Part shown: piece after piece, positions 1 through 64,000 of the stretch | Position numbering within the stretch: the stretch's first letter is position 1 | Layout: each line of letters starts with the position of its first letter | From: an uncultured Oscillospiraceae bacterium | GTDB taxonomy: Bacteria > Bacillota > Clostridia > Christensenellales > CAG-138 | Assembly: GCA_964636405.1 (NCBI GenBank) | Contig: CAZWSI010000007.1 | Location: 1,697-65,696 of the forward strand | Direction of reading: 5' to 3' | DNA: 64,000 nucleotides | Translations under genes and position numbers: made by a program | The notes under the pieces: model-generated | What the model saw: the letters and a program-made list of their open reading frames with translations, nothing else | Told to the model about the DNA's origin: nothing | The model's database searches: none

Positions 1-25
1 GCACAAAAAAGAGGGGGACTGAGCT

Positions 26-988
26 ATGCTCCGCGAGGCGGTGTCGTTTATCCGGGCGCATCAGTCTTTTACGCTGATTTCCCACGTTTCGCCCGACGGC
101 GATACGCTGGGCAGCTCTCTTGCGCTCGCGCATGGGCTTGACGGCCTAGGGAAAAGCGCGCAAATCGTGTGCGAGGACCCTGTGCCCGCGATTTACCGCT
201 TCCTGCCGGGCGCGGAGCGTGTCCTGCCGCCTGAAAAGGCGACAGCTACCGATGCGGTTATCGCCGTGGACTGCGCGGACGCGCGGCGCACGGGCGCGTG
301 CATCGAGCTGCTCAACCGATCGGGGGCAACGCTGAATATCGATCATCACTTGACCAACACCCGCTATGCGCAGGCGAATTACGTCGTGCGCTGCGCCGCC
401 ACGGGCGAGCTTGTGTACGCGCTGCTTACAGCGCTAGGCGTGCCCGTAGATACGGATATCGCGGGCTGCCTGTACACGGCCATTGTGACCGACACGGGCA
501 ACTTTGCCTATTCCCAAACCTCGCCGGACACCATGCGCATTGCGGCGGAGCTGCTCGAAAGCGGCATCGATCTGCCCACGCTCAACCGCAACCTGTTCCG
601 CTCCATCCCGCTGCACAAAATGAAGCTCCTCGGCCGCGCCATCAACAAAACCGTGGTGTGCGACGGCGGACGGCTGGGGCTCTGCACCCTGACTATGGGC
701 GATCTGGCGGATTGCGGCTCCACGGCGGAGGATACCGAGGGCGTGATCGATTCCATCCGCGATATCGATACCGTCGAGGTAGCTGCGCTTTTGCGCGAAT
801 GCGGGGACGGCACGGTGCGCGTGAGCCTGCGCGGCAAGCGTTATGCGGATGTAAGCCGCATTGCCCAGCGCTTTGAGGGCGGCGGGCACACTCTGGCCGC
901 GGGCTGCACGCTCCATTGCCCGCTCGACGAGGCCGCGGGCGTGATTCGCGCGGCGGCGGAAGCGCTTTTGCGCGAGGAAGCCTGCTGA
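26..988 (+). CDS. nrnA: DHH/DHHA1-family phosphoesterase (NrnA-like oligoribonuclease / pAp phosphatase)
   Basis: DHH motifs (SPDGDTLGS, NIDHH) and C-terminal DHHA1 GGGH motif; lies directly upstream of truB. Confidence 0.8.
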   Translation: MLREAVSFIRAHQSFTLISHVSPDGDTLGSSLALAHGLDGLGKSAQIVCEDPVPAIYRFLPGAERVLPPEKATATDAVIAVDCADARRTGACIELLNRSGATLNIDHHLTNTRYAQANYVVRCAATGELVYALLTALGVPVDTDIAGCLYTAIVTDTGNFAYSQTSPDTMRIAAELLESGIDLPTLNRNLFRSIPLHKMKLLGRAINKTVVCDGGRLGLCTLTMGDLADCGSTAEDTEGVIDSIRDIDTVEVAALLRECGDGTVRVSLRGKRYADVSRIAQRFEGGGHTLAAGCTLHCPLDEAAGVIRAAAEALLREEAC

Positions 989-1851
989 TGAACGGCGTGG
1001 TTCCGCTGCTTAAGCCCCCGGGCATGACCTCGAGCAACGCCGTGTACGATGTGCGCCGCATCATGGCCGAGAAGCGCGCGGGGCATTTGGGAACCCTCGA
1101 TCCGGGCGCGTCTGGCGTGCTGCCGATTTGTCTGGGCCGCGCGACAAGGCTCTTTGATTATCTGGTGGACAAGGATAAGGAATATGTTTTCGAGGTCTCC
1201 TTTGGGCAGGCCACGGACACGCAGGATGTATACGGTACGGTAACGGACGCGTGCCGTTGCGATGTGACACGCCGCGATTTGGAACGCGTATTGCCGCAGT
1301 TTCGTGGCACGATCCCCCAGACCGCGCCCGTTTACTCCGCGTTGAAGGTCGGCGGCGAGAAGATGTACGAGCTGGCTCGCGAGGGGCGCGCGGTGGAGCC
1401 GCGCGTGCGCGAGATCCGCGTACATAGCCTGACGCTTATGGAGCAAACGGCGCAAAACCGCTTTCTTTTGCGCATACGCTGCTCACGGGGCACGTATGTG
1501 CGTACGATCTGCGCCGATCTCGGCAGCGCGCTGGGCGTATACGCGCACATGTCCTTTTTGCTCCGCACGGCGAGCGGCCCCTTTACGCTGGAACGCTGCG
1601 TGACCGTGCCCGAGCTCGAGCAATTGCGAGCGGAGGGCCGCGCGGCGGAGGCGGTTGTGTCTTGCGAGGACGCGCTCTCTTTTTTGCCCGCCGTCACGCT
1701 CCCGCCGGAGCGCCGGCAGCCCGCGATGAACGCGCTGGAAACCTCGGTGCGCTGGCCAAAAAACGAGCTGGTGCGTGTGTATTGCGAGGGCTTCCTCGGC
1801 ATTGGCGAAATCCGGGATAACCGCCTCAAGCTGGCGGTGCATCTATATTAA
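988..1851 (+). CDS. truB: tRNA pseudouridine(55) synthase TruB
   Basis: MNGVVPLLKPPGMTS..., GTLDPxASGVL catalytic Asp motif; ATG at 988 overlaps the nrnA stop (TGATG). The ORF-track start 916 is probably too long. Confidence 0.9.
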   Translation: MNGVVPLLKPPGMTSSNAVYDVRRIMAEKRAGHLGTLDPGASGVLPICLGRATRLFDYLVDKDKEYVFEVSFGQATDTQDVYGTVTDACRCDVTRRDLERVLPQFRGTIPQTAPVYSALKVGGEKMYELAREGRAVEPRVREIRVHSLTLMEQTAQNRFLLRIRCSRGTYVRTICADLGSALGVYAHMSFLLRTASGPFTLERCVTVPELEQLRAEGRAAEAVVSCEDALSFLPAVTLPPERRQPAMNALETSVRWPKNELVRVYCEGFLGIGEIRDNRLKLAVHLY

Positions 1852-1864
1852 GGTTCGGTTGCAT

Positions 1865-2767
1865 ATGAGAAACTCGCTCGAAAGGGCCGTCGTTGCGCTG
1901 GGCATGTTCGACGGCATGCACATAGGGCACGAGGCCCTTGTTCGTCGCGCCGCCGCGCTGGGGGGGGCGAGGAGCTGCAAGAGCGTCGTCTGCTCCTTTG
2001 AAAACCATCCCCTTTCCGTGCTGGGCGGGGAGCCGCGGCTGCTGACGGACCCGGCTGAACGCCGCGCGCGGATGCTGGCTTGCGGGGCGGACGAGGTTGT
2101 GCTCGAGGCGTTTACCCCGGCGCTTGCCGCACTCTCCCCGGAGGCGTTTATCGGGCGGCTTTGCGGCCGCTGGGCCGTTTCGGCCGTCGTAATCGGCTTT
2201 AACTACAGCTTTGGCGCGGGCGGCGCGGGCGGCGGCGAAACGCTGCGGGCGCTTGGCGCTGCGCGCGGCTTTGATACGGAGGTGCTCGCGCCCATATTGG
2301 TGGACGGCGCGCCCGTGTCCAGCTCGCGCATCCGCGCGTTGATCGAAGCGGGCGATACGCTTGCCGCGCAAAGGCTCCTTGGCCGCCCATACCGTCTAAG
2401 CGGCGAGGTGACGCGCAATCTGGGCAACGGAACGCGCCTGGGCTTCCCAACCGCCAATCTGGAGCCGGAGCCTTGGCGCGTGCTGCCCAGTGCGGGCGTA
2501 TACGCAACGCGCGCGGCAGCCGATGGCGTTTTTTACGCCGCCGTAACGAACGTGGGCAACAACCCCACGCTTGGCGGCAAAAAGCTCACGGTGGAGACGC
2601 ATCTGCTGGATTATGCCGGCGGCGCGCTGTACGGAACGCCTCTCGCGGTGGATTTTTTCGAGCAGCTCCGCACGGAACGCGCCTTTCCCTCGCTCGAGGC
2701 GCTCAAGGCGCAGATTGCCGACGACGCGGCGCGCGCGCGCGCGCTGCTTTGCGGGCGGAAATGCTAG
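1865..2767 (+). CDS. ribF: bifunctional riboflavin kinase / FMN adenylyltransferase
   Basis: GMFDGMHIGH nucleotidyltransferase motif, C-terminal riboflavin kinase PTxN/ETH region; start taken at internal ATG 1865 (MRNSLERAVV). Confidence 0.9.
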   Translation: MRNSLERAVVALGMFDGMHIGHEALVRRAAALGGARSCKSVVCSFENHPLSVLGGEPRLLTDPAERRARMLACGADEVVLEAFTPALAALSPEAFIGRLCGRWAVSAVVIGFNYSFGAGGAGGGETLRALGAARGFDTEVLAPILVDGAPVSSSRIRALIEAGDTLAAQRLLGRPYRLSGEVTRNLGNGTRLGFPTANLEPEPWRVLPSAGVYATRAAADGVFYAAVTNVGNNPTLGGKKLTVETHLLDYAGGALYGTPLAVDFFEQLRTERAFPSLEALKAQIADDAARARALLCGRKC

Positions 2768-2911
2768 AAAAGTTTTCAAATTCCCCTGTTTACAAGCGGA
2801 TTTGGGTATGCTATAGTTACAGGGCAGCTTTGAACCGCCCACATGGTTTGACGACACTCCGACGTCTTACTCTGTCTGCGGGGATACGAATAAAATGGAG
2901 GAAGTATACCC

Positions 2912-3169
2912 ATGACTAAGCAAGAAATCATCGAAACCTATGCCCTGCACGAGGGCGACACCGGTTCTCCCGAGGTACAGATCGCGCTTCTGACCGAGCG
3001 TATCAACCACCTCAACGAGCACCTCAAGCTCCACAAGAAAGATCATCATTCGCGGCGCGGCCTGCTGAAGATGGTCGGCCAGCGCAGGGGCCTTCTCAAT
3101 TACCTCAAGGAGAAGGACATCGAGCGGTACAGAACCCTCTGCGCAAGCCTCAACATCAGAACCAAGTAA
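2912..3169 (+). CDS. rpsO: 30S ribosomal protein S15
   Basis: 85-aa protein with the typical S15 sequence ([38 protein letters not shown]). Confidence 0.95.
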
Positions 3170-3174
3170 GAATG

Positions 3175-3202
3175 GGCGGGGTTATTCCCGCCTTTCTTTT
3201 TT
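3175..3202 (+). terminator. rho-independent terminator/attenuator between rpsO and pnp
   Basis: GGCGGG (3175-3180) / CCCGCC (3187-3192) stem, 6-nt loop, then TTTCTTTTTT. Confidence 0.6.
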
Positions 3203-3281
3203 CTGATGCGCGCGCTCTGCCGCGCGGCGTAAGACCGATTATAATTAAATGAAGATAAGGGAAAAGAAGGAGCAATTACAC

Positions 3282-5378
3282 ATGCAAAGAAACTTTGAAA
3301 TGTCGCTCGGCGGTCGGACGCTGACCGTCGAAACCGGCAAGTATGCCGAGCAGGCGGGGGGCTCGTGCCTCGTGCGCCTTGGCGACACTGCCGTGCTCAC
3401 CTGCGCTACGGTGTCCAAAACCGCGCGCGACGGCGTAGATTTTCTCCCGCTGTCCGTCGATTTTGAGGAAAAAATGTATTCCGTGGGCAAGATCCCCGGC
3501 GGCTTTATCAAGCGCGAGGGCCGTCCCACCGAAAGGGCCATTTTGACCTCCCGTCTCATCGACCGCCCCCTCCGCCCGCTGTTTCCGAAGGGCTTTTATA
3601 ACGACGTACAGGTCGTTTCCACCGTGCTATCCGTGGAGCAGGACGTAACGCCCGATGTGCTGGGCATGATCGGCTCGTCCATCGCCCTGAGCATCAGCGA
3701 CGCGCCCTTTATGGGCCCCACGGGCTCGGTCAACGTGGGCTATATCGACGGCGAATATATCATCAACCCCAATCTCGAGCAGCGTGCTCAAAGCCGCATG
3801 TCGCTTACCGTAGCCGGCACCAAGGACGCCGTCATGATGGTCGAGGCTGGCTCCAAGGAGGTTACCGAGGAGGAAATGCTCAACGGCATCCTCTTTGCAC
3901 ATGAGGAGATCAAGAAGATCGTAGCCTTCATTTCGGATATCGCATCCGAGGTCGGCAAGGAAAAGCGCGAGGTAAAGATTGCCAAGCCCGACGAGCAGCT
4001 TGCGGAAAAGGTTCGCGCCTATGCCTTCGATAAGGTCGTGTGGTCGCTCGATACCTTTGAGCGCAAGGAGCGCGAGACGCGTCAGCAGCAGGTCAAGGAG
4101 GAGACGATCGCGGCCTTTGCCGAGGAATACCCCGAGTCCGCCAAGGATGTGGACGCAATCCTCTACGGCATCACCAAGGAGATCGTCCGTGACAAGATCA
4201 TCAACAAGGGCGTGCGCCCCGACGGCCGCCGCATGGATGAGATTCGCCCCATCTGGAGCGAGGTCGGCATCCTGCCCCGTACGCACGGCAGCGCGGTGTT
4301 TACCCGCGGGCAAACGCAGGTGATGACCATCGCCACGCTCGGCACCATCTCCGAAGCACAGATTCTCGACGGGCTTACCCTCGAGGAGAGCAAGCGCTAT
4401 ATGCACCAGTACAACATGCCGCCCTACAGCGTGGGCGAAACGCGCATGATGCGCGGCCCCGGCCGCCGCGAGGTCGGCCACGGCGCGCTGGCCGAGCGGG
4501 CCATCGAGCCTATGCTGCCCTCGGAGGAGGAGTTCCCCTACTGCATGCGCCTCGTGTCCGAGGTCATCAGCTCGAACGGCTCCACCTCGCAGGCCTCCAT
4601 CTGTGCGAGCACCCTTGCGTTGCTGGACGCGGGCGTGCCGCTGAAGAAATCCGTCGCGGGCGTTGCCATGGGCCTCATTAAGGACGATTCCAACGGAAAT
4701 ATCGCCATCATGACCGATATTCAAGGCCTTGAGGACTTCCTGGGCGATATGGACTTTAAGGTCGCCGGTACGCGCGAGGGCATCACGGCTATCCAGATGG
4801 ATATCAAGATCAAGGGCATTGACCGCGAGATCCTTACCCGCGCCCTTGAGCAGGCGCGCAAGGGCCGCCTGTTCATCCTCGATAAAATGGCTGAAACGCT
4901 GCGCGAGCCGCGCGCCGAGCTTTCGCCCTTTGCGCCCCGCATCATCTCCTTCCAGATCAACCCGGACAAGATCCGCGAGGTCATCGGCAGCGGCGGCAAG
5001 GTCATCAACAAGATCATCGCCGACACGGGCGTTAAGATCGATATCGAGGACAGCGGCATGGTGTTCATCGCCTCGCCCGACGCGGAAGCAGCGGCCAAGG
5101 CCAAGAGCATCATCGACGGCATCGTCAAGGAGATCGAGGTGGGCGAGGTTTACCTGGGAACCGTGGTCGGCATCAAGGATTTCGGCGCGTTCGTCAACCT
5201 TAAGCCCGGCACCGACGGCCTGCTGCACATTTCGCGCATTGCCAACAAGCGCGTCGAGAAGGTGGAGGACGTGCTTTCCATGGGCGAGCAGGTGCTCGTG
5301 CGCGTAATCGACATCGACGCCAAAACCGGCAAGATCAGCCTGACCCGCAAGGATCTGCTGCCGCCGGACCAGAACTAA
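3282..5378 (+). CDS. pnp: polyribonucleotide nucleotidyltransferase (PNPase)
   Basis: Two RNase PH-like halves plus KH and S1 tail (GEVYxGTVxxIxDFGAFV); start taken at ATG 3282 ([13 protein letters not shown]). Confidence 0.95.
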
Positions 5379-5539
5379 GCAAAGGAAAACGCATTGCGGG
5401 GGTACGGCTGCATGCCGCGCCCCCGCATATTACGTCGTTTCGGGAAGGCTTGCGCCATCTGCCGCATGCCCGCATATTACACCCGCGCGCGGAATAGAGT
5501 ACCGTAAAGACTCTATCACAATGCGCAGCGGGGTGTACA

Positions 5540-6241
5540 ATGAGAAAGCCGAAGCTTGTCGACGCGCTGATGAACGGCGTGAATGTTTTGATCCTCCTGA
5601 TGATCGTGCTGCTGTATGTCGTGACCGGCACGCGTATAGGCGACGATGCGATTGCGGCGCTCAATCCGGCAAAAACCGTGTACCGGGGCGCGGAGCAGGG
5701 CGCGGTGGCGCTTGAGTGCGTGGTCAGTTGGGATGCGGCCGCTGTATCGGACATGCTGGATGTGCTGAAGGAGCGCGGCGCGCAGATCACCTTCTTTGTG
5801 GGCGGTCAGTGGGCCCGCGAGAACGCGGCGCTGGTGCGGCGCATGGCGGAGGAGGGGCACGAGGTGGGCAGCGCGGGCTACGCTCCGCTCTACGACGGCG
5901 ACCTTGCGCTCGTAAAGACGGACGTAGAGCTCTCCGCCGAGGTGCTTGCGGGCATTACCGGGCGCGAAACGGACTATTACCATTCCGGCTTCCGGGAGCG
6001 CGCGGTTTCCGCAAAGGCGGCGGGGTCGCTGGGTATGACGCACGTTTCCTGCACGAGCGATCTGCTCTGCGGGCGCGGAGACGGCGCGGATATCGCGCTG
6101 CGCGCATCGAGCGCCATGTTTGATGGAAGCATACTAATGATACACCCGACCGCAGCCGCGCTTGAGGCGCTCCCGGCCATTCTCTCGGTCATCGAGGAGG
6201 CGGGGTACAGGGTTACGACGGTGGGAAACCTGATAGAGTGA
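5540..6241 (+). CDS. polysaccharide deacetylase family protein (YlxY-like), N-terminal membrane anchor
   Basis: Hydrophobic N-terminus, NodB-like segment (ITFFVGGQWARENAALVRRMAEEGHEVGS); position after pnp matches the Bacillus ylxY locus. Confidence 0.7.
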   Translation: MRKPKLVDALMNGVNVLILLMIVLLYVVTGTRIGDDAIAALNPAKTVYRGAEQGAVALECVVSWDAAAVSDMLDVLKERGAQITFFVGGQWARENAALVRRMAEEGHEVGSAGYAPLYDGDLALVKTDVELSAEVLAGITGRETDYYHSGFRERAVSAKAAGSLGMTHVSCTSDLLCGRGDGADIALRASSAMFDGSILMIHPTAAALEALPAILSVIEEAGYRVTTVGNLIE

Positions 6242-6250
6242 GGAAATCAA

Positions 6251-7516
6251 TTGATCACGACACAAAAGCTGGAAAGCGGCGTCCGCGTGGTGATGCAGCG
6301 GATGGAACATGTGCGCTCGGTATCGCTGGGCGTTTGGATCAATACCGGCTCCGTGCGCGAGTCCGCAGCGGAGTCCGGCGCTTCACATTTTATCGAGCAT
6401 ATCCTCTTTAAAGGCACGGAGCGCAGGAGCGCGGAGGATATTGCCCGGGAAATGGACGCGGTGGGCGGTAACCTGAACGCCTTTACGAGCAAGGAATGCA
6501 CCTGCTTTTACGCAAAGGTTCTGGACGAGCATCTGCCCGTGGCGGTGGACGTGCTTTCCGATCTCGTGCTGCACAGCGCGCTGGACGAAAAGGAAATCGC
6601 AAAGGAGCAGGGCGTGGTCGTGGAGGAGATCCTCATGACCGAGGACAGCCCCGAGGACGTATGCGCCGAGCGGGCCAACGAGCTGTTTTTTGAGGGCGAG
6701 CCCCTTGCGCGCCCCATTCTGGGCACGCGGGAAACGGTCACCTCCTTTAACGCAGCGTCTCTGCGCGCCTATATGGGGCGGCACTATGTGCCCGGCAATA
6801 TCGTCGTAGCCTGCGCGGGGCATTTTGAGGAAGCACGGCTCATGGACTTGCTTCGAGCGGCCTTTGCGCAGCCCGCAAACGCGGCGGCGGCCGAGCCCCT
6901 TGCAGAGCGAATTCCGGGCGGCAGGCGCCTGCTCTGCGTGAAAAAGGATATCGAACAGGTGCATATCACCCTCATGTTTCCGGGCTTTGCGCGGGAGCAC
7001 GCGGGGCAGTTCCCCCTCGCCGTGCTGAACAACGCCATCGGGGGCAGCATGAGCTCGCGCCTGTTCCAAAGCATCCGCGAAAAGCGCGGTCTTGCATACA
7101 CGGTGTATTCCTACCCCAGCGCCTATACCACAACGGGGAGCTTCGCGCTGTATGCGGGCACGGGAGAAAAACAGGCGGCGGAGGTCACGCGCCTCATGCT
7201 TGAGGAGCTGGATACGCTGCGCGCGCACGGCTTGACGGAGGAGGAGTTCGCCCGCTGCAAGGATCAGCTCAAGGGCAGCTATCTGCTCGGCATGGAGTCC
7301 ACGGGCGCGCTCATGAACGCGCTTGGCAAGGAAGCCTTGTTACAAAACCGTGAATATAGTGAAAAAGAAACGCTCAAACGCATTGAATGTGTTACAATGC
7401 AGGATATCAACGATATCCTGCCCGTTGTACTGAACCTCGACGCGCTCTGCGCCGCCTTTGTCGGCCGCGTGGAAAAGCACGAAAAGGAATTTGGAAAGCT
7501 GACGGGCATTCACTGA
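6251..7516 (+). CDS. M16-family zinc peptidase (pitrilysin-like, MlpA/YmxG-like)
   Basis: Inverted zinc motif HFIEH...E; TTG start 6251 preceded by GAGGAA. Confidence 0.85.
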   Translation: MITTQKLESGVRVVMQRMEHVRSVSLGVWINTGSVRESAAESGASHFIEHILFKGTERRSAEDIAREMDAVGGNLNAFTSKECTCFYAKVLDEHLPVAVDVLSDLVLHSALDEKEIAKEQGVVVEEILMTEDSPEDVCAERANELFFEGEPLARPILGTRETVTSFNAASLRAYMGRHYVPGNIVVACAGHFEEARLMDLLRAAFAQPANAAAAEPLAERIPGGRRLLCVKKDIEQVHITLMFPGFAREHAGQFPLAVLNNAIGGSMSSRLFQSIREKRGLAYTVYSYPSAYTTTGSFALYAGTGEKQAAEVTRLMLEELDTLRAHGLTEEEFARCKDQLKGSYLLGMESTGALMNALGKEALLQNREYSEKETLKRIECVTMQDINDILPVVLNLDALCAAFVGRVEKHEKEFGKLTGIH

Positions 7517-7530
7517 CGGAGGCAAACGGT

Positions 7531-7899
7531 ATGGAACAGCCCAAGGACAAGCTCGAGCTCATATTTGCCATGCAAAAATCGCTCAACGACGATATTGCTG
7601 CCCGGCGCAGCCTTGCCTTTTCCAGGGAGGAATGGCTGCAAAAGGATGTGCTGGCCATGGTGTCCGAGCTTTCCGAGGTGCTCGACGAGGTCAACTTTAA
7701 GTGGTGGAAGAACAAAAAGCCCCTCAACGACGCCGCCATTAAGGAGGAGCTGGTGGATATCCTGCACTTCTTTGTGACCATGTGCCTGCACAGCGGCATG
7801 GACGCGCAGGAGCTGTTCAGTATTTACGCAAGCAAAAATCAGGAGAATTTCGACCGGCAGTACGGCCGCTCCGAAAAGAAGGGCTACGAGGTTGGATAA
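7531..7899 (+). CDS. dimeric all-alpha dUTPase-like NTP pyrophosphatase (dUTPase_2 family)
   Basis: LELIFAMQKSLNDDI..., ELSEVLDEVNFKWWK, ELVDILHFF resemble the dimeric dUTPase family; start at ATG 7531. Confidence 0.7.
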   Translation: MEQPKDKLELIFAMQKSLNDDIAARRSLAFSREEWLQKDVLAMVSELSEVLDEVNFKWWKNKKPLNDAAIKEELVDILHFFVTMCLHSGMDAQELFSIYASKNQENFDRQYGRSEKKGYEVG

Positions 7900-7902
7900 A
7901 GC

Positions 7903-9096
7903 ATGGCCAGAGGGCGCAGACGCGTAAACAACCGCTTCTATTTTTTCGTTACGATCCTCATCGGCATCGTGGCGCTTGCTGTTGTGCTGCTCGTGCGCAA
8001 TCGCCACGCGGGCGAAATCACCTACGGCAGCATCGGCGCGGAGCTGGATGCCTCGGCCGTCATCATCCGCGACGAAACCATCGTTTCCACCGAGAATTAC
8101 GAAAAGGTTGTCTTCATGGTGGTGGAGGGCGAGGTCATTTCCGATGGCACACAGGTGGCGCAGGTCTACCGGCGCGGCTATCAGGAGGAATCCATGGTGT
8201 CCGTGCTGAATCTACAAAAGCAGATTTTCAGCCAGCAGAAGGCCCTGCTGGCGGGCGGCGCAACGCCCGAGCTTGTGGACGTGAACGATCGCATTACGAC
8301 CGTGGAGGAGCAGATTCGCGGCGCGGCGCGGGGCGATACCACGCTCGATATGCTCGCGCTGGAAAAGCAGCTTAAGCAATTGCAGGAGGAGCGGGTCGCG
8401 CTTCTGAAAGCGAGCGTTACGCCCGACGCGCAGCTCACCTCGCTGTATACCGAGCTGGAAACGCAGCAAAAGTCCATTTCCACCTGGACGCGCAGCATCG
8501 TCAATTCGGCGGGCACGGGCGTTGTGAGCTTTTATTTCGACGGCTACGAGCAGGTGCTGAACGTAAATAAGCTCAGCACCATCAATTCCGCGCTGATTAA
8601 CAGCGTGGTGTCCGGCGGGAACACGGCCAAAACGACCACTGCCGGCTCGGAAACGCCGCTTTACAGGCTCATTACCAATACCCACTGGTTTCTCGCGTTC
8701 GTCACCAAAAACACCGAGCCGCTGCGCCTCTCGGCGGGTGAGGAATATTACGTGACCTTCCCGGATTATTCCGATCAAATGTACAAGGCGACGGCGCGGG
8801 ATACCGTCGTTTCGGAAAAATATATCGTGAATATTTTAGAGTTTTATGAGGATATCGGCAAGCTCGTGGGTGTGCGCACGGTTTCCGCCAAGGTGACCAA
8901 GGCCGCGCAGGGGCTGGTCGTGCCGCTTTCCGCCATCGTGATTGAAAACGGCATCACGGGCGTAAACATCGATTATGGCGGTTCGCCCCTGCGGGTTGAG
9001 GTGGACGTGCTGGCCGAGGACGGCAAAAAGGCTGTGATCCGCCCGCGCAACGAAACGGACACGCTGGCCGTGGGCCAGAAATTCATTAAGCCATGA
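7903..9096 (+). CDS. HlyD-like membrane-anchored protein with a coiled-coil region
   Basis: N-terminal TM helix, central heptad-like region, beta-rich C-terminus; assigned by overall architecture only. Confidence 0.4.
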   Translation: MARGRRRVNNRFYFFVTILIGIVALAVVLLVRNRHAGEITYGSIGAELDASAVIIRDETIVSTENYEKVVFMVVEGEVISDGTQVAQVYRRGYQEESMVSVLNLQKQIFSQQKALLAGGATPELVDVNDRITTVEEQIRGAARGDTTLDMLALEKQLKQLQEERVALLKASVTPDAQLTSLYTELETQQKSISTWTRSIVNSAGTGVVSFYFDGYEQVLNVNKLSTINSALINSVVSGGNTAKTTTAGSETPLYRLITNTHWFLAFVTKNTEPLRLSAGEEYYVTFPDYSDQMYKATARDTVVSEKYIVNILEFYEDIGKLVGVRTVSAKVTKAAQGLVVPLSAIVIENGITGVNIDYGGSPLRVEVDVLAEDGKKAVIRPRNETDTLAVGQKFIKP

Positions 9097-9782
9097 GCAC
9101 AATAGCGGAGAATCTGGAAAGCATTCGCGCGCGCATTGCGCATAGCTGCCAAGCGGCGGGGCGAAGCCAAGACGAGGTGCGGCTGCTTGCCGTTACAAAG
9201 TTTGTAGATATTTCACGCATTTCGGAGGCTGTCGAGGCGGGGATTGCCGAGGTGGGTGAAAACCGGGCGCAGGAATTGGACGAAAAGTTAACATTTTTTG
9301 AAAATGCCGGCCTGAAAGTGCATTTTATTGGACAACTGCAAACGAATAAGCTAAAATATGTATGCGGTAAAACGGAGCTGATTCAATCGGTGGATCGGCC
9401 GGAGCTTGCCGCGCTGCTGCAAAGCCGCGCCGCGTCGATGGGCGTTGCGCAGAATATTCTGCTTCAGGTGAACATTGGTAACGAACCGCAAAAGGGGGGC
9501 GTACCGCCCGAAGATTGCATTGCTTTTGCGGAAAAGCTTGCCGAATGTTCCAATTTGCGCGTTTCAGGGCTGATGTGCGTGCCGCCCGATTGCGAGGGCG
9601 AGGCTGTGCGCCCGTATTTCCGCAAGATGCGCGCGCTGTACGAGGCCATGCGGCAGGCGTTCCCGGCTCTCCCCATTTCGCTTCTTTCTATGGGCATGAG
9701 TCACGATTTTGAAATCGCGATCCAGGAAGGCGCGACCATGGTGCGCATCGGGAGCGCATTGTTTGGAAAGAGGCGGCAATAG
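9093..9782 (+). CDS. yggS: YggS/YlmE-family pyridoxal-phosphate homeostasis protein
   Basis: LLAVTKF (PLP lysine), GENRAQEL, HFIGxLQxNK, SMGMSxDFxxAI motifs; ATGA overlap with the upstream ORF. Confidence 0.85.
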   Translation: MSTIAENLESIRARIAHSCQAAGRSQDEVRLLAVTKFVDISRISEAVEAGIAEVGENRAQELDEKLTFFENAGLKVHFIGQLQTNKLKYVCGKTELIQSVDRPELAALLQSRAASMGVAQNILLQVNIGNEPQKGGVPPEDCIAFAEKLAECSNLRVSGLMCVPPDCEGEAVRPYFRKMRALYEAMRQAFPALPISLLSMGMSHDFEIAIQEGATMVRIGSALFGKRRQ

Positions 9783-9836
9783 CGGCTTGCGCGCGCCGTA
9801 CAAGAGGCGCGTTCGCGGCATAGCGGAGGGAATTGG

Positions 9837-10394
9837 ATGGCCAGCTTATACAATAAATTCTTGGATTTTATCGGCATCGAAGAGAGCGACGAGATCGAGG
9901 ATGAAGAAGAATACGACCGGGGCGGCAGAGCGTCCAGAGATTATGGGCACGAACGCGAGCGGGAGCCCGAGCGCCGCAGCAGCGGCAGGGGCAATTATCG
10001 CGACGAGCCTGCCGAGGAACTGCGCGGCGGCAACGTGATGAACTTTGGCGCGGGCGGCGTGCGCCCGTCCGCGGCGGCGCGCAAGGGTGATCGCGCGTCC
10101 ACGCCCACGGGCGGCAATCTGCCCGTGTCCGGCGGCATGAAGATGATCGTGTATCATCCCGTCAGCTACGAGGATACGCAGATTATCATCGATAATCTCA
10201 AGAGCCGCAAGCCTGTGATCGTCAACATGGAGGAGCTCGATATGGACTGTGCGCAGCGCATATTGGATTTCCTTTCCGGCGCGGTTTATGCGCTTAACGG
10301 CACGATGTGCAAGATTTCCCGGGGCATTTTTGTCGTAGCGCCGAATAATTATGATGTAGTCGGGAATAACGACGACTACAATGATATGATGTAG
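9837..10394 (+). CDS. sepF: cell division protein SepF
   Basis: C-terminal SepF core (VYHPVSYEDTQIIIDNLKSRKPVIVNMEELD...RILDFLSGAVYAL) after an acidic/Arg-rich linker. Confidence 0.85.
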   Translation: MASLYNKFLDFIGIEESDEIEDEEEYDRGGRASRDYGHEREREPERRSSGRGNYRDEPAEELRGGNVMNFGAGGVRPSAAARKGDRASTPTGGNLPVSGGMKMIVYHPVSYEDTQIIIDNLKSRKPVIVNMEELDMDCAQRILDFLSGAVYALNGTMCKISRGIFVVAPNNYDVVGNNDDYNDMM

Positions 10395-10486
10395 CGCCGC
10401 GGCAGCGTGCACGGTATGCTTAACCCATCGGGGCACATCAAGCGTTTGCGTTGGTGTGTCCTGCTTTTTAAGGAGCGTTGGACGAT

Positions 10487-10930
10487 ATGAAGGTTAACGA
10501 CATCGTCAACAAGGAATTTACCAAATCTATTTTGGGCTACGATGTGCGCGAGGTGGATGTTTTTCTCGACCAGGTCATCGAGCAGCTCGAAAAGCTGGAA
10601 ACCGAGCGCCGCGAGATGATGACGGCCATCGAATACCTGCTCGCGGAGCTGGAGCACATTGAGCGTGTGTCCGCAAGCGGCGCTACGCCCGACGAGCGCC
10701 GCGCCATCGAATCGGCCGCCGCCTCGCGCCGCAAGGATTTCCAGCCGCCGCGCCAGCTTGCGTCGGAGGCGGGCAAGCGGCAGAAGCGCGCCGTGGAGCA
10801 GGTGGTGCTCGAGGTGGAAACAGGCGTGGCCGCGCCGCGCAGGCGCGCGGTGGAGAACGATATGCGCAAGCTCGCGCAGGAATCCATCGACGAAATTGCG
10901 GAGCGCGTCGAGCAGTCAGAGGTATTGTGA
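10487..10930 (+). CDS. DivIVA domain-containing protein
   Basis: N-terminal DivIVA motif (DIVNKEFTKSILGYDVREVDVFLDQV); ATG 10487 has better spacing to AAGGAG than TTG 10478. Confidence 0.8.
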   Translation: MKVNDIVNKEFTKSILGYDVREVDVFLDQVIEQLEKLETERREMMTAIEYLLAELEHIERVSASGATPDERRAIESAAASRRKDFQPPRQLASEAGKRQKRAVEQVVLEVETGVAAPRRRAVENDMRKLAQESIDEIAERVEQSEVL

Positions 10931-12798
10931 AAAAGAAGCCCTTACAGCAAATACCGGCGCTCAGCCGGGCGGAATGGGACAGGCAGGGGATCGGCGCGCC
11001 CGATTTTGTGTTTGTCTCCGGCGACGCGTATGCGGATCATCCCAGCTTCGGCGCGGCGATTATCTGCCGTGTGCTGATGGACGCGGGCTTCACCGTGGCG
11101 GTGCTCGCGCAGCCCGATTGGCGTTCCGCAAACGATTTTTTGATGTTTGGACGGCCGCGTCTGGGCTTTTTGGTGTCCTCCGGCAATATGGATTCCATGG
11201 TCAATCACTATACGACTGCGAAAAAACGCCGTTCCGAGGATGCGTATACGCCCGGCGGCAAGGCGGGACTCCGGCCGGATCGTGCTACGGTCGTGTACGC
11301 CAACCGCGTGCGGGAGGCGTTCCCGCATACGCCGGTCATACTTGGCGGCATTGAGGCGAGCCTTCGCCGCTTTGCCCACTATGATTATTGGGACGACAGG
11401 GTGCGCCATTCCATCCTCTACGACGCGGGCGCGGATCTGTTGGTATACGGCATGGGGGAAAGAGCCATTTGGGAAATAGCCCATGCGCTGGATAAGGGCG
11501 CGCCGGTTTCCTCCTTAACAAATATTCGCGGCACCTGTGTGCGCGTGCCCGACGCGGACGCGGCTTTGGGCGCGGTGCGTCTGCCCTCCTTTACGGAGGT
11601 TTCCTCGGACAAGCGTAAATATGCCGAGGCGTTTATGACCGAATCGCGCGAGCACGATGCCGTGCGCGGCCGTGCGCTCGTGCAGCCGCACGAAAAGGGC
11701 GCGCTTTTGTGCAATCCGCCCCAGCCGCCCTTAAGCGAGGCGGAGATGGACGCGATATACGCGCTGCCCTATACGCGCAGGCCGCACCCGTCCTATACGC
11801 AGCCCATTCCCGCGCTTAAGGAGGTATCCAATTCCATTACCTCCGTGCGGGGCTGTTTTGGCGGTTGCAGCTTTTGCGCGCTGCATTTTCACCAGGGACG
11901 CGTCGTGCAGCCGCGCGGCCACGCGTCCATCCTTGCCGAAGCCGAGGGGATCGTCCGCGCGCCGGGCTTTGACGGATACATCCACGATATTGGCGGTCCT
12001 ACGGCCAATTTCCGTATGCCCGCGTGCGAAAAGCAGCGCGCGTCGGGCTGCTGTGCGGGGCGGCAGTGCATTGGGTACAAGCCCTGCAAGAATCTGCGCG
12101 TGTCGCACGCGGATTATGTTTCGCTTTTGCGCAAGCTGCGCGGCCTGCCCGGCGTAAAGAAGGTCTTTGTGCGCTCCGGCGTTCGCTTCGATTATCTCAT
12201 GTATGATCCCGACCGCACGTTCCTTAAGGAGCTTTGCAGCTATCACATCAGCGGGCAGCTCAAGGTCGCGCCGGAGCACGTGTCGGATCGGGTGCTGCAA
12301 TATATGAACAAGCCGCCGCACGCGGTGTTTGAGCGCTTCCGGCAGGCGTACGAGGCGGAGAACGCGCGCATCGGCAAAAAGCAGTATCTTGTGCCGTATC
12401 TCATTTCCTCGCACCCGGGCGCGACGCTTTCCGACGCGATCGAGCTTGCGCAGTACCTCAAGAAAGAGGGGCTGCGCCCCGAGCAGGTGCAGGATTTCTA
12501 TCCTACGCCCGGCACGCTTTCCACCTGTATGTACTATACGGGGCTTGATCCGCGTGGCATGGACGAGCTGTTTGTGGAAAAAACGCCGGAGGGCAAGGCC
12601 ATGCAGCGGGCGCTGATGCAGTTTGATTTTCCGCGCAACGCGCCGCTTGTGCGAAAGGCGCTGCGCAAGGCAGACCGCGACGATTTGATCGGAACGGGGC
12701 GCGCTTGCCTTGTCCGCTCCGAGGGCGCGGGTGAAATGCGGCGCAAATCCGGCGAAAACGCAAAGATTAAGGTTGACAAACGCAAGCGCACTCGATAG
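10927..12798 (+). CDS. ygiQ: YgiQ-family radical SAM protein (UPF0313)
   Basis: N-terminal SGDAYADHPSFG, radical SAM cluster CFGGCSFCAL, basic C-terminal tail. Confidence 0.85.
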   Translation: MKKKPLQQIPALSRAEWDRQGIGAPDFVFVSGDAYADHPSFGAAIICRVLMDAGFTVAVLAQPDWRSANDFLMFGRPRLGFLVSSGNMDSMVNHYTTAKKRRSEDAYTPGGKAGLRPDRATVVYANRVREAFPHTPVILGGIEASLRRFAHYDYWDDRVRHSILYDAGADLLVYGMGERAIWEIAHALDKGAPVSSLTNIRGTCVRVPDADAALGAVRLPSFTEVSSDKRKYAEAFMTESREHDAVRGRALVQPHEKGALLCNPPQPPLSEAEMDAIYALPYTRRPHPSYTQPIPALKEVSNSITSVRGCFGGCSFCALHFHQGRVVQPRGHASILAEAEGIVRAPGFDGYIHDIGGPTANFRMPACEKQRASGCCAGRQCIGYKPCKNLRVSHADYVSLLRKLRGLPGVKKVFVRSGVRFDYLMYDPDRTFLKELCSYHISGQLKVAPEHVSDRVLQYMNKPPHAVFERFRQAYEAENARIGKKQYLVPYLISSHPGATLSDAIELAQYLKKEGLRPEQVQDFYPTPGTLSTCMYYTGLDPRGMDELFVEKTPEGKAMQRALMQFDFPRNAPLVRKALRKADRDDLIGTGRACLVRSEGAGEMRRKSGENAKIKVDKRKRTR

Positions 12799-12806
12799 AA
12801 TAATCG

Positions 12807-13340
12807 ATGGTTGTTTTTGAGGAAAATGCGATGGAATTGCTTGGAACAAAAGCGAAAATGCGTGTGGGAGAGCACTTTCCGTTCTCCTTTTCGCAGGAAA
12901 TGGTGGATGCCGAGTTTGGCGGGAGAACGCTGCGCTTTGCCGAGCCTCTTGAGGTAACGGGGGCGTTTTGGTATGACGGCGGCGCGTATCTGGTCGAGGG
13001 CGAGTTGCAGACCGCGCTTACGGTCGAGTGCGCAAGCTGCGCGGCGGCGTTTAGGCAGCCCTTCTTTTGCGAGTTTTCCGAGCGCTTTGTCAAGGCCTCG
13101 GAGCGCGGGGAGGACGAGGAAAGCTATGCGTTTACGGACGATACGCTTCCACTCGGTCAGGCCGTCATGGATAACCTGTTTTTGAAGCTTCCGCTCGTGA
13201 GCCGTTGCCGTCCCGATTGCAAGGGACTGTGTCCCGTATGCGGCGCAAACCGCAACGAGGTTGCGTGCGGCTGCGAGAGGGCGGAGAAAAAGCAACCGTT
13301 CGCGTCGCTCGCGAATATACAATTGGAAGATAACGAATAA
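12807..13340 (+). CDS. yceD: YceD/DUF177 family protein
   Basis: C-terminal CxxxCxGLCxxCGxN motif and position directly upstream of rpmF; start uncertain (12807 or 12831). Confidence 0.75.
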   Translation: MVVFEENAMELLGTKAKMRVGEHFPFSFSQEMVDAEFGGRTLRFAEPLEVTGAFWYDGGAYLVEGELQTALTVECASCAAAFRQPFFCEFSERFVKASERGEDEESYAFTDDTLPLGQAVMDNLFLKLPLVSRCRPDCKGLCPVCGANRNEVACGCERAEKKQPFASLANIQLEDNE

Positions 13341-13352
13341 GGAGGTGTCATC

Positions 13353-13553
13353 ATGGCAGTACCCAAGAGAAAAACGTCGAAAGCCAGGCGCGATTCGCGC
13401 AGATCGGCCAATTCGGGACTCGAGACGCCGGCGCTGGTGGAATGCTCTCAGTGCCACGCGCTGAAGGAAGCCCATCACGTATGCGGCGCATGCGGGTATT
13501 ATGACGGCAAACAGGTCGTCGACATGGATGCAAAGGACAACAAAAAGGCCTGA
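13353..13553 (+). CDS. rpmF: 50S ribosomal protein L32
   Basis: [17 protein letters not shown]... with CxxC...CxxC zinc ribbon. Confidence 0.95.
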
Positions 13554-13582
13554 CACACCGCCTTTCATCTGTACGGAAAGGG

Positions 13583-13612
13583 CTTTCGCGGCATAGCGCG
13601 AAAGTCTTTTTT
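13583..13612 (+). terminator. rho-independent terminator after rpmF
   Basis: CTTTCGCG / CGCGAAAG stem followed by TCTTTTTT. Confidence 0.7.
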
Positions 13613-13671
13613 GCGTATGCGCGCAGGCTTTGCTATAATAAACAAATATCCTTCAAAACGGGAGGTATGAT

Positions 13672-14682
13672 ATGAACATTGCGCTGGATCTTATGGGCGG
13701 AGATTTTTGCCCCGCCGCGGCCATCGACGGCGCGCGCGAGGCGCTCGCGCTGTTGCCTGCGGACACAGGCTTTACCCTTTACGGTAATGCGGAGGCGCTT
13801 GCGCTTGCAAGACCCCTCCTTGCGGAAAACGAAGGCCGGGTAAGCTTTGTTGCATGCGCGGAGACCATCGGGTGCGACGAGCAGCCTACGCTCGCGATTC
13901 GCAAAAAGAAGGATTCCTCCATGGTGCGCGCGCTCAGCGACGTAGCGGCCGGCAGCGCGCATTGCTTAGTATCGGCAGGGAGCACGGGCGCGCTGCTTAC
14001 CGGCGGAACCCTGATCGTGCGCCGGCTGCGCGGCGTAAAGCGCCCCGCGCTCGCGACCACGCTCCCAACCAAAACAGGCTGCGTGCTGCTCATCGACTGC
14101 GGCGCGAATACCGATTGCAAGCCCCGGTATCTCCAACAATTTGCCATCATGGGCGCGGCCTATATGGAGAAGGTGCTTGGGGTCAAGGTGCCCCGCGTGG
14201 GCCTGCTTTCCAACGGGAGCGAAGCCGAAAAGGGGAACGAGCTGACCAAGGCGGCGCATGCGCTCTTGACCGAATCCCCGGTACGCTTTGCGGGCAATTG
14301 CGAAGCGAGGAACATTCTTTCGGGCAATTTCGACGTGGTCGTGTGCGACGGGTTTGACGGCAACGTGGCCCTCAAGAGCATCGAGGGCACGGCTTCGCTT
14401 CTCATGGGCTTTTTGAAAGCGGAGCTGCTTGCAAGCGCGCGCGGCAAGCTGGGCGCGGCGCTCGCCAAGCCTGCCTTTGCGGCCGTCAAAAGGAAGCTGG
14501 ATTATGCCGAATACGGCGGCGCGCCGCTGCTGGGCGTATCGGGCGGGGTCGTCAAGGCGCACGGCAGCTCGAACGGCCGTGCCTTTGCCATGGCGCTTGT
14601 GCAGGCGCAAAAGCTGATTGCGGGCAATGTGATTGGCCTGATTGGCGAAACGGTCGCAGCCCTCCCCGAAACGGAGGATTGA
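13672..14682 (+). CDS. plsX: phosphate acyltransferase PlsX
   Basis: MNIALDLMGGD N-terminus, SAGSTGALL, HGSS motifs typical for PlsX. Confidence 0.9.
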   Translation: MNIALDLMGGDFCPAAAIDGAREALALLPADTGFTLYGNAEALALARPLLAENEGRVSFVACAETIGCDEQPTLAIRKKKDSSMVRALSDVAAGSAHCLVSAGSTGALLTGGTLIVRRLRGVKRPALATTLPTKTGCVLLIDCGANTDCKPRYLQQFAIMGAAYMEKVLGVKVPRVGLLSNGSEAEKGNELTKAAHALLTESPVRFAGNCEARNILSGNFDVVVCDGFDGNVALKSIEGTASLLMGFLKAELLASARGKLGAALAKPAFAAVKRKLDYAEYGGAPLLGVSGGVVKAHGSSNGRAFAMALVQAQKLIAGNVIGLIGETVAALPETED

Positions 14683-14779
14683 GCCCCGGGAAAGCGGATG
14701 ATTGACATCTGCCGAAGGTTCATATAGAATGTTGCGGTAGGCATGATAGGTATTTTATTGTATTTATAAGGAGAAGCCA

Positions 14780-15004
14780 ATGTATTTTGATCGGGTTTGC
14801 GCCATCATCGCACAGCATCTGGAGGTTCCGGCGGAGAACATCGCCATGGAAACGCATCTCATCGACGATCTCAATGCGGATTCACTCGATATCGTCGAGC
14901 TGATTATGGACTTTGAGTCCGAGTTCGATGTGGAGATCCCCGACGAGGAGCTGCCCAAATTCCAGACCGTGGGCGACATCGTCCATTTCCTCGAGAAGCG
15001 CTGA
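14780..15004 (+). CDS. acpP: acyl carrier protein
   Basis: 74 aa, phosphopantetheine attachment motif DLNADSLDIVEL. Confidence 0.9.
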   Translation: MYFDRVCAIIAQHLEVPAENIAMETHLIDDLNADSLDIVELIMDFESEFDVEIPDEELPKFQTVGDIVHFLEKR

Positions 15005-15029
15005 GCTCTGCTCGCGCCAGGCAGGATGC

Positions 15030-15058
15030 GCCCGCATTGTATGGTGCGGGCTTTTTTT
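15030..15058 (+). terminator. rho-independent terminator after acpP
   Basis: GCCCGCA (15030-15036) / TGCGGGC (15045-15051) followed by TTTTTTT; it lies inside the long ORF-track version of rnc, which supports the later rnc start. Confidence 0.75.
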
Positions 15059-15073
15059 AAGGAGAATACCACT

Positions 15074-15784
15074 ATGACCCATACCCCGGAGGATCTGGGC
15101 GCCCTTTCCGACGCTTTGGGCTATTCCTTTTCCGATCCAGAGCTGCTTTCCGTCGCGGTGACGCACACGTCCTTTGTCAAGGGGGACGGGAGGAGCCGCC
15201 TGCATAACGAGCGGCTGGAGTTCTTGGGCGACGCGGTGCTGGAGCTGCTGGTAAGCGACTATTTATTCTCCCGCAACCCGGATATGCAGGAAGGCATGCT
15301 GACCAAAACACGTGCGCGGCTTGTGTGCGAGCAGGCGCTGTTTGAAGCCGCCCGCGCGCTGAACGTGCCCGCGTTTTTGCGCCTTGGCCACGGCGAGGCG
15401 CATTCCGGCGGCAGGGAAAAGCCCTCTATCGTATCCGATGCGCTCGAGGCGATTATCGGCGCGGTGTACCTTGACGGCGGCATGGATGCGGCGCGCACGC
15501 TGGTGATCGACCGCATCATAAGGCTTCTGGAAGCGGCCGATGTGGATGCGACCGATAAGGATTACAAGACCCGCTTGCAGGAGTTCATCCAACGGGATCA
15601 CCGGGGCGCGCTCCGCTATGCGCTCATCAGCGAAAGCGGCCCCGAGCATCAAAAGCTGTTTACCATGCGCGTGCTGCTCGACGGTGAATCGCTTGGCGAG
15701 GGCTCCGGCGCTTCCAAGCAGAGCGCGGGGCAGGAGGCGGCCCGCGTCGCGCTCGCTGGTCTTACGGCGCGGCCGGAGCAATAA
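15074..15784 (+). CDS. rnc: ribonuclease III
   Basis: RNase III signature ERLEFLGDAVLEL plus C-terminal dsRBD; ATG 15074 after GGAGAA. Confidence 0.9.
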   Translation: MTHTPEDLGALSDALGYSFSDPELLSVAVTHTSFVKGDGRSRLHNERLEFLGDAVLELLVSDYLFSRNPDMQEGMLTKTRARLVCEQALFEAARALNVPAFLRLGHGEAHSGGREKPSIVSDALEAIIGAVYLDGGMDAARTLVIDRIIRLLEAADVDATDKDYKTRLQEFIQRDHRGALRYALISESGPEHQKLFTMRVLLDGESLGEGSGASKQSAGQEAARVALAGLTARPEQ

Positions 15785-15805
15785 ACACGAATCGGAGGAA
15801 GGCGA

Positions 15806-18800
15806 TTGCGCCTTGTAAAGCTTGAGCTGAACGGCTTTAAGTCGTTCGCGCGAAAAACAGAAATACGTTTTGGCGACGGCATCACGGCTGTGGTGGGCCC
15901 CAACGGCAGCGGCAAGAGCAACATTGCCGACGCCGTGCGCTGGGTTTTGGGCGAGCAGAGCGCAAAGGCATTGCGCGGTGCGAAGATGGAGGACGTGATT
16001 TTCAGCGGCACGCAGCAGAAGAAGGCCCAGTCCTATTGCGAGGTGTCGCTTGCCTTCGATAATACCGACGGCCGCCTGCCGGTGGAGTATTCCGAGGTTG
16101 AGGTGACCCGCCGCGTGTACCGCTCGGGCGAAAGCGAGTATTGTCTCAATCAAACCCCCTGCAGGCTGCGTGATATTCAGGAGCTGTTTCGGGATACCGG
16201 CATCGGCAAGGACGGGTATTCGATCATTTCTCAGGGCAAGGTGGACGAGATCTTGTCCAATAAATCGGGCGATCGGCGCGCCGCGCTGGAAGAAGCGGCG
16301 GGCGTGATGCGTTACCGTGTGCGCAAGGAGGAGGCGCAGCGCAAGCTTGACGCCACCGAAAAGAATCTCGAGCGCATCGACGATATTTTGGGCGAGCTTG
16401 CGGATAGGCTTGGCCCGCTCGAGCAGCAGAGCGCCACGGCGCGCAGCTTTCTCAAGCTCCGCGACGAACTGCGCGAGCTGGAGATCAATCTCTTTTTGGC
16501 ACAGTACGACCGCATGCGCGAGCGGCTTACGGCGCTTGCCGAAACCATCGCGCAGCTTGCGGAGGAAAGCGCGCTCTCCGAAGAAAGCGAAAAGCGGGTT
16601 TTGGACGAGTGCGCCTTGCTTGAGGAGCGGGTGCGCGGCCTGGACGAAACGCTCTCCGCACAGCAAAACGCGCTGCTAACCATGCTTTCCGGCGTGGAAA
16701 CGCATGTGGGCGAAAGCCGCGTGCTTATAGAGCGCCGCGAAAATCTGCTCGCGGAGCGCGCGCGCCTCACCGAGGCGTTGGCGATTCTCCGGGAAAAGCG
16801 CGAGGGCCTTGCGCGCGCAAACGGCGAAATGCAGAGCGACGAAACGGGCGAGGCGGCGGTACAGCGGCTTGACGGGGCGCTTGCCGAGGCGCAGGCGCGC
16901 GTCAATCGGGCCGACGAGGAAATTGAAAAAGCGGAAGCGGCCCTCGAAGCGATGAAAAACAGCATCATCGAGGCCATGAACCGCCTTTCGGACGCAAAGA
17001 GCCGCCTTTCCCATTTTGACGCGATGATGAGCGCCTTTACGGGCCGCGCGGAGGAGGTTTCCGCGCAAAGGGAGGCGCACAAGCACGTTTCCGAAGCTTT
17101 GCTTGGCGAAATGGACGCGGCGCAGACCGAGGACGCGGCCTTTCGTGTGGAAAGGGAAAAGCTGCTTGCCTCGCAAAACGCGGCGAGGGAGGATCTCGCG
17201 GCGCGGCGGGAGGTCTATGCGAAGGCGCAGGCATATAAGCGCGAGCTGGAGCAAAAATTGCAGGGCGACGCGTCCCGCTTGCGCGTGCTCACGGAAATGG
17301 CGCGCTCCCGCGAGGGGTATTTTGACAGCGTACGCTTTCTCATGCGGGACGCGGCAACGGACGAAACGCTTGCGCGTTCCATCATCGGCGTGGTCGCGGA
17401 GCTTATCCGCGTGCCCGCGGAATACGAGCAGGCTGTGACGATGGCGCTTGGCTCGGCGCTGCAAAACATCGTAACCGCCACAGCGGAGGACGCAAAGCGC
17501 GTGATCGACTATGCGAGCAGCCATGATTACGGTCGCGTCACGCTCCTGCCGACCGATATCCTGCGCCAGTCCTCGCTGACAAGCGAGGAGCGCCGCGCGC
17601 TTTCCGCGCCCGGCTGCATCGGCGTTGCCAGCGAGCTTATTGCCTGCGATCCGCGCATTCAGGGCGCAGTGGCGCATCTGCTTGGGCGTACGGTGCTCGT
17701 GCGTGATTTAGACAGCGGCGTGGCGCTCAAGCGCAGCGCGCGCGCGAGCTTTGGCATCGCGACGCTCGGGGGCGATATCATTGCGGCGGGCGGCTCCATG
17801 AGCGGCGGCAGCACCAGGAAGCGCGGCTTTTCGCTGCTCGGCCGCGAGCGCGAAATGGAGCAGCTCAGAACGCGCGTTGCAGAGCAGGAGCGCGCGGCAA
17901 AGGAGCAAAACGACCTTTGCGAGCAAGCGGAAAAGTATATTCTGCTGCTCAATACGCAGCTTGACGCGCTGGGCGGCGAGCTGCACGCACGCGAAATTGA
18001 GCATGCAAAGCATAAGGAAAAGCTCGAAATCATCGCGCGCGATATAGAGACTGCCGCGCAAAAGGACGCGCAGCTCGCCGGAGAATGGGAACAATTGCAG
18101 GAGAATATCGACGATCTTGTGCGCGAGCGCGAGGAGGCCGATTCCCTGCAAAACGATATCGAGGCGGGCAATGCCGTAACCAGGGAGGACGTTGCCGCAG
18201 CGCAAGCCGCTCTTGCGGAAAAACGGAGGGCCCGCGAAAGGGAAAACGACGCCTGCTCCGATTTGCGCGTGCGCCGCATGGCGCTGCAAAAGGAGCGGGA
18301 TGCGGCGGCGCGCGAGCGCGCGAGACTCGAAAACGAGCTTCTTGCCGGCGAAAAATCCATTGCCGGGAGCGAGGCTGCGCTAGCTGAAAACGAGCGGCAG
18401 CGGGGGGCGCTGGACGCGCGCATTGCCGAGATGCAAAGCGGCATTGCAAGCGAGCAGCGCGAGGCGGACGCGCGCCGCACGGCCCAGCACGCGACCGAGG
18501 AGGAGCGCGCCAGGCTTTCCGAATCGCTTACGGCGCTGCGCGCAAGGCGCGAGGAGCTGATCGCCTCCGCGCGGGAGCGCAGCGAGCGCTTGCACCGGCA
18601 GGAGCTTGCGAGGAGCCGCACGGAGCTGGAGCTTTCCTCCATGCAGGATCATATCTGGGAGGAATACGAGCTTACCTACGAAAACGCGCTGCCCTACAAG
18701 CGTGAGATTGCGCTTGCGCCAACCAACGCGCGCATTGCCGCGCTCCGGCAGGAGATCAAGGAGCTGGGCGACGTGAACATCTCCTCGATCGAGGACTATA

Positions 18801-19366
18801 TGGCGGTGTACGAGCGCCATACCTCGCTTACGGTGCAATCTGACGATCTTAAAAAAGCCAAGGGTGATTTGGAAACCCTCGTCGTGGAGCTGACGCATAC
18901 CATGGAAGCGGTTTTTTCGGAGCAATTCGCCATCATCCAGACGAATTTCACCGAGGTGTTTTCCCGCCTTTTCGGCGGCGGGCACGCCGAGCTGAGACTC
19001 GCGGACAAGCGCGACGTGCTCGGCTGTGAGATCGATATCATCGCGCAGCCGCCCGGAAAAAGGCTGCAATTGCTCTCGCTCCTTTCGGGCGGTGAACGGG
19101 CGCTTACGGCCATCGCGCTGCTTTTTGCGCTGCTGCAATTGAAGGCGCCCGCCTTCTGCGTGCTCGACGAAATCGAAACCTCGCTCGACGAGGTGAACGT
19201 GTCCCGCTTTGCGCGCTTTTTGAAGGAGTACGCGCGCGATACGCAGTTTATCCTGATCACGCACCGCAAGGGCAGCATGGAGGTGTGCGATTCACTCTAC
19301 GGCGTGTCCATGGAGGAGCGTGGCGTAAGCAAGGTGATTTCCGCGCGCTTCGGCGAGGCGGGCTAA
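15806..19366 (+). CDS. smc: chromosome segregation protein SMC
   Basis: Walker A GPNGSGKSN, long coiled coils, hinge, C-terminal LSGGE and Walker B CVLDE; TTG start after GGAGGAAGG. Confidence 0.95.
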   Translation: MRLVKLELNGFKSFARKTEIRFGDGITAVVGPNGSGKSNIADAVRWVLGEQSAKALRGAKMEDVIFSGTQQKKAQSYCEVSLAFDNTDGRLPVEYSEVEVTRRVYRSGESEYCLNQTPCRLRDIQELFRDTGIGKDGYSIISQGKVDEILSNKSGDRRAALEEAAGVMRYRVRKEEAQRKLDATEKNLERIDDILGELADRLGPLEQQSATARSFLKLRDELRELEINLFLAQYDRMRERLTALAETIAQLAEESALSEESEKRVLDECALLEERVRGLDETLSAQQNALLTMLSGVETHVGESRVLIERRENLLAERARLTEALAILREKREGLARANGEMQSDETGEAAVQRLDGALAEAQARVNRADEEIEKAEAALEAMKNSIIEAMNRLSDAKSRLSHFDAMMSAFTGRAEEVSAQREAHKHVSEALLGEMDAAQTEDAAFRVEREKLLASQNAAREDLAARREVYAKAQAYKRELEQKLQGDASRLRVLTEMARSREGYFDSVRFLMRDAATDETLARSIIGVVAELIRVPAEYEQAVTMALGSALQNIVTATAEDAKRVIDYASSHDYGRVTLLPTDILRQSSLTSEERRALSAPGCIGVASELIACDPRIQGAVAHLLGRTVLVRDLDSGVALKRSARASFGIATLGGDIIAAGGSMSGGSTRKRGFSLLGREREMEQLRTRVAEQERAAKEQNDLCEQAEKYILLLNTQLDALGGELHAREIEHAKHKEKLEIIARDIETAAQKDAQLAGEWEQLQENIDDLVREREEADSLQNDIEAGNAVTREDVAAAQAALAEKRRARERENDACSDLRVRRMALQKERDAAARERARLENELLAGEKSIAGSEAALAENERQRGALDARIAEMQSGIASEQREADARRTAQHATEEERARLSESLTALRARREELIASARERSERLHRQELARSRTELELSSMQDHIWEEYELTYENALPYKREIALAPTNARIAALRQEIKELGDVNISSIEDYMAVYERHTSLTVQSDDLKKAKGDLETLVVELTHTMEAVFSEQFAIIQTNFTEVFSRLFGGGHAELRLADKRDVLGCEIDIIAQPPGKRLQLLSLLSGGERALTAIALLFALLQLKAPAFCVLDEIETSLDEVNVSRFARFLKEYARDTQFILITHRKGSMEVCDSLYGVSMEERGVSKVISARFGEAG

Positions 19367-19416
19367 GTGGTTGAATAGATTCGGCGGTGGAAGCCGGATT
19401 TTCCGAGGTGATCAGA

Positions 19417-20331
19417 ATGGAAAGTAAGCAGTCGCTGTTTTCCCGCCTCAAGGCGGGCCTCGCCCGCACGAGGGACAATTTGTTTTCGCGCGTGTTCCAC
19501 GCGGAAGCCTGCGTGGACGACGATTTTTATGACGAGCTCGAGGAGGCCATGATCTTGGCCGACATGGGCATGGATACGGCGCAAAGACTGCTTTCGGAGC
19601 TGCGCGCGCGGTTGAAGACGGATCGCGTCGTCATGCAAAGCGAGGCAAGGGAAATTCTCGTTTCTCTTGTCGCGGACGCCATGCGCCCCAAAGCCTCTTT
19701 TGCGGCGGACGCGGGAAACGCCGTGTTGCTCATTGTGGGCGTAAACGGCGTGGGCAAGACCACGACCGTGGGAAAGCTCGCGTATCAATACAAACAGTTG
19801 GGCCGCAAGCCGATGCTTGCCGCGGCGGACACCTTCCGCGCGGCGGCGGCCGAGCAGCTTGGCGAGTGGGCCTCGCGCGCGGACGTGCCCATGGTGCGCC
19901 ATGGCGAGGGCGCGGACCCCTCCGCCGTCGTGTTTGACGCAATCGCCTCCGCCCGCGCCAAGGGCTGCGACCTGCTTTTGTGCGATACGGCGGGGCGGCT
20001 GCACAACAAGGTGAATCTTCTCAACGAGCTGGGTAAAATGCGCCGCGTCATTGCCCGCGAGCTGCCCGATACCCCCTGCGAAACCCTGCTGGTGCTCGAC
20101 GCGACGACCGGGCAAAACGCCGTCGCGCAGGCGCGCGCCTTTTCGGAGGTTACGCCGCTTACGGGCGTTATTTTAACCAAGCTCGACGGAAGCGCCAAGG
20201 GCGGCGTGGTGGTGTCCATCGCGTCGGAGCTGGGCGTGCCCGTGCGCTTTGTGGGCGTGGGGGAGGGCATCCACGATTTGATGGCCTTCTCGCCCGAGGA
20301 TTTTGCGCGTGCGCTTATTTCCTGCGGATAA
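19417..20331 (+). CDS. ftsY: signal recognition particle receptor FtsY
   Basis: SRP GTPase motifs GVNGVGKTTT, DTAGR, TKLDG; ATG 19417 after GAGGTGA. Confidence 0.9.
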   Translation: MESKQSLFSRLKAGLARTRDNLFSRVFHAEACVDDDFYDELEEAMILADMGMDTAQRLLSELRARLKTDRVVMQSEAREILVSLVADAMRPKASFAADAGNAVLLIVGVNGVGKTTTVGKLAYQYKQLGRKPMLAAADTFRAAAAEQLGEWASRADVPMVRHGEGADPSAVVFDAIASARAKGCDLLLCDTAGRLHNKVNLLNELGKMRRVIARELPDTPCETLLVLDATTGQNAVAQARAFSEVTPLTGVILTKLDGSAKGGVVVSIASELGVPVRFVGVGEGIHDLMAFSPEDFARALISCG

Positions 20332-20352
20332 ATGGAAAACGTCCGATTTCAC

Positions 20353-20380
20353 TTGACAAAGCCTGAATCTCCTGTATAAT
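20353..20380 (+). promoter_or_regulatory. sigma-A-type promoter for ylxM-ffh
   Basis: TTGACA (20353-20358), 16-bp spacer, TATAAT (20375-20380) in the ftsY-ylxM gap. Confidence 0.5.
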
Positions 20381-20430
20381 GAACCACGGTGTAAAGCTGT
20401 ATGCCTTTACAGCTTTGTACGGAGGGGTTC

Positions 20431-20775
20431 ATGGAGCGCATCGTTGAGCTGGGAAATCTGCTGGATTGCTACGGCGCGCTGCTGACGGAGCGGCAAAGAA
20501 CCCTGCTGTTTCAGCAGGTGTGCGAGGATTGCTCCCTTTCGGAAATTGCCGAACGGGAGGGGATCTCGCGCCAGGCCGTGCGCGACGCGATTGTGAGCGG
20601 CGAAAGGCAGCTCCGGCAATATGAGGAAGCGTTGGGCCTTTGCCAAAGACTTATCAGATTCAAGAAGGCCTCCGGGGAGGCAGCCGGGGCCGTGCGCGCA
20701 TCGGCGCTGCCGGAGCGGGAGCGTGAAGCGTTGCTTTTGCGCGTAAACGAAATGACGCGCGTCTGGGAGGAGTAG
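20431..20775 (+). CDS. ylxM: YlxM/UPF0122 putative DNA-binding protein
   Basis: Sigma-70 region-4-like HTH (LTERQRTLLFQQVCEDCSLSEIAEREGISRQAVRDAI); conserved position upstream of ffh. Confidence 0.8.
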   Translation: MERIVELGNLLDCYGALLTERQRTLLFQQVCEDCSLSEIAEREGISRQAVRDAIVSGERQLRQYEEALGLCQRLIRFKKASGEAAGAVRASALPEREREALLLRVNEMTRVWEE

Positions 20776-20776
20776 C

Positions 20777-22111
20777 ATGGCGTTCGAGGGCATTTCCGAA
20801 AAATTGCAGGGCGTATTCAAAAAGCTGACCGGCCGCGGCAAACTGTCCGAAAAGGACGTGCGCGACGCGATGCGGGAGATTCGCCTCGCCCTTTTGGAGG
20901 CCGACGTCAACTACATCGTCGTAAAGGATTTTGTGAAAAACGTGACCGACCGCGCCGTGGGCGCGGAGGTGCTCGAAAGCCTTACGCCGGGCCAGCAGGT
21001 TATTTCCATTGTAAACGACGAGCTGTCCAGGCTCATGGGCGGCGCGAACGCCAAGCTGGAATTCGGCAGCGTAAAGCCCGCCGTATACGTGATGGCCGGC
21101 CTCCAGGGCGCGGGCAAAACAACCATGTGCGGCAAGCTCGCAGCCTTCATAAAAAAGCAATACGGAAAGTCGCCCTTGCTCGCGGCCTGCGATATCTACC
21201 GCCCGGCGGCCGTCACCCAGCTCCAGATCGTGGGCGAGAAGGCGGGCGTGCCCGTGTTTGAGCGCGGCACGGAGAATCCCGTGGAAACGGCGAGGCTTGC
21301 CGTGGAGCATGCGAAACGGAATTTCCTCGACGTAGTCATTGTGGATACGGCCGGCCGGCTGCACATCGACGGTGAGATGATGGAGGAGCTTTCCCGCATT
21401 TGCGGCGCGGTCAAGCCCGTGGAAACGCTGCTTGTGGTGGACGCCATGACCGGGCAGGACGCGGTGAACGTTGCCAAAACTTTCGACGAGCAGATCCCGC
21501 TTACGGGCGTGATCCTTACCAAGCTCGACGGCGATACCCGCGGCGGCGCGGCGCTCTCCGTGCGCGCGGTCACGGGCAAGCCCATCAAGCTTTCCGGCAC
21601 GGGCGAAAAGCTGACCGACCTTGAGCTGTTCCACCCCGACCGCATGGCATCGCGCATATTGGGCATGGGCGACGTGCTTTCGCTCATCGAAAAGGCGCAG
21701 ACGGCCTTCGACGAGAAAAAAGCCGTGGAGCTGACCAAGAAGCTTCGCACCGACAGCTTTACGCTGGACGATTTTCTCGAGCAGATGGAGCAGATGAAGG
21801 ATATGGGCTCCATGCAGGAGCTGCTTAAAATGCTTCCCGGCATGGGCGCGCAGGCGGCCAATCTCACGGTCGATGAAAAGGCCCTCGCGCACACGGCGGC
21901 CATTATCCGTTCCATGACCAAACGCGAACGCGAGCGGCCCGATATCCTCAACGCCAGCCGCCGCAAGCGCATCGCAAGAGGCAGCGGCACGAGCGTGCAG
22001 GAGGTAAACCGCCTCATGAACCAGTTTGAGGCCAGCCGCAAAATGATGAAGCAGCTTGGCGGCGGCAAAATGAAGCGGGGGCGCAGGGGCGCACTGCCCT
22101 TCGGATTCTAG
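20777..22111 (+). CDS. ffh: signal recognition particle protein Ffh
   Basis: GLQGAGKTT, DTAGR, TKLDGD motifs and Met-rich M domain. Confidence 0.95.
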   Translation: MAFEGISEKLQGVFKKLTGRGKLSEKDVRDAMREIRLALLEADVNYIVVKDFVKNVTDRAVGAEVLESLTPGQQVISIVNDELSRLMGGANAKLEFGSVKPAVYVMAGLQGAGKTTMCGKLAAFIKKQYGKSPLLAACDIYRPAAVTQLQIVGEKAGVPVFERGTENPVETARLAVEHAKRNFLDVVIVDTAGRLHIDGEMMEELSRICGAVKPVETLLVVDAMTGQDAVNVAKTFDEQIPLTGVILTKLDGDTRGGAALSVRAVTGKPIKLSGTGEKLTDLELFHPDRMASRILGMGDVLSLIEKAQTAFDEKKAVELTKKLRTDSFTLDDFLEQMEQMKDMGSMQELLKMLPGMGAQAANLTVDEKALAHTAAIIRSMTKRERERPDILNASRRKRIARGSGTSVQEVNRLMNQFEASRKMMKQLGGGKMKRGRRGALPFGF

Positions 22112-22171
22112 GCGAACAACGGAGCATCCGTTTTCGAGATAGCACAAAATATTGTTGGAGGAAAGAAACAT

Positions 22172-22414
22172 ATGCTGAAGATCAGACTGCGCAGGATGGG
22201 CGCGAAGAAGGCTCCCTTTTACCGTATCGTCGTGGCGGACTCCCGCGCGCCCCGCAACGGCGCGTTCGTAGAGGAGATCGGTTACTATAACCCCATCTCC
22301 GAGCCCGTGGAGCTCGTGGTGAAAAACGAAACCGCCGCCGAGTGGATCAGGAAGGGCGCCCAGCCTACGGAAACCGTGCGTGCGCTTCTCAAAAAGAGCG
22401 GCGCGATTTCCTGA
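22172..22414 (+). CDS. rpsP: 30S ribosomal protein S16
   Basis: [30 protein letters not shown]... Confidence 0.95.
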
Positions 22415-22431
22415 CGCAGGGGTAAGAAAGC

Positions 22432-22659
22432 ATGGAGGAATTGTTGCGCTTTATCGCGGCGAGCCTGGTGGACAATCCCGAATCCGTGGAGATTGTCACC
22501 AAGCAGGACGGTGAATATACCGTTTTGGAGCTGCACGTCGCCGAGGGCGATATGGGCAAGGTGATCGGCCGTCAGGGCCGCATCGCCAAGGCTATCCGCA
22601 CGCTTGTCAAGGCGGCCTCCGCGCGCGAGGACAAAAAGTTTATGGTGGAAATCGTTTGA
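22432..22659 (+). CDS. KH-domain RNA-binding protein (YlqC/KhpA-like)
   Basis: 75 aa with KH motif VIGRQGRIAKAIRTL; conserved between rpsP and rimM. Confidence 0.85.
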   Translation: MEELLRFIAASLVDNPESVEIVTKQDGEYTVLELHVAEGDMGKVIGRQGRIAKAIRTLVKAASAREDKKFMVEIV

Positions 22660-23174
22660 GCAGCGCCTATCTGCGCATTGGACAGATTGTGCGTCCGCAC
22701 GGTGTACACGGCGCGGTCAAGCTCGTCCCGCTGACGGACGACCCGCGCCGTTTTTCCGGCCTTGCGGAGGCCTTTCTCGAGCAAGACGGCGCCTACAGCC
22801 CCATACGGGTTTTTGACGCGGGCGTGCGCCCCGACGCCGTTACGCTGCGCATCGCGGGCGTGGATACGCCGGAGGACGCGCAAGAGCTGCGCGGGCGCTA
22901 TCTTTGCGTGGATCGCGCGCACGCGGCCTCCCTGCCCGAGGGCTCGTATTTTGTGTGCGACCTGATCGGCTGCGAGGTGTTCGATTCCGAGGGCGCGTCC
23001 TACGGCCGCATTACGGACGTGCTGGAAACGGGCGCGAACGACGTATACGAAGTGGACGGCGGCAAGCTTATGGTTCCGGCGCTCAAGCGCGTATTGCGCT
23101 CGGTCGATACGGCGCGAGGCCGCGTCGAGCTGGACGCGGACACGCTGCGGGAGGTGGGCCTCTTTGCGGATTGA
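22656..23174 (+). CDS. rimM: 16S rRNA processing protein RimM
   Basis: [17 protein letters not shown]-terminus, PRC-barrel C-terminus; TTG start overlaps the upstream stop. Confidence 0.9.
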
Positions 23175-23877
23175 TATTCTCACGCTCTTTCCCGAAATGT
23201 TTGCGCCCGTGTTTTCGGCAAGCATGCTGGGCCGCGCGCGCGAAAGCGGGATACTGGATATCCGCACCCATAATATCCGCGATTATGCGGACAACAAGCA
23301 CGCAAAGACCGACGATTATCCCTTTGGCGGCGGCGCGGGCATGGTGATGATGGCGCAGCCCATCTTTGATTGCATGGCAGCCGTGCAGGAGGGCGAAGCC
23401 GCTACGCGCATCCTGCTTACGCCGCGCGGCAAGCCGCTTACGCAGCAGCTTGCGCAGAAATTCGCCAAAGCGGAGCGGCTCATTTTGCTCTGCGGCCACT
23501 ATGAGGGCGTAGACGAGCGGGTAAGCGCCGTGCTCGACGAGGAGATTTCCATTGGCGATTATATCCTCACCGGCGGCGAATTGCCCGCCATGGTGCTTGT
23601 CGATTGCGTAAGCAGGCTGATTCCCGGCGTGCTGGGCTGCGATGCAAGCGCGGAGGACGAGTCCTTTTCGGATGGACTGTTGGAATACCCGCAGTATACC
23701 CGTCCCGCGTCCTTTCGGGGCATGGACGTGCCGGAGATTCTGCTTGGCGGCCACCACGCCAAAATTATGGAATGGCGGCGCGGCAAGGCGCTTAACAAGA
23801 CGCAGGAGGCGCGCCCGGCGCTGCTGGGGCGATTTGGCAAAGAAATGCTTGCATCGGCGCGAAAGCCTGTGCTATAA
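23164..23877 (+). CDS. trmD: tRNA (guanine37-N1)-methyltransferase TrmD
   Basis: [36 protein letters not shown] motifs. Confidence 0.9.
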
Positions 23878-23951
23878 TCGCGTTTGTGACTATGGACGGT
23901 CCAATGTCCGGCAAGGATATGAACGTCTGAAAAAAGAAGGAGAAAAATTAC

Positions 23952-24314
23952 ATGTCGGACATCATCAACCAACTGGAAAAAGAGCAGCTTCGCTCGGATC
24001 TGCCGGAGCTGGAAATTGGCGATACGGTTCGCGTTTTCGTCAAGGTCGTCGAGGGCAACCGCGAACGTCTGCAAAACTTTGAGGGCGTCGTCATCAAAAT
24101 GCAGGGCGGCGGCATTCGCAAGTCGTTCACCGTCCGCCGCATTTCCTATGGCGTGGGCGTAGAGCGTACCTTTCCCTACAACAGCCCCCGCCTGGGCCGC
24201 ATCGAGGTGGTGCGTCACGGCGAGGTGCGCCGCGCCAAGCTGTATTATCTGCGGGATCGCGCGGGCAAGGCCGCCAAGGTGCGCGAGCGCATCGTAGAAA
24301 AGAAAGAGTCCTGA
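23952..24314 (+). CDS. rplS: 50S ribosomal protein L19
   Basis: Typical L19 sequence ([26 protein letters not shown]...RRAKLYYLR). Confidence 0.95.
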
Positions 24315-24326
24315 ATCGATTCACCC

Positions 24327-24359
24327 AAAACCCCGGCTGCGAAAGCGAAGGGGTTTTTT
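24327..24359 (+). terminator. rho-independent terminator after rplS
   Basis: AAAACCCC (24327-24334) / GGGGTTTT (24350-24357) stem with a T-run. Confidence 0.75.
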
Positions 24360-24375
24360 GATAGGCGGCTTTTAA

Positions 24376-25227
24376 ATGGAGATTCAATGGTATCCCGGCC
24401 ACATGGCCAAAGCAAAACGGAAATTGATCGAGGAGCTCCGCCGCGTGGACGTGGTGGTGGAGCTGCTTGATGCGCGCGCGCCGCGCGCCACGCGCAACCC
24501 GGATTTTGCGCGCCTCTGTGCGGGCAAGGCGCGGGTCGTGCTGCTCAACAAGAGCGATTTGGCAAATGACGCCATTACGCAGGGCTGGCTTGCGCATTTT
24601 CGCGCCAAGGGGCTTTCCGCCGACGCGGTGGCCGCTACGGGCGGGAGCGCGCGCAAAAGGGCCGTGGCGCTTATCGAGCGCGCCGCCGCGCCGCAGGTTG
24701 CGCGCATGGCGGATAAGGGCGTAAAAAAGGTCGTGCGCGCCATGATCGTGGGCATCCCCAACGTGGGCAAATCCACGCTGATTAACCGCGTGGCGGGCGC
24801 GCGCACCGCCGCCGTGGGCGACCGCCCGGGCGTAACGAGAAGCGACCAGTGGGTCAAGATTACGCCCTATCTCGAGCTGCTGGACACCCCGGGCATGCTC
24901 TGGCCCAAGCTGGACGATCAAAAGGACGCTCTGCACCTGGCGTTCCTCGGCTCCATCCGAGACGAGATCCTGGACGAGGAGCACCTTGCCACGCGTATGC
25001 TTGCCGAATTGCAGAGTATTGCGCCCGCGCAGCTCGCCGCGCGCTATGCGGCAATCTTGCCCGATACGCCGGAAACGGAGCTTTTAACCGCGCTGGCGAA
25101 GTGCCGGGGCTTCCTGCTGCCGGGCGGCGTTGCGGACACGGAGCGCGCGGCGCGCATCGCGCTGGACGAATTCCGCGCGGGCAGGCTTGGCCGCGTTTCG
25201 TTGGAACGTGCGCCGGAGGTATGCTAG
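24376..25227 (+). CDS. rbgA: ribosome biogenesis GTPase A (YlqF/RbgA)
   Basis: Circularly permuted GTPase: MEIQWYPGHMAKAKR, LNKSDL, GIPNVGKSTLIN, DTPG. Confidence 0.9.
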   Translation: MEIQWYPGHMAKAKRKLIEELRRVDVVVELLDARAPRATRNPDFARLCAGKARVVLLNKSDLANDAITQGWLAHFRAKGLSADAVAATGGSARKRAVALIERAAAPQVARMADKGVKKVVRAMIVGIPNVGKSTLINRVAGARTAAVGDRPGVTRSDQWVKITPYLELLDTPGMLWPKLDDQKDALHLAFLGSIRDEILDEEHLATRMLAELQSIAPAQLAARYAAILPDTPETELLTALAKCRGFLLPGGVADTERAARIALDEFRAGRLGRVSLERAPEVC

Positions 25228-25228
25228 C

Positions 25229-25855
25229 GTGGCGCGGGTTTCACGGCAGGAACGGCTTGACGCGCTGACTAAAACCGATTGCGTATACTGGTCGCAAAGC
25301 GGCGCGCTGCTTGCGGGCATGGACGAGGTTGGCCGGGGGCCGCTGGCGGGGCCCGTGGCGGCCTGCTGCGCCGTGATGCCGCCTCAGCCGCTTGTTTTAG
25401 GTGTGGACGATTCCAAAAAGCTTTCCGAGAAGCGCCGCGAAGCGCTGTTTGACCCGCTGACGCGAACCGCGCTTGCCTATGCGGTCGCGTTTGTCGAGCC
25501 CGCCGTAATCGACGAAATCAACATATTGGAAGCCACGCGGCTTGCCTTTACGCGGGCCTTCGCGGGGATCGGCCTGCCCGTGACCGACGTGCTTATCGAT
25601 GCGCTTACGGGCCTCTCGCTCCCGACAAAGCAGCATGTTTTGGTGCATGGGGACGCGCTTTCCTATTCCATCGCGGCGGCCTCCGTCATCGCAAAGGTCG
25701 CAAGGGATCGCTATATGCTCGAGCAGGACGCGCTCTATCCGCAATACGGCTTTGCCCAAAACAAGGGCTATGGCACGGCTGCGCATATCGCGGCCCTCCG
25801 CGCGCACGGGCCGTGCCCCATCCATCGGGCCAGCTTTATCGGTAAGTTCCTATGA
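25229..25855 (+). CDS. rnhB: ribonuclease HII
   Basis: GMDEVGRGPLAGPV catalytic motif, DSKKLS; start tentatively GTG 25229, right after the rbgA stop. Confidence 0.85.
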   Translation: MARVSRQERLDALTKTDCVYWSQSGALLAGMDEVGRGPLAGPVAACCAVMPPQPLVLGVDDSKKLSEKRREALFDPLTRTALAYAVAFVEPAVIDEINILEATRLAFTRAFAGIGLPVTDVLIDALTGLSLPTKQHVLVHGDALSYSIAAASVIAKVARDRYMLEQDALYPQYGFAQNKGYGTAAHIAALRAHGPCPIHRASFIGKFL

Positions 25856-26196
25856 ACGCAATAGCGCGCGGAGACTATGGAGAGCGCCTTGCGCAGGCCT
25901 ATTTGGAGCGTCGCGGCTACCGGCTGCTTGCGAAGAATTATCGCGCCGGGCGGCACGAAATCGACCTTGTCATGCGCGACGGCGCGTATACGGTCTTTGT
26001 GAAGGTCAAGGCGCGCGCTTCCACGGCCTACGGCATGCCGGGCGAAGCGGTGTCGGCCGCAAAGCGCCGTTTTTTAACCATCGCGGCGCAGAGCTACCTT
26101 GCTGAGCACGCGCTTTTGGACAGCCCGGCGCGCTTCGACGTGATCGAGGTTTACCTCCGAAATGACGAAATTCGTCACATTGAAAACGCATTTTGA
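25852..26196 (+). CDS. yraN: YraN-family (UPF0102) endonuclease-like protein
   Basis: GERLAQAYLERRGYRLLAKNYR..GEIDLV..VFVEVKAR pattern; ATGA overlap with rnhB. Confidence 0.8.
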   Translation: MNAIARGDYGERLAQAYLERRGYRLLAKNYRAGRHEIDLVMRDGAYTVFVKVKARASTAYGMPGEAVSAAKRRFLTIAAQSYLAEHALLDSPARFDVIEVYLRNDEIRHIENAF

Positions 26197-26285
26197 ACGC
26201 CGATTCCGTTGCGGGCGCGCGGCCTGTTGTGTTATAGTGAGTGTGCGTTCGGGAAAGAATTCCCTTTATTGTGAAATATGAAGGT

Positions 26286-29200
26286 ATGTCTGTCTTGAAA
26301 AAGCTTGCTGCGATTCTTGTCGTTCTCCTGTTCATCGTTTCCCTGCCCGTTTCGGCGCTTGCCGAAGAGGGGGACACGCTGCTTGGAAGCGAATTGCTCT
26401 ACAACGCCGATTTTTCTGTCCAATCCGAGTATGCCGCGCTGCCGGCGGGCTGGGAGCTGGACGCGTACGACGCGTCCTCCGACGCGGTTTCCGCCTATAC
26501 CGGCGAGGACGAAGCCCACGGCGCTTTCGTTGTGCTCGAAAACCGTTCCGCAAACGACGCCCGCGTGTGCCAAAACGTAACGGTCGAGCCCGACAGCGTA
26601 TACCGGCTTACCGCGCTTGCGCGCGTGGACAACGTGGCGGGGGAGCGCGGCGCGACGCTCTCCATCGACAATTATTCCATCGACGGCACCTATTGCTTTT
26701 CGCCGGACGTGGCGCAAGCTTCGGAGGAATGGAAGGAACTGACGCTGTATGTGCGCACCGGGCGGGAGCAGCGTACGCTGCGGGTCGCGCTGCGGCTGGG
26801 GGGCTACGGCTCCACGGCCAAGGGCACGGCCATGTTCTGCCAGGCGTCGCTTGTTGCCTGCCAGCCCAACGCATACGCGGACGTGGTGGATCTTCCCACC
26901 GAAAACGGCGCGGCGGGCAGCGCGACCGGCTCGATTGATCTTGTGCGCGCCTCGAGTGGCGGCATGCTTACGCTCATTCTCGCCTGCGGCCTGCTTGCGG
27001 GCGGCCTGTACGCGCTTTACTATCGCCGCCGCCTCCGTTACGAAAGCGACTGGCCCTTTTCAGGCATGGCGGAGCGCACGTCGCTTGCCGTCATTCTGTT
27101 TTCCGCGTTTGTGCTGCGGCTCGTGCTCTCCGCAATATTCGTCGGGCATTCCACGGATATCAACTGCTTCATGGCATGGGGCGAAGCGGTACTAAATGGC
27201 GGCATGTCGAATTTTTACACCTCCGGCATGTTCGCGGATTATCCGCCGGGCTATATGTATGTGTGCGGCTTCCTTTCGTGGCTCGCGAGGCTTTTCGGCA
27301 TGTCCTACGGCGGGCCGGGCTACGTATTCCTTTTCAAGCTTCCCGCCACGGCTTGCGATTTGGCAACCGCGCTGCTGCTTTATAAGTTTGCCCAGCGCAA
27401 TAAGCTGCGGCCGGGCTTTTCCGTTACGCTTGCGGCGCTTTTCGCGCTCAATCCCGCCATCAGCTTTATCTCCGGCGCCTGGGGGCAGATCGATTCGGTG
27501 CTGACCCTTGCCATCGCCGCCACGTTCTGGCTCTTTATGGAGGACCGGCGTGTGCTTTCCGGCCTCGTTTACGGCCTTGCCATCCTTTTCAAACCGCAGG
27601 CGCTCATGTTCGGCCCGCTGCTGGCCATCATGTACCTTCTGGATGTGTTTGGCGAGCATTGGAAGAAACGCCTTGTCGAAACGGTGCTGGCGGTGCTTGG
27701 CGCGTGCGCGGTGCTCCTTCTCCTTTCGCTCCCCTTCAAGGGCACGCAGCAGGGCTTTTGGCTTGCGGACAAGTATTTCAGCACGGCCGGCTCGTATCCC
27801 TACGCCAGCATCGAGGCGTTTAATCTGCCCGCGCTGCTCGGGGGGAACTGGGCGCCCGTAACAAGGCGCGTGCTGGGTCTGCCCTATAAAGTCTGGGGCA
27901 CGTTCTTTATCGGCTGCGCCATCGTGCTTGCCGGGCTGTTGTACGCGCGCGGCCGCCGCGAAAACCGCGGGGCAGGCTTTCTTGCGGCGGCGTTTATGCT
28001 CGCCATGATTTTTACCTTCGGGCATTATATGCACGAACGGTATCTGCTGCCCGTGCTGCTGCTGCTGCTTGTTTCCTACATGTTCTATCGCGACAGGCGG
28101 CTTTTGGTCGCGTTCGGCGCGCTCACGGCGGTTACGCTCGTAAACGCCTACGCCGCCATGTATATTGTCGATCATCAGGACGCGCGCGGCGCGCTATACG
28201 AAACGGTCACGCGCCTCGCCTCCGCTGCCGAGGTGCTGGGCTTTGGCTATTTTGCCTATACCGCTTTCGATTTGGTATGCAAAAAACGCTCGCTGGCGCC
28301 CATTAACGGGCCCTTGCCCGCCGGGCTGGGGGGCGCGCCCGCCGCTTGCTCCGGCAAGAGCGAGGTGCGTCTTGTATCGGAGCATGAGCCAATGCGCTAT
28401 ACCAAGCGCGATTATCTGCTGCTTGGCGCGCTCACGCTCGTATACGGCGTGCTGGCGCTTACCAACCTCGGCACGCTCAAGGCCCCGCAGACCGCTTGGC
28501 AGCCGGAATCGGCCGGAGAAAGCGTGACCGTACGCTTTGACGGGCCTTATCAGGTTGCAGAATTCTGGGTTTACGGCAACATTACGCAAAACGGTATGCT
28601 CCTCGTATCCAACGGCGGGGGCGATGACGTGAGCTATACCCAGACCTGCGACGATATGTTCCGCTGGCACGAGGTGGAAGCGGGGTTTACCGCCTCTTCC
28701 GTCACGCTCATGCAATATTCGGGCCGGCTTAATCTCAACGAAATCGCGTTTTTTGATGAGAACGGGGCGTTGATCCCCGCCTGGGTGGTCGATCCCGTTG
28801 GCTCGCAAGCCGCCCTCCTCGACGAGCAAGCTACCGTGCCGGATGCGCCTTCGTGTTTTAACGGCATGTATTTTGACGAGCTCTATCACGGCCGCACAGC
28901 CTACGAGCACCTGCATAATCTCGCGCCCTACGAAAACTCGCATCCGCCGCTCGGCAAGCTTTTTATCGCGCTGGGCGTGGCGGTGTTCGACATGTGCCCG
29001 TTTGGCTGGCGGGTGGTGGGCGCGCTGTTCGGCATCGGCATGCTGCCCATCTTCTATGCCTTTGCGCGGCGGCTGATGAAGCGCACGGACTATGCCTTCG
29101 TCGCCACGGCGCTGTTTGCGTTCGATTTCATGCATTTTACGCAGACCCGCATCGCGACCATCGACGTATACGCGGTGTTCTTCATCCTGCTCATGTTCTA

Positions 29201-30131
29201 CTATATGCTGCGCTATGTGCAGATGAATTTCTTCGTGGAGGATTTTCGCAAGACCTTAACGCCGCTCGCGCTCTCCGGCGTGTTTTTCGGGCTGGGGGCG
29301 GCGTGCAAGTGGATCAGCCTCTACGCGGGGGCGGGCCTTGCCGTGCTGTTCTTCTGGTCGCTCGGGACGCGCTTTGCAGAATTTCGCCGCGCGCAGAAAT
29401 CCGGCACGAAGAAGGAGCGGGAGCAGACGGCGCGCTTCGGGGCGTATGCGACCAAAACGCTGCTCTGGTGCTGCCTGTTTTTTGTGGCGATCCCCTTTAC
29501 GATCTACTTTTTGTCCTATTTGCCCTACTATATCTACGAGTCCGGCCAAAAGACCTCCTACGGCGCGAAGGACGCGTTCTCTACCTTCTGGCGCTATCAA
29601 AACTATATGTACGGCTACCACAGCACGCTCAAGGAAACGCACTCCTACCAGTCCGCCTGGTATCAGTGGCCCTTTACCGAAAAGCCCATGTGGTATTATT
29701 TCGCCTTTGTAAAGGGCAAGCTGTCCACGCTGACCGCCTCGGGCAATCCGGCTGTCTGGTGGGTGGGCTCGGTGGGCGCGGTTTCGCTTTTCGGCCTCAC
29801 GCTGGCGGGGCGGGTTAAAAAAGAGCGGGCGCTCATGGTGCTGCTCATTGGCGTGCTGGCCAATTATTTGCCCTGGGTGCTGGTCACGCGCTGCACCTTC
29901 ATCTATCACTTTTTTGCCACCGTGCCCTTCATTCTGCTCGCGACGGTTTATCTGCTCTGCTGGTGGGAAAAGAAGGAGCCCGCGTACGCCTTTGTCAAAT
30001 GGGCGTGGCTAGGCCTTGCGCTGCTGCTGTTTATCCTGCTGTATCCGGGCCTGTCCGGCCTGCCCGTGGACGCCGCGTGGGCCGCGTTTCTTAAAAAACT
30101 ACCGGGGGGACTATTGATGTATGGAGCCTAA
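26286..30131 (+). CDS. 1281-aa envelope protein: signal peptide, beta-rich module, polytopic GT-C-like module, second beta-rich module, PMT/GT39-type polyprenyl-phosphate-sugar glycosyltransferase module
   Basis: Hydrophobic leader ending ALAEEG; many TM segments in two blocks; YFDELYHGRTAYE...HPPLGK signature of PMT-like transferases in the second block; ATG 26286. Confidence 0.7.
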   Translation: MSVLKKLAAILVVLLFIVSLPVSALAEEGDTLLGSELLYNADFSVQSEYAALPAGWELDAYDASSDAVSAYTGEDEAHGAFVVLENRSANDARVCQNVTVEPDSVYRLTALARVDNVAGERGATLSIDNYSIDGTYCFSPDVAQASEEWKELTLYVRTGREQRTLRVALRLGGYGSTAKGTAMFCQASLVACQPNAYADVVDLPTENGAAGSATGSIDLVRASSGGMLTLILACGLLAGGLYALYYRRRLRYESDWPFSGMAERTSLAVILFSAFVLRLVLSAIFVGHSTDINCFMAWGEAVLNGGMSNFYTSGMFADYPPGYMYVCGFLSWLARLFGMSYGGPGYVFLFKLPATACDLATALLLYKFAQRNKLRPGFSVTLAALFALNPAISFISGAWGQIDSVLTLAIAATFWLFMEDRRVLSGLVYGLAILFKPQALMFGPLLAIMYLLDVFGEHWKKRLVETVLAVLGACAVLLLLSLPFKGTQQGFWLADKYFSTAGSYPYASIEAFNLPALLGGNWAPVTRRVLGLPYKVWGTFFIGCAIVLAGLLYARGRRENRGAGFLAAAFMLAMIFTFGHYMHERYLLPVLLLLLVSYMFYRDRRLLVAFGALTAVTLVNAYAAMYIVDHQDARGALYETVTRLASAAEVLGFGYFAYTAFDLVCKKRSLAPINGPLPAGLGGAPAACSGKSEVRLVSEHEPMRYTKRDYLLLGALTLVYGVLALTNLGTLKAPQTAWQPESAGESVTVRFDGPYQVAEFWVYGNITQNGMLLVSNGGGDDVSYTQTCDDMFRWHEVEAGFTASSVTLMQYSGRLNLNEIAFFDENGALIPAWVVDPVGSQAALLDEQATVPDAPSCFNGMYFDELYHGRTAYEHLHNLAPYENSHPPLGKLFIALGVAVFDMCPFGWRVVGALFGIGMLPIFYAFARRLMKRTDYAFVATALFAFDFMHFTQTRIATIDVYAVFFILLMFYYMLRYVQMNFFVEDFRKTLTPLALSGVFFGLGAACKWISLYAGAGLAVLFFWSLGTRFAEFRRAQKSGTKKEREQTARFGAYATKTLLWCCLFFVAIPFTIYFLSYLPYYIYESGQKTSYGAKDAFSTFWRYQNYMYGYHSTLKETHSYQSAWYQWPFTEKPMWYYFAFVKGKLSTLTASGNPAVWWVGSVGAVSLFGLTLAGRVKKERALMVLLIGVLANYLPWVLVTRCTFIYHFFATVPFILLATVYLLCWWEKKEPAYAFVKWAWLGLALLLFILLYPGLSGLPVDAAWAAFLKKLPGGLLMYGA

Positions 30132-30615
30132 AGCAAAAAAGAACGCCTGGAAGACGCTCGTACAGTTCATCAAGTTCAATATTGTGGGCGTGATGAACAC
30201 GCTGGTGGACTTTGTCGTTTTTCAACTGCTGAACCTCTTGGTGGGCTGGACGTATCTGGCCCAGATCATCAGCTACACCTGCGGCATTGTAAACAGCTAT
30301 ATTTTTAACAGCAGTTGGACCTTCAAGGAGGAGCGCACCCGTTCCTTTAAGGAGATGGCGCTGTTTTTGGCGGTAAATCTCTGCTCCCTTTCCGTGTCGC
30401 TGGGCGTAATCTGGCTGTGCAAAAACGCGCTCGGCGTGACTGACGAATGGGTAGCTTCTTGGATGCCCGCCCTGTTTGGGGGCTTTATTAAAGGCGATAC
30501 GGTATGCAAGCTGATCGCCACGCTCTGCGCGATTGTCGTAAACTATGCCGGAAACAAGCTCTTTGTGTTTCAGGGGAAGAACAAAACCCCGGAGGCGTCG
30601 GAGCGGGAGGGTTAA
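30121..30615 (+). CDS. GtrA-family membrane protein
   Basis: Four-TM small protein with FIKFNIVGVMNTLVDFVVF and NYAGNKLFVF motifs; 11-bp overlap with the glycosyltransferase. Confidence 0.8.
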   Translation: MEPKAKKNAWKTLVQFIKFNIVGVMNTLVDFVVFQLLNLLVGWTYLAQIISYTCGIVNSYIFNSSWTFKEERTRSFKEMALFLAVNLCSLSVSLGVIWLCKNALGVTDEWVASWMPALFGGFIKGDTVCKLIATLCAIVVNYAGNKLFVFQGKNKTPEASEREG

Positions 30616-30618
30616 TCG

Positions 30619-31560
30619 ATGTTTTCCTGCGTGCGCAGCCATGGGTTGAGTGGGCTAACCGGCTTTCCCGTGCGCGTCGAAACGGACGTGTCAAACGGCC
30701 TCCCCGCCTTCGACGTGGTGGGCTTGCCCGACGCGGCCGTAAAGGAATCACGCGAACGCGTGCGCGCCGCCATGAAGAACGCGGGCTTCGTGTTCCCCGC
30801 CGCGCGCATTACGGTCAATCTCTCGCCTGCCGACATGCGCAAGGAGGGCAGCGTATACGACCTTCCCATCGCCGTTTCGCTGCTTGCCGCGTCCGGCCAG
30901 CTTCCGCAAAAGGAGCTGATGGATATCGTGTTCTTAGGCGAGCTTGCGCTCGACGGCGCGGTTCGGCCCATCGCGGGCATTTTGCCCATGGTCATCGACG
31001 CGGCGGCTGGCGGCGCGCGGCGCTTTGCCGTGCCGTGCGGAAACGCGGAGGAGGCCGCCTGTGCGGCCGGCGCCGAGGTGCTGCCTGTGCCGACCCTGCG
31101 CGCGCTTGTGGAGCATATGAACGGCGCTTCGCCCATTGCGCCCGGGCAATCGCGCGTTTGGCGCGGCGACGAGCTTATCTACGGCGCGGATTTTGCGGAT
31201 ATCAAGGGCCAGCAGGGGGCCAAGCGCGCCGCCGAGGTAGCGGTCGCGGGCGGGCACAATCTGCTGCTGATCGGCACGCCCGGCTCCGGCAAAACGATGC
31301 TTGCGCGCAGAATCCCGTCCATTCTTCCCGAGCTTAGCTATGAGGAAGCGCTGGAGATCACCAAAATTCATTCCATCGTGGGCGCGACCAAGGGTTGCGG
31401 ACTCGTGCGGGAGCGGCCCTTTCGCGCGCCCCATCACGGCGCGTCGTCGGCGGCCATGGTGGGCGGCGGCGCGCGGGCGCTGCCGGGCGAAATCAGCCTT
31501 GCGCATTACGGCGTTCAATTACAACCATGCTCGACATGCTGGGGATTGATGATTGCTTGA
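30619..31560 (+). pseudogene. comM: comM/yifB (Mg-chelatase-like competence ATPase), 5' part, interrupted after nt 31514
   Basis: Lon-like N-domain and Walker A GTPGSGKTM. Homology runs to ...GEISLAHYGV, then switches to unrelated sequence and a stop at 31560. The missing LFLDELPE... continues at 46550. Confidence 0.85.
31509..31514. repeat. left copy of the 6-bp direct repeat CGGCGT flanking the island
   Basis: Identical hexamer at 46544-46549; both lie on the comM reading frame break. Confidence 0.7.
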
Positions 31561-31585
31561 AAAGTGCCTAAAATTGGCACTTTTT
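31561..31585 (+). terminator. hairpin with T-run at the left edge of the island
   Basis: AAAGTGCC (31561-31568) / GGCACTTT (31576-31583), 7-nt loop, followed by TT. Confidence 0.5.
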
Positions 31586-31796
31586 CCCTACTGTGACGCT
31601 GGCTATCCACAGTTTAGGACGTGTGATTTAAGGCAAACAAGCTAATCTGCTGCTGTATTCGCGCAAAAACGGGGTGCATTTTGGCCGAAAAGTACAGCAC
31701 TGAATGTACTGTTTGGCAAAATGGTAACAATTTGACGAAACAGAAAAGTTGATATTCGTTTCGCGTATGGAGAAGACGAAAGGCGGATTATTGATA

Positions 31797-31826
31797 CTGA
31801 CAACTGCATAGCCGGTGTGGTATAAT
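31797..31826 (+). promoter_or_regulatory. putative promoter of the methyltransferase operon
   Basis: CTGACA (31797-31802), 18-bp spacer, TGg-TATAAT extended -10 (31818-31826); about 50 bp upstream of the first ORF. Confidence 0.5.
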
Positions 31827-31877
31827 CTAATATCGACACATTTTGTCATGTAACACATATTTTTGAGGAGATAGGCT

Positions 31878-32066
31878 ATGTTAGTATTCACAACAAAAAT
31901 ACCTCTAAAAGCCGATACTACGCAAAAACAATGTGTAGAGTTGTTTATTAAGTGGGTTTCAGATGCGTACCAGTATCCGTTTGCTTATCATGACTTTGCG
32001 GAATATGATTGCGAAGGACATCAGGACTTGACTATGCTCTGCACACATTTGATGGAGAAAAGGTAG
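31878..32066 (+). CDS. 62-aa hypothetical protein, first gene of the methyltransferase operon
   Basis: GAGGAG 7 nt upstream of the ATG; stop is 2 nt before the methyltransferase ATG; no recognisable motif. Confidence 0.4.
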   Translation: MLVFTTKIPLKADTTQKQCVELFIKWVSDAYQYPFAYHDFAEYDCEGHQDLTMLCTHLMEKR

Positions 32067-32068
32067 CT

Positions 32069-33265
32069 ATGGCAAAAATCGACGGACTAACTAATGCGAA
32101 ACATAATAAAAAGGATGAATTCTATACACAATATGATGTAATCCAAGATGAGATTAATGGATATTTAGAATTCGATGAGAATACATTTCGAGGTAAGACA
32201 GTACTACTTCCCTGCGACGATCCGGAATGGAGCAACTTTACACGCTTTTTTGCACAAAATTTTGAGACCTTAGGACTCAGAAAACTGATTTCCACTAGTT
32301 ATGCTCCAAATAGTAACAAAAACAGAAATCATCAGTACTCTCTTTTTGATATATCGGAGAATATGGAGAGTCCTGGTGATACGAGTGAAACAAGAGGGCG
32401 CATTTTCATTCTTGAGAGAGAGGCCAATAGTTCACGCAAGGTAGATATCAATGATTTGGAATGGTCATACCTTGATGGCGATGGCGATTTTCGAAGCTCT
32501 GAGGTTAATGAGCTATGCGATGAAGCCGATGTTGTGATTACAAACCCGCCCTTTTCACTATTTAAGGAGTTTTTTCAGTGGCTTATTCGTAAGAAGAAAC
32601 TATTTCTAATCATTGGCAGTCAGATGTCAATTACATATAGCGAGGTTTTTCCTTTAATTCAAGCAAACAAGGTTTGGTTAGGGCCGTCAATTCATAGTGG
32701 CGATAGAGAATTTCGAGTGCCGGATGATTATCCATTAAAAGCAGTTGGAAACAGAATTGATAGTTATGGAAATAAGTATATTCGTGTTAAGGGAGTAAGA
32801 TGGTTTACGAACCTTGATCACGGTCGTCGACACCAACCTTTGGAATTGATGACGATGGCAGATAACATCAAATACAGCAAACATAAGGAAGTGCGTGGTG
32901 TTGGCTATATCAAATATGATAATTACGATGTGATAGAAGTTCCATATACGGATGCTATACCTAAAGACTATTTGGGGATAATGGGTGTGCCGCTTACTTT
33001 TCTTGATAAGTATAACCCACAGCAATTTGACATTATTGGAAGCTCACAAACAGGATGTCACCCTGATTCAATGGTTCTTAGGAGTTATAAGGATTACAAG
33101 GGATACAAGCAAAACGGCAGCTTAACAGGAAGAACAGGCAGTACATGTGGGCATAACCCGATGATCCTGAAGAATGACGGTATTCACGATTACTATATGA
33201 ATAGTGAGGGAAGGACTGTGCAATCGGGTAACAGCAGGATATTTATTAGAAAGAGGGAAGAATAA
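32069..33265 (+). CDS. N6-adenine DNA methyltransferase, EcoRI-methylase-like family
   Basis: DEFYT motif near the N-terminus, VLLPCDD, catalytic VITNPPFS; start ATG 32069 (MAKIDGL) after GGAGAAAAGG. Confidence 0.8.
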   Translation: MAKIDGLTNAKHNKKDEFYTQYDVIQDEINGYLEFDENTFRGKTVLLPCDDPEWSNFTRFFAQNFETLGLRKLISTSYAPNSNKNRNHQYSLFDISENMESPGDTSETRGRIFILEREANSSRKVDINDLEWSYLDGDGDFRSSEVNELCDEADVVITNPPFSLFKEFFQWLIRKKKLFLIIGSQMSITYSEVFPLIQANKVWLGPSIHSGDREFRVPDDYPLKAVGNRIDSYGNKYIRVKGVRWFTNLDHGRRHQPLELMTMADNIKYSKHKEVRGVGYIKYDNYDVIEVPYTDAIPKDYLGIMGVPLTFLDKYNPQQFDIIGSSQTGCHPDSMVLRSYKDYKGYKQNGSLTGRTGSTCGHNPMILKNDGIHDYYMNSEGRTVQSGNSRIFIRKREE

Positions 33266-34440
33266 TGGATACGACGTTGCGTACCGATATAACCGTTGAG
33301 GAAGTGTGTAAAGGCTTTGTATATAATGAATTAGAAGGGAAAGGGCTTTTCGGATTATCGGGTAAACTAGTTATCCAACCTGAATACCAGCGCAACTATC
33401 TATATGCTGAAGCAAAAAAGGAAGAAGCTGTCATCAGATCGGTTTTACGAGGTTATCCGCTTGGCCTTATATATTTTAACAAGGTTGGCGATGAGAAATT
33501 CGAAGTCTTAGACGGCCAACAAAGAATAACTAGCCTTGGACGTTTTATAACTGGCAAGTTTCCTTTGTTTGACAAGAATGGTTTACCCCACTATTTTACT
33601 TCCATGCCTGAAGACCAAGTAAGAATAGTCAATGAAAAGAGACTTACTATATACATTTGCGAGGGAGAGGAAACAGAATTAAAGGAATGGTTTAAAACAA
33701 TCAACATTGAAGGAATTGCATTAAAGCCGCAAGAAATTGCCAATTCGGTTTACTGTGGCCCCTTTGTTACCAAGGCAAAAGAAGAGTTCAGCAATACGCA
33801 CAATGCAAATATTCAGAAATGGGGCGCATATATCAAGGGAAGTGTGAGCCGACAGGACTATTTGCGTGTTGCATTGGAATGGGTCACGAGAAGTCGAGAT
33901 GAAGACGTGATTGGCACATATATGAGCAAGCATCGATATGATAATACTATTTCTGAATTACGGGGATACTTCAGCAGCGTTATTGACTGGGTTTCTGGAG
34001 TGTTTTCTGATGTGAAGTCAGAGATGAGAGGACTAGAATGGGGAAGGCTATATGATGCATATCATTCTACTCCTTATGATCCGGCATATGTATCAACCCA
34101 AGTTCATGCGTTATACGCAGATGACTATGTGCATGATAAAAGGGGTATATTCGAGTATATCTTAGGAGGTTGTACTGACACGAGATTACTCGAAATTCGA
34201 CTATTTGAAGAATCGACAAAAAAAGCCAAGTATACGCAACAGACTGATGCCGCGAAAGCAGCGGGTGAGTCCAATTGCCCTCTTTGCGCCATTGGCCACG
34301 ATGCTAATGCAAAGCGCATATGGAATTTCAATGAAATGGATGCTGATCATGTAACAGCATGGACAAAAGGTGGAGCAACGAGTATTAAGAATTGCCAGAT
34401 GCTATGTAAAACCCATAATCGTGCAAAAGGAAACAAGTAG
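33265..34440 (+). CDS. DUF262 (ParB/Srx-like, GmrSD N-terminal type) domain fused to a C-terminal HNH nuclease
   Basis: IQPEYQRNY and LDGQQRITSLGRF (DUF262 signatures); C-terminal CPLC...DADHVTAWTKGG...NCQMLCKTHNRAKGN (HNH). TAATG overlap with the methyltransferase stop. Confidence 0.8.
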   Translation: MDTTLRTDITVEEVCKGFVYNELEGKGLFGLSGKLVIQPEYQRNYLYAEAKKEEAVIRSVLRGYPLGLIYFNKVGDEKFEVLDGQQRITSLGRFITGKFPLFDKNGLPHYFTSMPEDQVRIVNEKRLTIYICEGEETELKEWFKTINIEGIALKPQEIANSVYCGPFVTKAKEEFSNTHNANIQKWGAYIKGSVSRQDYLRVALEWVTRSRDEDVIGTYMSKHRYDNTISELRGYFSSVIDWVSGVFSDVKSEMRGLEWGRLYDAYHSTPYDPAYVSTQVHALYADDYVHDKRGIFEYILGGCTDTRLLEIRLFEESTKKAKYTQQTDAAKAAGESNCPLCAIGHDANAKRIWNFNEMDADHVTAWTKGGATSIKNCQMLCKTHNRAKGNK

Positions 34441-34476
34441 CACTCGATTGGGAAAGGTAAGTTGGGGGAGAAACAC

Positions 34477-34647
34477 ATGGCCGAGTTTTGCTTAGATTAT
34501 TTGAGAAAGCTGGATAAAAAGGACTACAAAAGATGGCAGGTGCGCCTGTCATTGACAAAGGACTTATGCGAAGGCTGTGGCGAGTGGAAAAGGGTAGTTA
34601 TGGGCTTTCGTGGAGACCGGCCGTGGTTCTTCTGGTGGTGGCGTTGA
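34477..34647 (+). CDS. small Cys-containing hypothetical protein with a Trp-rich tail
   Basis: GGGGGAG RBS before ATG 34477 (MAEFCLD...CEGCGEW...); ends 5 bp from the convergent HIRAN gene. Confidence 0.4.
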   Translation: MAEFCLDYLRKLDKKDYKRWQVRLSLTKDLCEGCGEWKRVVMGFRGDRPWFFWWWR

Positions 34648-34652
34648 CTGCA

Positions 34653-36272
34653 CTATTGTAAGCCGCCGGGAAACTGGATGATATTCCCCTGCGAGGAAAC
34701 AGCCCTTGAGATATAGACGGTAATGGGCGGTTTTCCTTCATAGCATGTCGGATCAACGCCAAGAATCGCATATAGCTTCTCGCCAGCATCCATCAACTGT
34801 GCTAACGGTGGGTTTTCGGCTTTGGGAATATACCCAAGCACATAGCCGTCCTCAGTAGTGACAAGGATTGCATTGCTATCGTATTTATTGTCCGGCTCCC
34901 GTTTAAGAAATAGCGTGTCCCCGTCCTCCAGTACACCGGTGACAACATCCATATCACGGAAAAATGTACCAGCAATTTCTGTGTCTAGGATGGGTTTATC
35001 AGCTACAGACGAGGAAACAGTAATGTCCCCGACATCAACATATCGCTGTTCTTTCTTGTCGTCCACCTTTATACCGAGCAGCCTCTTGATCCGTTTTGCG
35101 ATCTTGGGATCGGGTTCCGTTTCACAAGCCTTCTCCAGCGCCGGGATGACTGCACTCGACCATTGAGCGCGGATCAGACGTAGCGTCGTGATCGCTTCGA
35201 TACGCAAATCCTGAAATCTGGCTGACAGGCAGGAGCGGCATAACTGTTCGCATTCGAATTTGACGGTTTTCCGAGCCTTAAGAAGATAGATGAGCCATAC
35301 ATCCGGGCGGTGTTTAGGGGTAAGTTCATCTTTATCAAGGATTTCCGGCTTCTCCAGCACATCACTTGGGACAACGGACAGAATCCGCTCCGCGATTTCG
35401 GCAGCGTAGTTTTGTGGGTGGTCGATCAGAACAAACTTAGCAATGTCCATATCAAAGGGGTCTCTGTCCAGCATGTGCGAGAATGCCTCAAACGTGGGCA
35501 GCGGGAAGCTGTAATCAAAAGCGTATGAAGTCAGGACTTTGATGATAACGGCGTTGCTCTCTGTGGGTTCGTCCATTTCAGTTATGAGCCGATTCCATCT
35601 GTACTTATCCGAGCGTTGGTACTTCGCGCACTGATCCCGGATAGCGTTCTCATGATCGCTGCTCCAGCCGTTGCTTTTTTGGACATCGTCGCCGGACTGC
35701 TTCCAGAATGGAGTCATGGAATGGTCTATCAGGACAAGCGCGGATAAATCGATAAACTCCTTCACATGCTTCTCTGCCGCAGTCATGTACTTGTCAACGA
35801 GCATCCGACTAACCGCAAATTCCTTTACATCGGTTTCAAGAAAGGCGTATGTGAAAAGGCGGGACAGGGCATAGATACCCAGCTTAACTTCATTGATAAC
35901 AGCGCAGTCACGGGCCAGCATGAGCGCAAATCGGTATAGTTGGTCACGGTCGATTATCACCTCGTCACTGTATGATCTTATGCGACGCAAGAACGCCTTC
36001 GCATAGGTGAACTGCGGAATCATGCTCAAAGCGTTTGACAGTTCCTCAGTTACGATTTGCCGGGAAACGGCTTCAACTAGCAGATCGCAACACACTTTCG
36101 AGAACTTGTCCTGCATATCGCCGGGCATGTCATTCCGGAATAGTGTGTAAGCCACATCATCTTTCCCGGCGTGTAAAGCATCCTGAAATGCATACGGTGT
36201 GCCGGGTGTTGTCTCTAAACACTGGCAGATGAATTGATAAGCACTAATTTGTTTCTCATTTTTATCGCTCAT
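34653..36272 (-). CDS. 539-aa protein: helical (HEAT-like) region plus C-terminal HIRAN domain
   Basis: C-terminus GDTLFLKREPDNKYDSNAILVTTEDGYVLGYIPK matches the HIRAN signature; RIEAITTLRLI...IPALEKACETEPDPKIAKRIKRLLG looks HEAT-like; GGAGG 5 nt before the ATG. Confidence 0.75.
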   Translation of the reverse strand: MSDKNEKQISAYQFICQCLETTPGTPYAFQDALHAGKDDVAYTLFRNDMPGDMQDKFSKVCCDLLVEAVSRQIVTEELSNALSMIPQFTYAKAFLRRIRSYSDEVIIDRDQLYRFALMLARDCAVINEVKLGIYALSRLFTYAFLETDVKEFAVSRMLVDKYMTAAEKHVKEFIDLSALVLIDHSMTPFWKQSGDDVQKSNGWSSDHENAIRDQCAKYQRSDKYRWNRLITEMDEPTESNAVIIKVLTSYAFDYSFPLPTFEAFSHMLDRDPFDMDIAKFVLIDHPQNYAAEIAERILSVVPSDVLEKPEILDKDELTPKHRPDVWLIYLLKARKTVKFECEQLCRSCLSARFQDLRIEAITTLRLIRAQWSSAVIPALEKACETEPDPKIAKRIKRLLGIKVDDKKEQRYVDVGDITVSSSVADKPILDTEIAGTFFRDMDVVTGVLEDGDTLFLKREPDNKYDSNAILVTTEDGYVLGYIPKAENPPLAQLMDAGEKLYAILGVDPTCYEGKPPITVYISRAVSSQGNIIQFPGGLQ

Positions 36273-36316
36273 TTAGGCCTCCACTTGCGTAACCAGTCTT
36301 CACAGCCATCCGCCTG

Positions 36317-36508
36317 CTAAGAGTTGATTTTCGCTAGAATTTGCTTCTGCATATCGAGCAAAGAATCCAGTTTTGCGGATACCACATTCTCAAAGAATGA
36401 GTCGATCCGAGCCAGCTGCTCATGTGCCGAACCTAAACTGGCGCTCGTGTCTTCCATTCGCGCAGCTAAATCTGTTGCCATTTCGAGGATTTTTTCGTTA
36501 TTGGTCAT
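36317..36508 (-). CDS. 63-aa predicted coiled-coil protein
   Basis: ATGA start/stop overlap with the upstream gene; heptad-like Leu/Ala pattern; no known motif. Confidence 0.5.
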   Translation of the reverse strand: MTNNEKILEMATDLAARMEDTSASLGSAHEQLARIDSFFENVVSAKLDSLLDMQKQILAKINS

Positions 36509-36948
36509 CGTTCTGCCTCCCTACGCAACGCATTTGTTATTTCTAAGTAAAGCGGATATAACTGATCTGTCTCTATGAAATTTCCCTTAAGAGAGGCATT
36601 CCATAGATGGGGATTACTGCCTTTACAGAACGAGGCGTAAAACGGGTTCTCGTATCCGACATAAACAGGAGTGCCATCAGGAAACTGATCGCTTGTGATA
36701 TCAACAATCAAGCCAGCATTCTCAAGCCATGCGTGTGATAAGCTACAGCGTTCTTTTTGTATGTATTGATAATCGCCAAGGCCGGAAGCAGCTAGAAAGG
36801 CTCCTAACATGAGCGAAGTGCATCCGCACGTCCCATGCGGAAAGTGCGAAAATGGCAAGTAAATCCGACCAACATCGATGCTCTCAATAGCTTTGCGGAA
36901 TGATAAGGCAGCGGATTTAACTTTTGTTTGATACTCTGAGTCTGTCAT
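36505..36948 (-). CDS. 147-aa protein with Cys-His-Asp arrangement (transglutaminase-like / papain-fold candidate)
   Basis: GTCGCTSLMLGAFL (Cys at helix start), SHAWLE (His) and IVDITSDQF (Asp), in the order and spacing typical of transglutaminase-like cysteine peptidases; ATGA overlaps on both sides. Confidence 0.5.
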   Translation of the reverse strand: MTDSEYQTKVKSAALSFRKAIESIDVGRIYLPFSHFPHGTCGCTSLMLGAFLAASGLGDYQYIQKERCSLSHAWLENAGLIVDITSDQFPDGTPVYVGYENPFYASFCKGSNPHLWNASLKGNFIETDQLYPLYLEITNALRREAER

Positions 36949-37541
36949 GCTGTGGCATACTCCAATTCGGCGATGGTGTTCTGTACAACCTCATTATAAG
37001 GGTTTTGCGGCGAAAGCCAATCATTAATTCTGTCTTGCTGGATCATCACAGGCATCCGAGCATGGATCGACCTGATACTGTCGGCCGCGTCCATCGTTAG
37101 AATAGAGAAACAGGGGATGTGGTCTTTCGATGAACGGATATAGAGGCCAGCCATATAAAGCGGCCCGGATTTGGGTTTTATAGCATATTTGATTTTTTTG
37201 CCGTCTGCCTTTTGCCACTCGTAGTAGCATGAAGCGGGGATCAAACATCGGCGATCATCAATGCTTGTTGCAAACAACGCTTTTTCTGCCGCTGTTTCAC
37301 TCCTCGTATTGAAGACCAGCATGCCACGGGATGGATGAATAAAGCCCCATTTCATTGGGAAGGCATCTGGCTGACGATTCTTTGCGTTTGGAGCGATTAC
37401 AGTGGCGATATTAGTTGGTCGGACTTCTCCGGAAGCGACTAGAGGCACCTGCAAGCTGTCGGCGCGGCGTTGCGCCTCCGCAAAGTAACCGGCTAGTACA
37501 ACATCCGGGTCATCATCTGCGATATAATACCTGCCGCACAT
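36945..37541 (-). CDS. SRAP-domain protein (YedK/HMCES family abasic-site processing protein)
   Basis: N-terminal MCGRY (catalytic Cys2), NTRSET, RCLIPASCYYEW, IHARMPV motifs; GAGGAGG RBS. Confidence 0.85.
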   Translation of the reverse strand: MCGRYYIADDDPDVVLAGYFAEAQRRADSLQVPLVASGEVRPTNIATVIAPNAKNRQPDAFPMKWGFIHPSRGMLVFNTRSETAAEKALFATSIDDRRCLIPASCYYEWQKADGKKIKYAIKPKSGPLYMAGLYIRSSKDHIPCFSILTMDAADSIRSIHARMPVMIQQDRINDWLSPQNPYNEVVQNTIAELEYATA

Positions 37542-37561
37542 GAGAGCCTCCTCTCTTAATC

Positions 37562-38170
37562 CTAACGCGCCGTGAAGTGTTCCACCCTGTCAACCCATTT
37601 CAATGGGATTTCCCACAGTGTTGCCTGTATGATCTGCTCATCTGCACGGCCGTACAAATAATTGTCATCGGCAAGGTCTGTGCTGAAAATGCGTTGCCAG
37701 CTTTCTCTGAGTTCACCTCGAAGCTGAAGCATTGCATCGGTTTGGACGTCAAGGTTCTGCAAATCATGAAAAGTGTAGCCGCACTCTTTGTATTCGCTTT
37801 CAAAGCGCGAATCATCAGCCTCGTTAAGCGGGACGTAATCGCCATTGAACATAATGGTGTACGCATCGAAATTGGACAACACTACAGCGTTGCTTGGCGC
37901 ATTAAAGGTGATGCGTACAAACCTTTCACCTCTCATGCCATGCCCGCTAGAACGCAAATTCGGGCGCGGGTGCTTTTTGCCGCGCCACCAATACCACGCC
38001 CAGACGGGGAAATGTGTACCGGACGGCGGCGGGCCAAGTCGGAGTGTCATCTGCTCTGCCATCCACCGATAACACTCATATAGAGCGCCATCCTCCGGTT
38101 GTGCGAAAGTGAAAGCGTCATTTGCCCGCAGCGATCCCATGCGCTCCATTTCACGGTATCGCCGTATCAT
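37562..38170 (-). CDS. DUF3841-like protein
   Basis: YRWMAEQM...GPPPSGTHFPVWAWYWW... resembles DUF3841. Start uncertain (ATG 38170 or 38149); the 260-aa ORF-track version overlaps the upstream 72-aa ORF. Confidence 0.55.
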   Translation of the reverse strand: MIRRYREMERMGSLRANDAFTFAQPEDGALYECYRWMAEQMTLRLGPPPSGTHFPVWAWYWWRGKKHPRPNLRSSGHGMRGERFVRITFNAPSNAVVLSNFDAYTIMFNGDYVPLNEADDSRFESEYKECGYTFHDLQNLDVQTDAMLQLRGELRESWQRIFSTDLADDNYLYGRADEQIIQATLWEIPLKWVDRVEHFTAR

Positions 38171-38369
38171 AAGGTTCCTGATACTGCGTGATATACTCGT
38201 TGCGGTATGGAATCCGCGAAATCGCGAAACCTCTCCCGATACGGTTATATACGGAGCTTCCATCGACCGATAGCTCGTTCTTCTTTTGTACCAAGATTGG
38301 CTCGCATACGATAATGTTCGCCATACGCGGATCGTAAAGCACATACGAATCGCAGAGTATCCGGTACAT
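38151..38369 (-). CDS. 72-aa hypothetical protein, first ORF of the minus-strand operon
   Basis: AAGGAG 8 nt upstream of the ATG; no recognisable motif. Confidence 0.35.
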   Translation of the reverse strand: MYRILCDSYVLYDPRMANIIVCEPILVQKKNELSVDGSSVYNRIGRGFAISRIPYRNEYITQYQEPYDTAIP

Positions 38370-38520
38370 TTATAGCGCTCCTTTCCGGTAGGTGAACGTG
38401 ATTGAGCCAGTTCCTATGATTTCAACTTCCGTATCACCCTCCACGAGTACAAGCGAAGGCACGACATACCAGTTCGTTTTACACACACATAGGATCGCAC
38501 ACGCTTATGGGTAAACAAAA

Positions 38521-38550
38521 ACCGTCCGCCGGTTTGATCCGTCGGACGGT
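38521..38550 (-). terminator. bidirectional rho-independent terminator
   Basis: ACCGTCCG (38521-38528) / CGGACGGT (38543-38550) flanked by an A-run and a T-run; it separates the orphan 142-aa gene from the SRAP/HIRAN operon. Confidence 0.7.
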
Positions 38551-38618
38551 TTTTGTTCCGCTCCGCTATGGCCCTCGATATGACCAATAACAGATTTGTT
38601 GTTTGCCTAATGATTCGC

Positions 38619-39047
38619 TTAGTTGTGCATTGCCTTCTTTTTCAGAATGACGGTTTTAAACTTCCAGCCGTTCGCCTTCGCTATCTCCTTCACGGTTTTC
38701 GGGATGGCGCCAAGGTCAAAGTTGTATTCAAACACCTTGCCCTCGGGTCCGTACTGCACGCTCTTGACCTTGCGAAACAGTGTGCTACCGCTCTGGAAGG
38801 ACGATTCCCCGCTCATGCCAAAGGAAACACCCGCGCTAATCTCTGTGGTCTTTTCATACATATTGATCGTTTTATCCGACTCGTCTGCCAAAATCATTGA
38901 TTCATAGCGAATTTTCTTTTTACCCGTACTGAAACCTGCATCAAGCAATTCGACATCAATTGCAAGATCGGTATGGGCATCCGGTTTTGCTTGCACGCCG
39001 ATTGCGGCAAGCTGAGACTCGATTTGAGCAAGCATTTGTTGTTTCAC
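38619..39047 (-). CDS. 142-aa hypothetical protein (orphan, own promoter)
   Basis: GGAGGG 7 nt before GTG 39047; TGtTATACT extended -10-like element upstream on the minus strand; no known motif. Confidence 0.5.
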   Translation of the reverse strand: MKQQMLAQIESQLAAIGVQAKPDAHTDLAIDVELLDAGFSTGKKKIRYESMILADESDKTINMYEKTTEISAGVSFGMSGESSFQSGSTLFRKVKSVQYGPEGKVFEYNFDLGAIPKTVKEIAKANGWKFKTVILKKKAMHN

Positions 39048-39149
39048 CAGCGTACCCTCCAATTCGATTTGTTATAATGTAAGTATAACACAGTTCCGGT
39101 TGGTCAACAATTATTTTGCCCGGCGTTAGGGAATGACTTCAACCAAACA

Positions 39150-39180
39150 AAATGCACTTTCATGCAAGTACTGTGCATTT
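39150..39180 (-). terminator. hairpin downstream of the truncated XRE gene
   Basis: AAATGCAC / GTGCATTT 8-bp arms, 15-nt loop, T-rich tail on the minus strand. Confidence 0.45.
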
Positions 39181-39220
39181 GTTCGACCCCAATTTGAGAC
39201 GCTAGACGAACAGGGTGCCG

Positions 39221-39526
39221 TTACTCCTCTTTGCCAAGGGGTGACACGCCTACTGCCCGCAGATATTCGTTGCATTCATAGATCGAATTGTGTGTCATAG
39301 CACCGAGCAGTATTTGGTAAGCCAAGTGTTCCTCGGATTGGTTAAAGCATAACCCTGCCTTTCTGATTAGATCAGCTGCGAGAATCGGATGAAGCTTCAA
39401 TCCCACGCAAAGAGCAACGACCCTGGGTAGTGTGATGGCCGGGTATCCTCGCCTCTGTTCGTGCATATCACGAGGGACGGCACGGAACACAGGTGTGGGC
39501 AAACCGAGCTGCTTTTTCGGAGGCAA
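39221..39526 (-). pseudogene. C-terminal remnant of an XRE-type HTH regulator
   Basis: ITLPRVVALCVGLKLHPILAADLIRKAGL...YECNEYL resembles the second half of ~150-aa XRE-family proteins. The HTH-bearing N-terminus is missing and the 5' end abuts phage DNA. Confidence 0.4.
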
Positions 39527-39690
39527 CCGATCTGTTCCGGTTTCGGACGATTCCCGAACTGGAGGTAACCGAGGAGCATGTAATTGTCTGCGATACCGGA
39601 CGCTACCACATCATTTCGGCTGAAAACGTGCGTGATCGTGGCATGTATGTTGAAGTGCTTGCCAAACGAATCGAGGCTGCGCGTGGCTAG
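39493..39690 (+). pseudogene. C-terminal remnant of a phage head-closure / head-tail joining protein
   Basis: ...CDTGRYHIISAENVRDRGMYVEVLAKRIE resembles the C-terminus of head-closure proteins that precede HK97 gp10-like genes; the N-terminal part is absent. Confidence 0.4.
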
Positions 39691-40111
39691 AGTGACGATT
39701 TATCCCGGTAAGGATTTCTTGAAGAAACTGGAGCAGATGCAGGGCGATCTCGATCACGCGATCCCTACGGCTCTGGAGGAGGGCGGAAAACTGGTGCTTT
39801 CTAAGATGCATGGGAAATTGGCGTCTGTTGTTGGTAAGCACACGAAATGGCCGTCACAATCCAGCGGTAAGCTGCTCAAGGCACTGGGCCTTTCACCGGT
39901 GAAAATGAACGATACCGGCAATTTTGATGTGAAGGTTGGTTTCTCCGAGGGGCGGCCACGCAAGAGCAACGCTATGCTTGCCAACATCCTCGAATACGGA
40001 AAGCACGGACAGCCGCCTAAACCCTTCCTAGCGCCCACGAAGTCGCAAGCAAAACAGCCGTGCCTCGATGCGATGGAAGCGGCGTTGAAGAGGGAGTTGG
40101 GTATTAAATGA
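39683..40111 (+). CDS. HK97 gp10-family phage head-tail protein
   Basis: ANILEYGKHGQPPKPFLAPT motif typical of the HK97 gp10 family; GTG 39683 after GAGG. Confidence 0.7.
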   Translation: MARVTIYPGKDFLKKLEQMQGDLDHAIPTALEEGGKLVLSKMHGKLASVVGKHTKWPSQSSGKLLKALGLSPVKMNDTGNFDVKVGFSEGRPRKSNAMLANILEYGKHGQPPKPFLAPTKSQAKQPCLDAMEAALKRELGIK

Positions 40112-40464
40112 GCGTTCTGTCTGACTTAAAGGGGATCGTGACGGCGGCTGGGTTACCTGTGGAAACGGGCAAGTTCAGCGGGAAGGCTCCGGATGAATAT
40201 GCCGTGATCACGCCGCTTTCTGAGCAGTTTGCGCTGCATGCGGATAATGCGCCGGGGATCAACATTGAGGAGTACCGACTCTCCCTGTTTTCCAAGAGTA
40301 ATTACAACGTAAAGAAATGGCGGTTGGTACGGGCGTTATTGAGCGCTGATTTTACGATTACCGACCGCCAATATCTGCTGCCGGACGATATGTACGAACA
40401 GGACTCCGGCTATCACCACTACGCCATAGATGTGGCGAAAGCCTATGAACTGGAGGAGGAATAA
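40108..40464 (+). CDS. phage tail completion / tail terminator-like protein
   Basis: Position between gp10-like and major tail genes, ATGA overlap with gp10; assigned by synteny only. Confidence 0.45.
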   Translation: MSVLSDLKGIVTAAGLPVETGKFSGKAPDEYAVITPLSEQFALHADNAPGINIEEYRLSLFSKSNYNVKKWRLVRALLSADFTITDRQYLLPDDMYEQDSGYHHYAIDVAKAYELEEE

Positions 40465-40467
40465 AAT

Positions 40468-41343
40468 ATGGCTACAATCGGCCTTGATAAAATGTATTTT
40501 GCTCCAATTACGGAGGATGCGAATGGCAACGAAACCTACGGAACACCGGAGAAGCTGGCAAAAGCCATGACCGTCGAGATGGAGATCGAGGTGCTGGAGG
40601 CAACGCTGTATGCCGATGACGGCCCGGCGGAGAATGTTAAGGAGTTTGGCACCGGTAAGATCACACTGGGTGTGGATGACATCGGCATCAATGCTGCTGA
40701 AAAGCTCACTGGCGCACAGATCGACGAAAACCATGTGGTGATCTCTCAGAGCGAGGGCGGCGGTAAGCCGGTTGCACTGGGTTTTCGGGCTAAGAAGAGC
40801 AACGGCACTTATCGCTACTACTGGCTCTATCGGGTCGTCTTTGGTATTCCCGCAACGAACCTGACCACCAAGGGTGAGGAGATTACGTTCTCCACACCGA
40901 CCATTGAGGGTACGATCCTGCGTCGAAACAAGCTGGATGGCAACAGTCGGCATCCGTGGAAATCGGAGGTCAACGAGGATGATGTTACGGTTCCTCGCAG
41001 CGTGATCACCGGCTGGTATTCGCAGGTGTATGAACCCACGTTTGCAGCACCGGTGACGCTGTCGATTACTGCACAGCCGCAGGATGCGGAGGTGACAGAG
41101 GGCGCGATCACGGGTTCTATTGCGGTCACAGCCGCTGCTACCGGTGCAGTTCCGACCTATCAATGGTATCGGAATCAGACCGATAGCAATGTAGGTGGCA
41201 CAGCGGAACAGGGCGCGACGAATGCGAGTATGGCGATTCCCGTTGATCTCACATCCGGCGCGTACTATTTCTACTGTGTTGTAACGGCCGGGACGCAGAC
41301 ATTAGCGTCTGATCCTTGCACGATCACTGTGGCAGCTGGCTAA
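40468..41343 (+). CDS. phage major tail protein (phi13-like) with a C-terminal Ig-like decoration domain
   Basis: MATIGLDKMYFAPITEDANGNETYGTPEKLAKA N-terminus typical of phi13-family major tail proteins; C-terminal ...PTYQWYRNQ...YYFYCVV Ig-like segment. Confidence 0.8.
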   Translation: MATIGLDKMYFAPITEDANGNETYGTPEKLAKAMTVEMEIEVLEATLYADDGPAENVKEFGTGKITLGVDDIGINAAEKLTGAQIDENHVVISQSEGGGKPVALGFRAKKSNGTYRYYWLYRVVFGIPATNLTTKGEEITFSTPTIEGTILRRNKLDGNSRHPWKSEVNEDDVTVPRSVITGWYSQVYEPTFAAPVTLSITAQPQDAEVTEGAITGSIAVTAAATGAVPTYQWYRNQTDSNVGGTAEQGATNASMAIPVDLTSGAYYFYCVVTAGTQTLASDPCTITVAAG

Positions 41344-41354
41344 AGGAGGCAACT

Positions 41355-41771
41355 ATGTTGGATCAAGACAGATGCGCTGATATCACCATCGGCGGTCAGA
41401 CCTATCACATGGTGCTAACAACGCTTGCTACCAAGGAAATCAGCAAGCGATATGGCGGGTTGGAACAGCTCGGTAATAAGCTGCTTATGACGGAGAATTT
41501 CGAACTGGCGCTGGATGAAGTGGTGTTTCTGATCACGCTTTTGTGTAATCAGGGCATTATGATCGAGAACCTCGAAAACCCGACGGCTCCCCGTGGGCTT
41601 CTCACGGAACAAATGGTGGAACTGTTGACTACGCCAACAGACCTCATGCTTTGTAAGGATGCGATCATTGCAGCGATGCTGAAGGGCACGAAACGCTTTG
41701 TGGAGAGCGAATCGGGTAAAACAAAAAACGTGTTGGACGGGCAGACGACGGAGAGTCCTTTGCCCGATTGA
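41355..41771 (+). CDS. phage tail assembly chaperone (G-like, zero-frame product)
   Basis: AAAGGAGG RBS, position after the major tail gene, slippery site near the 3' end. Confidence 0.7.
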   Translation: MLDQDRCADITIGGQTYHMVLTTLATKEISKRYGGLEQLGNKLLMTENFELALDEVVFLITLLCNQGIMIENLENPTAPRGLLTEQMVELLTTPTDLMLCKDAIIAAMLKGTKRFVESESGKTKNVLDGQTTESPLPD

Positions 41772-41932
41772 TCTTTATCGGGGTTTCGCTGCTAGGCCGG
41801 GAGGAGCGTACTGTTTGGCTTATGCCGATTGGTGCGCTCCTCGATCAGTGGGAAGCCTACAAGCATTTCCACGGGATCGCCAAGCAGAAAGTCGTTCTGG
41901 CCATTGATGAATTGATCCCCAGCGGGATATAG
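41355..41932 (+). CDS. tail assembly chaperone GT-like frameshift fusion (join 41355..41729, 41729..41932)
   Basis: The -1 frame extension encodes ...LGREERTVWLMPIGALLDQWEAYKHFHG..., resembling T-segments of siphovirus chaperones. Confidence 0.55.
41723..41729 (+). promoter_or_regulatory. -1 programmed ribosomal frameshift slippery heptamer A_AAA_AAC
   Basis: Zero-frame codons ACA AAA AAC put the heptamer in the X_XXY_YYZ phase. The -1 frame is open from here to TAG 41930-41932. Confidence 0.6.
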
Positions 41933-41937
41933 ACGTC

Positions 41938-42180
41938 CTACTGGATGATCGCCTCAAGGTTTTCAAACAACGGGGAGTCAAAGAACTCCCGCATGGAAAT
42001 GTCCAGAGCATCGCAGATTTTCTGTAATGAAATGACACCGGGGTTCTGGCTCTTGGTGTTTAGCATGCTATAGATTGTCGAGGAAGACATGCCCGCAAGA
42101 TTGGCAAGTGCATTGACGGTCAGCTTCTCCTTCTTGCACAGTTCGGCGATTCTTGCTGCGACAGCGCCTTTTGCATCCAT
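41938..42180 (-). CDS. XRE-family HTH transcriptional regulator (80 aa)
   Basis: IAELCKKEKLTVNALANLAGMSSSTIYSMLN HTH; GGGAGGA RBS. Confidence 0.8.
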   Translation of the reverse strand: MDAKGAVAARIAELCKKEKLTVNALANLAGMSSSTIYSMLNTKSQNPGVISLQKICDALDISMREFFDSPLFENLEAIIQ

Positions 42181-42196
42181 ACAAACATCCTCCCAC

Positions 42197-42297
42197 TTGC
42201 GATATATCGCAACTAAAGTGTACGGAAAGCACGGTTTTCATGTTCGGGATATATCCCGAAACGCGAAAACTGTGTTACACTTATAGCGATATATCGC
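42197..42297. promoter_or_regulatory. divergent promoter/operator region with three GATATATC-core palindromes
   Basis: Perfect palindromes TTGCGATATATCGCAA (42197-42212), TTCGGGATATATCCCGAA (42243-42260) and GCGATATATCGC (42286-42297); TACACT -10-like hexamers on both strands. Confidence 0.55.
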
Positions 42298-42315
42298 AAA
42301 CTTGGAGGTGCAAGC

Positions 42316-42561
42316 TTGGTAAAACAGCTGGATGATTTGGAAATACAGCGCGTGATTCGGAAGACGGCCGCAGAGACCGGTTCAACGCCACAGCAGGTGC
42401 GCCGAAATACTGAGGAAATGCTGGCAGAGAGCCGCGCTTGCACTGATCCCAAGGCGAAGGCCGCATGGGCAGAAATCCCTTGTAACGGTGATGTTCCAAC
42501 GTTGGAAGAGGTGTTCCGTTATCTCGCGGAACGAATCGATAAGCAGATGAGCTACAAGTAA
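42316..42561 (+). CDS. 81-aa hypothetical protein divergent from the XRE gene (Cro-like position)
   Basis: GGAGG 6 nt before TTG 42316; followed by a strong terminator; no firm family assignment. Confidence 0.45.
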   Translation: MVKQLDDLEIQRVIRKTAAETGSTPQQVRRNTEEMLAESRACTDPKAKAAWAEIPCNGDVPTLEEVFRYLAERIDKQMSYK

Positions 42562-42590
42562 GCGAAACCAAATACCGAGAATTTACATAA

Positions 42591-42617
42591 GCGTCCCTTC
42601 GGGGGCGTTTTTCTTTT
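42591..42617 (+). terminator. rho-independent terminator (UUCG tetraloop)
   Basis: GCGTCCC-TTCG-GGGGCGT stem-loop with two G-U pairs, followed by TTTTTCTTTT. Confidence 0.7.
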
Positions 42618-42641
42618 GCGCTTCGGAAGGGGGTGTAGGAT

Positions 42642-43028
42642 ATGGCTTCTGACTTTGGCCTGAAAATCGGGCTGGAGGGTGAGCGCGAGTTCAAAACGGC
42701 ATTGAAGGAAATCAACCAGCAAATGAAGCTGCTGGGGTCGGAAATGAAGCTCGTGCAGTCTCAGTTTGGGAAAAACGAGAAAAGCGCTTCCTCGCTTACC
42801 GCACAGAACAAGGTGCTGACTAAGCAAATCGAAGAGCAGAAAACGAAGATCGAAATGCTCCGCACGGCTATGGTTACGCCAATGTCGATAGGGTCTATTT
42901 TGCCGTCTCCGTTCCAATCGATCATTTCGGTAAAGCCTCCTTGTTGCAGAACTTTAGAAATGCCGCCTTTGCTTTGTTCAGCGAACAGATCACGGCATCG
43001 ATGCTTTCCACATTCGAAAAAGACATAA
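42642..43028 (+). pseudogene. N-terminal remnant (~76 codons) of a phage tail tape measure protein
   Basis: MASDFGLKIGLEGEREFKTALKEINQQMKLLGSEMKLVQSQFG... is typical of tape-measure N-termini; the coiled-coil character is lost after about nt 42870. Confidence 0.5.
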
Positions 43029-43215
43029 TAGCGGGTGCCCGTGCAAAACGCGCATCGTCCATTTCGCGACCGTCACGGCTTTCCCAAACGCCGATTTTGC
43101 GAGGGGCGGGCGCGTTTTCTAACACGAGTATGCTGTGGTCATCGTCATAGGCAACGTGGAGATCAACATCTCCCTGCCCAAACTCCAGCCATGTTTGACC
43201 TTGTGTATGGATCAT
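42922..43215 (-). CDS. 97-aa hypothetical protein (last gene of the repressor operon)
   Basis: 10-bp gap to the upstream ORF; no known motif. Confidence 0.4.
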   Translation of the reverse strand: MIHTQGQTWLEFGQGDVDLHVAYDDDHSILVLENAPAPRKIGVWESRDGREMDDARFARAPAIMSFSNVESIDAVICSLNKAKAAFLKFCNKEALPK

Positions 43216-43225
43216 AGTAACTCCT

Positions 43226-43498
43226 TTAGGCTACTTTCGCTTCAACGAACCAGCGACCGATGGTATTCCCACAGATATTGGTGCTGCGCTCGAAATACAG
43301 ATACCGCTGCTGGCCGTTGACAGTGATGGTGTATCGATCACCTTGCCCGCCAACCTTCATAGCGGCAGCTTGCCGAATATCCGATACCCGGTCGATTTCA
43401 TAGCTGCGGCCATCTTCCCACACGATCTTTTCTGGGATCAGCTTTCCGGAGGAATCAAAACGTGCGTGTACTTCAACATAGGTCTTTACAATCTTCAT
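43226..43498 (-). CDS. 90-aa hypothetical protein
   Basis: 22-bp gap to the upstream ORF; beta-rich (KIVWEDGRSYEIDRV...GRWFVE); no family name assigned. Confidence 0.45.
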   Translation of the reverse strand: MKIVKTYVEVHARFDSSGKLIPEKIVWEDGRSYEIDRVSDIRQAAAMKVGGQGDRYTITVNGQQRYLYFERSTNICGNTIGRWFVEAKVA

Positions 43499-43520
43499 AT
43501 TCGTTCCCTCACGTTACTGG

Positions 43521-43748
43521 TTATAAGCCTTCGTCAACAGGTAGGATCGTCCGGTTCATTTGCTCACAGGGGCGGAGCCAGCCCTTGTTTACAAGGTTAT
43601 GGATATGGACATGAATGGTGGATGCGGAATGTAGGCCAATACCGTCAGCGATCTCACGCATACTGGGAGAGAAACGCTTTTCCTTCCGGTATTCGAGTAT
43701 ATAGTCATACACATCTTGCTCACGTTTTGTCATTTCGATTCTCTCCAT
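43521..43748 (-). CDS. stand-alone LexA-type winged-helix DNA-binding domain protein (no S24 domain)
   Basis: TKREQDVYDYILEYRKEKRFSPSMREIADGIGLHSASTIHVHIHNLVNKGWL aligns by eye with the LexA N-terminal domain; GGAAAGGAG RBS before ATG 43748. Confidence 0.65.
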   Translation of the reverse strand: MERIEMTKREQDVYDYILEYRKEKRFSPSMREIADGIGLHSASTIHVHIHNLVNKGWLRPCEQMNRTILPVDEGL

Positions 43749-43819
43749 AAAGCGCTCCTTTCCGAACAGCATACGCCATTTCTACCATTATGCTATTTCA
43801 CCTGTCCCATATACAGGTC

Positions 43820-44548
43820 TTAGCGAGGATACACGACTCTGCCGTAAATCTTCGTCTCGTTGTATTCCGTAATCGGAATGGGTTTGTACTTCGTATTGTG
43901 CGAAACAAGGAATGTGCCGTCTTCCGTGCGGCGAAACTCTTTGACAAAAGCATTCCCGTCAAGGAAGAAGATGCCGATCTCGCCATTTTCAAGCGTGGGC
44001 TGCATTCGTACCCAGATTTCCTGACCGTCCTCCAGCGTCGGCTCCATTGAATCGCCGCAGACATGAAGACCAAAGGTAGCGCACTCTGGCACATCGTCGG
44101 GGACTTCGACCATTTCATAGGAATCGCTGTCAAGGAATTGCCCAGTACCGGCCGCAGCGCCAATATCGAACATGGGGGCGGTACGCTTTCGCAAAGGTGC
44201 GACATTGTCTCTGATCTTAACCGGGGCGTATAGACCGCTTGCGATCAGCAGCTTCTTGTATTCCGCCAGCTTCTCAGCGCCTTCATGATTGAGCGAGTAT
44301 TCCAATTCGGACAGATCGCCGGTACCGAATATGCTGTAAACATCTTTTATCCCGTAGATATGGCATAGCCCTACAAACTGGTCAATAGCCGGATTGTTAA
44401 GCCCGGTCTCCCAACGGCTTACCTGTGCTTTGGTGGTTGGCATACCCAGTTCATTCAACCTTGCAGCTATGTCCTGCTGCAAAAAGCCATGGCTTTTTCG
44501 CAGCATTCGGAGGACGTCACTGTACTTTTTGTCCATCGCGTCATCCAC
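43820..44548 (-). CDS. XRE HTH + S24 peptidase repressor (phage CI / LexA-like)
   Basis: N-terminal HTH (GFLQQDIAARLNELGMPTTKAQVSRWETG); C-terminal S24 Ser/Lys dyad (VCGDSMEPTL ... FVKEF). Confidence 0.85.
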   Translation of the reverse strand: MDDAMDKKYSDVLRMLRKSHGFLQQDIAARLNELGMPTTKAQVSRWETGLNNPAIDQFVGLCHIYGIKDVYSIFGTGDLSELEYSLNHEGAEKLAEYKKLLIASGLYAPVKIRDNVAPLRKRTAPMFDIGAAAGTGQFLDSDSYEMVEVPDDVPECATFGLHVCGDSMEPTLEDGQEIWVRMQPTLENGEIGIFFLDGNAFVKEFRRTEDGTFLVSHNTKYKPIPITEYNETKIYGRVVYPR

Positions 44549-44606
44549 CTCCTATGGCTGCATTCTACTATGGCCGAAACAAGTTTGCAATAGAAAATCG
44601 CAAAAA

Positions 44607-44620
44607 CGAACACTTGTTGC
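44607..44620. promoter_or_regulatory. Cheo-box-like (Firmicutes LexA) operator candidate
   Basis: CGAACACTTGTTGC versus consensus CGAAC-N4-GTTCG, in the divergent region between the repressor and the polymerase fragment. Confidence 0.4.
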
Positions 44621-44673
44621 ATTACAAAAACTAGAAAAACGTGTTTTAATGTGCGTGAAAGGGGGGACATGGT

Positions 44674-45264
44674 ATGAGAGCGATATTGCACAGCGACTTG
44701 AATTGCTTTTATGCGTCAGTGGAGATGATGCTCGATCCCTCCTTGCGTGGAAAGGCGGTAGCGGTCTGCGGTTCTACCGAGAATCGGCACGGTATTGTGC
44801 TGGCAAAATCACAGCTTGCAAAACAGGCGGGCGTCAAAACCGGTATGGCAAACTGGGAGGCACGGGAAGCCTGTCCCGGGTTGATCGTCGTACCGCCGCA
44901 GTACGATCAGTACCTGAAGTATTCGGCACTTACCCGCGAGATCTATTATCGGTATACGGATTTGGTCGAACCTTACGGCATGGACGAGTGTTGGATCGAC
45001 GTCACAGGATCGCAGCGTGCTTACGGAACGGCGATGGAAATTGCGGAAGAAATCCGAAAAGCCACGCGGGAGGAGCTTGGGCTGACGGTCAGCATTGGTG
45101 TGAGCTTCAATAAGATTTTTGCCAAATTAGGCTCGGATATGAAGAAGCCTGACGCGATCACGGAGATCACGCCGGAGAACTTCCGTGAGAAGGTATGGCC
45201 GTTGCCAGCGTCAGACTTATTGTACCCTTCGAAATCAAAGATGCCGCCGCCGCGGTTTCGATAA
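44674..45264 (+). pseudogene. Y-family DNA polymerase (DinB/UvrX-like), N-terminal ~183 codons only
   Basis: ILHSDLNCFYASVE, MDECWIDVT, SIGVSFNKIFAKLGSDMKKPD and VWPLPASDLLY match the palm/fingers; homology stops near 45224 and a stop follows at 45264. Confidence 0.8.
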
Positions 45265-45734
45265 GGGCAGCAGCGCCGAAGCATTTTGCGACAGAGATTA
45301 TTCCGCAGATGCTGGTGCCCCAGAAGGAGGCAGATGTATATCCGGCTGTTATGCGCTTGATAGAAGATGATCATGATATGGCTGTGAAAACGAAGAAAGA
45401 ACTGCGGGGACTGCTTGAAGAAGGGAAAAAGGCTGATTTCCTAGCTCAATCATTTTTATATGCTATCACCAAAGACAACCGGGCACCGGCTTCCGAGCCG
45501 CCCACGCTGAGTGATAACCTTGCAAACTTACAGTCAATTCTTTCGAAGCTGTCCAAGCCTGTGGCTTTGGTGCCACCTGATGAATTGATGTCGCATGAGA
45601 TGATTTATGTGCAGGCGTTACCCAGTATCTGCATTCACTTGCGGTATCAGCATGAATGCCCTCCCTTCTGCACTGAAAGCGCGTTTCATAAGCGATCACC
45701 TCCTTCCCGGCGTATGATAGCGCATATTGGATAG
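45195..45734 (+). pseudogene. orphan ORF, probably a fragment of an unrelated gene joined to the polymerase remnant
   Basis: Open frame without a convincing RBS; the internal segment MAVKTKKELRGLLEEGKKADFLAQSFLYAI looks protein-like, but its ends are low-complexity. Confidence 0.25.
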
Positions 45735-45748
45735 ATGCGCAGCATATT

Positions 45749-45766
45749 TTCGGGATATATCGTGAA
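45749..45766. promoter_or_regulatory. fourth, imperfect copy of the GATATATC-core operator
   Basis: TTCGGGATATATCGTGAA differs at 2 positions from the palindrome at 42243-42260. Confidence 0.4.
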
Positions 45767-45987
45767 CACGTTTGCGGCATTAGCAATTCTGGGTTTCAAA
45801 TAGTGCAAAAGAGGTGTATAGGCAAGTAAAGAAACAGTATATAAATACATGGTATTCGTGGTAATCAATAACGCAAAAATTGGCTGTAGGTGTTGTGGTA
45901 AACCAAAAACAACACACACACTTACATATTGCATATTGGCGTATAGCGTGCTAGTCTGTGCATATAGAAACGAAAGGGGGAGCGACA

Positions 45988-46254
45988 ATGACCGGAAGTT
46001 TTGAACGGATTTGGCAAGCAATACTCGCACATGAGGGAGAGACGTTTTACACCCTTGGCCGTAGACTGGAGTTCACCTATCAGGTGTTTCCCGATGAAAT
46101 TGTTTGCAGTCGTGCGAAAACTTGGAGACTGACCAAGAGCAACTTTGAAAAGGCATACGAGTGCATCGACACAGTAACCGCGACGGAGTTCAGCAAGACA
46201 ATAATGGGATCATCGTATGTGAAAGCCATTTTGAAAGATTCCCGGATTTACTGA
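45988..46254 (+). CDS. 88-aa hypothetical protein
   Basis: AAAGGGGGAG RBS before ATG 45988 (MTGSFERIWQAIL...); followed by a terminator. Confidence 0.5.
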   Translation: MTGSFERIWQAILAHEGETFYTLGRRLEFTYQVFPDEIVCSRAKTWRLTKSNFEKAYECIDTVTATEFSKTIMGSSYVKAILKDSRIY

Positions 46255-46291
46255 TTCAGCTTGCCTCTAACATAGATAGTCCTACCTTGGA

Positions 46292-46320
46292 AAAGGCTCT
46301 CAACGACGAGGGCCTTTTTC
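46292..46320 (+). terminator. rho-independent terminator
   Basis: AAAGGCTCTC / GAGGGCCTTT stem (one G-U pair), 6-nt loop, T-run. Confidence 0.65.
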
Positions 46321-46543
46321 TGTGACATATTGTGCAATACACTATTACATTGCACTTGGCAAACTGGAAATCGACTGCTATAGTAGCTTATAAATACTGC
46401 ACCTAAGAAACTGAATATGGGCTGTGATCCATGAGGCGTGGTTGCTGGACAGACGCTTTTCACGGGGTAGAACACAACATATAGGGGTATCGCTGAAAAG
46501 GGCTTCACAAAATGCTGTGATAAAAGGGTAGTCGTAAGTAGCG

Positions 46544-46549
46544 CGGCGT
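46544..46549. repeat. right copy of the 6-bp direct repeat CGGCGT
   Basis: Identical to 31509-31514. Confidence 0.7.
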
Positions 46550-47177
46550 GCTCTTTCTTGACGAGCTCCCGGAATACGGGCGCGATGTGCTGGAGGCGCT
46601 TCGACAGCCGCTGGAGGACGGAAGAATCACCGTCAGCCGCGCGCAGGCGAGCGCGACCTATCCCGCCGAATTTGTGCTGGTCGCGGCCATGAACCCATGC
46701 CCCTGCGGCAATTACGGCTCCCGCGTCAATCCCTGCCGTTGCACGGCGGCGCAGATCACCCGCTATCAAAACCGCATCTCCGGCCCGCTGCTCGACCGCA
46801 TCGATATTCAGGTTGAAATGCCCGAGGTGGGCTATCAGGAGCTTTCCGATCTGAAGCGCGGCGAGCCATCCGCCGCCGTACGCGCGCGTGTCAACGCGGC
46901 GCGAAGCAGGCAGCGCGCGCGGTTTCTTGCAGAGGGGATCGTGTGCAATGCGCAAATGAACAGCGCCCAGACCAAAAAATATTGCGCGCCGGACGCGGAA
47001 GCCGAGCGCCTCTTGCAACGCGCGTTTACGCAGCTGCGGCTGTCCGCGCGCGCGTACCAGCGCATTTTAAAGGTCGCGCGCACCATTGCGGATCTGGAAG
47101 AAAGCGAAAGCGTTTTGCCTATGCATTATGCGGAAGCCATCCAGTACCGCTCGCTGGATATGCGCCGGGAGGGATAG
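46550..47177 (+). pseudogene. comM: comM/yifB, 3' part
   Basis: LFLDELPEYGRDVLEALRQPLEDGRITVSRA... continues the AAA+ module and C-terminal domain exactly where the 5' part breaks off. Confidence 0.85.
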
Positions 47178-47178
47178 C

Positions 47179-48324
47179 ATGCCGGAGTACACGCAAATAC
47201 AGCTTGATACCCTTTGGCTGCATCGCGGCACGGAGCAAAGCCCGCGTGTCTTTTCGCAGCTTGCCGCAAGCTTTGATGGTGTAACCCAAGCGCGGGAGGC
47301 CGCCGCTTGCCGCGATGCGGCCGCCTTCTCCTTTGTGCCGGAGCGTATGCGCGCGCGTTTGTTTGATACGGCGCCGCGCGGCGAGCTCGAGCGGAGCGTG
47401 GAGGCCTTTACGCGCGCGGGCATCCGTGCGCTTTTTCTTTCGCAGGAGGAATACCCCGCGCTTTTGCGGGAAATCTATGATCCGCCCGCTGTTTTGTTTG
47501 TGCGCGGCAAGCTACCCGCAGATTTGCCGCTGCCGATTGCCGTGATCGGCTCGCGTGCGGCGAGCCATTATGGGCGAGAGATGGCGCGGCTTTTCGGCTT
47601 CGGTCTTGCCGAAAGGGGCGCGACAGTCGTATCCGGCCTGGCGCTGGGCGCGGACGGCTGCGCGGCAAGGGGGGCTTTGGAAAGCAAAAAATCGGATGCG
47701 CCCACCGTGGCCGTGCTCGGCTGCGGCGTGGATATCGTCTATCCCGCTTCAAACCGCGATCTATATCTGGAAATTGTGGAGCGCGGCGCGGCCGTTTCGG
47801 AATACTGGCCGGGTACGGCCGCGCGCAGGGAGCATTTTCCGGCGCGCAACCGCATCATCAGCGGCCTTTCGCGCGGCGTTCTCGTTGTGGAGGCGGGGGA
47901 GAGAAGCGGAACCTCCATCACGGTGAATTGCGCGCTGGAGCAGGGGCGCGACGTGTTCGCCATCCCCGGCCGCGTCACGGATGCGCAGAGCGTGGGCTCA
48001 AACCGTCTCATTCAGCAGGGCGCGGCAAAGCCCTGCTTTTGCGTGGAGGATATTCTTTGCGAGTACGCGTGCGCAACGGAAAGGCTCGAGCGTGCCGCAA
48101 AGCGCAGCGTGAAGCTTAGCGCCCTTACGCCCGTAGAGCGCGAGGTTGTGCGCACGCTGCTTGAAGGCGAAGCGAGCATCGATTCGCTCTGCGCGCGCTT
48201 GCCCTATCCAGTGGGCGCGCTGAATTCTTGCTTGACAGGCTTAACGTTTTCGGGAATAATGAAGCAGTTACCCGGGCGGGTATACGCGTTGAATATTTCG
48301 GAATGCTCGTTTATGGACGAATAA
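47179..48324 (+). CDS. dprA: DNA processing protein DprA (Smf)
   Basis: Rossmann-like core (VVSGLALGADGCAARGAL, VLGCGVDIVYP, SGTSITV); ATG 47179 right after the comM stop. Confidence 0.9.
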   Translation: MPEYTQIQLDTLWLHRGTEQSPRVFSQLAASFDGVTQAREAAACRDAAAFSFVPERMRARLFDTAPRGELERSVEAFTRAGIRALFLSQEEYPALLREIYDPPAVLFVRGKLPADLPLPIAVIGSRAASHYGREMARLFGFGLAERGATVVSGLALGADGCAARGALESKKSDAPTVAVLGCGVDIVYPASNRDLYLEIVERGAAVSEYWPGTAARREHFPARNRIISGLSRGVLVVEAGERSGTSITVNCALEQGRDVFAIPGRVTDAQSVGSNRLIQQGAAKPCFCVEDILCEYACATERLERAAKRSVKLSALTPVEREVVRTLLEGEASIDSLCARLPYPVGALNSCLTGLTFSGIMKQLPGRVYALNISECSFMDE

Positions 48325-48342
48325 TAATATCGGAGGTCCGGC

Positions 48343-50442
48343 ATGTCGGAAACGCTTGTTATCGTGGAGTCGCCCGCAAAGGCGAAAACGATTGGAAAGT
48401 TTTTAGGGGAAAAGTACAAGGTCGTCGCCAGCAACGGTCACGTGCGCGATTTGCCCAAGAGCCAGATCGGCGTGGACGTGGAGCACAATTTTACGCCAAA
48501 ATACATCACCTTGCGCGGCCGGGGCGACGTGCTCGACCGCATCCGCAAGGAGGCCAAGCAGGCCAAAAACGTATATCTTGCTACCGACCCTGATCGTGAG
48601 GGCGAGGCCATCAGTTGGCACCTTGCGCAGGTGCTGGGGCTTGACGCGGCGACCAAGTGCCGCATCGAGTTTAATGAAATCACCTCCTCGGCGGTTAAGG
48701 GCTCCATCAAAGGGGCGCGCCCCATCGATATGCGCCTTGTCAACGCGCAGCAGGCCCGCCGCATATTGGATCGCTTGGTGGGCTATAAGATCAGCCCCAT
48801 CCTGTGGGCCAAGGTGCGCAAGGGCCTTTCCGCAGGCCGCGTGCAATCGGTCGCCACGCGCATCATCTGCGACCGGGAGGATGAAATCACCAGCTTTGTG
48901 CCCGAGGAGTATTGGGTCATTACGGCCACGCTCCAGGAGAAGGGCACAAAAAAGTGCTTTGACGCGAAGTATTACGGCAAGGACGGGAAAAAGCTCGATA
49001 TTCATACCAAAGAGCAGGCCGACGCGGTGCTCGGTGCCGTGGACGGCGCAAGCTTTTCCGCCGTCGAGGTGAAGCTTGGGGAAAGAAGCAAGCACGCTTT
49101 CCCGCCCTTTACCACCAGCAGCCTCCAGCAGGAGGCCGCGCGCAAGCTCGGCTTTACCACCAAGCGCACCATGATGGTTGCCCAGCAGCTTTACGAGGGC
49201 ATCGAGATCAGCAAGAAGGGCGCTACGGGCCTGATCTCCTATATCCGTACCGATTCCGTCCGCGTGGCGCAGGAGGCGCAGGAGGCGGCGCGCGCCTATA
49301 TCGGCGAACGCTTTGGCAATCGCTATCTGCCGGAAAAGCCCAACATCTATAAAGGCCGCGCGGGCGCGCAGGACGCGCACGAGGCGATTCGCCCAACCTC
49401 TATCCAAAATGAGCCGGCGAGCATCAAGGAACGCCTTTCCGGCGACCAGTACCGGCTTTACAGACTCATCTATGAACGCTTCCTTTCCAGTCAAATGAGC
49501 GACGCCCTGTACGCCACAACGCAGGCCAGCTTTGACGCAAACGGGCAGACCTTCCGCGCCAGCGGCGTGCAGACGATCTTCGACGGCTTTACGGCCGTGT
49601 ATAACGAGGGCCGGGACGACGCGCAGGAAAAGGAGGTCGCGCTTCCCAAAATCGAAAAGGGCGATTGCTTCCGCGCGGAGAAGATCGCAAGCGACCAGCG
49701 CTTTACGCAGCCGCCCCCGCGTTTTACGGAGGCGATGCTCGTAAAAACGCTGGAGGAAAAAGGCATTGGCCGGCCCAGCACCTATTCGCCCACCATTTCC
49801 ACCATTGTGGATCGCGGCTACGTCGCGCGCGAGAAAAAGCAGCTCATTCCCACGGAGCTCGGCTTTGTCGTAACAAAGCTCATGAAGGAGAACTTCGAGC
49901 AGATCGTGGACGTAAAATTCACGGCCAACATGGAGGAATCCCTGGACGCCGTGGAGGAGGGCCGCGAGGAATGGGAGGCCCTTCTCTCCCGCTTTTACGG
50001 CCCCTTTGAAGAAAAGGTGGAGCTTGCCGGAAAGTCCATCGAGCGCGTCAAACTCGTAGACGAGGTGTCCGACGTGCAGTGCGAAAAGTGCGGCGCGATG
50101 ATGGTGTATAAAACGGGGCGCTTCGGGCGCTTCCTCGCCTGCCCGAACTTCCCCAACTGCCGCAACACCAAGGCGATTGTGGAGAAGATCGACGTGCCCT
50201 GCCCCAAGTGCGGCGCGGCGCTCATCAAGCGCAAGAGCAAGCGCGGCAAGCACTTTTACGGCTGTGAGCGCTACCCCGAGTGCGATTTTGTCTCCTGGGA
50301 AAAGCCCGTCGGCACGCCCTGCCCCAAGTGCGGGGGGATGATGGTGCAAAAGCTTGGCCAAAACGGCAGCTACACCGCCTGCATGGACAAAAACTGCGGC
50401 TATATCCACCGCAAGAAGGCAAAGGAAGATGCAAACGAATAG
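48343..50442 (+). CDS. topA: DNA topoisomerase I
   Basis: TOPRIM LVIVESPAKAKTI, active-site region ISYIRTDS, C-terminal Cys4 zinc ribbons. Confidence 0.95.
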   Translation: MSETLVIVESPAKAKTIGKFLGEKYKVVASNGHVRDLPKSQIGVDVEHNFTPKYITLRGRGDVLDRIRKEAKQAKNVYLATDPDREGEAISWHLAQVLGLDAATKCRIEFNEITSSAVKGSIKGARPIDMRLVNAQQARRILDRLVGYKISPILWAKVRKGLSAGRVQSVATRIICDREDEITSFVPEEYWVITATLQEKGTKKCFDAKYYGKDGKKLDIHTKEQADAVLGAVDGASFSAVEVKLGERSKHAFPPFTTSSLQQEAARKLGFTTKRTMMVAQQLYEGIEISKKGATGLISYIRTDSVRVAQEAQEAARAYIGERFGNRYLPEKPNIYKGRAGAQDAHEAIRPTSIQNEPASIKERLSGDQYRLYRLIYERFLSSQMSDALYATTQASFDANGQTFRASGVQTIFDGFTAVYNEGRDDAQEKEVALPKIEKGDCFRAEKIASDQRFTQPPPRFTEAMLVKTLEEKGIGRPSTYSPTISTIVDRGYVAREKKQLIPTELGFVVTKLMKENFEQIVDVKFTANMEESLDAVEEGREEWEALLSRFYGPFEEKVELAGKSIERVKLVDEVSDVQCEKCGAMMVYKTGRFGRFLACPNFPNCRNTKAIVEKIDVPCPKCGAALIKRKSKRGKHFYGCERYPECDFVSWEKPVGTPCPKCGGMMVQKLGQNGSYTACMDKNCGYIHRKKAKEDANE

Positions 50443-51721
50443 GGCCGTCGTCGTCGGCGCGGGGCTGGCCGGGTGCGAGGCCGCATACCAGCTTGCCAAG
50501 CGCGGTATTGAGGTCGAGCTGTACGAAATGAAACCCGTGCGCTTTTCGCCCGCGCACAAGAGCGAGGCGCTCTGCGAGCTGGTTTGCTCCAATTCCCTTC
50601 GCTCCGACCGCATCGAGAATGCGGCGGGGCTGCTGAAGGAAGAGCTTCGCGCGCTGGATTCCCTTGTGATACGCTGCGCGGATGAAACGCGCGTGCCCGC
50701 GGGCGGCGCGCTGGCGGTCGATCGCGAGGGCTTTGCGCGGCGTGTAACCGAGGAGATATGCGCGCTGCCCAATATCACATTGCGCCGCCTCGAGGTTGCA
50801 AGCCTGCCGGACGCGCCCGCGATTATCGCCACGGGCCCGCTCACCGATGGCCCGCTTTTTGCCGGCATTTCCGCGCTCGTGGGCGAAAGCCTGCATTTCT
50901 ACGACGCGGCCGCGCCCATCGTTTCCTACGATTCGCTGGATCACGGGAAAATTTTTCGCGCTTCGCGCTACGGCCGGGGCGAGGACTATCTCAACGCGCC
51001 CATGACCCGCGCGGAGTACGAGGCTTTTTGGACGGCGCTGGTGCATGCGGAAACGGCCAAGCTCCATGATTTTGAAACGCCCCGCGTGTTCGAGGGCTGC
51101 ATGCCCGTGGAGGTGATGGCAAAGCGCGGGCCGCTTACTCTCGCCTACGGTCCGCTCAAGCCCGTGGGTCTTTCGCAGGATGGCGCGCGGCCCTATGCCG
51201 TGGTGCAGCTTCGGCAGGACAACGCGGAGGGCACGCTCTATAACATCGTCGGTTTTCAGACAAATCTGCTTTTTTCCGAGCAAAGACGGGTCTTCGGCAT
51301 GATTCCGGGTCTGGAAAATGCGGAGTTCGTGCGCTATGGGGTGATGCATAAAAACAGCTTTTTGCCCGCCAATGTGCTCACCCCGCACTATGAGCTGAAG
51401 GCGCGCCCAGGCCTGTATTTTGCGGGGCAGATTACGGGCGTGGAGGGCTATATCGAGTCCACGGCAAGCGGCCTTGCGGCGGGCGTGGCGCTCGCTTCGA
51501 GGCTGGCGGGGCGCGACGCCCCGGCGTTTCCGCGCGATACGGCCATCGGCGCGCTGGCGCACTACGTATCCAACTATACGGGCTCGGACTTTCAGCCCAT
51601 GAACGTGAATTTCGGCATTATGGATCACCATGGGATTCATGTGCGAAACAAGCAGGAGCGCTACCGGCTAATGGCGGAGAAATCGCTCGCAATCGTAAAA
51701 GAATTGAAAACTGATGCATAA
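50429..51721 (+). CDS. trmFO: methylenetetrahydrofolate-tRNA-(uracil54-C5)-methyltransferase TrmFO
   Basis: FAD motif [28 protein letters not shown]; start at ATG 50429. Confidence 0.9.
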
Positions 51722-51777
51722 ACGGGCGCATAAAGCCCGTTTTCATGTTAGAATCGAAAAAAGGACAGGAGCGCGTT

Positions 51778-52323
51778 ATGGAAGAGTCGGTCAAATTCTT
51801 GGGTACGACCATCGTGGCCGTCAAGCAGGACGGCCATTGTGCCGTCGCGGGCGACGGGCAGGTTACGATGAACAACGCCAATATTATGAAGGCCACCGCG
51901 AAAAAGGTGCGCAGGCTTTATCACGACAAGGTCGTGGTGGGCTTTGCCGGCTCCGTGGCCGACGCGTTCTCGCTCTGCGAGCGCTTTGAGCAGAAGCTCG
52001 ATCAATATGGCGGCGCGCTTACGCGCTCGGCCGTGTCGCTCGCGCAGGATTGGAGGAGCGACAAGATCATGCGCAAGCTCGAGGCGCTGCTGATTGTGGC
52101 CGACAAGGAGGAATTGCTCATCATCTCCGGCACGGGCGAGGTGATCGACCCGGACGACGGCGTGGCGGCCATCGGCTCGGGCGGCATGTACGCGCTCGCG
52201 GCGGCCAAGGCGCTCAAGCAAAATACATCGCTGTCCGCAAGGGAGATTGCGGAAAAGTCGTTGCGCATCGCGGGCGAAATCTGCATCTACACCAACGGCA
52301 ACATCGTCGTTGAAGAGGTATAA
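51778..52323 (+). CDS. hslV: ATP-dependent protease subunit HslV
   Basis: [12 protein letters not shown]-terminal nucleophile region, GSGG; AGGAG RBS. Confidence 0.9.
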
Positions 52324-52325
52324 CT

Positions 52326-53714
52326 ATGCTAACGCCGAAAGAAATTGTAGACGCGCTGGATTCCTATATCATTGGGCAGGATCGCGCCAAGCGCGCCGTG
52401 GCCGTAGCCTTGCGCAATCGCTATCGCAGAAGCTGCCTGCCAGAGGAGCTGCGCGAGGAGATTACGCCCAAGAACATCATCATGATCGGGCCCACGGGCG
52501 TGGGCAAAACGGAGATTGCCCGCCGCTTGGCCAAGCTTGTGGACGCGCCCTTTATCAAGGTCGAGGCCACCAAGTTTACCGAGGTCGGCTATGTGGGGCG
52601 CGATGTGGAATCCATGGTGCGCGATTTGGTGGAGGCGGCCATCCGCATCTGCAAGACGCGGCGCATGGAGGCCATCCGCCTTGTAGCGGAGGCGGCGGCC
52701 GAGCAGAGCCTAATTGACTTGCTCGTGCCCACCAAGCGCAAGGATCGCCAGCCCGCGGCAAATCCCCTGCAACTCCTGCTTTCGGCGGGCGCGCCGCAGC
52801 AAAAGGACGAGCCTGAGCCGAGCGAGGAGGAGAAGCGGCGGCGCGTGAGCGAGCGCGAGCGCGTGACGCAGCAGCTTCGCGCGGGGCAGCTCGAGCATGT
52901 CCTTGTGGAGATCGAGGTGGAGGAGCGCCCCGGCACGAACGATGCGATGTTCGCCGCGGGCATCGACCTCAACCTTGGCGAGATGTTTGGCGATTTTTTG
53001 CCCAAGAAGACGAAAAAGCGCAAGCTGCCCGTCAGCGAGGCGCGCCGCATCATCGTGCAGCAGGAGCAGGAAAAACGCATCGATATGGACGACGTAACGC
53101 GCGAGGCCGTGGCGTGCGCGGAGCAGGACGGCATCATCTTTATCGACGAGATTGACAAAATCGCTGGCGCAAACCGCACCGGCGGCCCGGACGTCTCCCG
53201 CGAAGGCGTGCAGCGCGATATTCTGCCCATTGTGGAGGGCTCCACGGTGAGCACCAAATACGGTCCGGTCAAAACGGATTTTGTGCTTTTTATCGCGGCT
53301 GGCGCATTCCACACGGCCAAGGTGACGGACTTAATCCCCGAATTGCAGGGGCGTTTCCCCATCCGCGTGCGACTCAACGATTTGACGCGCGAGGATTTTC
53401 TCAAAATCCTCACCCAGCCCCAAAACGCCGTCACCAAGCAATACGCGGCGCTTCTGTCCGCTGATAAGGTGAAGCTCAGCTTTACGGACGACGCGCTTTC
53501 GGAAATTGCGCACTACGCGTTTCTTGCCAACGAGTCTACGGAAAACATCGGTGCGCGCAGGCTGCATACGGTGCTGGAAAACCTGCTCGACGATATTTCC
53601 TTCAACGCCAGCGGCCAGCACCCCGAAATCGACGTGGTAATCGACGCGCAGTATGTCAAGGAACATTTAAAGGACGAATTTGCCGACGAGGATATACATA
53701 AGTATATACTGTAA
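52326..53714 (+). CDS. hslU: ATP-dependent protease ATPase subunit HslU
   Basis: LTPKEIVxxLDxYIIGQ, Walker [25 protein letters not shown]. Confidence 0.95.
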
Positions 53715-53740
53715 TTTGTAAAGGACGGAGAGGACGTGCC

Positions 53741-54661
53741 ATGCGGCGTAAACGGCGTAACGGCGCCCGCATAATTGCATATTGGCTGCTCGCGCTTGCG
53801 CTCCTGTTAACGGGATGCAGCAAGGCTGTGACCGCCGACGGCGTGGAAACGGTGGAATTTGAGGCGGCTTTTGCTGAGGTGATGGTGATTGACTTTACGC
53901 CGGAGCCGGCGGTCGTCGTGCTCTCCGTAGCGCATTCGCCCTCGCCTGCGCCGCTGTACACCCCAGTGCCCACGCCTTCGCCCGCTCCGACGCCGGAGCC
54001 GACGCCTGAGCTGACGCCGGAGCCGACGCCTGAGCTGACGCCGGAGCCGACCCCTTCGCCTGCCAAAAAAACTGCGCCCAAGGCGACGAGCGACCCCGGC
54101 AAGACCGCTACGCCCAGGCCCACGCAGTCTGCGAACACGCCGACCCCCAAACCGACTTCGACGCAGCCCAGCGCAACGCAAACGCCCGCGCCCACGCCGA
54201 CGCCGCTTTTTGCCCCTGCGGATACGCCCGTGCCCACTGGCGCGCCCGCCGCTACGCCCACCATGCCGCCCAGCTCCTCGGGGAGCTACCCGCAGGATGA
54301 ACTGGTGCTTGCGGCGAAGGTGGCCTATATGGAGGCGCGCGGGAACGGGGAGGACGCGTACCGCGCGGTGCTCAACGTCATATTAAACCGCTGCGAATCG
54401 AGCAAGTTTGGCGGCGGGCAAACGTCCATTTCCACGGAGGTATATCGCAAGAGTCAGTTTTCCGTGGTGCGCTACGAGTCCTTCGCCACGCTTACGCCGC
54501 CCTCCGAAATAGTCGGCTACGCGGACGATATCTTCAACGGCAACAACCGCTGCCTGCCCGACGGCGTAATCTTTTTCCGTTCGGATTCGCTCGGCACGAG
54601 CTGGGGCAGCAAGGTATACTATCAATCGATCGGAGGCAACGCCTTCTTTTACGCGGGATAA
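53741..54661 (+). CDS. cell-wall hydrolase (SleB/CwlJ Hydrolase_2 family) with lipoprotein-like leader and a Pro/Thr-rich linker
   Basis: LLTGCSK lipobox-like leader; C-terminal AKVAYMEARGNGEDAYRAVLNVILNR...QFS motif. Confidence 0.7.
   Translation: MRRKRRNGARIIAYWLLALALLLTGCSKAVTADGVETVEFEAAFAEVMVIDFTPEPAVVVLSVAHSPSPAPLYTPVPTPSPAPTPEPTPELTPEPTPELTPEPTPSPAKKTAPKATSDPGKTATPRPTQSANTPTPKPTSTQPSATQTPAPTPTPLFAPADTPVPTGAPAATPTMPPSSSGSYPQDELVLAAKVAYMEARGNGEDAYRAVLNVILNRCESSKFGGGQTSISTEVYRKSQFSVVRYESFATLTPPSEIVGYADDIFNGNNRCLPDGVIFFRSDSLGTSWGSKVYYQSIGGNAFFYAG
53993..54052 (+). repeat. 24-bp tandem repeat (2.5 copies) encoding PEPTPELT
   Basis: CCGGAGCCGACGCCTGAGCTGACG repeated at 53993 and 54017, partial copy at 54041; inside the linker of the hydrolase gene. 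Confidence 0.8.
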
Positions 54662-54683
54662 GGATAGGAGAGAACAAAAGAAC

Positions 54684-56330
54684 ATGGCAAGCAAGCTAAA
54701 AATGATTCCCCTCGGCGGGGTGAGCGAGATCGGCAAAAACATGACCGTCGTGGAGTATGGAAACGATATGGTGGTCATCGACTGCGGATTGATCTTCCCG
54801 GACGAGGATATGCCCGGCATCGACATCGTCATCCCGGACATGACCTACCTCACCGAGAACGCAGCCAAGCTTCGCGGCTTCCTCATTACCCATGGCCACG
54901 AGGATCACATCGGCGCGCTGCCCTATGCGCTTGAAAAATTCAATGTGCCCGTATACGGGACAAGCTTCACCATCGCGCTCATCGAGCACAAGCTCGACGA
55001 AATGCACCTTTCCGGCCGCAAGCTCAATTGCGTAAAGTCCGGGGACAAGGTGGAGCTCGGCTGCTTCCGGGTGGAGTTTATCAAAACGGGGCATTCCATC
55101 GCGGGCGCGCTCGCGCTGGCCGTGACCACGCCCATCGGCACCATCATCCACACGGGCGATTTCAAGGTGGACTTTACGCCCATCGACGGCGAGCCCATCG
55201 ATATCAACCGCTTCGCCTACTATGGCTCGCGCGGCGTGCTCGCGCTCCTTTCGGACAGCACGAATATCGAGCGGCCCGGGCACACGCTTTCCGAGCACGA
55301 TATCGGCTCCACCTTTGAGCATTATTTCGACGTGGCAGAGGGACGGGTCATCGTCGCCTCCTTCGCGTCGAATGTGTACCGCATCCAACAGGTGGCGGAT
55401 GTGGCGCTTTCGCACGGCCGCGTGCTGTGCTTCCAGGGCCGCAGCATGGAGCAGGTGGTGCAGATTGCCATGAAGCTCGGGTATCTCAAGATCCCGGCGG
55501 ATCGTATCGTGCGCGTGGAGCAGCTCAATAAATACCGCGAGGATCAAATCTGCGTGGTGACGACAGGCAGCCAGGGCGAGCCCATGAGCGGGCTTTTCCG
55601 CATGGCCACGGCCACGCACAAGCTCAATATCGGCAAGGGAGATACGGTCATCATCTCCGCCTCGGCCATTCCGGGAAACGAGCGGGGCGTATCGCGTGTG
55701 ATCAACCAGCTCTTTGAAAAGGGCGCGTACGTGGTATACGATCAGATGGCCGACGTGCACGTGTCCGGCCACGCCTGCCGGGAGGAGCTGCGGCTCATGC
55801 TGCAATTGACCAAGCCCAGGTATTTTATTCCCGTGCACGGGGAATACCGGCATTTGTATATGCATGGCCGTCTCGCCAAGGAAATGGGCGTGCCGGAGGA
55901 TCATATTTTCCTGACAAACTGCGGGAGCGTAGTGGAGCTTTCGCAAAAGCGCGGCTCCATTACGGGAACCGTCCCCTCGGGGAGCGTGATGGTGGACGGC
56001 CTTGGCGGCATCGACGACGTGGTGTTGAAAGACCGCAGACTGCTTTCGCAGGACGGCCTTGTGGCCGCCGTGGTGATCCTTGACGTGGAAAACGGCCGCA
56101 TGCTCGCCGCCCCGGAGCTGATTTCACGCGGCTTTGTCTATATGCGCGAGTCCGAAGGGCTGATCGCGGAGGCAATTACCAAGCTTACCGTGGAGGCGAA
56201 GCGCTTCGAGGGCGCGGATAAATCCGAGTACGGCAATATCAAGGCTGCCATCCGCACAAGCCTCAAGGGCTTCCTTCGGAGCAAAACAAAGAGAACGCCG
56301 GTCATTTTGCCGATCGTGATCGAGATTTAG
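54684..56330 (+). CDS. rnj: ribonuclease J
   Basis: Metallo-beta-lactamase motif THGHEDHIGALPY plus beta-CASP and C-terminal domain. Confidence 0.9.
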   Translation: MASKLKMIPLGGVSEIGKNMTVVEYGNDMVVIDCGLIFPDEDMPGIDIVIPDMTYLTENAAKLRGFLITHGHEDHIGALPYALEKFNVPVYGTSFTIALIEHKLDEMHLSGRKLNCVKSGDKVELGCFRVEFIKTGHSIAGALALAVTTPIGTIIHTGDFKVDFTPIDGEPIDINRFAYYGSRGVLALLSDSTNIERPGHTLSEHDIGSTFEHYFDVAEGRVIVASFASNVYRIQQVADVALSHGRVLCFQGRSMEQVVQIAMKLGYLKIPADRIVRVEQLNKYREDQICVVTTGSQGEPMSGLFRMATATHKLNIGKGDTVIISASAIPGNERGVSRVINQLFEKGAYVVYDQMADVHVSGHACREELRLMLQLTKPRYFIPVHGEYRHLYMHGRLAKEMGVPEDHIFLTNCGSVVELSQKRGSITGTVPSGSVMVDGLGGIDDVVLKDRRLLSQDGLVAAVVILDVENGRMLAAPELISRGFVYMRESEGLIAEAITKLTVEAKRFEGADKSEYGNIKAAIRTSLKGFLRSKTKRTPVILPIVIEI

Positions 56331-56340
56331 GAGGCCAGAC

Positions 56341-56682
56341 ATGGTATACGACAGCGCGCGCGCGCTTGCAAAGGAAATACAGGAAAGCGACGAATACCGC
56401 GCCTATGAAGCCGTGCGGGAGAAAACCATGGAATCGGAGACGACGCGCGGCTTAATCAAGGAGTATCACCGCTTGCAGCTCCGCGCGCAGGCCAAGGTGG
56501 TTTCGGGCGAAAAGGACGAGGCGCTCATGCAAAAGCTGCAAAAGCTGGGTGAGCTGCTTCAGCTCGACGCGGACGCGTCCGCGTTTTTGATCGCCGAATA
56601 CCGCATCAACAAGATGCTTTCCGACGTGTACAAAATCCTTGCGGACGTCGTCGGCGTGGACCTAACCGCGCTGGGCGATTAA
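56341..56682 (+). CDS. YlbF/YmcA-family regulatory protein
   Basis: 113-aa helical protein with the typical N-terminal ...LAKEIQESDEYRAY... pattern. Confidence 0.65.
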   Translation: MVYDSARALAKEIQESDEYRAYEAVREKTMESETTRGLIKEYHRLQLRAQAKVVSGEKDEALMQKLQKLGELLQLDADASAFLIAEYRINKMLSDVYKILADVVGVDLTALGD

Positions 56683-56710
56683 GCGCGTTTTTCAGGGAGG
56701 ACAGGGACCC

Positions 56711-57877
56711 ATGGCGGAACTGCTGGAACAGCGGCCAAAGAAAAAACGCGCCTCCGCGCGCAAAAAGCTGCGCCGCGCGTGGCGGATTGTGCGCCCGCTT
56801 GCGGTGCTGCTTGTCAGCGCCCTGATTGTATACGGCTTGGCGCGTTACACGGTCAATTTTGTGCTTTCACGCTTTATCAACCCCGTCGACGTGCACGACG
56901 CGACCCCCATTGAGGTGGTCATTCCGTCGTCGGCCTCCGCAAGCAGCATCGCGCGCATCCTGTACACCGCCTGCGGGCAGGACGAGCCCGGGCTGATTAC
57001 GAGCACGGCGGTATTTAAGGTATACGTCGATTTTGTCGGCAAGGCCAACACCATGAAGGCGGGAACCTATGTGCTTGCGCGCAATATGTCGGTCAAGCAG
57101 ATTGTCGATATCATTTGCACGGGCAACGCGCCCAAGTCAACGGTCAAGTTTACCATTCCCGAGGGTTATACGGTCACCGATATGACCGAAACGCTGCTTC
57201 AAAAATCGCTCATCGACGACGCGCCCTCGTTTTTGCAGGAATGCGCGGACGCCGCATCCTATTCCAACTTCGCCTTTATCGCGGACGCGGCGGCTGCGGC
57301 GGGCGCGGAGCGCGACTATATCCTCGAGGGCTATCTTTTCCCGGATACCTACGAGGTGTACGCGGACGCGGCGACCGACACGATCCTCATCAAGATGCTC
57401 AATCGCTTTAACGAAATTTTCGACGAAGCGCACAAGGCGCGCGCGGCGGAGCTGGGAATGAGCATCGATCAGGTCGTGACGCTCGCGTCGCTCATCGAGC
57501 GCGAGGCGCAGGTGGACGCGGACTTTGCAAAGGTATCCGCTGTGTTCCACAACAGGCTCAAGTCGGATATGGCGCTTCAATCCTGCGCAAGCCTCTCCTA
57601 CGTGCTGCATGTGAGCAAGTTTACCTTTACGGAATCGGAGCTTGCCACACCCTCGCCCTACAACACCTATCTGTACAAGGGGCTTCCGACCGGGCCAATT
57701 TGCAATCCGGGCAAAACGGCCATCGACGCGGCGCTGAATCCCAACGAGGAATACCTCTCCGAAGGGTATCTCTATTTCTGCAACGGCAATCCCGAGGTCA
57801 GCCGCGAGCTGGTGTTTGCCAAAACCTACGAGGAGCACCAGTCGAACGTCAAGACTTATCAGCAATACTGGAAATAG
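56711..57877 (+). CDS. mltG: endolytic murein transglycosylase MltG (YceG-like)
   Basis: N-terminal TM anchor, EGYLFPDTYEV and ASLIEREA motifs. Confidence 0.9.
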   Translation: MAELLEQRPKKKRASARKKLRRAWRIVRPLAVLLVSALIVYGLARYTVNFVLSRFINPVDVHDATPIEVVIPSSASASSIARILYTACGQDEPGLITSTAVFKVYVDFVGKANTMKAGTYVLARNMSVKQIVDIICTGNAPKSTVKFTIPEGYTVTDMTETLLQKSLIDDAPSFLQECADAASYSNFAFIADAAAAAGAERDYILEGYLFPDTYEVYADAATDTILIKMLNRFNEIFDEAHKARAAELGMSIDQVVTLASLIEREAQVDADFAKVSAVFHNRLKSDMALQSCASLSYVLHVSKFTFTESELATPSPYNTYLYKGLPTGPICNPGKTAIDAALNPNEEYLSEGYLYFCNGNPEVSRELVFAKTYEEHQSNVKTYQQYWK

Positions 57878-57895
57878 CAAGCGCTTTCCAAGCGC

Positions 57896-57926
57896 GCGGG
57901 ACGGCACAGGCGGCCGTCCCGCTTTT
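57896..57926 (+). terminator. rho-independent terminator after mltG
   Basis: GCGGGACGGC (57896-57905) / GCCGTCCCGC (57913-57922) followed by TTTT. Confidence 0.7.
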
Positions 57927-57984
57927 GCGTTTATTTCCCCGCATAGGACAAATCCTGTCGAAATAGGTTGAAAGGGAAGGGACG

Positions 57985-58680
57985 GTGCGTGCAGGGATGG
58001 AATGGCTTTCTCTTTTGCGGGAACTGATCTTCGTATTCGCCTATGTGGGCAGCACAGGCTCCTTCCCAGAGCCGCTATCGAGCGCGGAGGAGCGCGAAAC
58101 CGTTTTGCGCATGGGGGAGGGGGACGAGACGGCGCGCGAAAAGCTCATTTTGCACAATCTGCGGCTTGTCGCGCACATTGCCAAGAAATACGCGCGCGCG
58201 GGCCGCGAGCTGGACGATCTTATTTCCACCGGCACCATCGGGCTGATCAAGGCCGTATCCACTTATAATCTGGAGAAGGGCGTGCCGCTTTCCTCCTATG
58301 CCAGCCGCTGCGTGGAAAACGAAATGCTCATGCGCATCCGCGCGGAGCGCAAGCAGGTTTTTGAGGTTTCCCTTTCAGAATCCATCGGCGTGGATTCGGA
58401 CGGCAACGACATCTCGTTTTGCGATATTCTGGGCACGGAGCCGGGCGCGCTGCAAAGCGAGGTGGAAGCGCGCATGGACGCGGAGGCCGTAAGAACGCTG
58501 CTTGCCCGCGCGCTTACGTCCCGGGAGCAAACCGTCGTGAGGCTGCGCTTCGGCATCCTGTGCGGCTATCGCATGCCGCAAAGGGAGATTGCGGAGCTGC
58601 TCGGCATTTCGCGCTCATACGTATCCCGCATTGAAAAAAAGGCTTTGCGCAAGTTGCGGGATATGCTTTCCACGCAATAA
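57985..58680 (+). CDS. sigK: sporulation sigma factor, SigK-like (pro-sigma with short leader)
   Basis: GSFPEPLS pro-sequence junction, HNLRLVAHIAKKY, ISTGTIGLIKA, GISRSYVSRIEKKAL resemble SigK more than SigE; start GTG 57985 or ATG 57997. Confidence 0.75.
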   Translation: MRAGMEWLSLLRELIFVFAYVGSTGSFPEPLSSAEERETVLRMGEGDETAREKLILHNLRLVAHIAKKYARAGRELDDLISTGTIGLIKAVSTYNLEKGVPLSSYASRCVENEMLMRIRAERKQVFEVSLSESIGVDSDGNDISFCDILGTEPGALQSEVEARMDAEAVRTLLARALTSREQTVVRLRFGILCGYRMPQREIAELLGISRSYVSRIEKKALRKLRDMLSTQ

Positions 58681-58769
58681 AGAAGAAGGATGCGGGCCGC
58701 CCGTTTCGCGCGCGGCCGCAATCCTTGTTTATTTCTATATTTGCAGCTCCTCCGTTGGTTCAAATCCGC

Positions 58770-58799
58770 TTTACAAACCAATCGCATTTTTGTTATAAT
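58770..58799 (+). promoter_or_regulatory. promoter of the riboswitch-ATPase transcript
   Basis: TTTACA (58770-58775), 18-bp spacer, TGt-TATAAT (58791-58799); the predicted start lies just before the riboswitch P1 helix. Confidence 0.5.
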
Positions 58800-58808
58800 T
58801 TAAGTATT

Positions 58809-58927
58809 CATGGGGGAGTAGTTGGCGCGCTTGCCGCGTTCCAAGTCAACATGCATGGCGGCGTTCCGCCTGGCTTGGATGAAATAACCAGACTCATGTA
58901 CGCCAAAGAGGCGTGCATGGGTTTTTC
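58809..58927 (+). ncRNA. yybP-ykoY-type (Mn2+) riboswitch with terminator expression platform
   Basis: P1 CAUGGG/CUCAUG enclosing conserved GGAGUAG, GUCAACAU and CCAGAC elements. Terminator CATGTACGCC...GGCGTGCATG + GGTTTTT (58895-58927) shares its 5' arm with the 3' strand of P1. Confidence 0.6.
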
Positions 58928-58971
58928 ATTATTGTGCGATCTTCGGAAATACTGATATGGGGTGAAAAGCT

Positions 58972-61614
58972 TTGAAGTACTATCTAACCGACAAGGAAGC
59001 CGTGCTGGGCGAGCTCAAAAGCGCGGCGGAGGGCCTCAGCGCGCAGGAAGCCGCGTCGCGCCTTGCACACGATGGCCGAAACAAGCTGGACGAGGGTAAA
59101 AAGACGCCGCTTATCGTGCGCTTTCTGGCGCAGATGAAGGACCCGATGATTCTTATCCTCCTCGCGGCGGCGCTCATTTCCGGCATTACGTCGGTCTATG
59201 CGGGCGAGAGCTTCGCGGATGTGATCATTATTCTCGCGGTGGTCGTCATCAACGCCGTGCTGGGCGTGTATCAGGAGAGCAAGGCCGAAAAGGCCATTGA
59301 GGCGTTGCAGCAGATGGCGGCCGCGACCTGCCGCGTGCTGCGCGACGGCAAGGCAGTGCGCGTGAAAAGCGAGGAGCTGGTCGCGGGCGATATCGTGCTG
59401 CTCGAGGCGGGCGACGCTGTGCCCGCCGACGGCCGCGTGCTTGAATGCGCCAGCCTGCAAATCGAGGAGGCCGCGCTCACGGGCGAGAGCGTCCCGGTCA
59501 ACAAGCTTGTCGACACGCTCAATCTCGAGGGCGCAAAGGACGTGCCGCTCGGCGACCGTAAAAACATGGTCTACATGGGCAGCACCGTCGTATACGGCCG
59601 CGGCAAGGTGATCGTAACCGGCACGGGCATGCGCACTGAGATGGGCAAAATTGCCGACGCGCTCGCCAATACGCAGGAGGGACAGACCCCCCTGCAGATC
59701 AAGCTCGGCCAGCTTTCGCGGGTGCTTACGTACGTCGTTGTCGGTATCTGCGTGTTTATCTTTGGCCTCAACCTTGTGCGCTCCGGCGATTTTTCCGGCC
59801 AGTTCATGCTGGATACCTTCATGGTGGCGGTGAGCCTCGCCGTGGCGGCCATCCCCGAGGGACTCGCGGCGGTGGTGACCATCGTGCTCTCCATCGGCGT
59901 AACGAATATGTCCAAGCGTAGCGCCATCATAAGGCGCTTGACCGCCGTGGAGACGCTCGGCTGCGCGCAGATTATCTGCTCAGATAAAACGGGCACCCTT
60001 ACGCAAAACAAAATGACCGTCGTGGATTCATTTGGCGACGACAAAGCCCTGCTCGCGGCGGCCATGGCGCTCTGCTCCGACGCGGAGGAGGGCGAAAACG
60101 GTACGATTATCGGTGAGCCGACGGAATGCGCGCTCGTGGCCTTCGCCGTGGCGGAGGGGCTCCGCAAGGACGCGCTGGAGAAGCTTCAGCCGCGCGCAGG
60201 CGAGGCGCCCTTCGACAGCATGCGCAAGATGATGAGCACCGTCCATCGGCTGGACAAGGGATATGTGCAGTATACCAAGGGCGCGCCCGACATGCTGCTT
60301 GCCCGCTGCACGAGCTATCTAGCCGGCGGCAAGACGCTGCCCATGACGCAGGAGATGCGCACCGAGATTCTGGCGGCCAATCACGATATGGCCCGCCGGG
60401 CTCTGCGCGTGCTCTGCGCGGCTACCCGCAGCTACGACGTTCTTCCGGCCGACATGAGCCCTAGGGCGCTGGAGAACGAGCTTACCTTTGTGGGCCTGAC
60501 AGGCATGATCGACCCCGTTCGCCCAGAGGTGACGGCGGCCATTAAGGAGTGCCGGAGCGCGGGCATACGGCCCATCATGATCACGGGCGACCACCGGGAT
60601 ACCGCAGTGGCCATCGCCAAACAGCTCGGCATAATCGAAGATGAAAAGGAGGCCATCACCGGCGCGCAGCTCGACGAAATTCCCGTGGAGGAATTTTTTG
60701 AGCGCGTGGGCGATTACTCTGTTTACGCGCGCGTGCAGCCCGAGCACAAGGTGCGCATTGTGGAAGCCTGGCAGCGCCGGGGCGATGTAACGGCCATGAC
60801 GGGCGACGGCGTAAACGATGCGCCCAGCATCAAAACGGCGGATATCGGCGTGGGCATGGGCATTACGGGCACGGACGTGACAAAGAACGTGGCTGACATG
60901 GTGCTTGCGGACGATAACTTTGCCACCATCGTGGGCGCGGTCGAGGAGGGCCGCCGCATCTACGACAACATCCGCAAGGCCATCCAGTTTTTGCTCAGCT
61001 CCAACATGAGCGAGGTGCTGTCCATCTTCATTGCGACGCTGCTGGGCTTTACCATCCTCAAGCCCGTGCACCTTTTATGGATCAATCTGATTACGGATTG
61101 CTTCCCGGCGCTCGCGCTGGGCACGGAGGCTGCCGAGGCCAATTTAATGAACCGCAAGCCACGCAGCACGCGCGACGGCATATTCTCGGGCGGCCTGGGC
61201 TTCGACGTGGCGTATCAGGGCGTGCTGGTTTCCGTCCTTACGCTGGCGGCCTATTTCATCGGCCACTATATGGAAGCGGGCGTGTGGGAAATTGCAAACA
61301 GCCCGGACGGCATGACCATGGCCTTTTTAACCATGAGCATGGCGGAGATCTTCCATAGCTTCAATATGCGCTCGCAGCGGGGCAGCATCTTCTCCATGCG
61401 TACGCAAAACAAGCTTCTTTGGGGCGCGGGCGCGCTTTCATTGCTGCTTTCCACGGTCGTTTTGTATGTGCCGTTCCTCGCGGAGGCGTTCTCCTTTGAG
61501 CACATCAGCCTCGCGGAATACGCGGTCGCCATGGGGCTTGCGGCGAGCACGATTCCCATTGTGGAGATGGTCAAGTGCATCCAGCGCGCCGTGGCGCGCA
61601 GAAAGCGCGCGTAA
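58972..61614 (+). CDS. P-type (P2-like) cation-transporting ATPase
   Basis: TGES, phosphorylation site DKTGTLT, TGDHRDTA, GDGVNDAPS motifs; TTG start after GGGGTGA. Confidence 0.9.
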   Translation: MKYYLTDKEAVLGELKSAAEGLSAQEAASRLAHDGRNKLDEGKKTPLIVRFLAQMKDPMILILLAAALISGITSVYAGESFADVIIILAVVVINAVLGVYQESKAEKAIEALQQMAAATCRVLRDGKAVRVKSEELVAGDIVLLEAGDAVPADGRVLECASLQIEEAALTGESVPVNKLVDTLNLEGAKDVPLGDRKNMVYMGSTVVYGRGKVIVTGTGMRTEMGKIADALANTQEGQTPLQIKLGQLSRVLTYVVVGICVFIFGLNLVRSGDFSGQFMLDTFMVAVSLAVAAIPEGLAAVVTIVLSIGVTNMSKRSAIIRRLTAVETLGCAQIICSDKTGTLTQNKMTVVDSFGDDKALLAAAMALCSDAEEGENGTIIGEPTECALVAFAVAEGLRKDALEKLQPRAGEAPFDSMRKMMSTVHRLDKGYVQYTKGAPDMLLARCTSYLAGGKTLPMTQEMRTEILAANHDMARRALRVLCAATRSYDVLPADMSPRALENELTFVGLTGMIDPVRPEVTAAIKECRSAGIRPIMITGDHRDTAVAIAKQLGIIEDEKEAITGAQLDEIPVEEFFERVGDYSVYARVQPEHKVRIVEAWQRRGDVTAMTGDGVNDAPSIKTADIGVGMGITGTDVTKNVADMVLADDNFATIVGAVEEGRRIYDNIRKAIQFLLSSNMSEVLSIFIATLLGFTILKPVHLLWINLITDCFPALALGTEAAEANLMNRKPRSTRDGIFSGGLGFDVAYQGVLVSVLTLAAYFIGHYMEAGVWEIANSPDGMTMAFLTMSMAEIFHSFNMRSQRGSIFSMRTQNKLLWGAGALSLLLSTVVLYVPFLAEAFSFEHISLAEYAVAMGLAASTIPIVEMVKCIQRAVARRKRA

Positions 61615-61656
61615 ACGGCGGGCCTGCCAAGCCTCATACGTGCCAGGGGGGGTAGC

Positions 61657-62850
61657 ATGAAGCTGTCCAAAGAGGAAGCGCGGCGCTTTCTGATCCATTA
61701 TCAGGGTCTGACGGATTCCGACGCGCTTTCGGGCGCGGAAGGCGTTCTTGCGTTCATAAAACGGGTCGGCTGCATTCAATACGATCCGCTCAATATTGTC
61801 GGGCGGAACGCCGATCTGGTTTTGCAGGCGCGGATTAAGGATTACCGGCCGGAGCTGCTGGAGCGGCTGCTCTACAAGGATCGTCTGCTGCTCGACGGCT
61901 GGGACAAGATGATGTCGATCTATTTGCGGGAGGATTGGCCCTGCTTTCGCTATGTTCGCGAAAGGAGGGGCGCGGAAACTACCGTAATCCTTCGCAACCG
62001 CAATTCGCAAGACGCGCTGCTCTATACGGACGTGATTCTGCGCGAGCTAGCCCAAAACGGACCGATGCAGCCCAAGCAGCTCAAGCTCGGCTCCGCGCCC
62101 GCCGGGCGTTGGGGGCATAAGAATCTCTCGAGCGCCGCGATGGACTATCTCTTTCAAACGGGAAGGCTCGGCGTTTATGAGAAAGTGAAAGTAAACAAGG
62201 TATACGCGCCGGTGGAGCAGCTTCTCCCCGAATCCCTTTTAAGCGCCGCGCCCTTTGCGTCGGAACAGGCGTTTTGCAGATGGTATGTGCGCAGGCGGCT
62301 CGGGAGCGTCGGCATGCTTTGGAACCGGGACGGGGGCGGCTGGCTCGGGCAGTATCTTCAGGATCGATCCCTTCGAACCCGTATTCTGGACGAATGCGTG
62401 GAAAGCGGACTCGTGCTCCGCGTTGATGTGGAGGGGATTTCCGAACCGTTCTATATGCAAAGCGAGGCGCTGCCCCTGCTTGAGAGAAGCCGCGCGACAG
62501 AGCCGGACGCGGTTTGTTTGCTGGCTCCGCTTGACAATCTTCTTTGGGATCGCGGTATGCTGTCCGCGCTGTTTGGCTTCGACTATTCGTGGGAGGTTTA
62601 TGTGCCCGCCACAAAACGGAAATACGGTTATTATGTGCTTCCCCTGTTGTACGGGAACCGTTTCATCGGCAGAGTGGAGCCGCAAAAGTCCGACACTCAT
62701 TTTGCGCTCAAAAACCTCTGGTGGGAAAAGGACGCGTCCGTTTCGGGCCGCATGATCGAGCGCATTTCGTTGGAAATGGAGCGATTTGCCGGTTGCTTTG
62801 GCAAGAAGGAGGGCGTTGGAAAGAGCGTCTACGAGCTGCTGCGCGCGTAA
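61657..62850 (+). CDS. winged-helix DNA glycosylase-like protein (YcaQ/AlkZ, DUF1006 family)
   Basis: MKLSKEEARRFLIHYQGL, IQYDPLN, YVPxxKRKYGYYVLP patterns typical of the family. Confidence 0.7.
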   Translation: MKLSKEEARRFLIHYQGLTDSDALSGAEGVLAFIKRVGCIQYDPLNIVGRNADLVLQARIKDYRPELLERLLYKDRLLLDGWDKMMSIYLREDWPCFRYVRERRGAETTVILRNRNSQDALLYTDVILRELAQNGPMQPKQLKLGSAPAGRWGHKNLSSAAMDYLFQTGRLGVYEKVKVNKVYAPVEQLLPESLLSAAPFASEQAFCRWYVRRRLGSVGMLWNRDGGGWLGQYLQDRSLRTRILDECVESGLVLRVDVEGISEPFYMQSEALPLLERSRATEPDAVCLLAPLDNLLWDRGMLSALFGFDYSWEVYVPATKRKYGYYVLPLLYGNRFIGRVEPQKSDTHFALKNLWWEKDASVSGRMIERISLEMERFAGCFGKKEGVGKSVYELLRA

Positions 62851-62963
62851 GCGTGCCCGCGGCCGTCGGATGCGTCGCGCGCTTTCGCGGCGGCAATTGA
62901 TAAGTATGGCCGCATGTCGGCATCAAGCAACCGAGTCTCCCGCCTGCGTGGGACGCGATTGCA

Positions 62964-62994
62964 AAAGGAACGCCCGAAAGCCGGGCGTTCCTTT
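62964..62994. terminator. bidirectional terminator between convergent ycaQ-like and gdhA genes
   Basis: AAAGGAACGCCCG (62964-62976) / CGGGCGTTCCTTT (62982-62994), a perfect 13-bp stem. Confidence 0.75.
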
Positions 62995-63012
62995 GCGTGC
63001 TGCGTATAGTCC

Positions 63013-64000
63013 TTAGATAATGCCCTGCGCCAGCATGGCGTCGGCAACCTTGATAAAGCCCGCGATATTCGCGCCTGCGACCAGATTGTAGCCCAAGCCG
63101 CTCTCCTCGGCCGCCTTGGCCGAATTGTCGTGGATGTTCTTCATGATCTGGTGGAGCTTGGCGTCGACCTCCTCGGCCGTCCAGTTGTAGCGCATGGAGT
63201 TCTGGCTCATTTCGAGCGCGGAGGTAGCCACGCCGCCGGCGTTGACAGCCTTGGAGGGCGCAACGACCATGCCCTTCTGCTCCATGAGGAAGCGAAGCGC
63301 GTCGTTGGTGGTGGGCATATTTGCCACCTCGATGTAGTACTTGATGGAGTTGGCGGCAATGCGCTTGGCCTGCTCCATGTTCACGTCGTTTTGCATGGCG
63401 GCGGGCATGACCACGTCGACCTTCACGCCCCAGGGCTTTTCGCCCGCGTGGAACTCGCAGCCAAACTTATCGGCATAGTCCTTCACGAGGTTGCGGCCGG
63501 AGGCGCGCATGGTCAGCATGTAGTTGATCTTTTCTTCGGTTACGATACCCTCGGGATCGTAGATATAGCCGTCCGGGCCGGAGAGGGTTACAACCTTGCC
63601 GCCCAGCTCGGCCGCCTTCTTGGTGATGCCCCAAGCCACGTTGCCAAAGCCGGAGACGGCGATGGTCTTGCCCTTGATGGAGTCGTTCTCGTGCTTGAAC
63701 ACCTCGTTGAGGTAATACACAGCGCCGTAGCCGGTGGCTTCGGGGCGGATAAGGCTGCCGCCGTAGCTCATGCCCTTGCCGGTGAGCACGCCGTTTTCAA
63801 ACACGGCCTTGATGCGGCGGTACTGGCCGTACAGGTAGCCGATCTCGCGGCCGCCCACGCCCATGTCGCCAGCGGGCACGTCCACGTCGGGCCCGATGTG
63901 CCGGTACAGCTCGGTCATGAAGGCCTGGCAGAAGCGCATGACCTCTGCGTCGGACTTGCCCTGCGGATCAAAATCGGAACCGCCCTTCGCGCCGCCGATG
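63013..64000 (-). CDS. gdhA: NADP-specific glutamate dehydrogenase (partial; N-terminus beyond the window)
   Basis: GGREIGYLYGQY, GFGNVAWG Rossmann motif and C-terminal domain; the frame stays open to the window edge. Confidence 0.9.
   Translation of the reverse strand, partial: IGGAKGGSDFDPQGKSDAEVMRFCQAFMTELYRHIGPDVDVPAGDMGVGGREIGYLYGQYRRIKAVFENGVLTGKGMSYGGSLIRPEATGYGAVYYLNEVFKHENDSIKGKTIAVSGFGNVAWGITKKAAELGGKVVTLSGPDGYIYDPEGIVTEEKINYMLTMRASGRNLVKDYADKFGCEFHAGEKPWGVKVDVVMPAAMQNDVNMEQAKRIAANSIKYYIEVANMPTTNDALRFLMEQKGMVVAPSKAVNAGGVATSALEMSQNSMRYNWTAEEVDAKLHQIMKNIHDNSAKAAEESGLGYNLVAGANIAGFIKVADAMLAQGII

Follow-up and report, generated by a model that had tools for sequence, protein, structure and literature searches.

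In the window, as we call the whole stretch of 64,000 nt that was analysed, the comM gene lies in two parts about 15 kb apart. The host is an Oscillospiraceae-like bacterium of the gut, comM is a helper gene of DNA uptake, and the segment between its parts is probably the remnant of a virus-like mobile element.

Interruption of comM by a foreign segment

The 5' part of comM (30619..31514, plus strand) comprises codons 1-298 plus 2 nt and terminates in ...GEISLAHYG(V), immediately ahead of the Walker B motif LFLDE. The 3' part (46550..47177, plus strand) resumes at the third position of the Val codon, continues with LFLDE and runs through the stop codon. The break points fall at 31514/31515 and 46549/46550, and junction comparison places the hexamer CGGCGT at both of them on the plus strand, at 31509-31514 (attL) and at 46544-46549 (attR). 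When 31514 is joined to 46550 the sequence reads ...CAT TAC GGC GTG CTC TTT..., and 896 + 628 = 1524 nt form a single ORF of 507 aa plus stop. An earlier sequence-only reading had reported these coordinates, hexamer positions and the 1524-nt joined frame, all of them correctly. It had also claimed that joining the flanks restores the ORF, and the 507-aa ComM indeed carries all three Pfam domains (ChlI, 2.5e-46; Mg_chelatase, 1.1e-95, positions 1-206/207; Mg_chelatase_C, 1.3e-32). These matches run end to end, and neither fragment alone has the full set; the rejoined protein has the architecture of the ComM/YifB family, i.e. ChlI, an Mg_chelatase AAA+ domain with Walker A and B, and Mg_chelatase_C in about 500 aa. 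Homologues of 506-508 aa align over 99-100% of its length, free of gaps at the junction. Comparison with 120 homologues showed that it keeps all of their invariant residues (127 of 127) and differs at 2 of the 79 near-invariant positions; intact homologues differ at a mean of 1.7. In the split gene, the left end of the island (31515..31560, plus strand) extends the truncated ComM by 14 foreign codons (QLQPCSTCWGLMIA), which a stop follows.

The hexamer by itself is weak evidence, because CGGCGT occurs 53 times on the plus strand of this GC-rich window. The G+C content, which is 0.60-0.70 in the flanks, drops from 0.62-0.70 to 0.39-0.55 in the insert, and the drop coincides with both junctions. 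A search for uninterrupted comM, which had been proposed before, succeeded in part: a single uninterrupted gene was found in 80 related genomes, none of them from the same species, and identity to intact homologues reaches 76% at best. The two closest relatives read GCGCATTACGGCGTGCTG across the site, with one CGGCGT only. In the closest relatives (73-76% identical) one unbroken comM stands within PMT-GtrA-comM-dprA-topA, and by tblastn the 5' part of our comM corresponds to positions 10001-10894 of the relative L001, the 3' part following immediately. The longer order PMT-GtrA-comM-dprA-topA-trmFO-hslU is retained in relatives with uninterrupted comM. In the window, dprA (47179-48324, plus strand; Pfam DNA_processg_A, 1.3e-71) is directly downstream of comM and is followed by topA (48343-50442, plus strand; Topoisom_bac, 1.5e-126). 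The G+C drop, the uninterrupted relatives, the gene order and junctions recovered from Logan assemblies (given below) together confirm that comM is interrupted, directly upstream of dprA, by a foreign segment of about 15 kb, as had been claimed.

Site specificity and the att core

On contigs from other samples, the element end ...GTAGTCGTAAGTAGCG meets at least four further comM alleles at the identical nucleotide; at attR these read CGGCGTGCTGTTTCTCGATGAA, CGGAGTGCTGTTTTTAGATGAA, CGGCGTGCTGTTTCTGGACGAG and CGGTGTGCTCTTTTTAGACGAA (contigs L284, L285, L287/L290 and L289). With L306 added, a single attB position is used in these different host alleles, and the insertion is site-specific, as the sequence-only reading had supposed. 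In other hosts the attR hexamer is CGGAGT or CGGTGT, and therefore its fourth base is host-derived. We infer that the crossover took place within CGG (31509-31511). Judged from these sequences, the hexamer is a shared att-core identity around the crossover and not a 6-bp target duplication; the alternative of a target-duplicating insertion, offered earlier, is not borne out. CGGCGT bounds the insert, and excision in silico restores the 507-aa ORF exactly. Contig L288 reads ...AGCG CGGCGT TCGTTTACACC, to be compared with the left end of the island in the window, TCAATTACAACC; 9 of 12 aligned positions match over its 11-nt extension, and the L288 junction looks like attP. The corresponding junction of the island's own ends (46543 joined to 31515), which had been suggested as a check, was not found. 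Dyad symmetry around the core of the reconstructed attP amounted to 10 of 22 positions, which is not above chance and ties with an unrelated site.

Contents of the island

The island spans 31515..46543 (about 15.03 kb). An EcoRI-like adenine DNA methyltransferase (32009..33265, plus strand; Pfam EcoRI_methylase 4.5e-119, PADLOC MTase_II 6.9e-89) is followed by a DUF262 (GmrSD_N) + HNH nuclease (33265..34440, plus strand; GmrSD_N 4.4e-19, HNH 2.7e-06) that matches PADLOC REase_II over profile positions 9-372/372 (3.8e-85). By these profiles the two are classed as a type II restriction-modification pair. On the minus strand lie a 539-aa protein with a C-terminal HIRAN domain (34653..36272; HIRAN 7.5e-16, with a weak PADLOC match to PDC-M03B), a YedK-like SOS-response-associated peptidase (SRAP, 36945..37541; 1.1e-39) and a DUF3841 protein (37562..38344; 3e-29).

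Beyond these genes a fragment of a siphovirus-type structural module is found (39436..42870, plus strand; Phage_HCP on a fragment, PHROGs 5, 78, 88, 2115 and 10613). It includes the 3' part of a head-completion gene, tail completion/Neck1, tail terminator, major tail protein and tail chaperone genes. Of the tape-measure gene only the first ~76 codons are present; the relative L086 has a tape-measure ORF of 836 aa, with portal- and capsid-size ORFs ahead of it. An XRE-type HTH regulator (41938..42180, minus strand; HTH_26 1.5e-10) sits between the tail chaperone gene and the tape-measure stub. Next come a LexA-DNA-binding-domain protein (43521-43772, minus strand; LexA_DNA_bind 3.3e-13) and an XRE + S24 peptidase repressor (43820-44548, minus strand; Peptidase_S24 8.6e-22), a region (43521..44548) with viral relatives (L083-L085). 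The truncated Y-family DNA polymerase of 196 aa (44674..45264, plus strand) covers IMS profile positions 2-148/148 (4.3e-45), i.e. the catalytic domain only, and lacks a C-terminal domain. Close to the right end, a putative outward-facing sigma-70-like site, TTGGCA-17-TGnTATAGT (46356..46384, plus strand; 10/12 matches), may drive the comM 3' fragment, dprA and topA; the evidence for this is weak, the region having 3 such sites versus 1.8 ± 1.4 in shuffles.

The domain searches, run at E up to 1, covered ORFs and stop-to-stop fragments of at least 45 aa. In the island they revealed neither a terminase nor a portal, capsid or lysin, and the full set of modules that makes up a functional temperate phage (packaging, head, tail, lysis, replication) is not present; megablast gave no match of the island in the phage collection. 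Neither island nor window yielded a recombinase of any class in these searches, and the island yielded no transposase. A prophage of the type integrated by a large serine recombinase (LSR) has, close to one end, a gene for a protein with Resolvase (PF00239) and Recombinase (PF07508) domains, to which Zn_ribbon_recom may be added; the island has no such gene.

The right arm and its recombinase-bearing relatives

The right arm (45618..46543) aligns with element ends from other samples (L284-L293) from exactly 45618. Over the last 930 bp of the island the identity is 92-100%, values of 92-97% being those that take in the comM flank, and it is 100% with the LSR-bearing contigs L286, L288 and L293, the last of which includes at least 9 nt of the window's comM allele. 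The arm contains an 88-aa gene (P0121; 45988-46254, plus strand), which recurs at 100% identity on contigs of other samples, and the terminus of the arm reads ...GGGTAGTCGTAAGTAGCG. About 290 bp from P0121, those contigs encode a 407-aa Resolvase + Recombinase protein, then a 137-aa gene and a second LSR of 467 aa, also with Zn_ribbon_recom. By tblastn, neither LSR has a match in the 64-kb window.

Seven recombinase-bearing contigs begin their alignment with the window at exactly 45618. Past this point they read ...TGGCAAAAAAG, that is A|TG GCA AAA AAG, the LSR start codon, while the window sequence is unrelated. It can be seen that the recombinase ATG straddles the breakpoint: the window retains the 5' region of the lost gene, from ~45719 to 45618 on the minus strand, as far as the A of ATG. 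For a random deletion, a breakpoint exactly on the start codon would be remarkably neat, and module exchange may have produced it instead. The LSR-less arrangement of the window across 45618 recurs in contig L292 at 100% identity.

A further relative, L306, in which positions 9909-10001 correspond to window 45719-45618, has an 84%-identical LSR within a prophage that carries an NlpC/P60 + PG_binding lysin and a second LSR. This prophage adjoins comM 3' fragment-dprA-topA-trmFO-hslVU, and the element end reads ...AGCG|CGGCGT. The portions of the element that were read in L306 (~9 kb) and L307 (~7.5 kb) point to serine recombinases as the only recombinases carried. Among the recombinase-bearing relatives recovered, none has both element ends, and the match in L288 is the one hint that the left end of the window's island (31515 onward) may belong to the same family.

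A probable decayed element and its alternatives

Descent of the island from a recombinase-bearing element is what we infer from these comparisons. Most probably the island is a decayed, or grounded, LSR-less descendant of a temperate-phage-like element that was integrated into comM by a serine integrase. LSRs cut both partners at a central dinucleotide. Site-specific recombination by such an enzyme would have put the ancestral element into the Walker-B-coding stretch of comM, at an attB reading ...GCGCATTA-CGGCGT-GCTCTTTC..., with the central dinucleotide inside CGG and the remaining hexamer bases alike in attP and host attB by coincidence. comM would thereby have been divided into a 5' stub of 298 codons, to which the 14 foreign codons are attached, and a 3' stub of 209 codons. 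Later deletions and replacements would then have removed the lysis, head and most tail genes as well as the recombinase gene(s), the latter beginning at the start codon. Left behind would be the restriction-modification pair, the HIRAN, SRAP and DUF3841 genes, the tail-module fragment, the repressor-type genes and the truncated polymerase. Both att junctions are intact, yet self-excision would be impossible, and therefore comM would stay permanently divided in this lineage. That the island is decayed and no longer able to move by itself was not recognised in the earlier reading. The split is expected to abolish the helicase function of ComM in recombination of transforming DNA; in the work cited in PMC11472951, the role of ComM in transformation is demonstrated in Gram-negative bacteria, not in Clostridia.

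A different possibility is a cis-mobilizable defence island, which never carried a recombinase or no longer needs one and is excised or integrated in trans by the LSR of co-circulating relatives with a directionality factor. In that case comM would not be a dead gene in this species but one that is switched reversibly, and the island would be a shuttle for defence genes. The intact attL and attR and the complete identity of the right arm with LSR-bearing contigs are in keeping with this, as is the lack of pseudogene decay in the comM halves, where all invariant residues are retained. Moreover, the end of contig L291 (SRR8925725) falls precisely at 45618, which could mean that both variants exist in one sample. 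However, neither an attP junction of the island's own ends nor an empty comM site was found for the species, the 64-kb window encodes no LSR, and the fragmented phage genes suggest decay rather than a streamlined hitchhiker. Mobilization in trans is on this balance unlikely.

Insertion of a transposon with a 6-bp target-site duplication, either Tn7-like as Tn6022/AbaR or another DDE element, would account for the perfect direct repeat that flanks the insert, and comM is a known attachment site of Tn7-like elements (PMC11406308, PMC11472951). The host-dependent fourth base is by itself compatible with duplication of a host target. Taken with the attP-like junction of L288, however, it indicates that the element has a CGGCGT core of its own, which is unexpected under target duplication. 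No match to rve/DDE, TnsA, AAA-TnsC or TniQ was obtained in the ORFs and fragments of the island. There are no terminal inverted repeats of significance: no terminal pair was present among the reported repeat pairs, and the island ends, compared by eye, match at 7 of 10 positions at a 2-nt offset. Sister elements, in addition, encode LSRs at this end. We consider a transposon, which these findings already contradict, very improbable.

Equally improbable is a prophage or island with a tyrosine integrase that was later lost, a class that the sequence-only reading had suggested. A short direct repeat at both ends would suit an overlap region of 6-8 bp, and phage-type repressor and tail genes are present. 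Against this, the PF00589-type Phage_integrase profile has no match in the island ORFs or stop-to-stop fragments (at least 45 aa, E up to 1), where no other recombinase was found either, and relatives with the same right end have Resolvase/Recombinase proteins next to it. The effective identity of attP and attB in other hosts, CGG and then GT, is too short and interrupted for a typical overlap.

Finally, the evidence comes entirely from metagenome assemblies, as apparently does the window, and the related contigs are short and of low coverage; nevertheless, false assembly of a mobile element between two pieces of comM can hardly be the explanation, since independent single-run Logan assemblies reproduce attL (L281, SRR8925725, window 31200-35872), attR (L291, SRR8925725, window 45618-46809) and the 45618 breakpoint (L292), each at 100%, and a chimera would not give exact in-frame complementarity of the comM halves.

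Comparison with known systems

Several known systems resemble the decayed LSR prophage that we favour. Gene-splitting LSR elements of Firmicutes include skin in sigK and SPbeta in spsM of B. subtilis, excision of which restores the gene, and the Listeria phage phi10403S enters comK by a serine integrase. Like the island, these are serine-integrase elements inside a coding sequence, with the ORF reconstituted on excision, and skin is a decayed prophage too. However, skin has kept its recombinase SpoIVCA and its excision is developmentally controlled, whereas the island has lost the recombinase and shows no evidence of programmed excision.

Several reports agree with the earlier statement that mobile elements repeatedly enter comM. 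Tn6022/AbaR and other Acinetobacter baumannii elements (PMC11406308, PMC11472951) likewise break comM in the Mg-chelatase (AAA+) domain, often carry defence systems and are expected to reduce transformation. These, however, are Tn7-like transposons of Gammaproteobacteria with TnsABC/TniQ-type targeting and a 5-bp duplication; the island has no transposition genes, and its relatives use serine recombinases. In Wolbachia, sr1WO phages integrate into an Mg-chelatase gene, and the halves of that gene stand on either side of a serine-recombinase prophage (PMC9203015). The att sites were inferred there against an uninterrupted allele, as for the island. The likeness is at the level of the gene, the bacterial phylum and the phage lineage being different, and sr1WO prophages generally retain the recombinase that the island is without.

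A close parallel is given by the survey of Durrant et al. (2022, PMC10083194), in which 12.4% of the predicted site-specific LSRs have Mg-chelatase/ATP-dependent-protease homologues as their targets, and LSR targets are enriched in competence genes. As in those elements, the same gene family is hit within the coding sequence, a competence-associated gene is disrupted, the att core is short, excision in silico restores the gene exactly, and close relatives of the island have Resolvase + Recombinase (+ Zn_ribbon_recom) LSRs beside the att site. The copy in the window differs in having the 5' region only of an LSR gene and its phage genes as fragments. LSR entry into Mg-chelatase/comM genes is a route already documented, and the present case is a real but ordinary example of it.

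Interruption of comM by the island

In the window, homology of the ComM-like ORF (5' part 30619-31514) ends after ...GEISLAHYGV and a stop follows 15 codons on, at 31560; the continuation of ComM, LFLDELPEYG, starts at 46550 (3' part 46550-47177). A sequence-only reading had proposed that comM was split and disrupted by an insertion, and its coordinates are all correct, including those of the hexamer CGGCGT at 31509-31514 and at 46544-46549. Joining 31514 to 46550 restores a single 1524-nt ORF of 507 aa, which has the full ChlI + Mg_chelatase + Mg_chelatase_C architecture in Pfam, aligns with 506-508-aa homologues over 99-100% of its length and is gap-free at the junction. The hexamer alone is weak evidence, since this window is GC-rich and has 53 copies on its + strand.

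The G+C content drops from 0.62-0.70 in the flanks to 0.39-0.55 exactly between both junctions of the insert (31515-46543, hereafter the island), and comM is uninterrupted in all 80 related genomic loci retrieved. The two closest relatives with an intact comM, the Oscillospiraceae MAGs L001 and L071 (73-75% identical), read GCGCATTACGGCGTGCTG at this site and carry the hexamer once, within the Walker B region codons HYGVLFLDE; the two ComM halves of the window map to neighbouring coordinates in relatives (10894 and 10898). Gene order in both MAGs is that of the window: PMT-type glycosyltransferase, GtrA, comM, dprA, topA, trmFO and hslU. In addition, Logan assemblies of single sequencing runs reproduce the left island-comM junction, attL (contig L281, equal to 31200-35872), and the right one, attR (L291, equal to 45618-46809), at 100% identity. 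The organism occurs in SRR8925725, SRR8925744, SRR29243425 and ERZ15185968. Taken together, the G+C drop, the intact relatives, the synteny and the independent Logan junctions indicate that the split is real and no assembly chimera; an assembly artefact was rejected, three junctions having been assembled independently. Upstream of comM, window 26241-30615 encodes a 1296-aa membrane glycosyltransferase (GT87 + PMT/PMT_2/PMT_4TMC) and the GtrA-family protein, whose synteny is kept in L001 and L071. The attachment site is protein-coding, neither a tRNA nor a tmRNA gene, and an Rfam scan of window 1-64000 returned no family at gathering score.

The uninterrupted allele that had been suggested as a check was thus found in relatives, but not within the species itself. 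Among 5.8 billion proteins searched, the best intact ComM is 76% identical, exact-protein look-ups with the comM 5' fragment and topA gave no match, and dprA contigs end 220-230 bp before reaching attR. Scanning metagenomes with GGNGTTCAATTACAACC gave 120 loci, all of them chance matches, since comM and both island ends are absent from every one. The island as a whole had no megablast match in the phage collection, and its exact 20-22-nt end sequences were not found in viral_contigs.

Site specificity and inferred point of strand exchange

The element end ...AAAAGGGTAGTCGTAAGTAGCG joins comM at the same nucleotide in at least four other comM alleles (CGGCGTGCTGTTTCTCGATGAA, CGGAGTGCTGTTTTTAGATGAA, CGGCGTGCTGTTTCTGGACGAG and CGGTGTGCTCTTTTTAGACGAA), which shows the insertion to be site-specific, as had been proposed. 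A recombinase 84% identical (P0126) is found at locus L306, on a 39-kb scaffold; the prophage that carries it also encodes an NlpC/P60 lysin and another large serine recombinase (LSR). This prophage adjoins a 3' fragment of comM, beyond which lie dprA, topA, trmFO and hslVU; the prophage ends in ...GGTCAATCAGCG directly before CGGCGT.

The fourth base of the hexamer at attR varies with the host allele (C, A or T), and the base preceding the hexamer at attL is the host-type A where the element has G. Strand exchange therefore falls within CGG (CG or GG); a two-base crossover is the expectation for a serine recombinase. On these junctions, the remaining hexamer identity, ...CGT, would have arisen by chance from the codon usage of this host.

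It had also been suggested that the hexamer might be a target-site duplication. In L288 (ENA ERZ15185900 NODE_66212), a contig sharing the right arm of the island (45618-46543), the last 17 nt show that the right end and CGGCGT are followed by TCGTTTACACC, not by comM. This resembles the left end of the island in the window, TCAATTACAACC, over the only 11 nt available, a hint that the junction may be attP, the joined element ends, from an excised or tandem element. Since this attP-like junction carries CGGCGT itself, the hexamer is no target-site duplication. Dyad symmetry around the core of the reconstructed attP is no higher than chance (10 of 22 positions, as at an unrelated site).

Through the shared end an LSR family was found (707 proteins at E <= 1e-100), whose attB, the empty comM site, is defined within the highly conserved Walker B sequence; the family is a possible addition to recombinase catalogues. 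LSR relatives in viral_contigs (56-75% identity) had no comM fragment and no DNA similarity to the island. The contexts L308-L311 of a further LSR, P0156, 76% identical to the comM-targeting one, place it elsewhere in the chromosome, within a few genes of nrdD-nrdG. The adjoining cargo differs by contig: two N6/N4 methyltransferases with a ResIII helicase (type III R-M-like), an OLD-type ATPase/TOPRIM protein with a UvrD helicase (Gabija-like), a Fic protein, and phage capsid and D5-primase genes. These contexts indicate that a moderately diverged LSR has a different target with swappable defence cargo adjoining.

Contents of the island

The first gene at the left end encodes an EcoRI-like adenine methyltransferase and overlaps that of a DUF262 + HNH nuclease, to which a type II restriction-enzyme model matched over its full length. 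This restriction-modification pair (31515-34500) has the lowest G+C in the island, about 0.39-0.42 against 0.45-0.55 elsewhere in it, and for this reason may be a separate, later acquisition. The island further encodes a 539-aa HIRAN-domain protein, an SRAP peptidase, a DUF3841 protein, an XRE regulator, a LexA-DNA-binding-domain protein, an XRE/S24 repressor and a Y-family polymerase of which only the catalytic IMS domain is left. A fragment of a siphovirus-type structural module starts inside the head-completion gene, continues with Neck1, tail terminator, major tail protein and tail chaperone, and breaks off about 76 codons into the tape-measure gene. In L086, the best viral relative of this fragment, the tape-measure ORF spans 836 aa and is preceded by portal- and capsid-sized ORFs, all absent from the island.

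The island lacks terminase, portal, capsid, lysin and replication genes, and Pfam, applied to all large ORFs and to the 94 remaining stop-to-stop fragments of at least 45 aa (E up to 1), found no recombinase of any kind. In this six-frame search for recombinase pseudogenes the sole extra match was the head-completion fragment (Phage_HCP). The island is a remnant, neither a functional phage nor a transposon.

Window 41772-42641, which separates the tail chaperone from the tape-measure stub, holds an XRE regulator in antisense (41938-42180) and an ORF of 81 aa; L086 has a homologous insert in the same place (8646-8928). In addition to this insert L086 has a 163-nt stretch whose counterpart in the window lies at 34476-34638, beside the HIRAN gene. 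The insert looks like a moron-type one, common to the lineage and rearranged in the window.

Probable loss of the recombinase next to the right arm

The gene nearest attR encodes 88 aa (45988-46254); its one match among the collected proteins is an identical sequence, which occurs on contigs from several further samples. About 290 bp away, these contigs encode a Resolvase + Recombinase protein of 407 aa (from ATG), then a 137-aa gene and a second LSR of 467 aa with a zinc-ribbon domain. Tblastn with both recombinases against the 64-kb window gave no match. Seven of the contigs align to the window from exactly 45618; left of this point they read ...TGGCAAAAAAG, that is A/TG GCA AAA AAG, the recombinase start codon, whereas the window has unrelated sequence. 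The upstream region of the recombinase has therefore been kept and the gene lost from its first codon on. The Logan contig L292 (45195-46373, 100%) reproduces this recombinase-less junction.

The divergence point 45617/45618 lies exactly on the A of the recombinase ATG, and on its other side a 179-aa ORF (45195-45734) is truncated. So tidy a break suggests module exchange over random deletion.

Probable history of the insertion

We consider it likely that a serine-integrase prophage entered comM and was later stripped of its recombinases and most phage functions. The prophage would have inserted into the Walker B codons, and deletions or module replacements would then have removed these genes, leaving cargo and fragments. 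The right arm matches L288 at 100% identity and the putative left end differs, so that the left end may come from a related, non-identical element; more speculatively, tandem integration followed by internal deletion would fit this contrast.

Of the 127 residues invariant in 120 homologues, the rejoined ComM has kept every one; among 79 near-invariant positions it differs at 2, in line with intact homologues (mean 1.7). Hence either comM was interrupted recently on the time scale of point-mutation decay, or it was made whole again at intervals until not long ago. The undecayed comM, the intact attL and attR, and a right arm identical to that of recombinase-bearing copies would also suit mobilization of the recombinase-less island in trans by co-circulating relatives, which we regard as improbable. 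A Tn7-like or other duplicating transposon was rejected because transposition genes and terminal repeats are absent, and is further opposed by the element's own core copy in the attP-like L288 junction. The tyrosine-recombinase-like insertion of the sequence-only reading names the wrong recombinase class: no such domain was found and sister elements carry serine recombinases.

Near attR, the 88-aa gene of the window and two cargo genes of L306 face outward to the comM 3' fragment, dprA and topA, and outward transcription sparing dprA and topA from polarity is plausible. A sigma-70-like site, TTGGCA-17-TGnTATAGT, lies at 46356-46384 in the right arm and points the same way; promoter and terminator scans performed no better than on shuffled sequence. 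ComM function would be lost, as the AAA+ domain itself is split. That ComM takes part in transformation has been established for Gram-negative bacteria, not for Clostridia (PMC11472951).

Comparison with known systems

Serine-recombinase elements entering this gene family are already well described: 12.4% of predicted site-specific LSRs have Mg-chelatase/ATP-dependent-protease homologues as targets, and competence genes are enriched among LSR targets (Durrant et al., PMC10083194). In Wolbachia, sr1WO prophages have magnesium chelatase gene halves on both sides (PMC9203015), and in Acinetobacter the same domain of comM is interrupted by Tn6022/AbaR and other defence-carrying elements (PMC11406308, PMC11472951). 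The present case agrees with the published idea that mobile elements break competence genes and so escape removal by recombination (PMC11472951, PMC10083194). It leaves current understanding unchanged and contributes one more instance, in an uncultured Oscillospiraceae-like gut bacterium, in which a mobile element disables a transformation-linked gene beside dprA. It also bears on the permanence of such insertions: with the serine recombinase lost, a restriction-modification-bearing remnant is stranded inside comM. The case works like LSR elements in comM/Mg-chelatase genes, but their defining feature is the LSR that they encode, and the island is without one because the gene has been deleted; it is a decayed member of this known group.

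Follow-up and report, generated by a model that had tools for sequence, protein, structure and literature searches.

Do an adenine methyltransferase gene and the gene for a DUF262-HNH nuclease that follows it constitute a restriction-modification (RM) system, and if so, is it of a kind already catalogued? The question is raised by a locus of an uncultured Oscillospiraceae bacterium, located within a stretch of 64,000 nucleotides that was analysed as a whole and is referred to here as the window. A sequence-only reading had described this locus as a three-gene operon and as a candidate for an uncharacterised RM or defence subtype. We consider it quite probable that the locus represents a BanLI-type RM cassette of two genes that is horizontally mobile and is cargo of a decayed prophage, at the edge of which it lies; the prophage splits comM.

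Organization of the locus within comM

All features of the locus are collected in Table 1. The promoter-like element, the three open reading frames with ribosome binding sites, the 2-nt gap between the first two frames and the TAATG overlap between the last two were found where the sequence-only reading had placed them. GA-rich Shine-Dalgarno sequences precede all three frames. The gap separates the stop codon of ORF62 from the methylase ATG at 32069, and the nuclease gene begins at 33265 with an ATG that shares 1 nt with the TAA of the methylase gene. The promoter-like site matches at 11 of 12 positions, has a TG before the -10 element and is the top-scoring site within 31400-34800; in total, the region contains 11 sites of this kind, which does not exceed the level of shuffled sequences (8.5 ± 2.9). 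Lying some 50 nt ahead of ORF62, the top-scoring site is a candidate promoter.

Table 1. Coordinates of the features of the locus (positions are those of the window).
Feature	Coordinates	Strand	Basis or remarks
Decayed prophage in comM, ~15 kb, low GC	31515..46545	.	RM cassette at left edge
Promoter-like site, sigma-70-type	31797..31826	+	CTGACA, 18-nt spacer, TG-extended TATAAT
ORF62, orphan 62-aa ORF, 7.4 kDa, pI 5.4	31878..32066	+	ORF and RBS; positional coupling to methylase gene
EcoRI-family (PF13651) N6-adenine DNA methyltransferase, 398 aa	32069..33265	+	Pfam EcoRI_methylase, E 3.7e-119
DUF262-HNH nuclease, 391 aa, R.BanLI homologue, putative restriction subunit	33265..34440	+	Pfam, PADLOC, BLASTP
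ParB/Srx-like DUF262 (GmrSD_N), residues 36-163, N-terminal	33370..33753	+	Pfam; QPEYQR 38-43, DGQQR 83-87
Zinc-ribbon HNH nuclease domain, residues 336-391, C-terminal	34270..34437	+	PF01844 (356-391); C338xxC341, D361-H362, N376, C381xxH384, N385

By position, the tight packing of the genes agrees with the proposed three-gene operon; the membership of ORF62, however, did not stand. Searches against Pfam, NCBIfam, PADLOC, and PHROG yielded no family match for ORF62, tblastn against plasmids and phages returned nothing at E≤1, and a homologue was absent from more than 80 related loci. Among 5.8e9 proteins, the single match was ORF62 itself. No conserved small ORF occurs upstream of the methylase gene across related loci; scattered ORFs of the XRE-HTH type are found in only a few of them, and in three relatives (L011, L016, and L031) such an ORF abuts the methylase gene. 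In C-protein-controlled Type II RM systems a small HTH controller heads the operon, whereas ORF62 has neither an HTH nor another family match. With no domain and no homologue, it was ruled out as a controller protein or a conserved third component. The 62-aa protein, regarded earlier as an additional part of the system, thus turned out to be an orphan confined to one strain, and we infer that it lies outside the conserved system, either as a leader ORF specific to the strain or as a product of chance.

The prophage region has a GC content of 39–53%, compared to about 60% in its flanks. The N-terminal part of comM (30619-31560) matches positions 1–109 of the Mg_chelatase profile and the C-terminal part (46548-47177) positions 109–206, with the junction reading ...SLAHYGV / LFLDELPE. 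PHROG matches in the region comprise major tail, tail terminator, and tail completion proteins and a tape-measure fragment, and the neighbours of the RM cassette include HIRAN, SRAP, and DUF3841 proteins, tail genes, and repressors. No direct repeats of at least 10 nt that would represent attachment sites were found at the ends of the island.

Relation of the pair to BanLI

The nuclease matches the Pfam families GmrSD_N (DUF262, PF03235; E 4.4e-19) and HNH (PF01844; E 2.7e-6), and its residues 10–391 align to positions 9–372 of the 372 positions of the PADLOC model REase_II (PDLC03418; E 3.8e-85, 284 bits). The methylase matches PADLOC MTase_II (PDLC03297; E 1.1e-88), likewise along its full length. 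The motifs named in the sequence-only reading are located at residues 37–45 (IQPEYQRNY), 83–87 (DGQQR), 359–362 (DADH), 376 (N), and 384–385 (HN) of the nuclease and at residues 16–20 (DEFYT) and 159–162 (NPPF) of the methylase. Across 62 homologues, 134 residues of the nuclease and 57 residues of the methylase, DEFYT and NPPF among the latter, are conserved in at least 98%; the variable segments of the methylase span residues 81–120, 201–240, and 321–380. A PDB search for a solved structure of a methylase relative gave no match.

BLASTP aligned 379 aa of the nuclease with R.BanLI at 40% identity (E 2e-93) and 329 aa of the methylase with M.BanLI at 43% identity (E 2e-74). R.BanLI was sought among the homologues of an actinobacterial family member, where no Bifidobacterium occurred in the best 120 matches; a scan of metagenome contigs for a published primer sequence, by contrast, led to the BanLI locus. 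BanLI, listed as Type II in REBASE, displays the same gene order as the window, an EcoRI-family methylase followed by a nuclease with overlapping start, the methylase gene ending and the nuclease gene starting at position 4589. R.BanLI shares the architecture of the window nuclease throughout (DUF262, helical middle region, zinc-ribbon HNH), and both loci adjoin mobile-element genes and lie below the GC content of their hosts. The PADLOC REase_II model covers R.BanLI completely (905 bits, 1–372/372) and is effectively R.BanLI. The proposal of an uncharacterised subtype had to be abandoned, since PADLOC already holds this full-length Type II REase model and BanLI has been studied genetically. 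The earlier view of an RM-like pair whose nuclease does not have a classical type II fold, in turn, was borne out, as the enzyme is a DUF262-HNH and not a PD-(D/E)XK protein. The window pair combines full-length R.BanLI homology with a PF13651 methylase encoded upstream on the same strand and coupled to the nuclease, as is characteristic of the BanLI type. Judged by sequence, it belongs with the catalogued BanLI as a divergent relative and does not represent a new kind of system.

The two pairs differ in several respects. The score of the window nuclease on the BanLI-derived model, compared to that of R.BanLI and to 432 bits for the Gordonia type, places the window pair in a different subfamily. 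In the window nuclease, 16 residues are inserted ahead of the HNH core; the BanLI pair is preceded by an integrase gene, the window pair by ORF62. The window methylase departs from M.BanLI in the variable segments and in a C-terminal tail of about 70 residues, indicating that its specificity probably differs from that of BanLI and is not RTCAGG. M.BanLI of Bifidobacterium animalis subsp. lactis makes RTC(m6A)GG on one strand only (PMC3990576); by analogy, the target in the window may also be asymmetric and methylated on one strand. The EcoRI methylase shares the Pfam family PF13651 and the motif order with the window methylase, and both systems are two-gene Type II RM systems. R.EcoRI, in contrast, is a PD-(D/E)XK enzyme unrelated to the DUF262-HNH nuclease, and GAATTC is unlikely to be the target of the window methylase.

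Methylation of plasmid DNA by M.BanLI increased transformation 1.8-fold, and the cloned BanLI locus, the single relative for which restriction has been tested, conferred weak restriction, with an EOP of about 0.1 for P1vir (PMC3990576). The published forward primer of the BanLI RM clone matches the start of the integrase gene, and the construct therefore apparently also carried the integrase.

The corresponding mechanism for the window would be as follows. The EcoRI-family methylase would mark the host DNA with m6A at a short target sequence, and the DUF262-HNH restriction subunit would cut unmarked DNA by means of the zinc-ribbon HNH active site (H362, N376, and N385). The methylase would be translated first, with the nuclease gene translationally coupled through TAATG, an order that would favour protection before cutting.

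The nuclease among DUF262 proteins

The AF2 model of the nuclease has a pLDDT of 83. Structural neighbours of its DUF262 domain were the CTPase domains of ParB, Noc, and KorB first, followed by BrxU, all of them weak (E≥0.02). By phmmer and profile search, no solved structure of a close relative of the nuclease was found in the PDB; the sole match was BrxU (E 0.9), located exactly at QPEYQR and DGQQR. QR and DGQQR vary little or not at all among 126 diverse family members. In BrxU, Q101 and R102 of DGQQR are needed for NTP hydrolysis and defence (PMC8565348). As the window nuclease keeps these NTP-binding motifs of GmrSD and BrxU, it is probably NTP-regulated, and its cleavage would then be gated by NTP binding or hydrolysis and not be that of a simple Mg-only Type IIP enzyme.

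The Gme HNH structure 4h9d was among the fold matches to the nuclease, as a weak match. Position 384 is H in the window, D in R.BanLI, and C in most relatives, and for the latter reason it is probably a zinc ligand. D384 of R.BanLI was considered as a defect that would explain the weak activity; this was rejected, since the position is then probably not a catalytic one.

The N-terminal ParB/Srx-like DUF262 domain with QR and DGQQR, which in BrxU serve NTP binding and hydrolysis, is common to the window nuclease and to GmrSD, BrxU, and SspE, and in all of them the C-terminal nuclease is a His-Me finger. However, the latter proteins carry a C-terminal DUF1524 and have a length of about 580–600 aa, whereas the window nuclease has a classical zinc-ribbon HNH (PF01844) and a length of about 390 aa. 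DUF1524 (PF07510, DHxxP motif), by which GmrSD is recognized, is absent from the window nuclease according to Pfam. Sequence similarity is limited to the two motifs, and the GmrSD-like PADLOC models HEC-05 and HEC-06 match short DUF262 stretches only. No matches to Ssp (SspABCD-SspE) or Dnd models occurred among the neighbours in the window. With regard to Menshen (NsnABC), the NsnA model matches the DUF262 part alone (residues 33–173), and the window lacks an ATPase partner; in some Moraniibacteriota relatives, an OLD/AriA-like ATPase is inserted. In the literature searched, we found no biochemical or structural study of the nuclease family, and the literature on GmrSD, His-Me finger nucleases, BREX, Dnd, and Menshen does not describe the pair of a methylase and a DUF262-HNH protein.

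Linkage, spread, and alternative explanations

For 62 genome loci, the sequence available upstream was long enough to count linkage. In 61 of them, the gene for the nuclease homologue is preceded on its strand by a gene for an EcoRI-family methylase, which is directly adjacent in 57 and separated by inserted genes in 4; the remaining locus has none. Stop and start codons of the two genes overlap in most loci. All five divergent family representatives that were looked up display the methylase-nuclease arrangement, one gene call being an M-R fusion, and the pairwise distances of methylases and nucleases are correlated (Spearman 0.43). Conserved linkage of the two genes, the absence of which would have spoken against the sequence-only reading, is thus clearly present. 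Members of the GmrSD family, in contrast, stand alone without a cognate methylase. The obligate linkage observed here indicates that the nuclease is presumably blocked by modification and not dependent on it.

A scan of 185,579 species genomes yielded at least 590 matching stretches of the nuclease family, which comprises 701 clusters at 50% identity (E≤1e-30) from many phyla. The pair was found on a Moraxella plasmid, on Enterococcus faecium plasmids, and on actinobacterial plasmids; on some plasmids it adjoins toxin-antitoxin genes, and Flavobacterium phage laban6-1 carries it beside tail genes. The nuclease is 64–78% identical across distant phyla. Together with the GC content of the window genes (39–40% in a host of about 60%), this indicates horizontal transfer.

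A single methylase is present in 76 of 79 loci; in the other three, two methylases that differ in their variable segments are encoded in tandem (M1-M2-R), a pattern typical of Type IIS systems for asymmetric sites. Two-methylase Type IIS systems such as FokI, HgaI, and MboII are thus resembled by a minority of the family. As the single methylase is the norm, this distribution speaks against the published interpretation of BanLI as an ‘incomplete’ Type IIS system from which a second methylase was lost. Methylation of an asymmetric site on one strand, as in BanLI, also occurs in Type III, MmeI-like IIL, and BREX systems; compared to these and to Type IIS, the BanLI-type pair has no helicase or translocase and, in its standard form, no methylase-nuclease fusion. 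An intact nuclease gene also lies beside a methylase gene truncated by IS256, and in one locus (L023) no methylase gene occurs within 10 kb of the nuclease gene. Such arrangements would be unexpected if the Type II enzyme were strongly toxic; a methylase might be encoded elsewhere in those genomes.

These loci are also compatible with a different role of the pair, in which the DUF262-HNH protein would sense host m6A in a manner similar to SspE and thereby license NTPase-coupled nicking of invading DNA, the methylase being a defence activator and not only a protector. The characterised DUF262 nucleases GmrSD, BrxU, and SspE are described as sensors of modified and not of unmodified DNA, and SspE requires host phosphorothioate marks (PMC12065111; PMC12707154). 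The weak activity of BanLI as a classical RM system, its marking of one strand only and the single methylase in most loci point in the same direction. However, the gain in transformation upon M.BanLI methylation and the restriction of P1 from hosts without M.BanLI correspond to the direction of classical RM, and the window nuclease has a plain zinc-ribbon HNH where SspE and GmrSD have DUF1524, and falls short of their length by about 200 residues. We therefore regard this role as unlikely.

Slightly less likely still is that the pair primarily serves the mobile element as a weapon or addiction module, acting through post-segregational killing, through superinfection exclusion or through the destruction of host DNA while the DNA of the element itself is methylated, and host defence being secondary. 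Its occurrence on a prophage remnant, in phage laban6-1 and on many plasmids, some near toxin-antitoxin genes, a GC content far from that of the host and the frequent transfer implied by the nuclease identity across phyla would all agree with such a role. It would, however, be the same RM biochemistry viewed from the side of the element, with no separate molecular mechanism, and while the prophage has decayed, both RM genes have remained intact and retain every conserved residue, suggesting host selection. That a Type IV GmrSD-like nuclease lies by chance beside an unrelated orphan methylase would fit a DUF262 domain typical of Type IV enzymes and the frequent occurrence of orphan EcoRI-family methylases in phages, but is most improbable and effectively refuted by the same-strand upstream methylase with mostly overlapping codons, the uniform divergent representatives with their fusion and the correlated distances.

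We tentatively raise the further, less probable possibility that the nuclease family forms a distinct restriction class, in which a ParB-like NTP switch (dimer-monomer cycling or clamp-like sliding) would couple recognition of an unmethylated, possibly asymmetric site to HNH cleavage. If so, one methylase acting on one strand could suffice to keep the replicated chromosome protected, as in Type III, IIL, and BREX systems, but without a helicase. The predominance of single methylases reopens how BanLI-type enzymes cope with single-strand methylation.

For the window itself, the result is mostly one of annotation: the host carries a horizontally acquired RM barrier that is predicted to be functional, which bears on its genetic tractability and phage sensitivity. 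Its wider value lies in a large, very well-conserved family that is almost always paired with an EcoRI-family methylase, and in which the DUF262/ParB module, usually regarded as reading modified DNA, finds wide use in RM systems protected by methylation.

Organization and genomic setting of the locus

The sequence-only reading had described a promoter-like element followed by three closely spaced ORFs at 31797-34440, and order, spacing, ribosome-binding sites and the methylase-nuclease overlap were all recovered there (see table). Each of the three ORFs is preceded by a purine-rich ribosome-binding site, and the methylase TAA and the nuclease ATG share one base (TAATG) at 33265. Every motif named for the methylase (DEFYT, NPPF) and the nuclease (IQPEYQRNY, DGQQR, DADH...N...HN) is present, and Pfam agrees on both families. 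Promoter-like sites in the region were not more numerous than in shuffled controls, and we therefore infer a promoter role for the best of them from position alone.

Features of the restriction-modification locus and the surrounding island (window positions)
Feature	Position	Strand	Details
comM/yifB N-terminal fragment	30619-31560		Mg_chelatase profile positions 1-109
Promoter-like site	31797-31826	+	CTGACA-18 nt-TG-TATAAT; best match in region, 11/12 positions
ORF62	31878-32066	+	ORF, 62 aa
EcoRI-family methylase	ATG 32069, stop 33265	+	398 aa; starts 2 nt past ORF62; PF13651 EcoRI_methylase, Pfam E 3.7e-119
Nuclease	33265-34440	+	391 aa; Pfam GmrSD_N/DUF262 E 4.4e-19 (residues 36-163), HNH E 2.7e-6 (residues 356-391)
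Cargo block	34653-38344	-	539-aa C-terminal HIRAN protein, 147-aa ORF, SRAP (SOS-response-associated peptidase) protein, DUF3841 protein; adjoins RM genes
LexA_DNA_bind protein, small	43521-43772		inside island
S24-peptidase/HTH repressor	43820-44548		inside island
Y-family polymerase, truncated	44674-45264		IMS domain; inside island
comM/yifB C-terminal fragment	46548-47177		Mg_chelatase profile positions 109-206

ORF62 gave no match in Pfam, NCBIfam, PADLOC or PHROGs, tblastn of plasmids and phages was empty even at E<=1, and the ORF is absent from related loci; the only match among 5.8 billion proteins was the ORF itself, present on two contigs from this strain. No small ORF conserved 5' of the methylase was found across related loci. 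A few of these carry at this position an XRE-type HTH ORF which resembles a classical controller protein and is unrelated to ORF62. The proposed three-gene operon thus holds for gene positions and fails as a system: ORF62 was ruled out as a component, and the conserved system consists of two genes. Directly 3' of the nuclease gene lies a Cys/Trp-rich ORF of 61 aa (34462-34647), which is also a gene call on the identical contigs L001 and L003; it has no family match and is absent from other related loci.

The cassette has a GC content of 39-40%, compared to roughly 60% for the chromosome, and forms the left margin of a ~15-kb low-GC island (about 31515-46545). This island splits comM/yifB (Mg-chelatase-like) exactly at Pfam Mg_chelatase position 109, with the protein junction ...SLAHYGV / LFLDELPE, and still contains pieces of a siphovirus-type tail gene set (tail completion, tail terminator, major tail and a tape-measure fragment). 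Neither an integrase ORF of at least 70 aa in the island nor direct repeats of at least 10 nt at its ends were observed. Based on the low GC content, the split comM, the tail remnants and the repressor and polymerase genes, we concluded that the cassette is cargo of a decayed prophage. The adjoining HIRAN/SRAP/DUF3841 block may represent a further defence or DNA-damage module; PADLOC PDC-M03B matches to its 539-aa protein are weak and confined to the HIRAN part.

Linkage of methylase and nuclease

Relatives of the nuclease were collected in two separate searches (at least 8000 clusters each). With a profile searched against 1.84 billion representatives, 701 clusters at 50% identity (E<=1e-30) were obtained, and at least 590 matching stretches came from the genomes of 185,579 species. 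The best 80 loci, with identities of 64-77%, belong to Clostridia, Bacteroidales, Spirochaetia, Chloroflexota, Patescibacteria, Alphaproteobacteria, Omnitrophota and others. Linkage was counted in 62 loci with at least 1250 bp 5' of the nuclease gene. In most loci the methylase stop codon overlaps the nuclease start codon (-4 or -1). In 57 of the 62 an EcoRI-family methylase lies immediately 5' on the same strand; four, all Moraniibacteriota, have the methylase upstream behind inserted genes; and one (L023, Bdellovibrionales) has an intact nuclease and no methylase within 10 kb. The pair also occurs on a 9-kb Moraxella plasmid, E. faecium megaplasmids, actinobacterial plasmids and Flavobacterium phage laban6-1, and PF13651 is immediately 5' of the nuclease in all five divergent 50%-cluster representatives looked up. 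A lack of conserved linkage had been named as what would refute the sequence-only reading; with the methylase upstream in 61 of 62 loci, linkage is clearly conserved, and methylase and nuclease are an obligate two-gene module.

Several loci depart from this layout. In Moraniibacteriota (L037 1771-7164; also L042, L031 and L038) two tightly packed genes inserted between methylase and nuclease, for an OLD/AriA/GajA-like ATPase (607 aa) and a coiled-coil protein (420 aa), suggest a four-gene variant. In one 688-aa gene call (P0282, L096 3001-5067) a complete DUF262-HNH nuclease is joined to the C-terminal portion of an EcoRI-family methylase; the call is either a genuine fusion or a frameshift/read-through artefact, and translation of the locus did not reproduce the query. 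On plasmid B of Microbacterium sp. No. 7 (L089 2438-4188) an intact nuclease gene stands beside an IS256-truncated methylase. If the nuclease is strongly toxic when its methylase is missing, intact nuclease genes here and in L023 would not be expected.

Relation to the BanLI system

PADLOC called the methylase MTase_II (1.1e-88) and the nuclease, over its full length, REase_II (PDLC03418, 3.8e-85). [quoted passage not shown] Using the 3' end of banLI.M from a published primer table (PMC3990576), we scanned metagenome contigs and recovered the BanLI locus on contig L100 as integrase, M.BanLI and R.BanLI (372 aa). R.BanLI shares 40% identity with the window nuclease over 379 residues (E 2e-93), and M.BanLI 43% with the window methylase over 329 residues (E 2e-74). 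Judged by model scores, PDLC03418 is in effect R.BanLI, since the latter scores 905 bits over positions 1-372/372; the actinobacterial subfamily (Gordonia pGKT1 type, 382 aa) reaches 432 bits, and a score of 284 bits is obtained for the window subfamily. In Table S1 of PMC3990576, the forward primer listed for the 'RM.BanLI' clone (atggcgaagcgagagac, MAKRET) matches the integrase start upstream of banLI.M (L100 2200-3420), not banLI.M; the construct used in the plaque assay apparently carried the integrase as well.

The window pair shows every sequence-level feature of the BanLI-type family. At this level, the homology to BanLI and the PADLOC scores mark it as a divergent member of a family already classed as Type II RM by REBASE-derived tools. 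The suggested restriction-modification-like pair with a non-classical nuclease is thereby upheld; the suggested uncharacterised subtype is not, as PADLOC models cover both genes and BanLI genetics exist, namely single-strand methylation giving RTC(m6A)GG, a 1.8-fold transformation effect and a P1vir EOP of ~0.1 (PMC3990576). The pair falls outside several further families: compared with GmrSD and SspE the nuclease lacks DUF1524, is ~200 residues shorter and is methylase-linked; it is unrelated to the nuclease of the EcoRI system; and the NsnB or NsnC partners of Menshen are missing.

An SspE-like mode, with the host's own mark licensing the nuclease, would agree with DUF262 proteins being known readers of modification and with the intact nucleases in L089 and, alone, in L023; however, the BanLI transformation and plaque data run in the classical RM direction, making it improbable. 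Reading the cassette as a selfish element that serves addiction or exclusion shifts the viewpoint to the element and leaves the biochemistry the same. The linkage statistics refute the idea that a Type IV enzyme and an orphan methylase are neighbours by chance.

Nuclease architecture and methylase diversity

Conservation of the window nuclease extends over its whole length, with 134 of 391 residues kept in at least 98% of 62 homologues. Q42-R43, D83-G-Q-Q-R87, D361-H362, N376 and N385 are invariant or near-invariant in 126 diverse nucleases, and C338, C341, C381 and C/H384 likely form a zinc site. In the AlphaFold model (pLDDT 83) an alpha/beta domain at the N-terminus is followed by a long helical stretch and, at the C-terminus, by a small beta-beta-alpha unit. 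The top-ranking PDB structures, all of them weak matches (E>=0.02), are the N-domains with which ParB, Noc and KorB bind CTP, followed by BrxU, sulfiredoxin and the Gme HNH nickase. By sequence, the sole PDB match is BrxU, and it falls precisely on the QR and DGQQR motifs. In BrxU, Q101 and R102 of DGQQR are required for NTP hydrolysis and defence, and nucleotide binding toggles the protein between dimeric and monomeric states ahead of cleavage by its C-terminal nuclease (PMC8565348). From these shared motifs we infer that the window nuclease would be an NTP-gated HNH endonuclease and not a simple Mg-only Type IIP enzyme.

Nuclease subfamilies are strikingly uniform among the matches listed (386-394 aa, 64-78% identity over distant phyla), and their partner methylases range from 351 to 550 aa and are variable in sequence. 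Mean pairwise identity in 62 homologues was 57% for the methylase versus 72.5% for the nuclease, with methylase variability located in residues 81-120, 201-240 and 321-380. Type II nucleases usually diverge faster than their methylases; the BanLI-type family displays the reverse pattern. Three of 79 loci (L055 3525-7167, L018 and L034) encode two tandem methylases with overlapping stops and starts (M1-M2-R), the Type IIS pattern for an asymmetric site; M1 and M2 share 53% identity, with most differences falling within or close to the variable segments. A single methylase is present in most loci, among them BanLI and the window. Taken together with the single-strand methylation by BanLI, this makes one methylase appear to be the family norm and not a degenerate state, which might raise the question of what protects the daughter duplexes once DNA has been replicated. 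Biochemically, this large family is apparently unstudied, and an NTP-dependent restriction mechanism may be hidden there.
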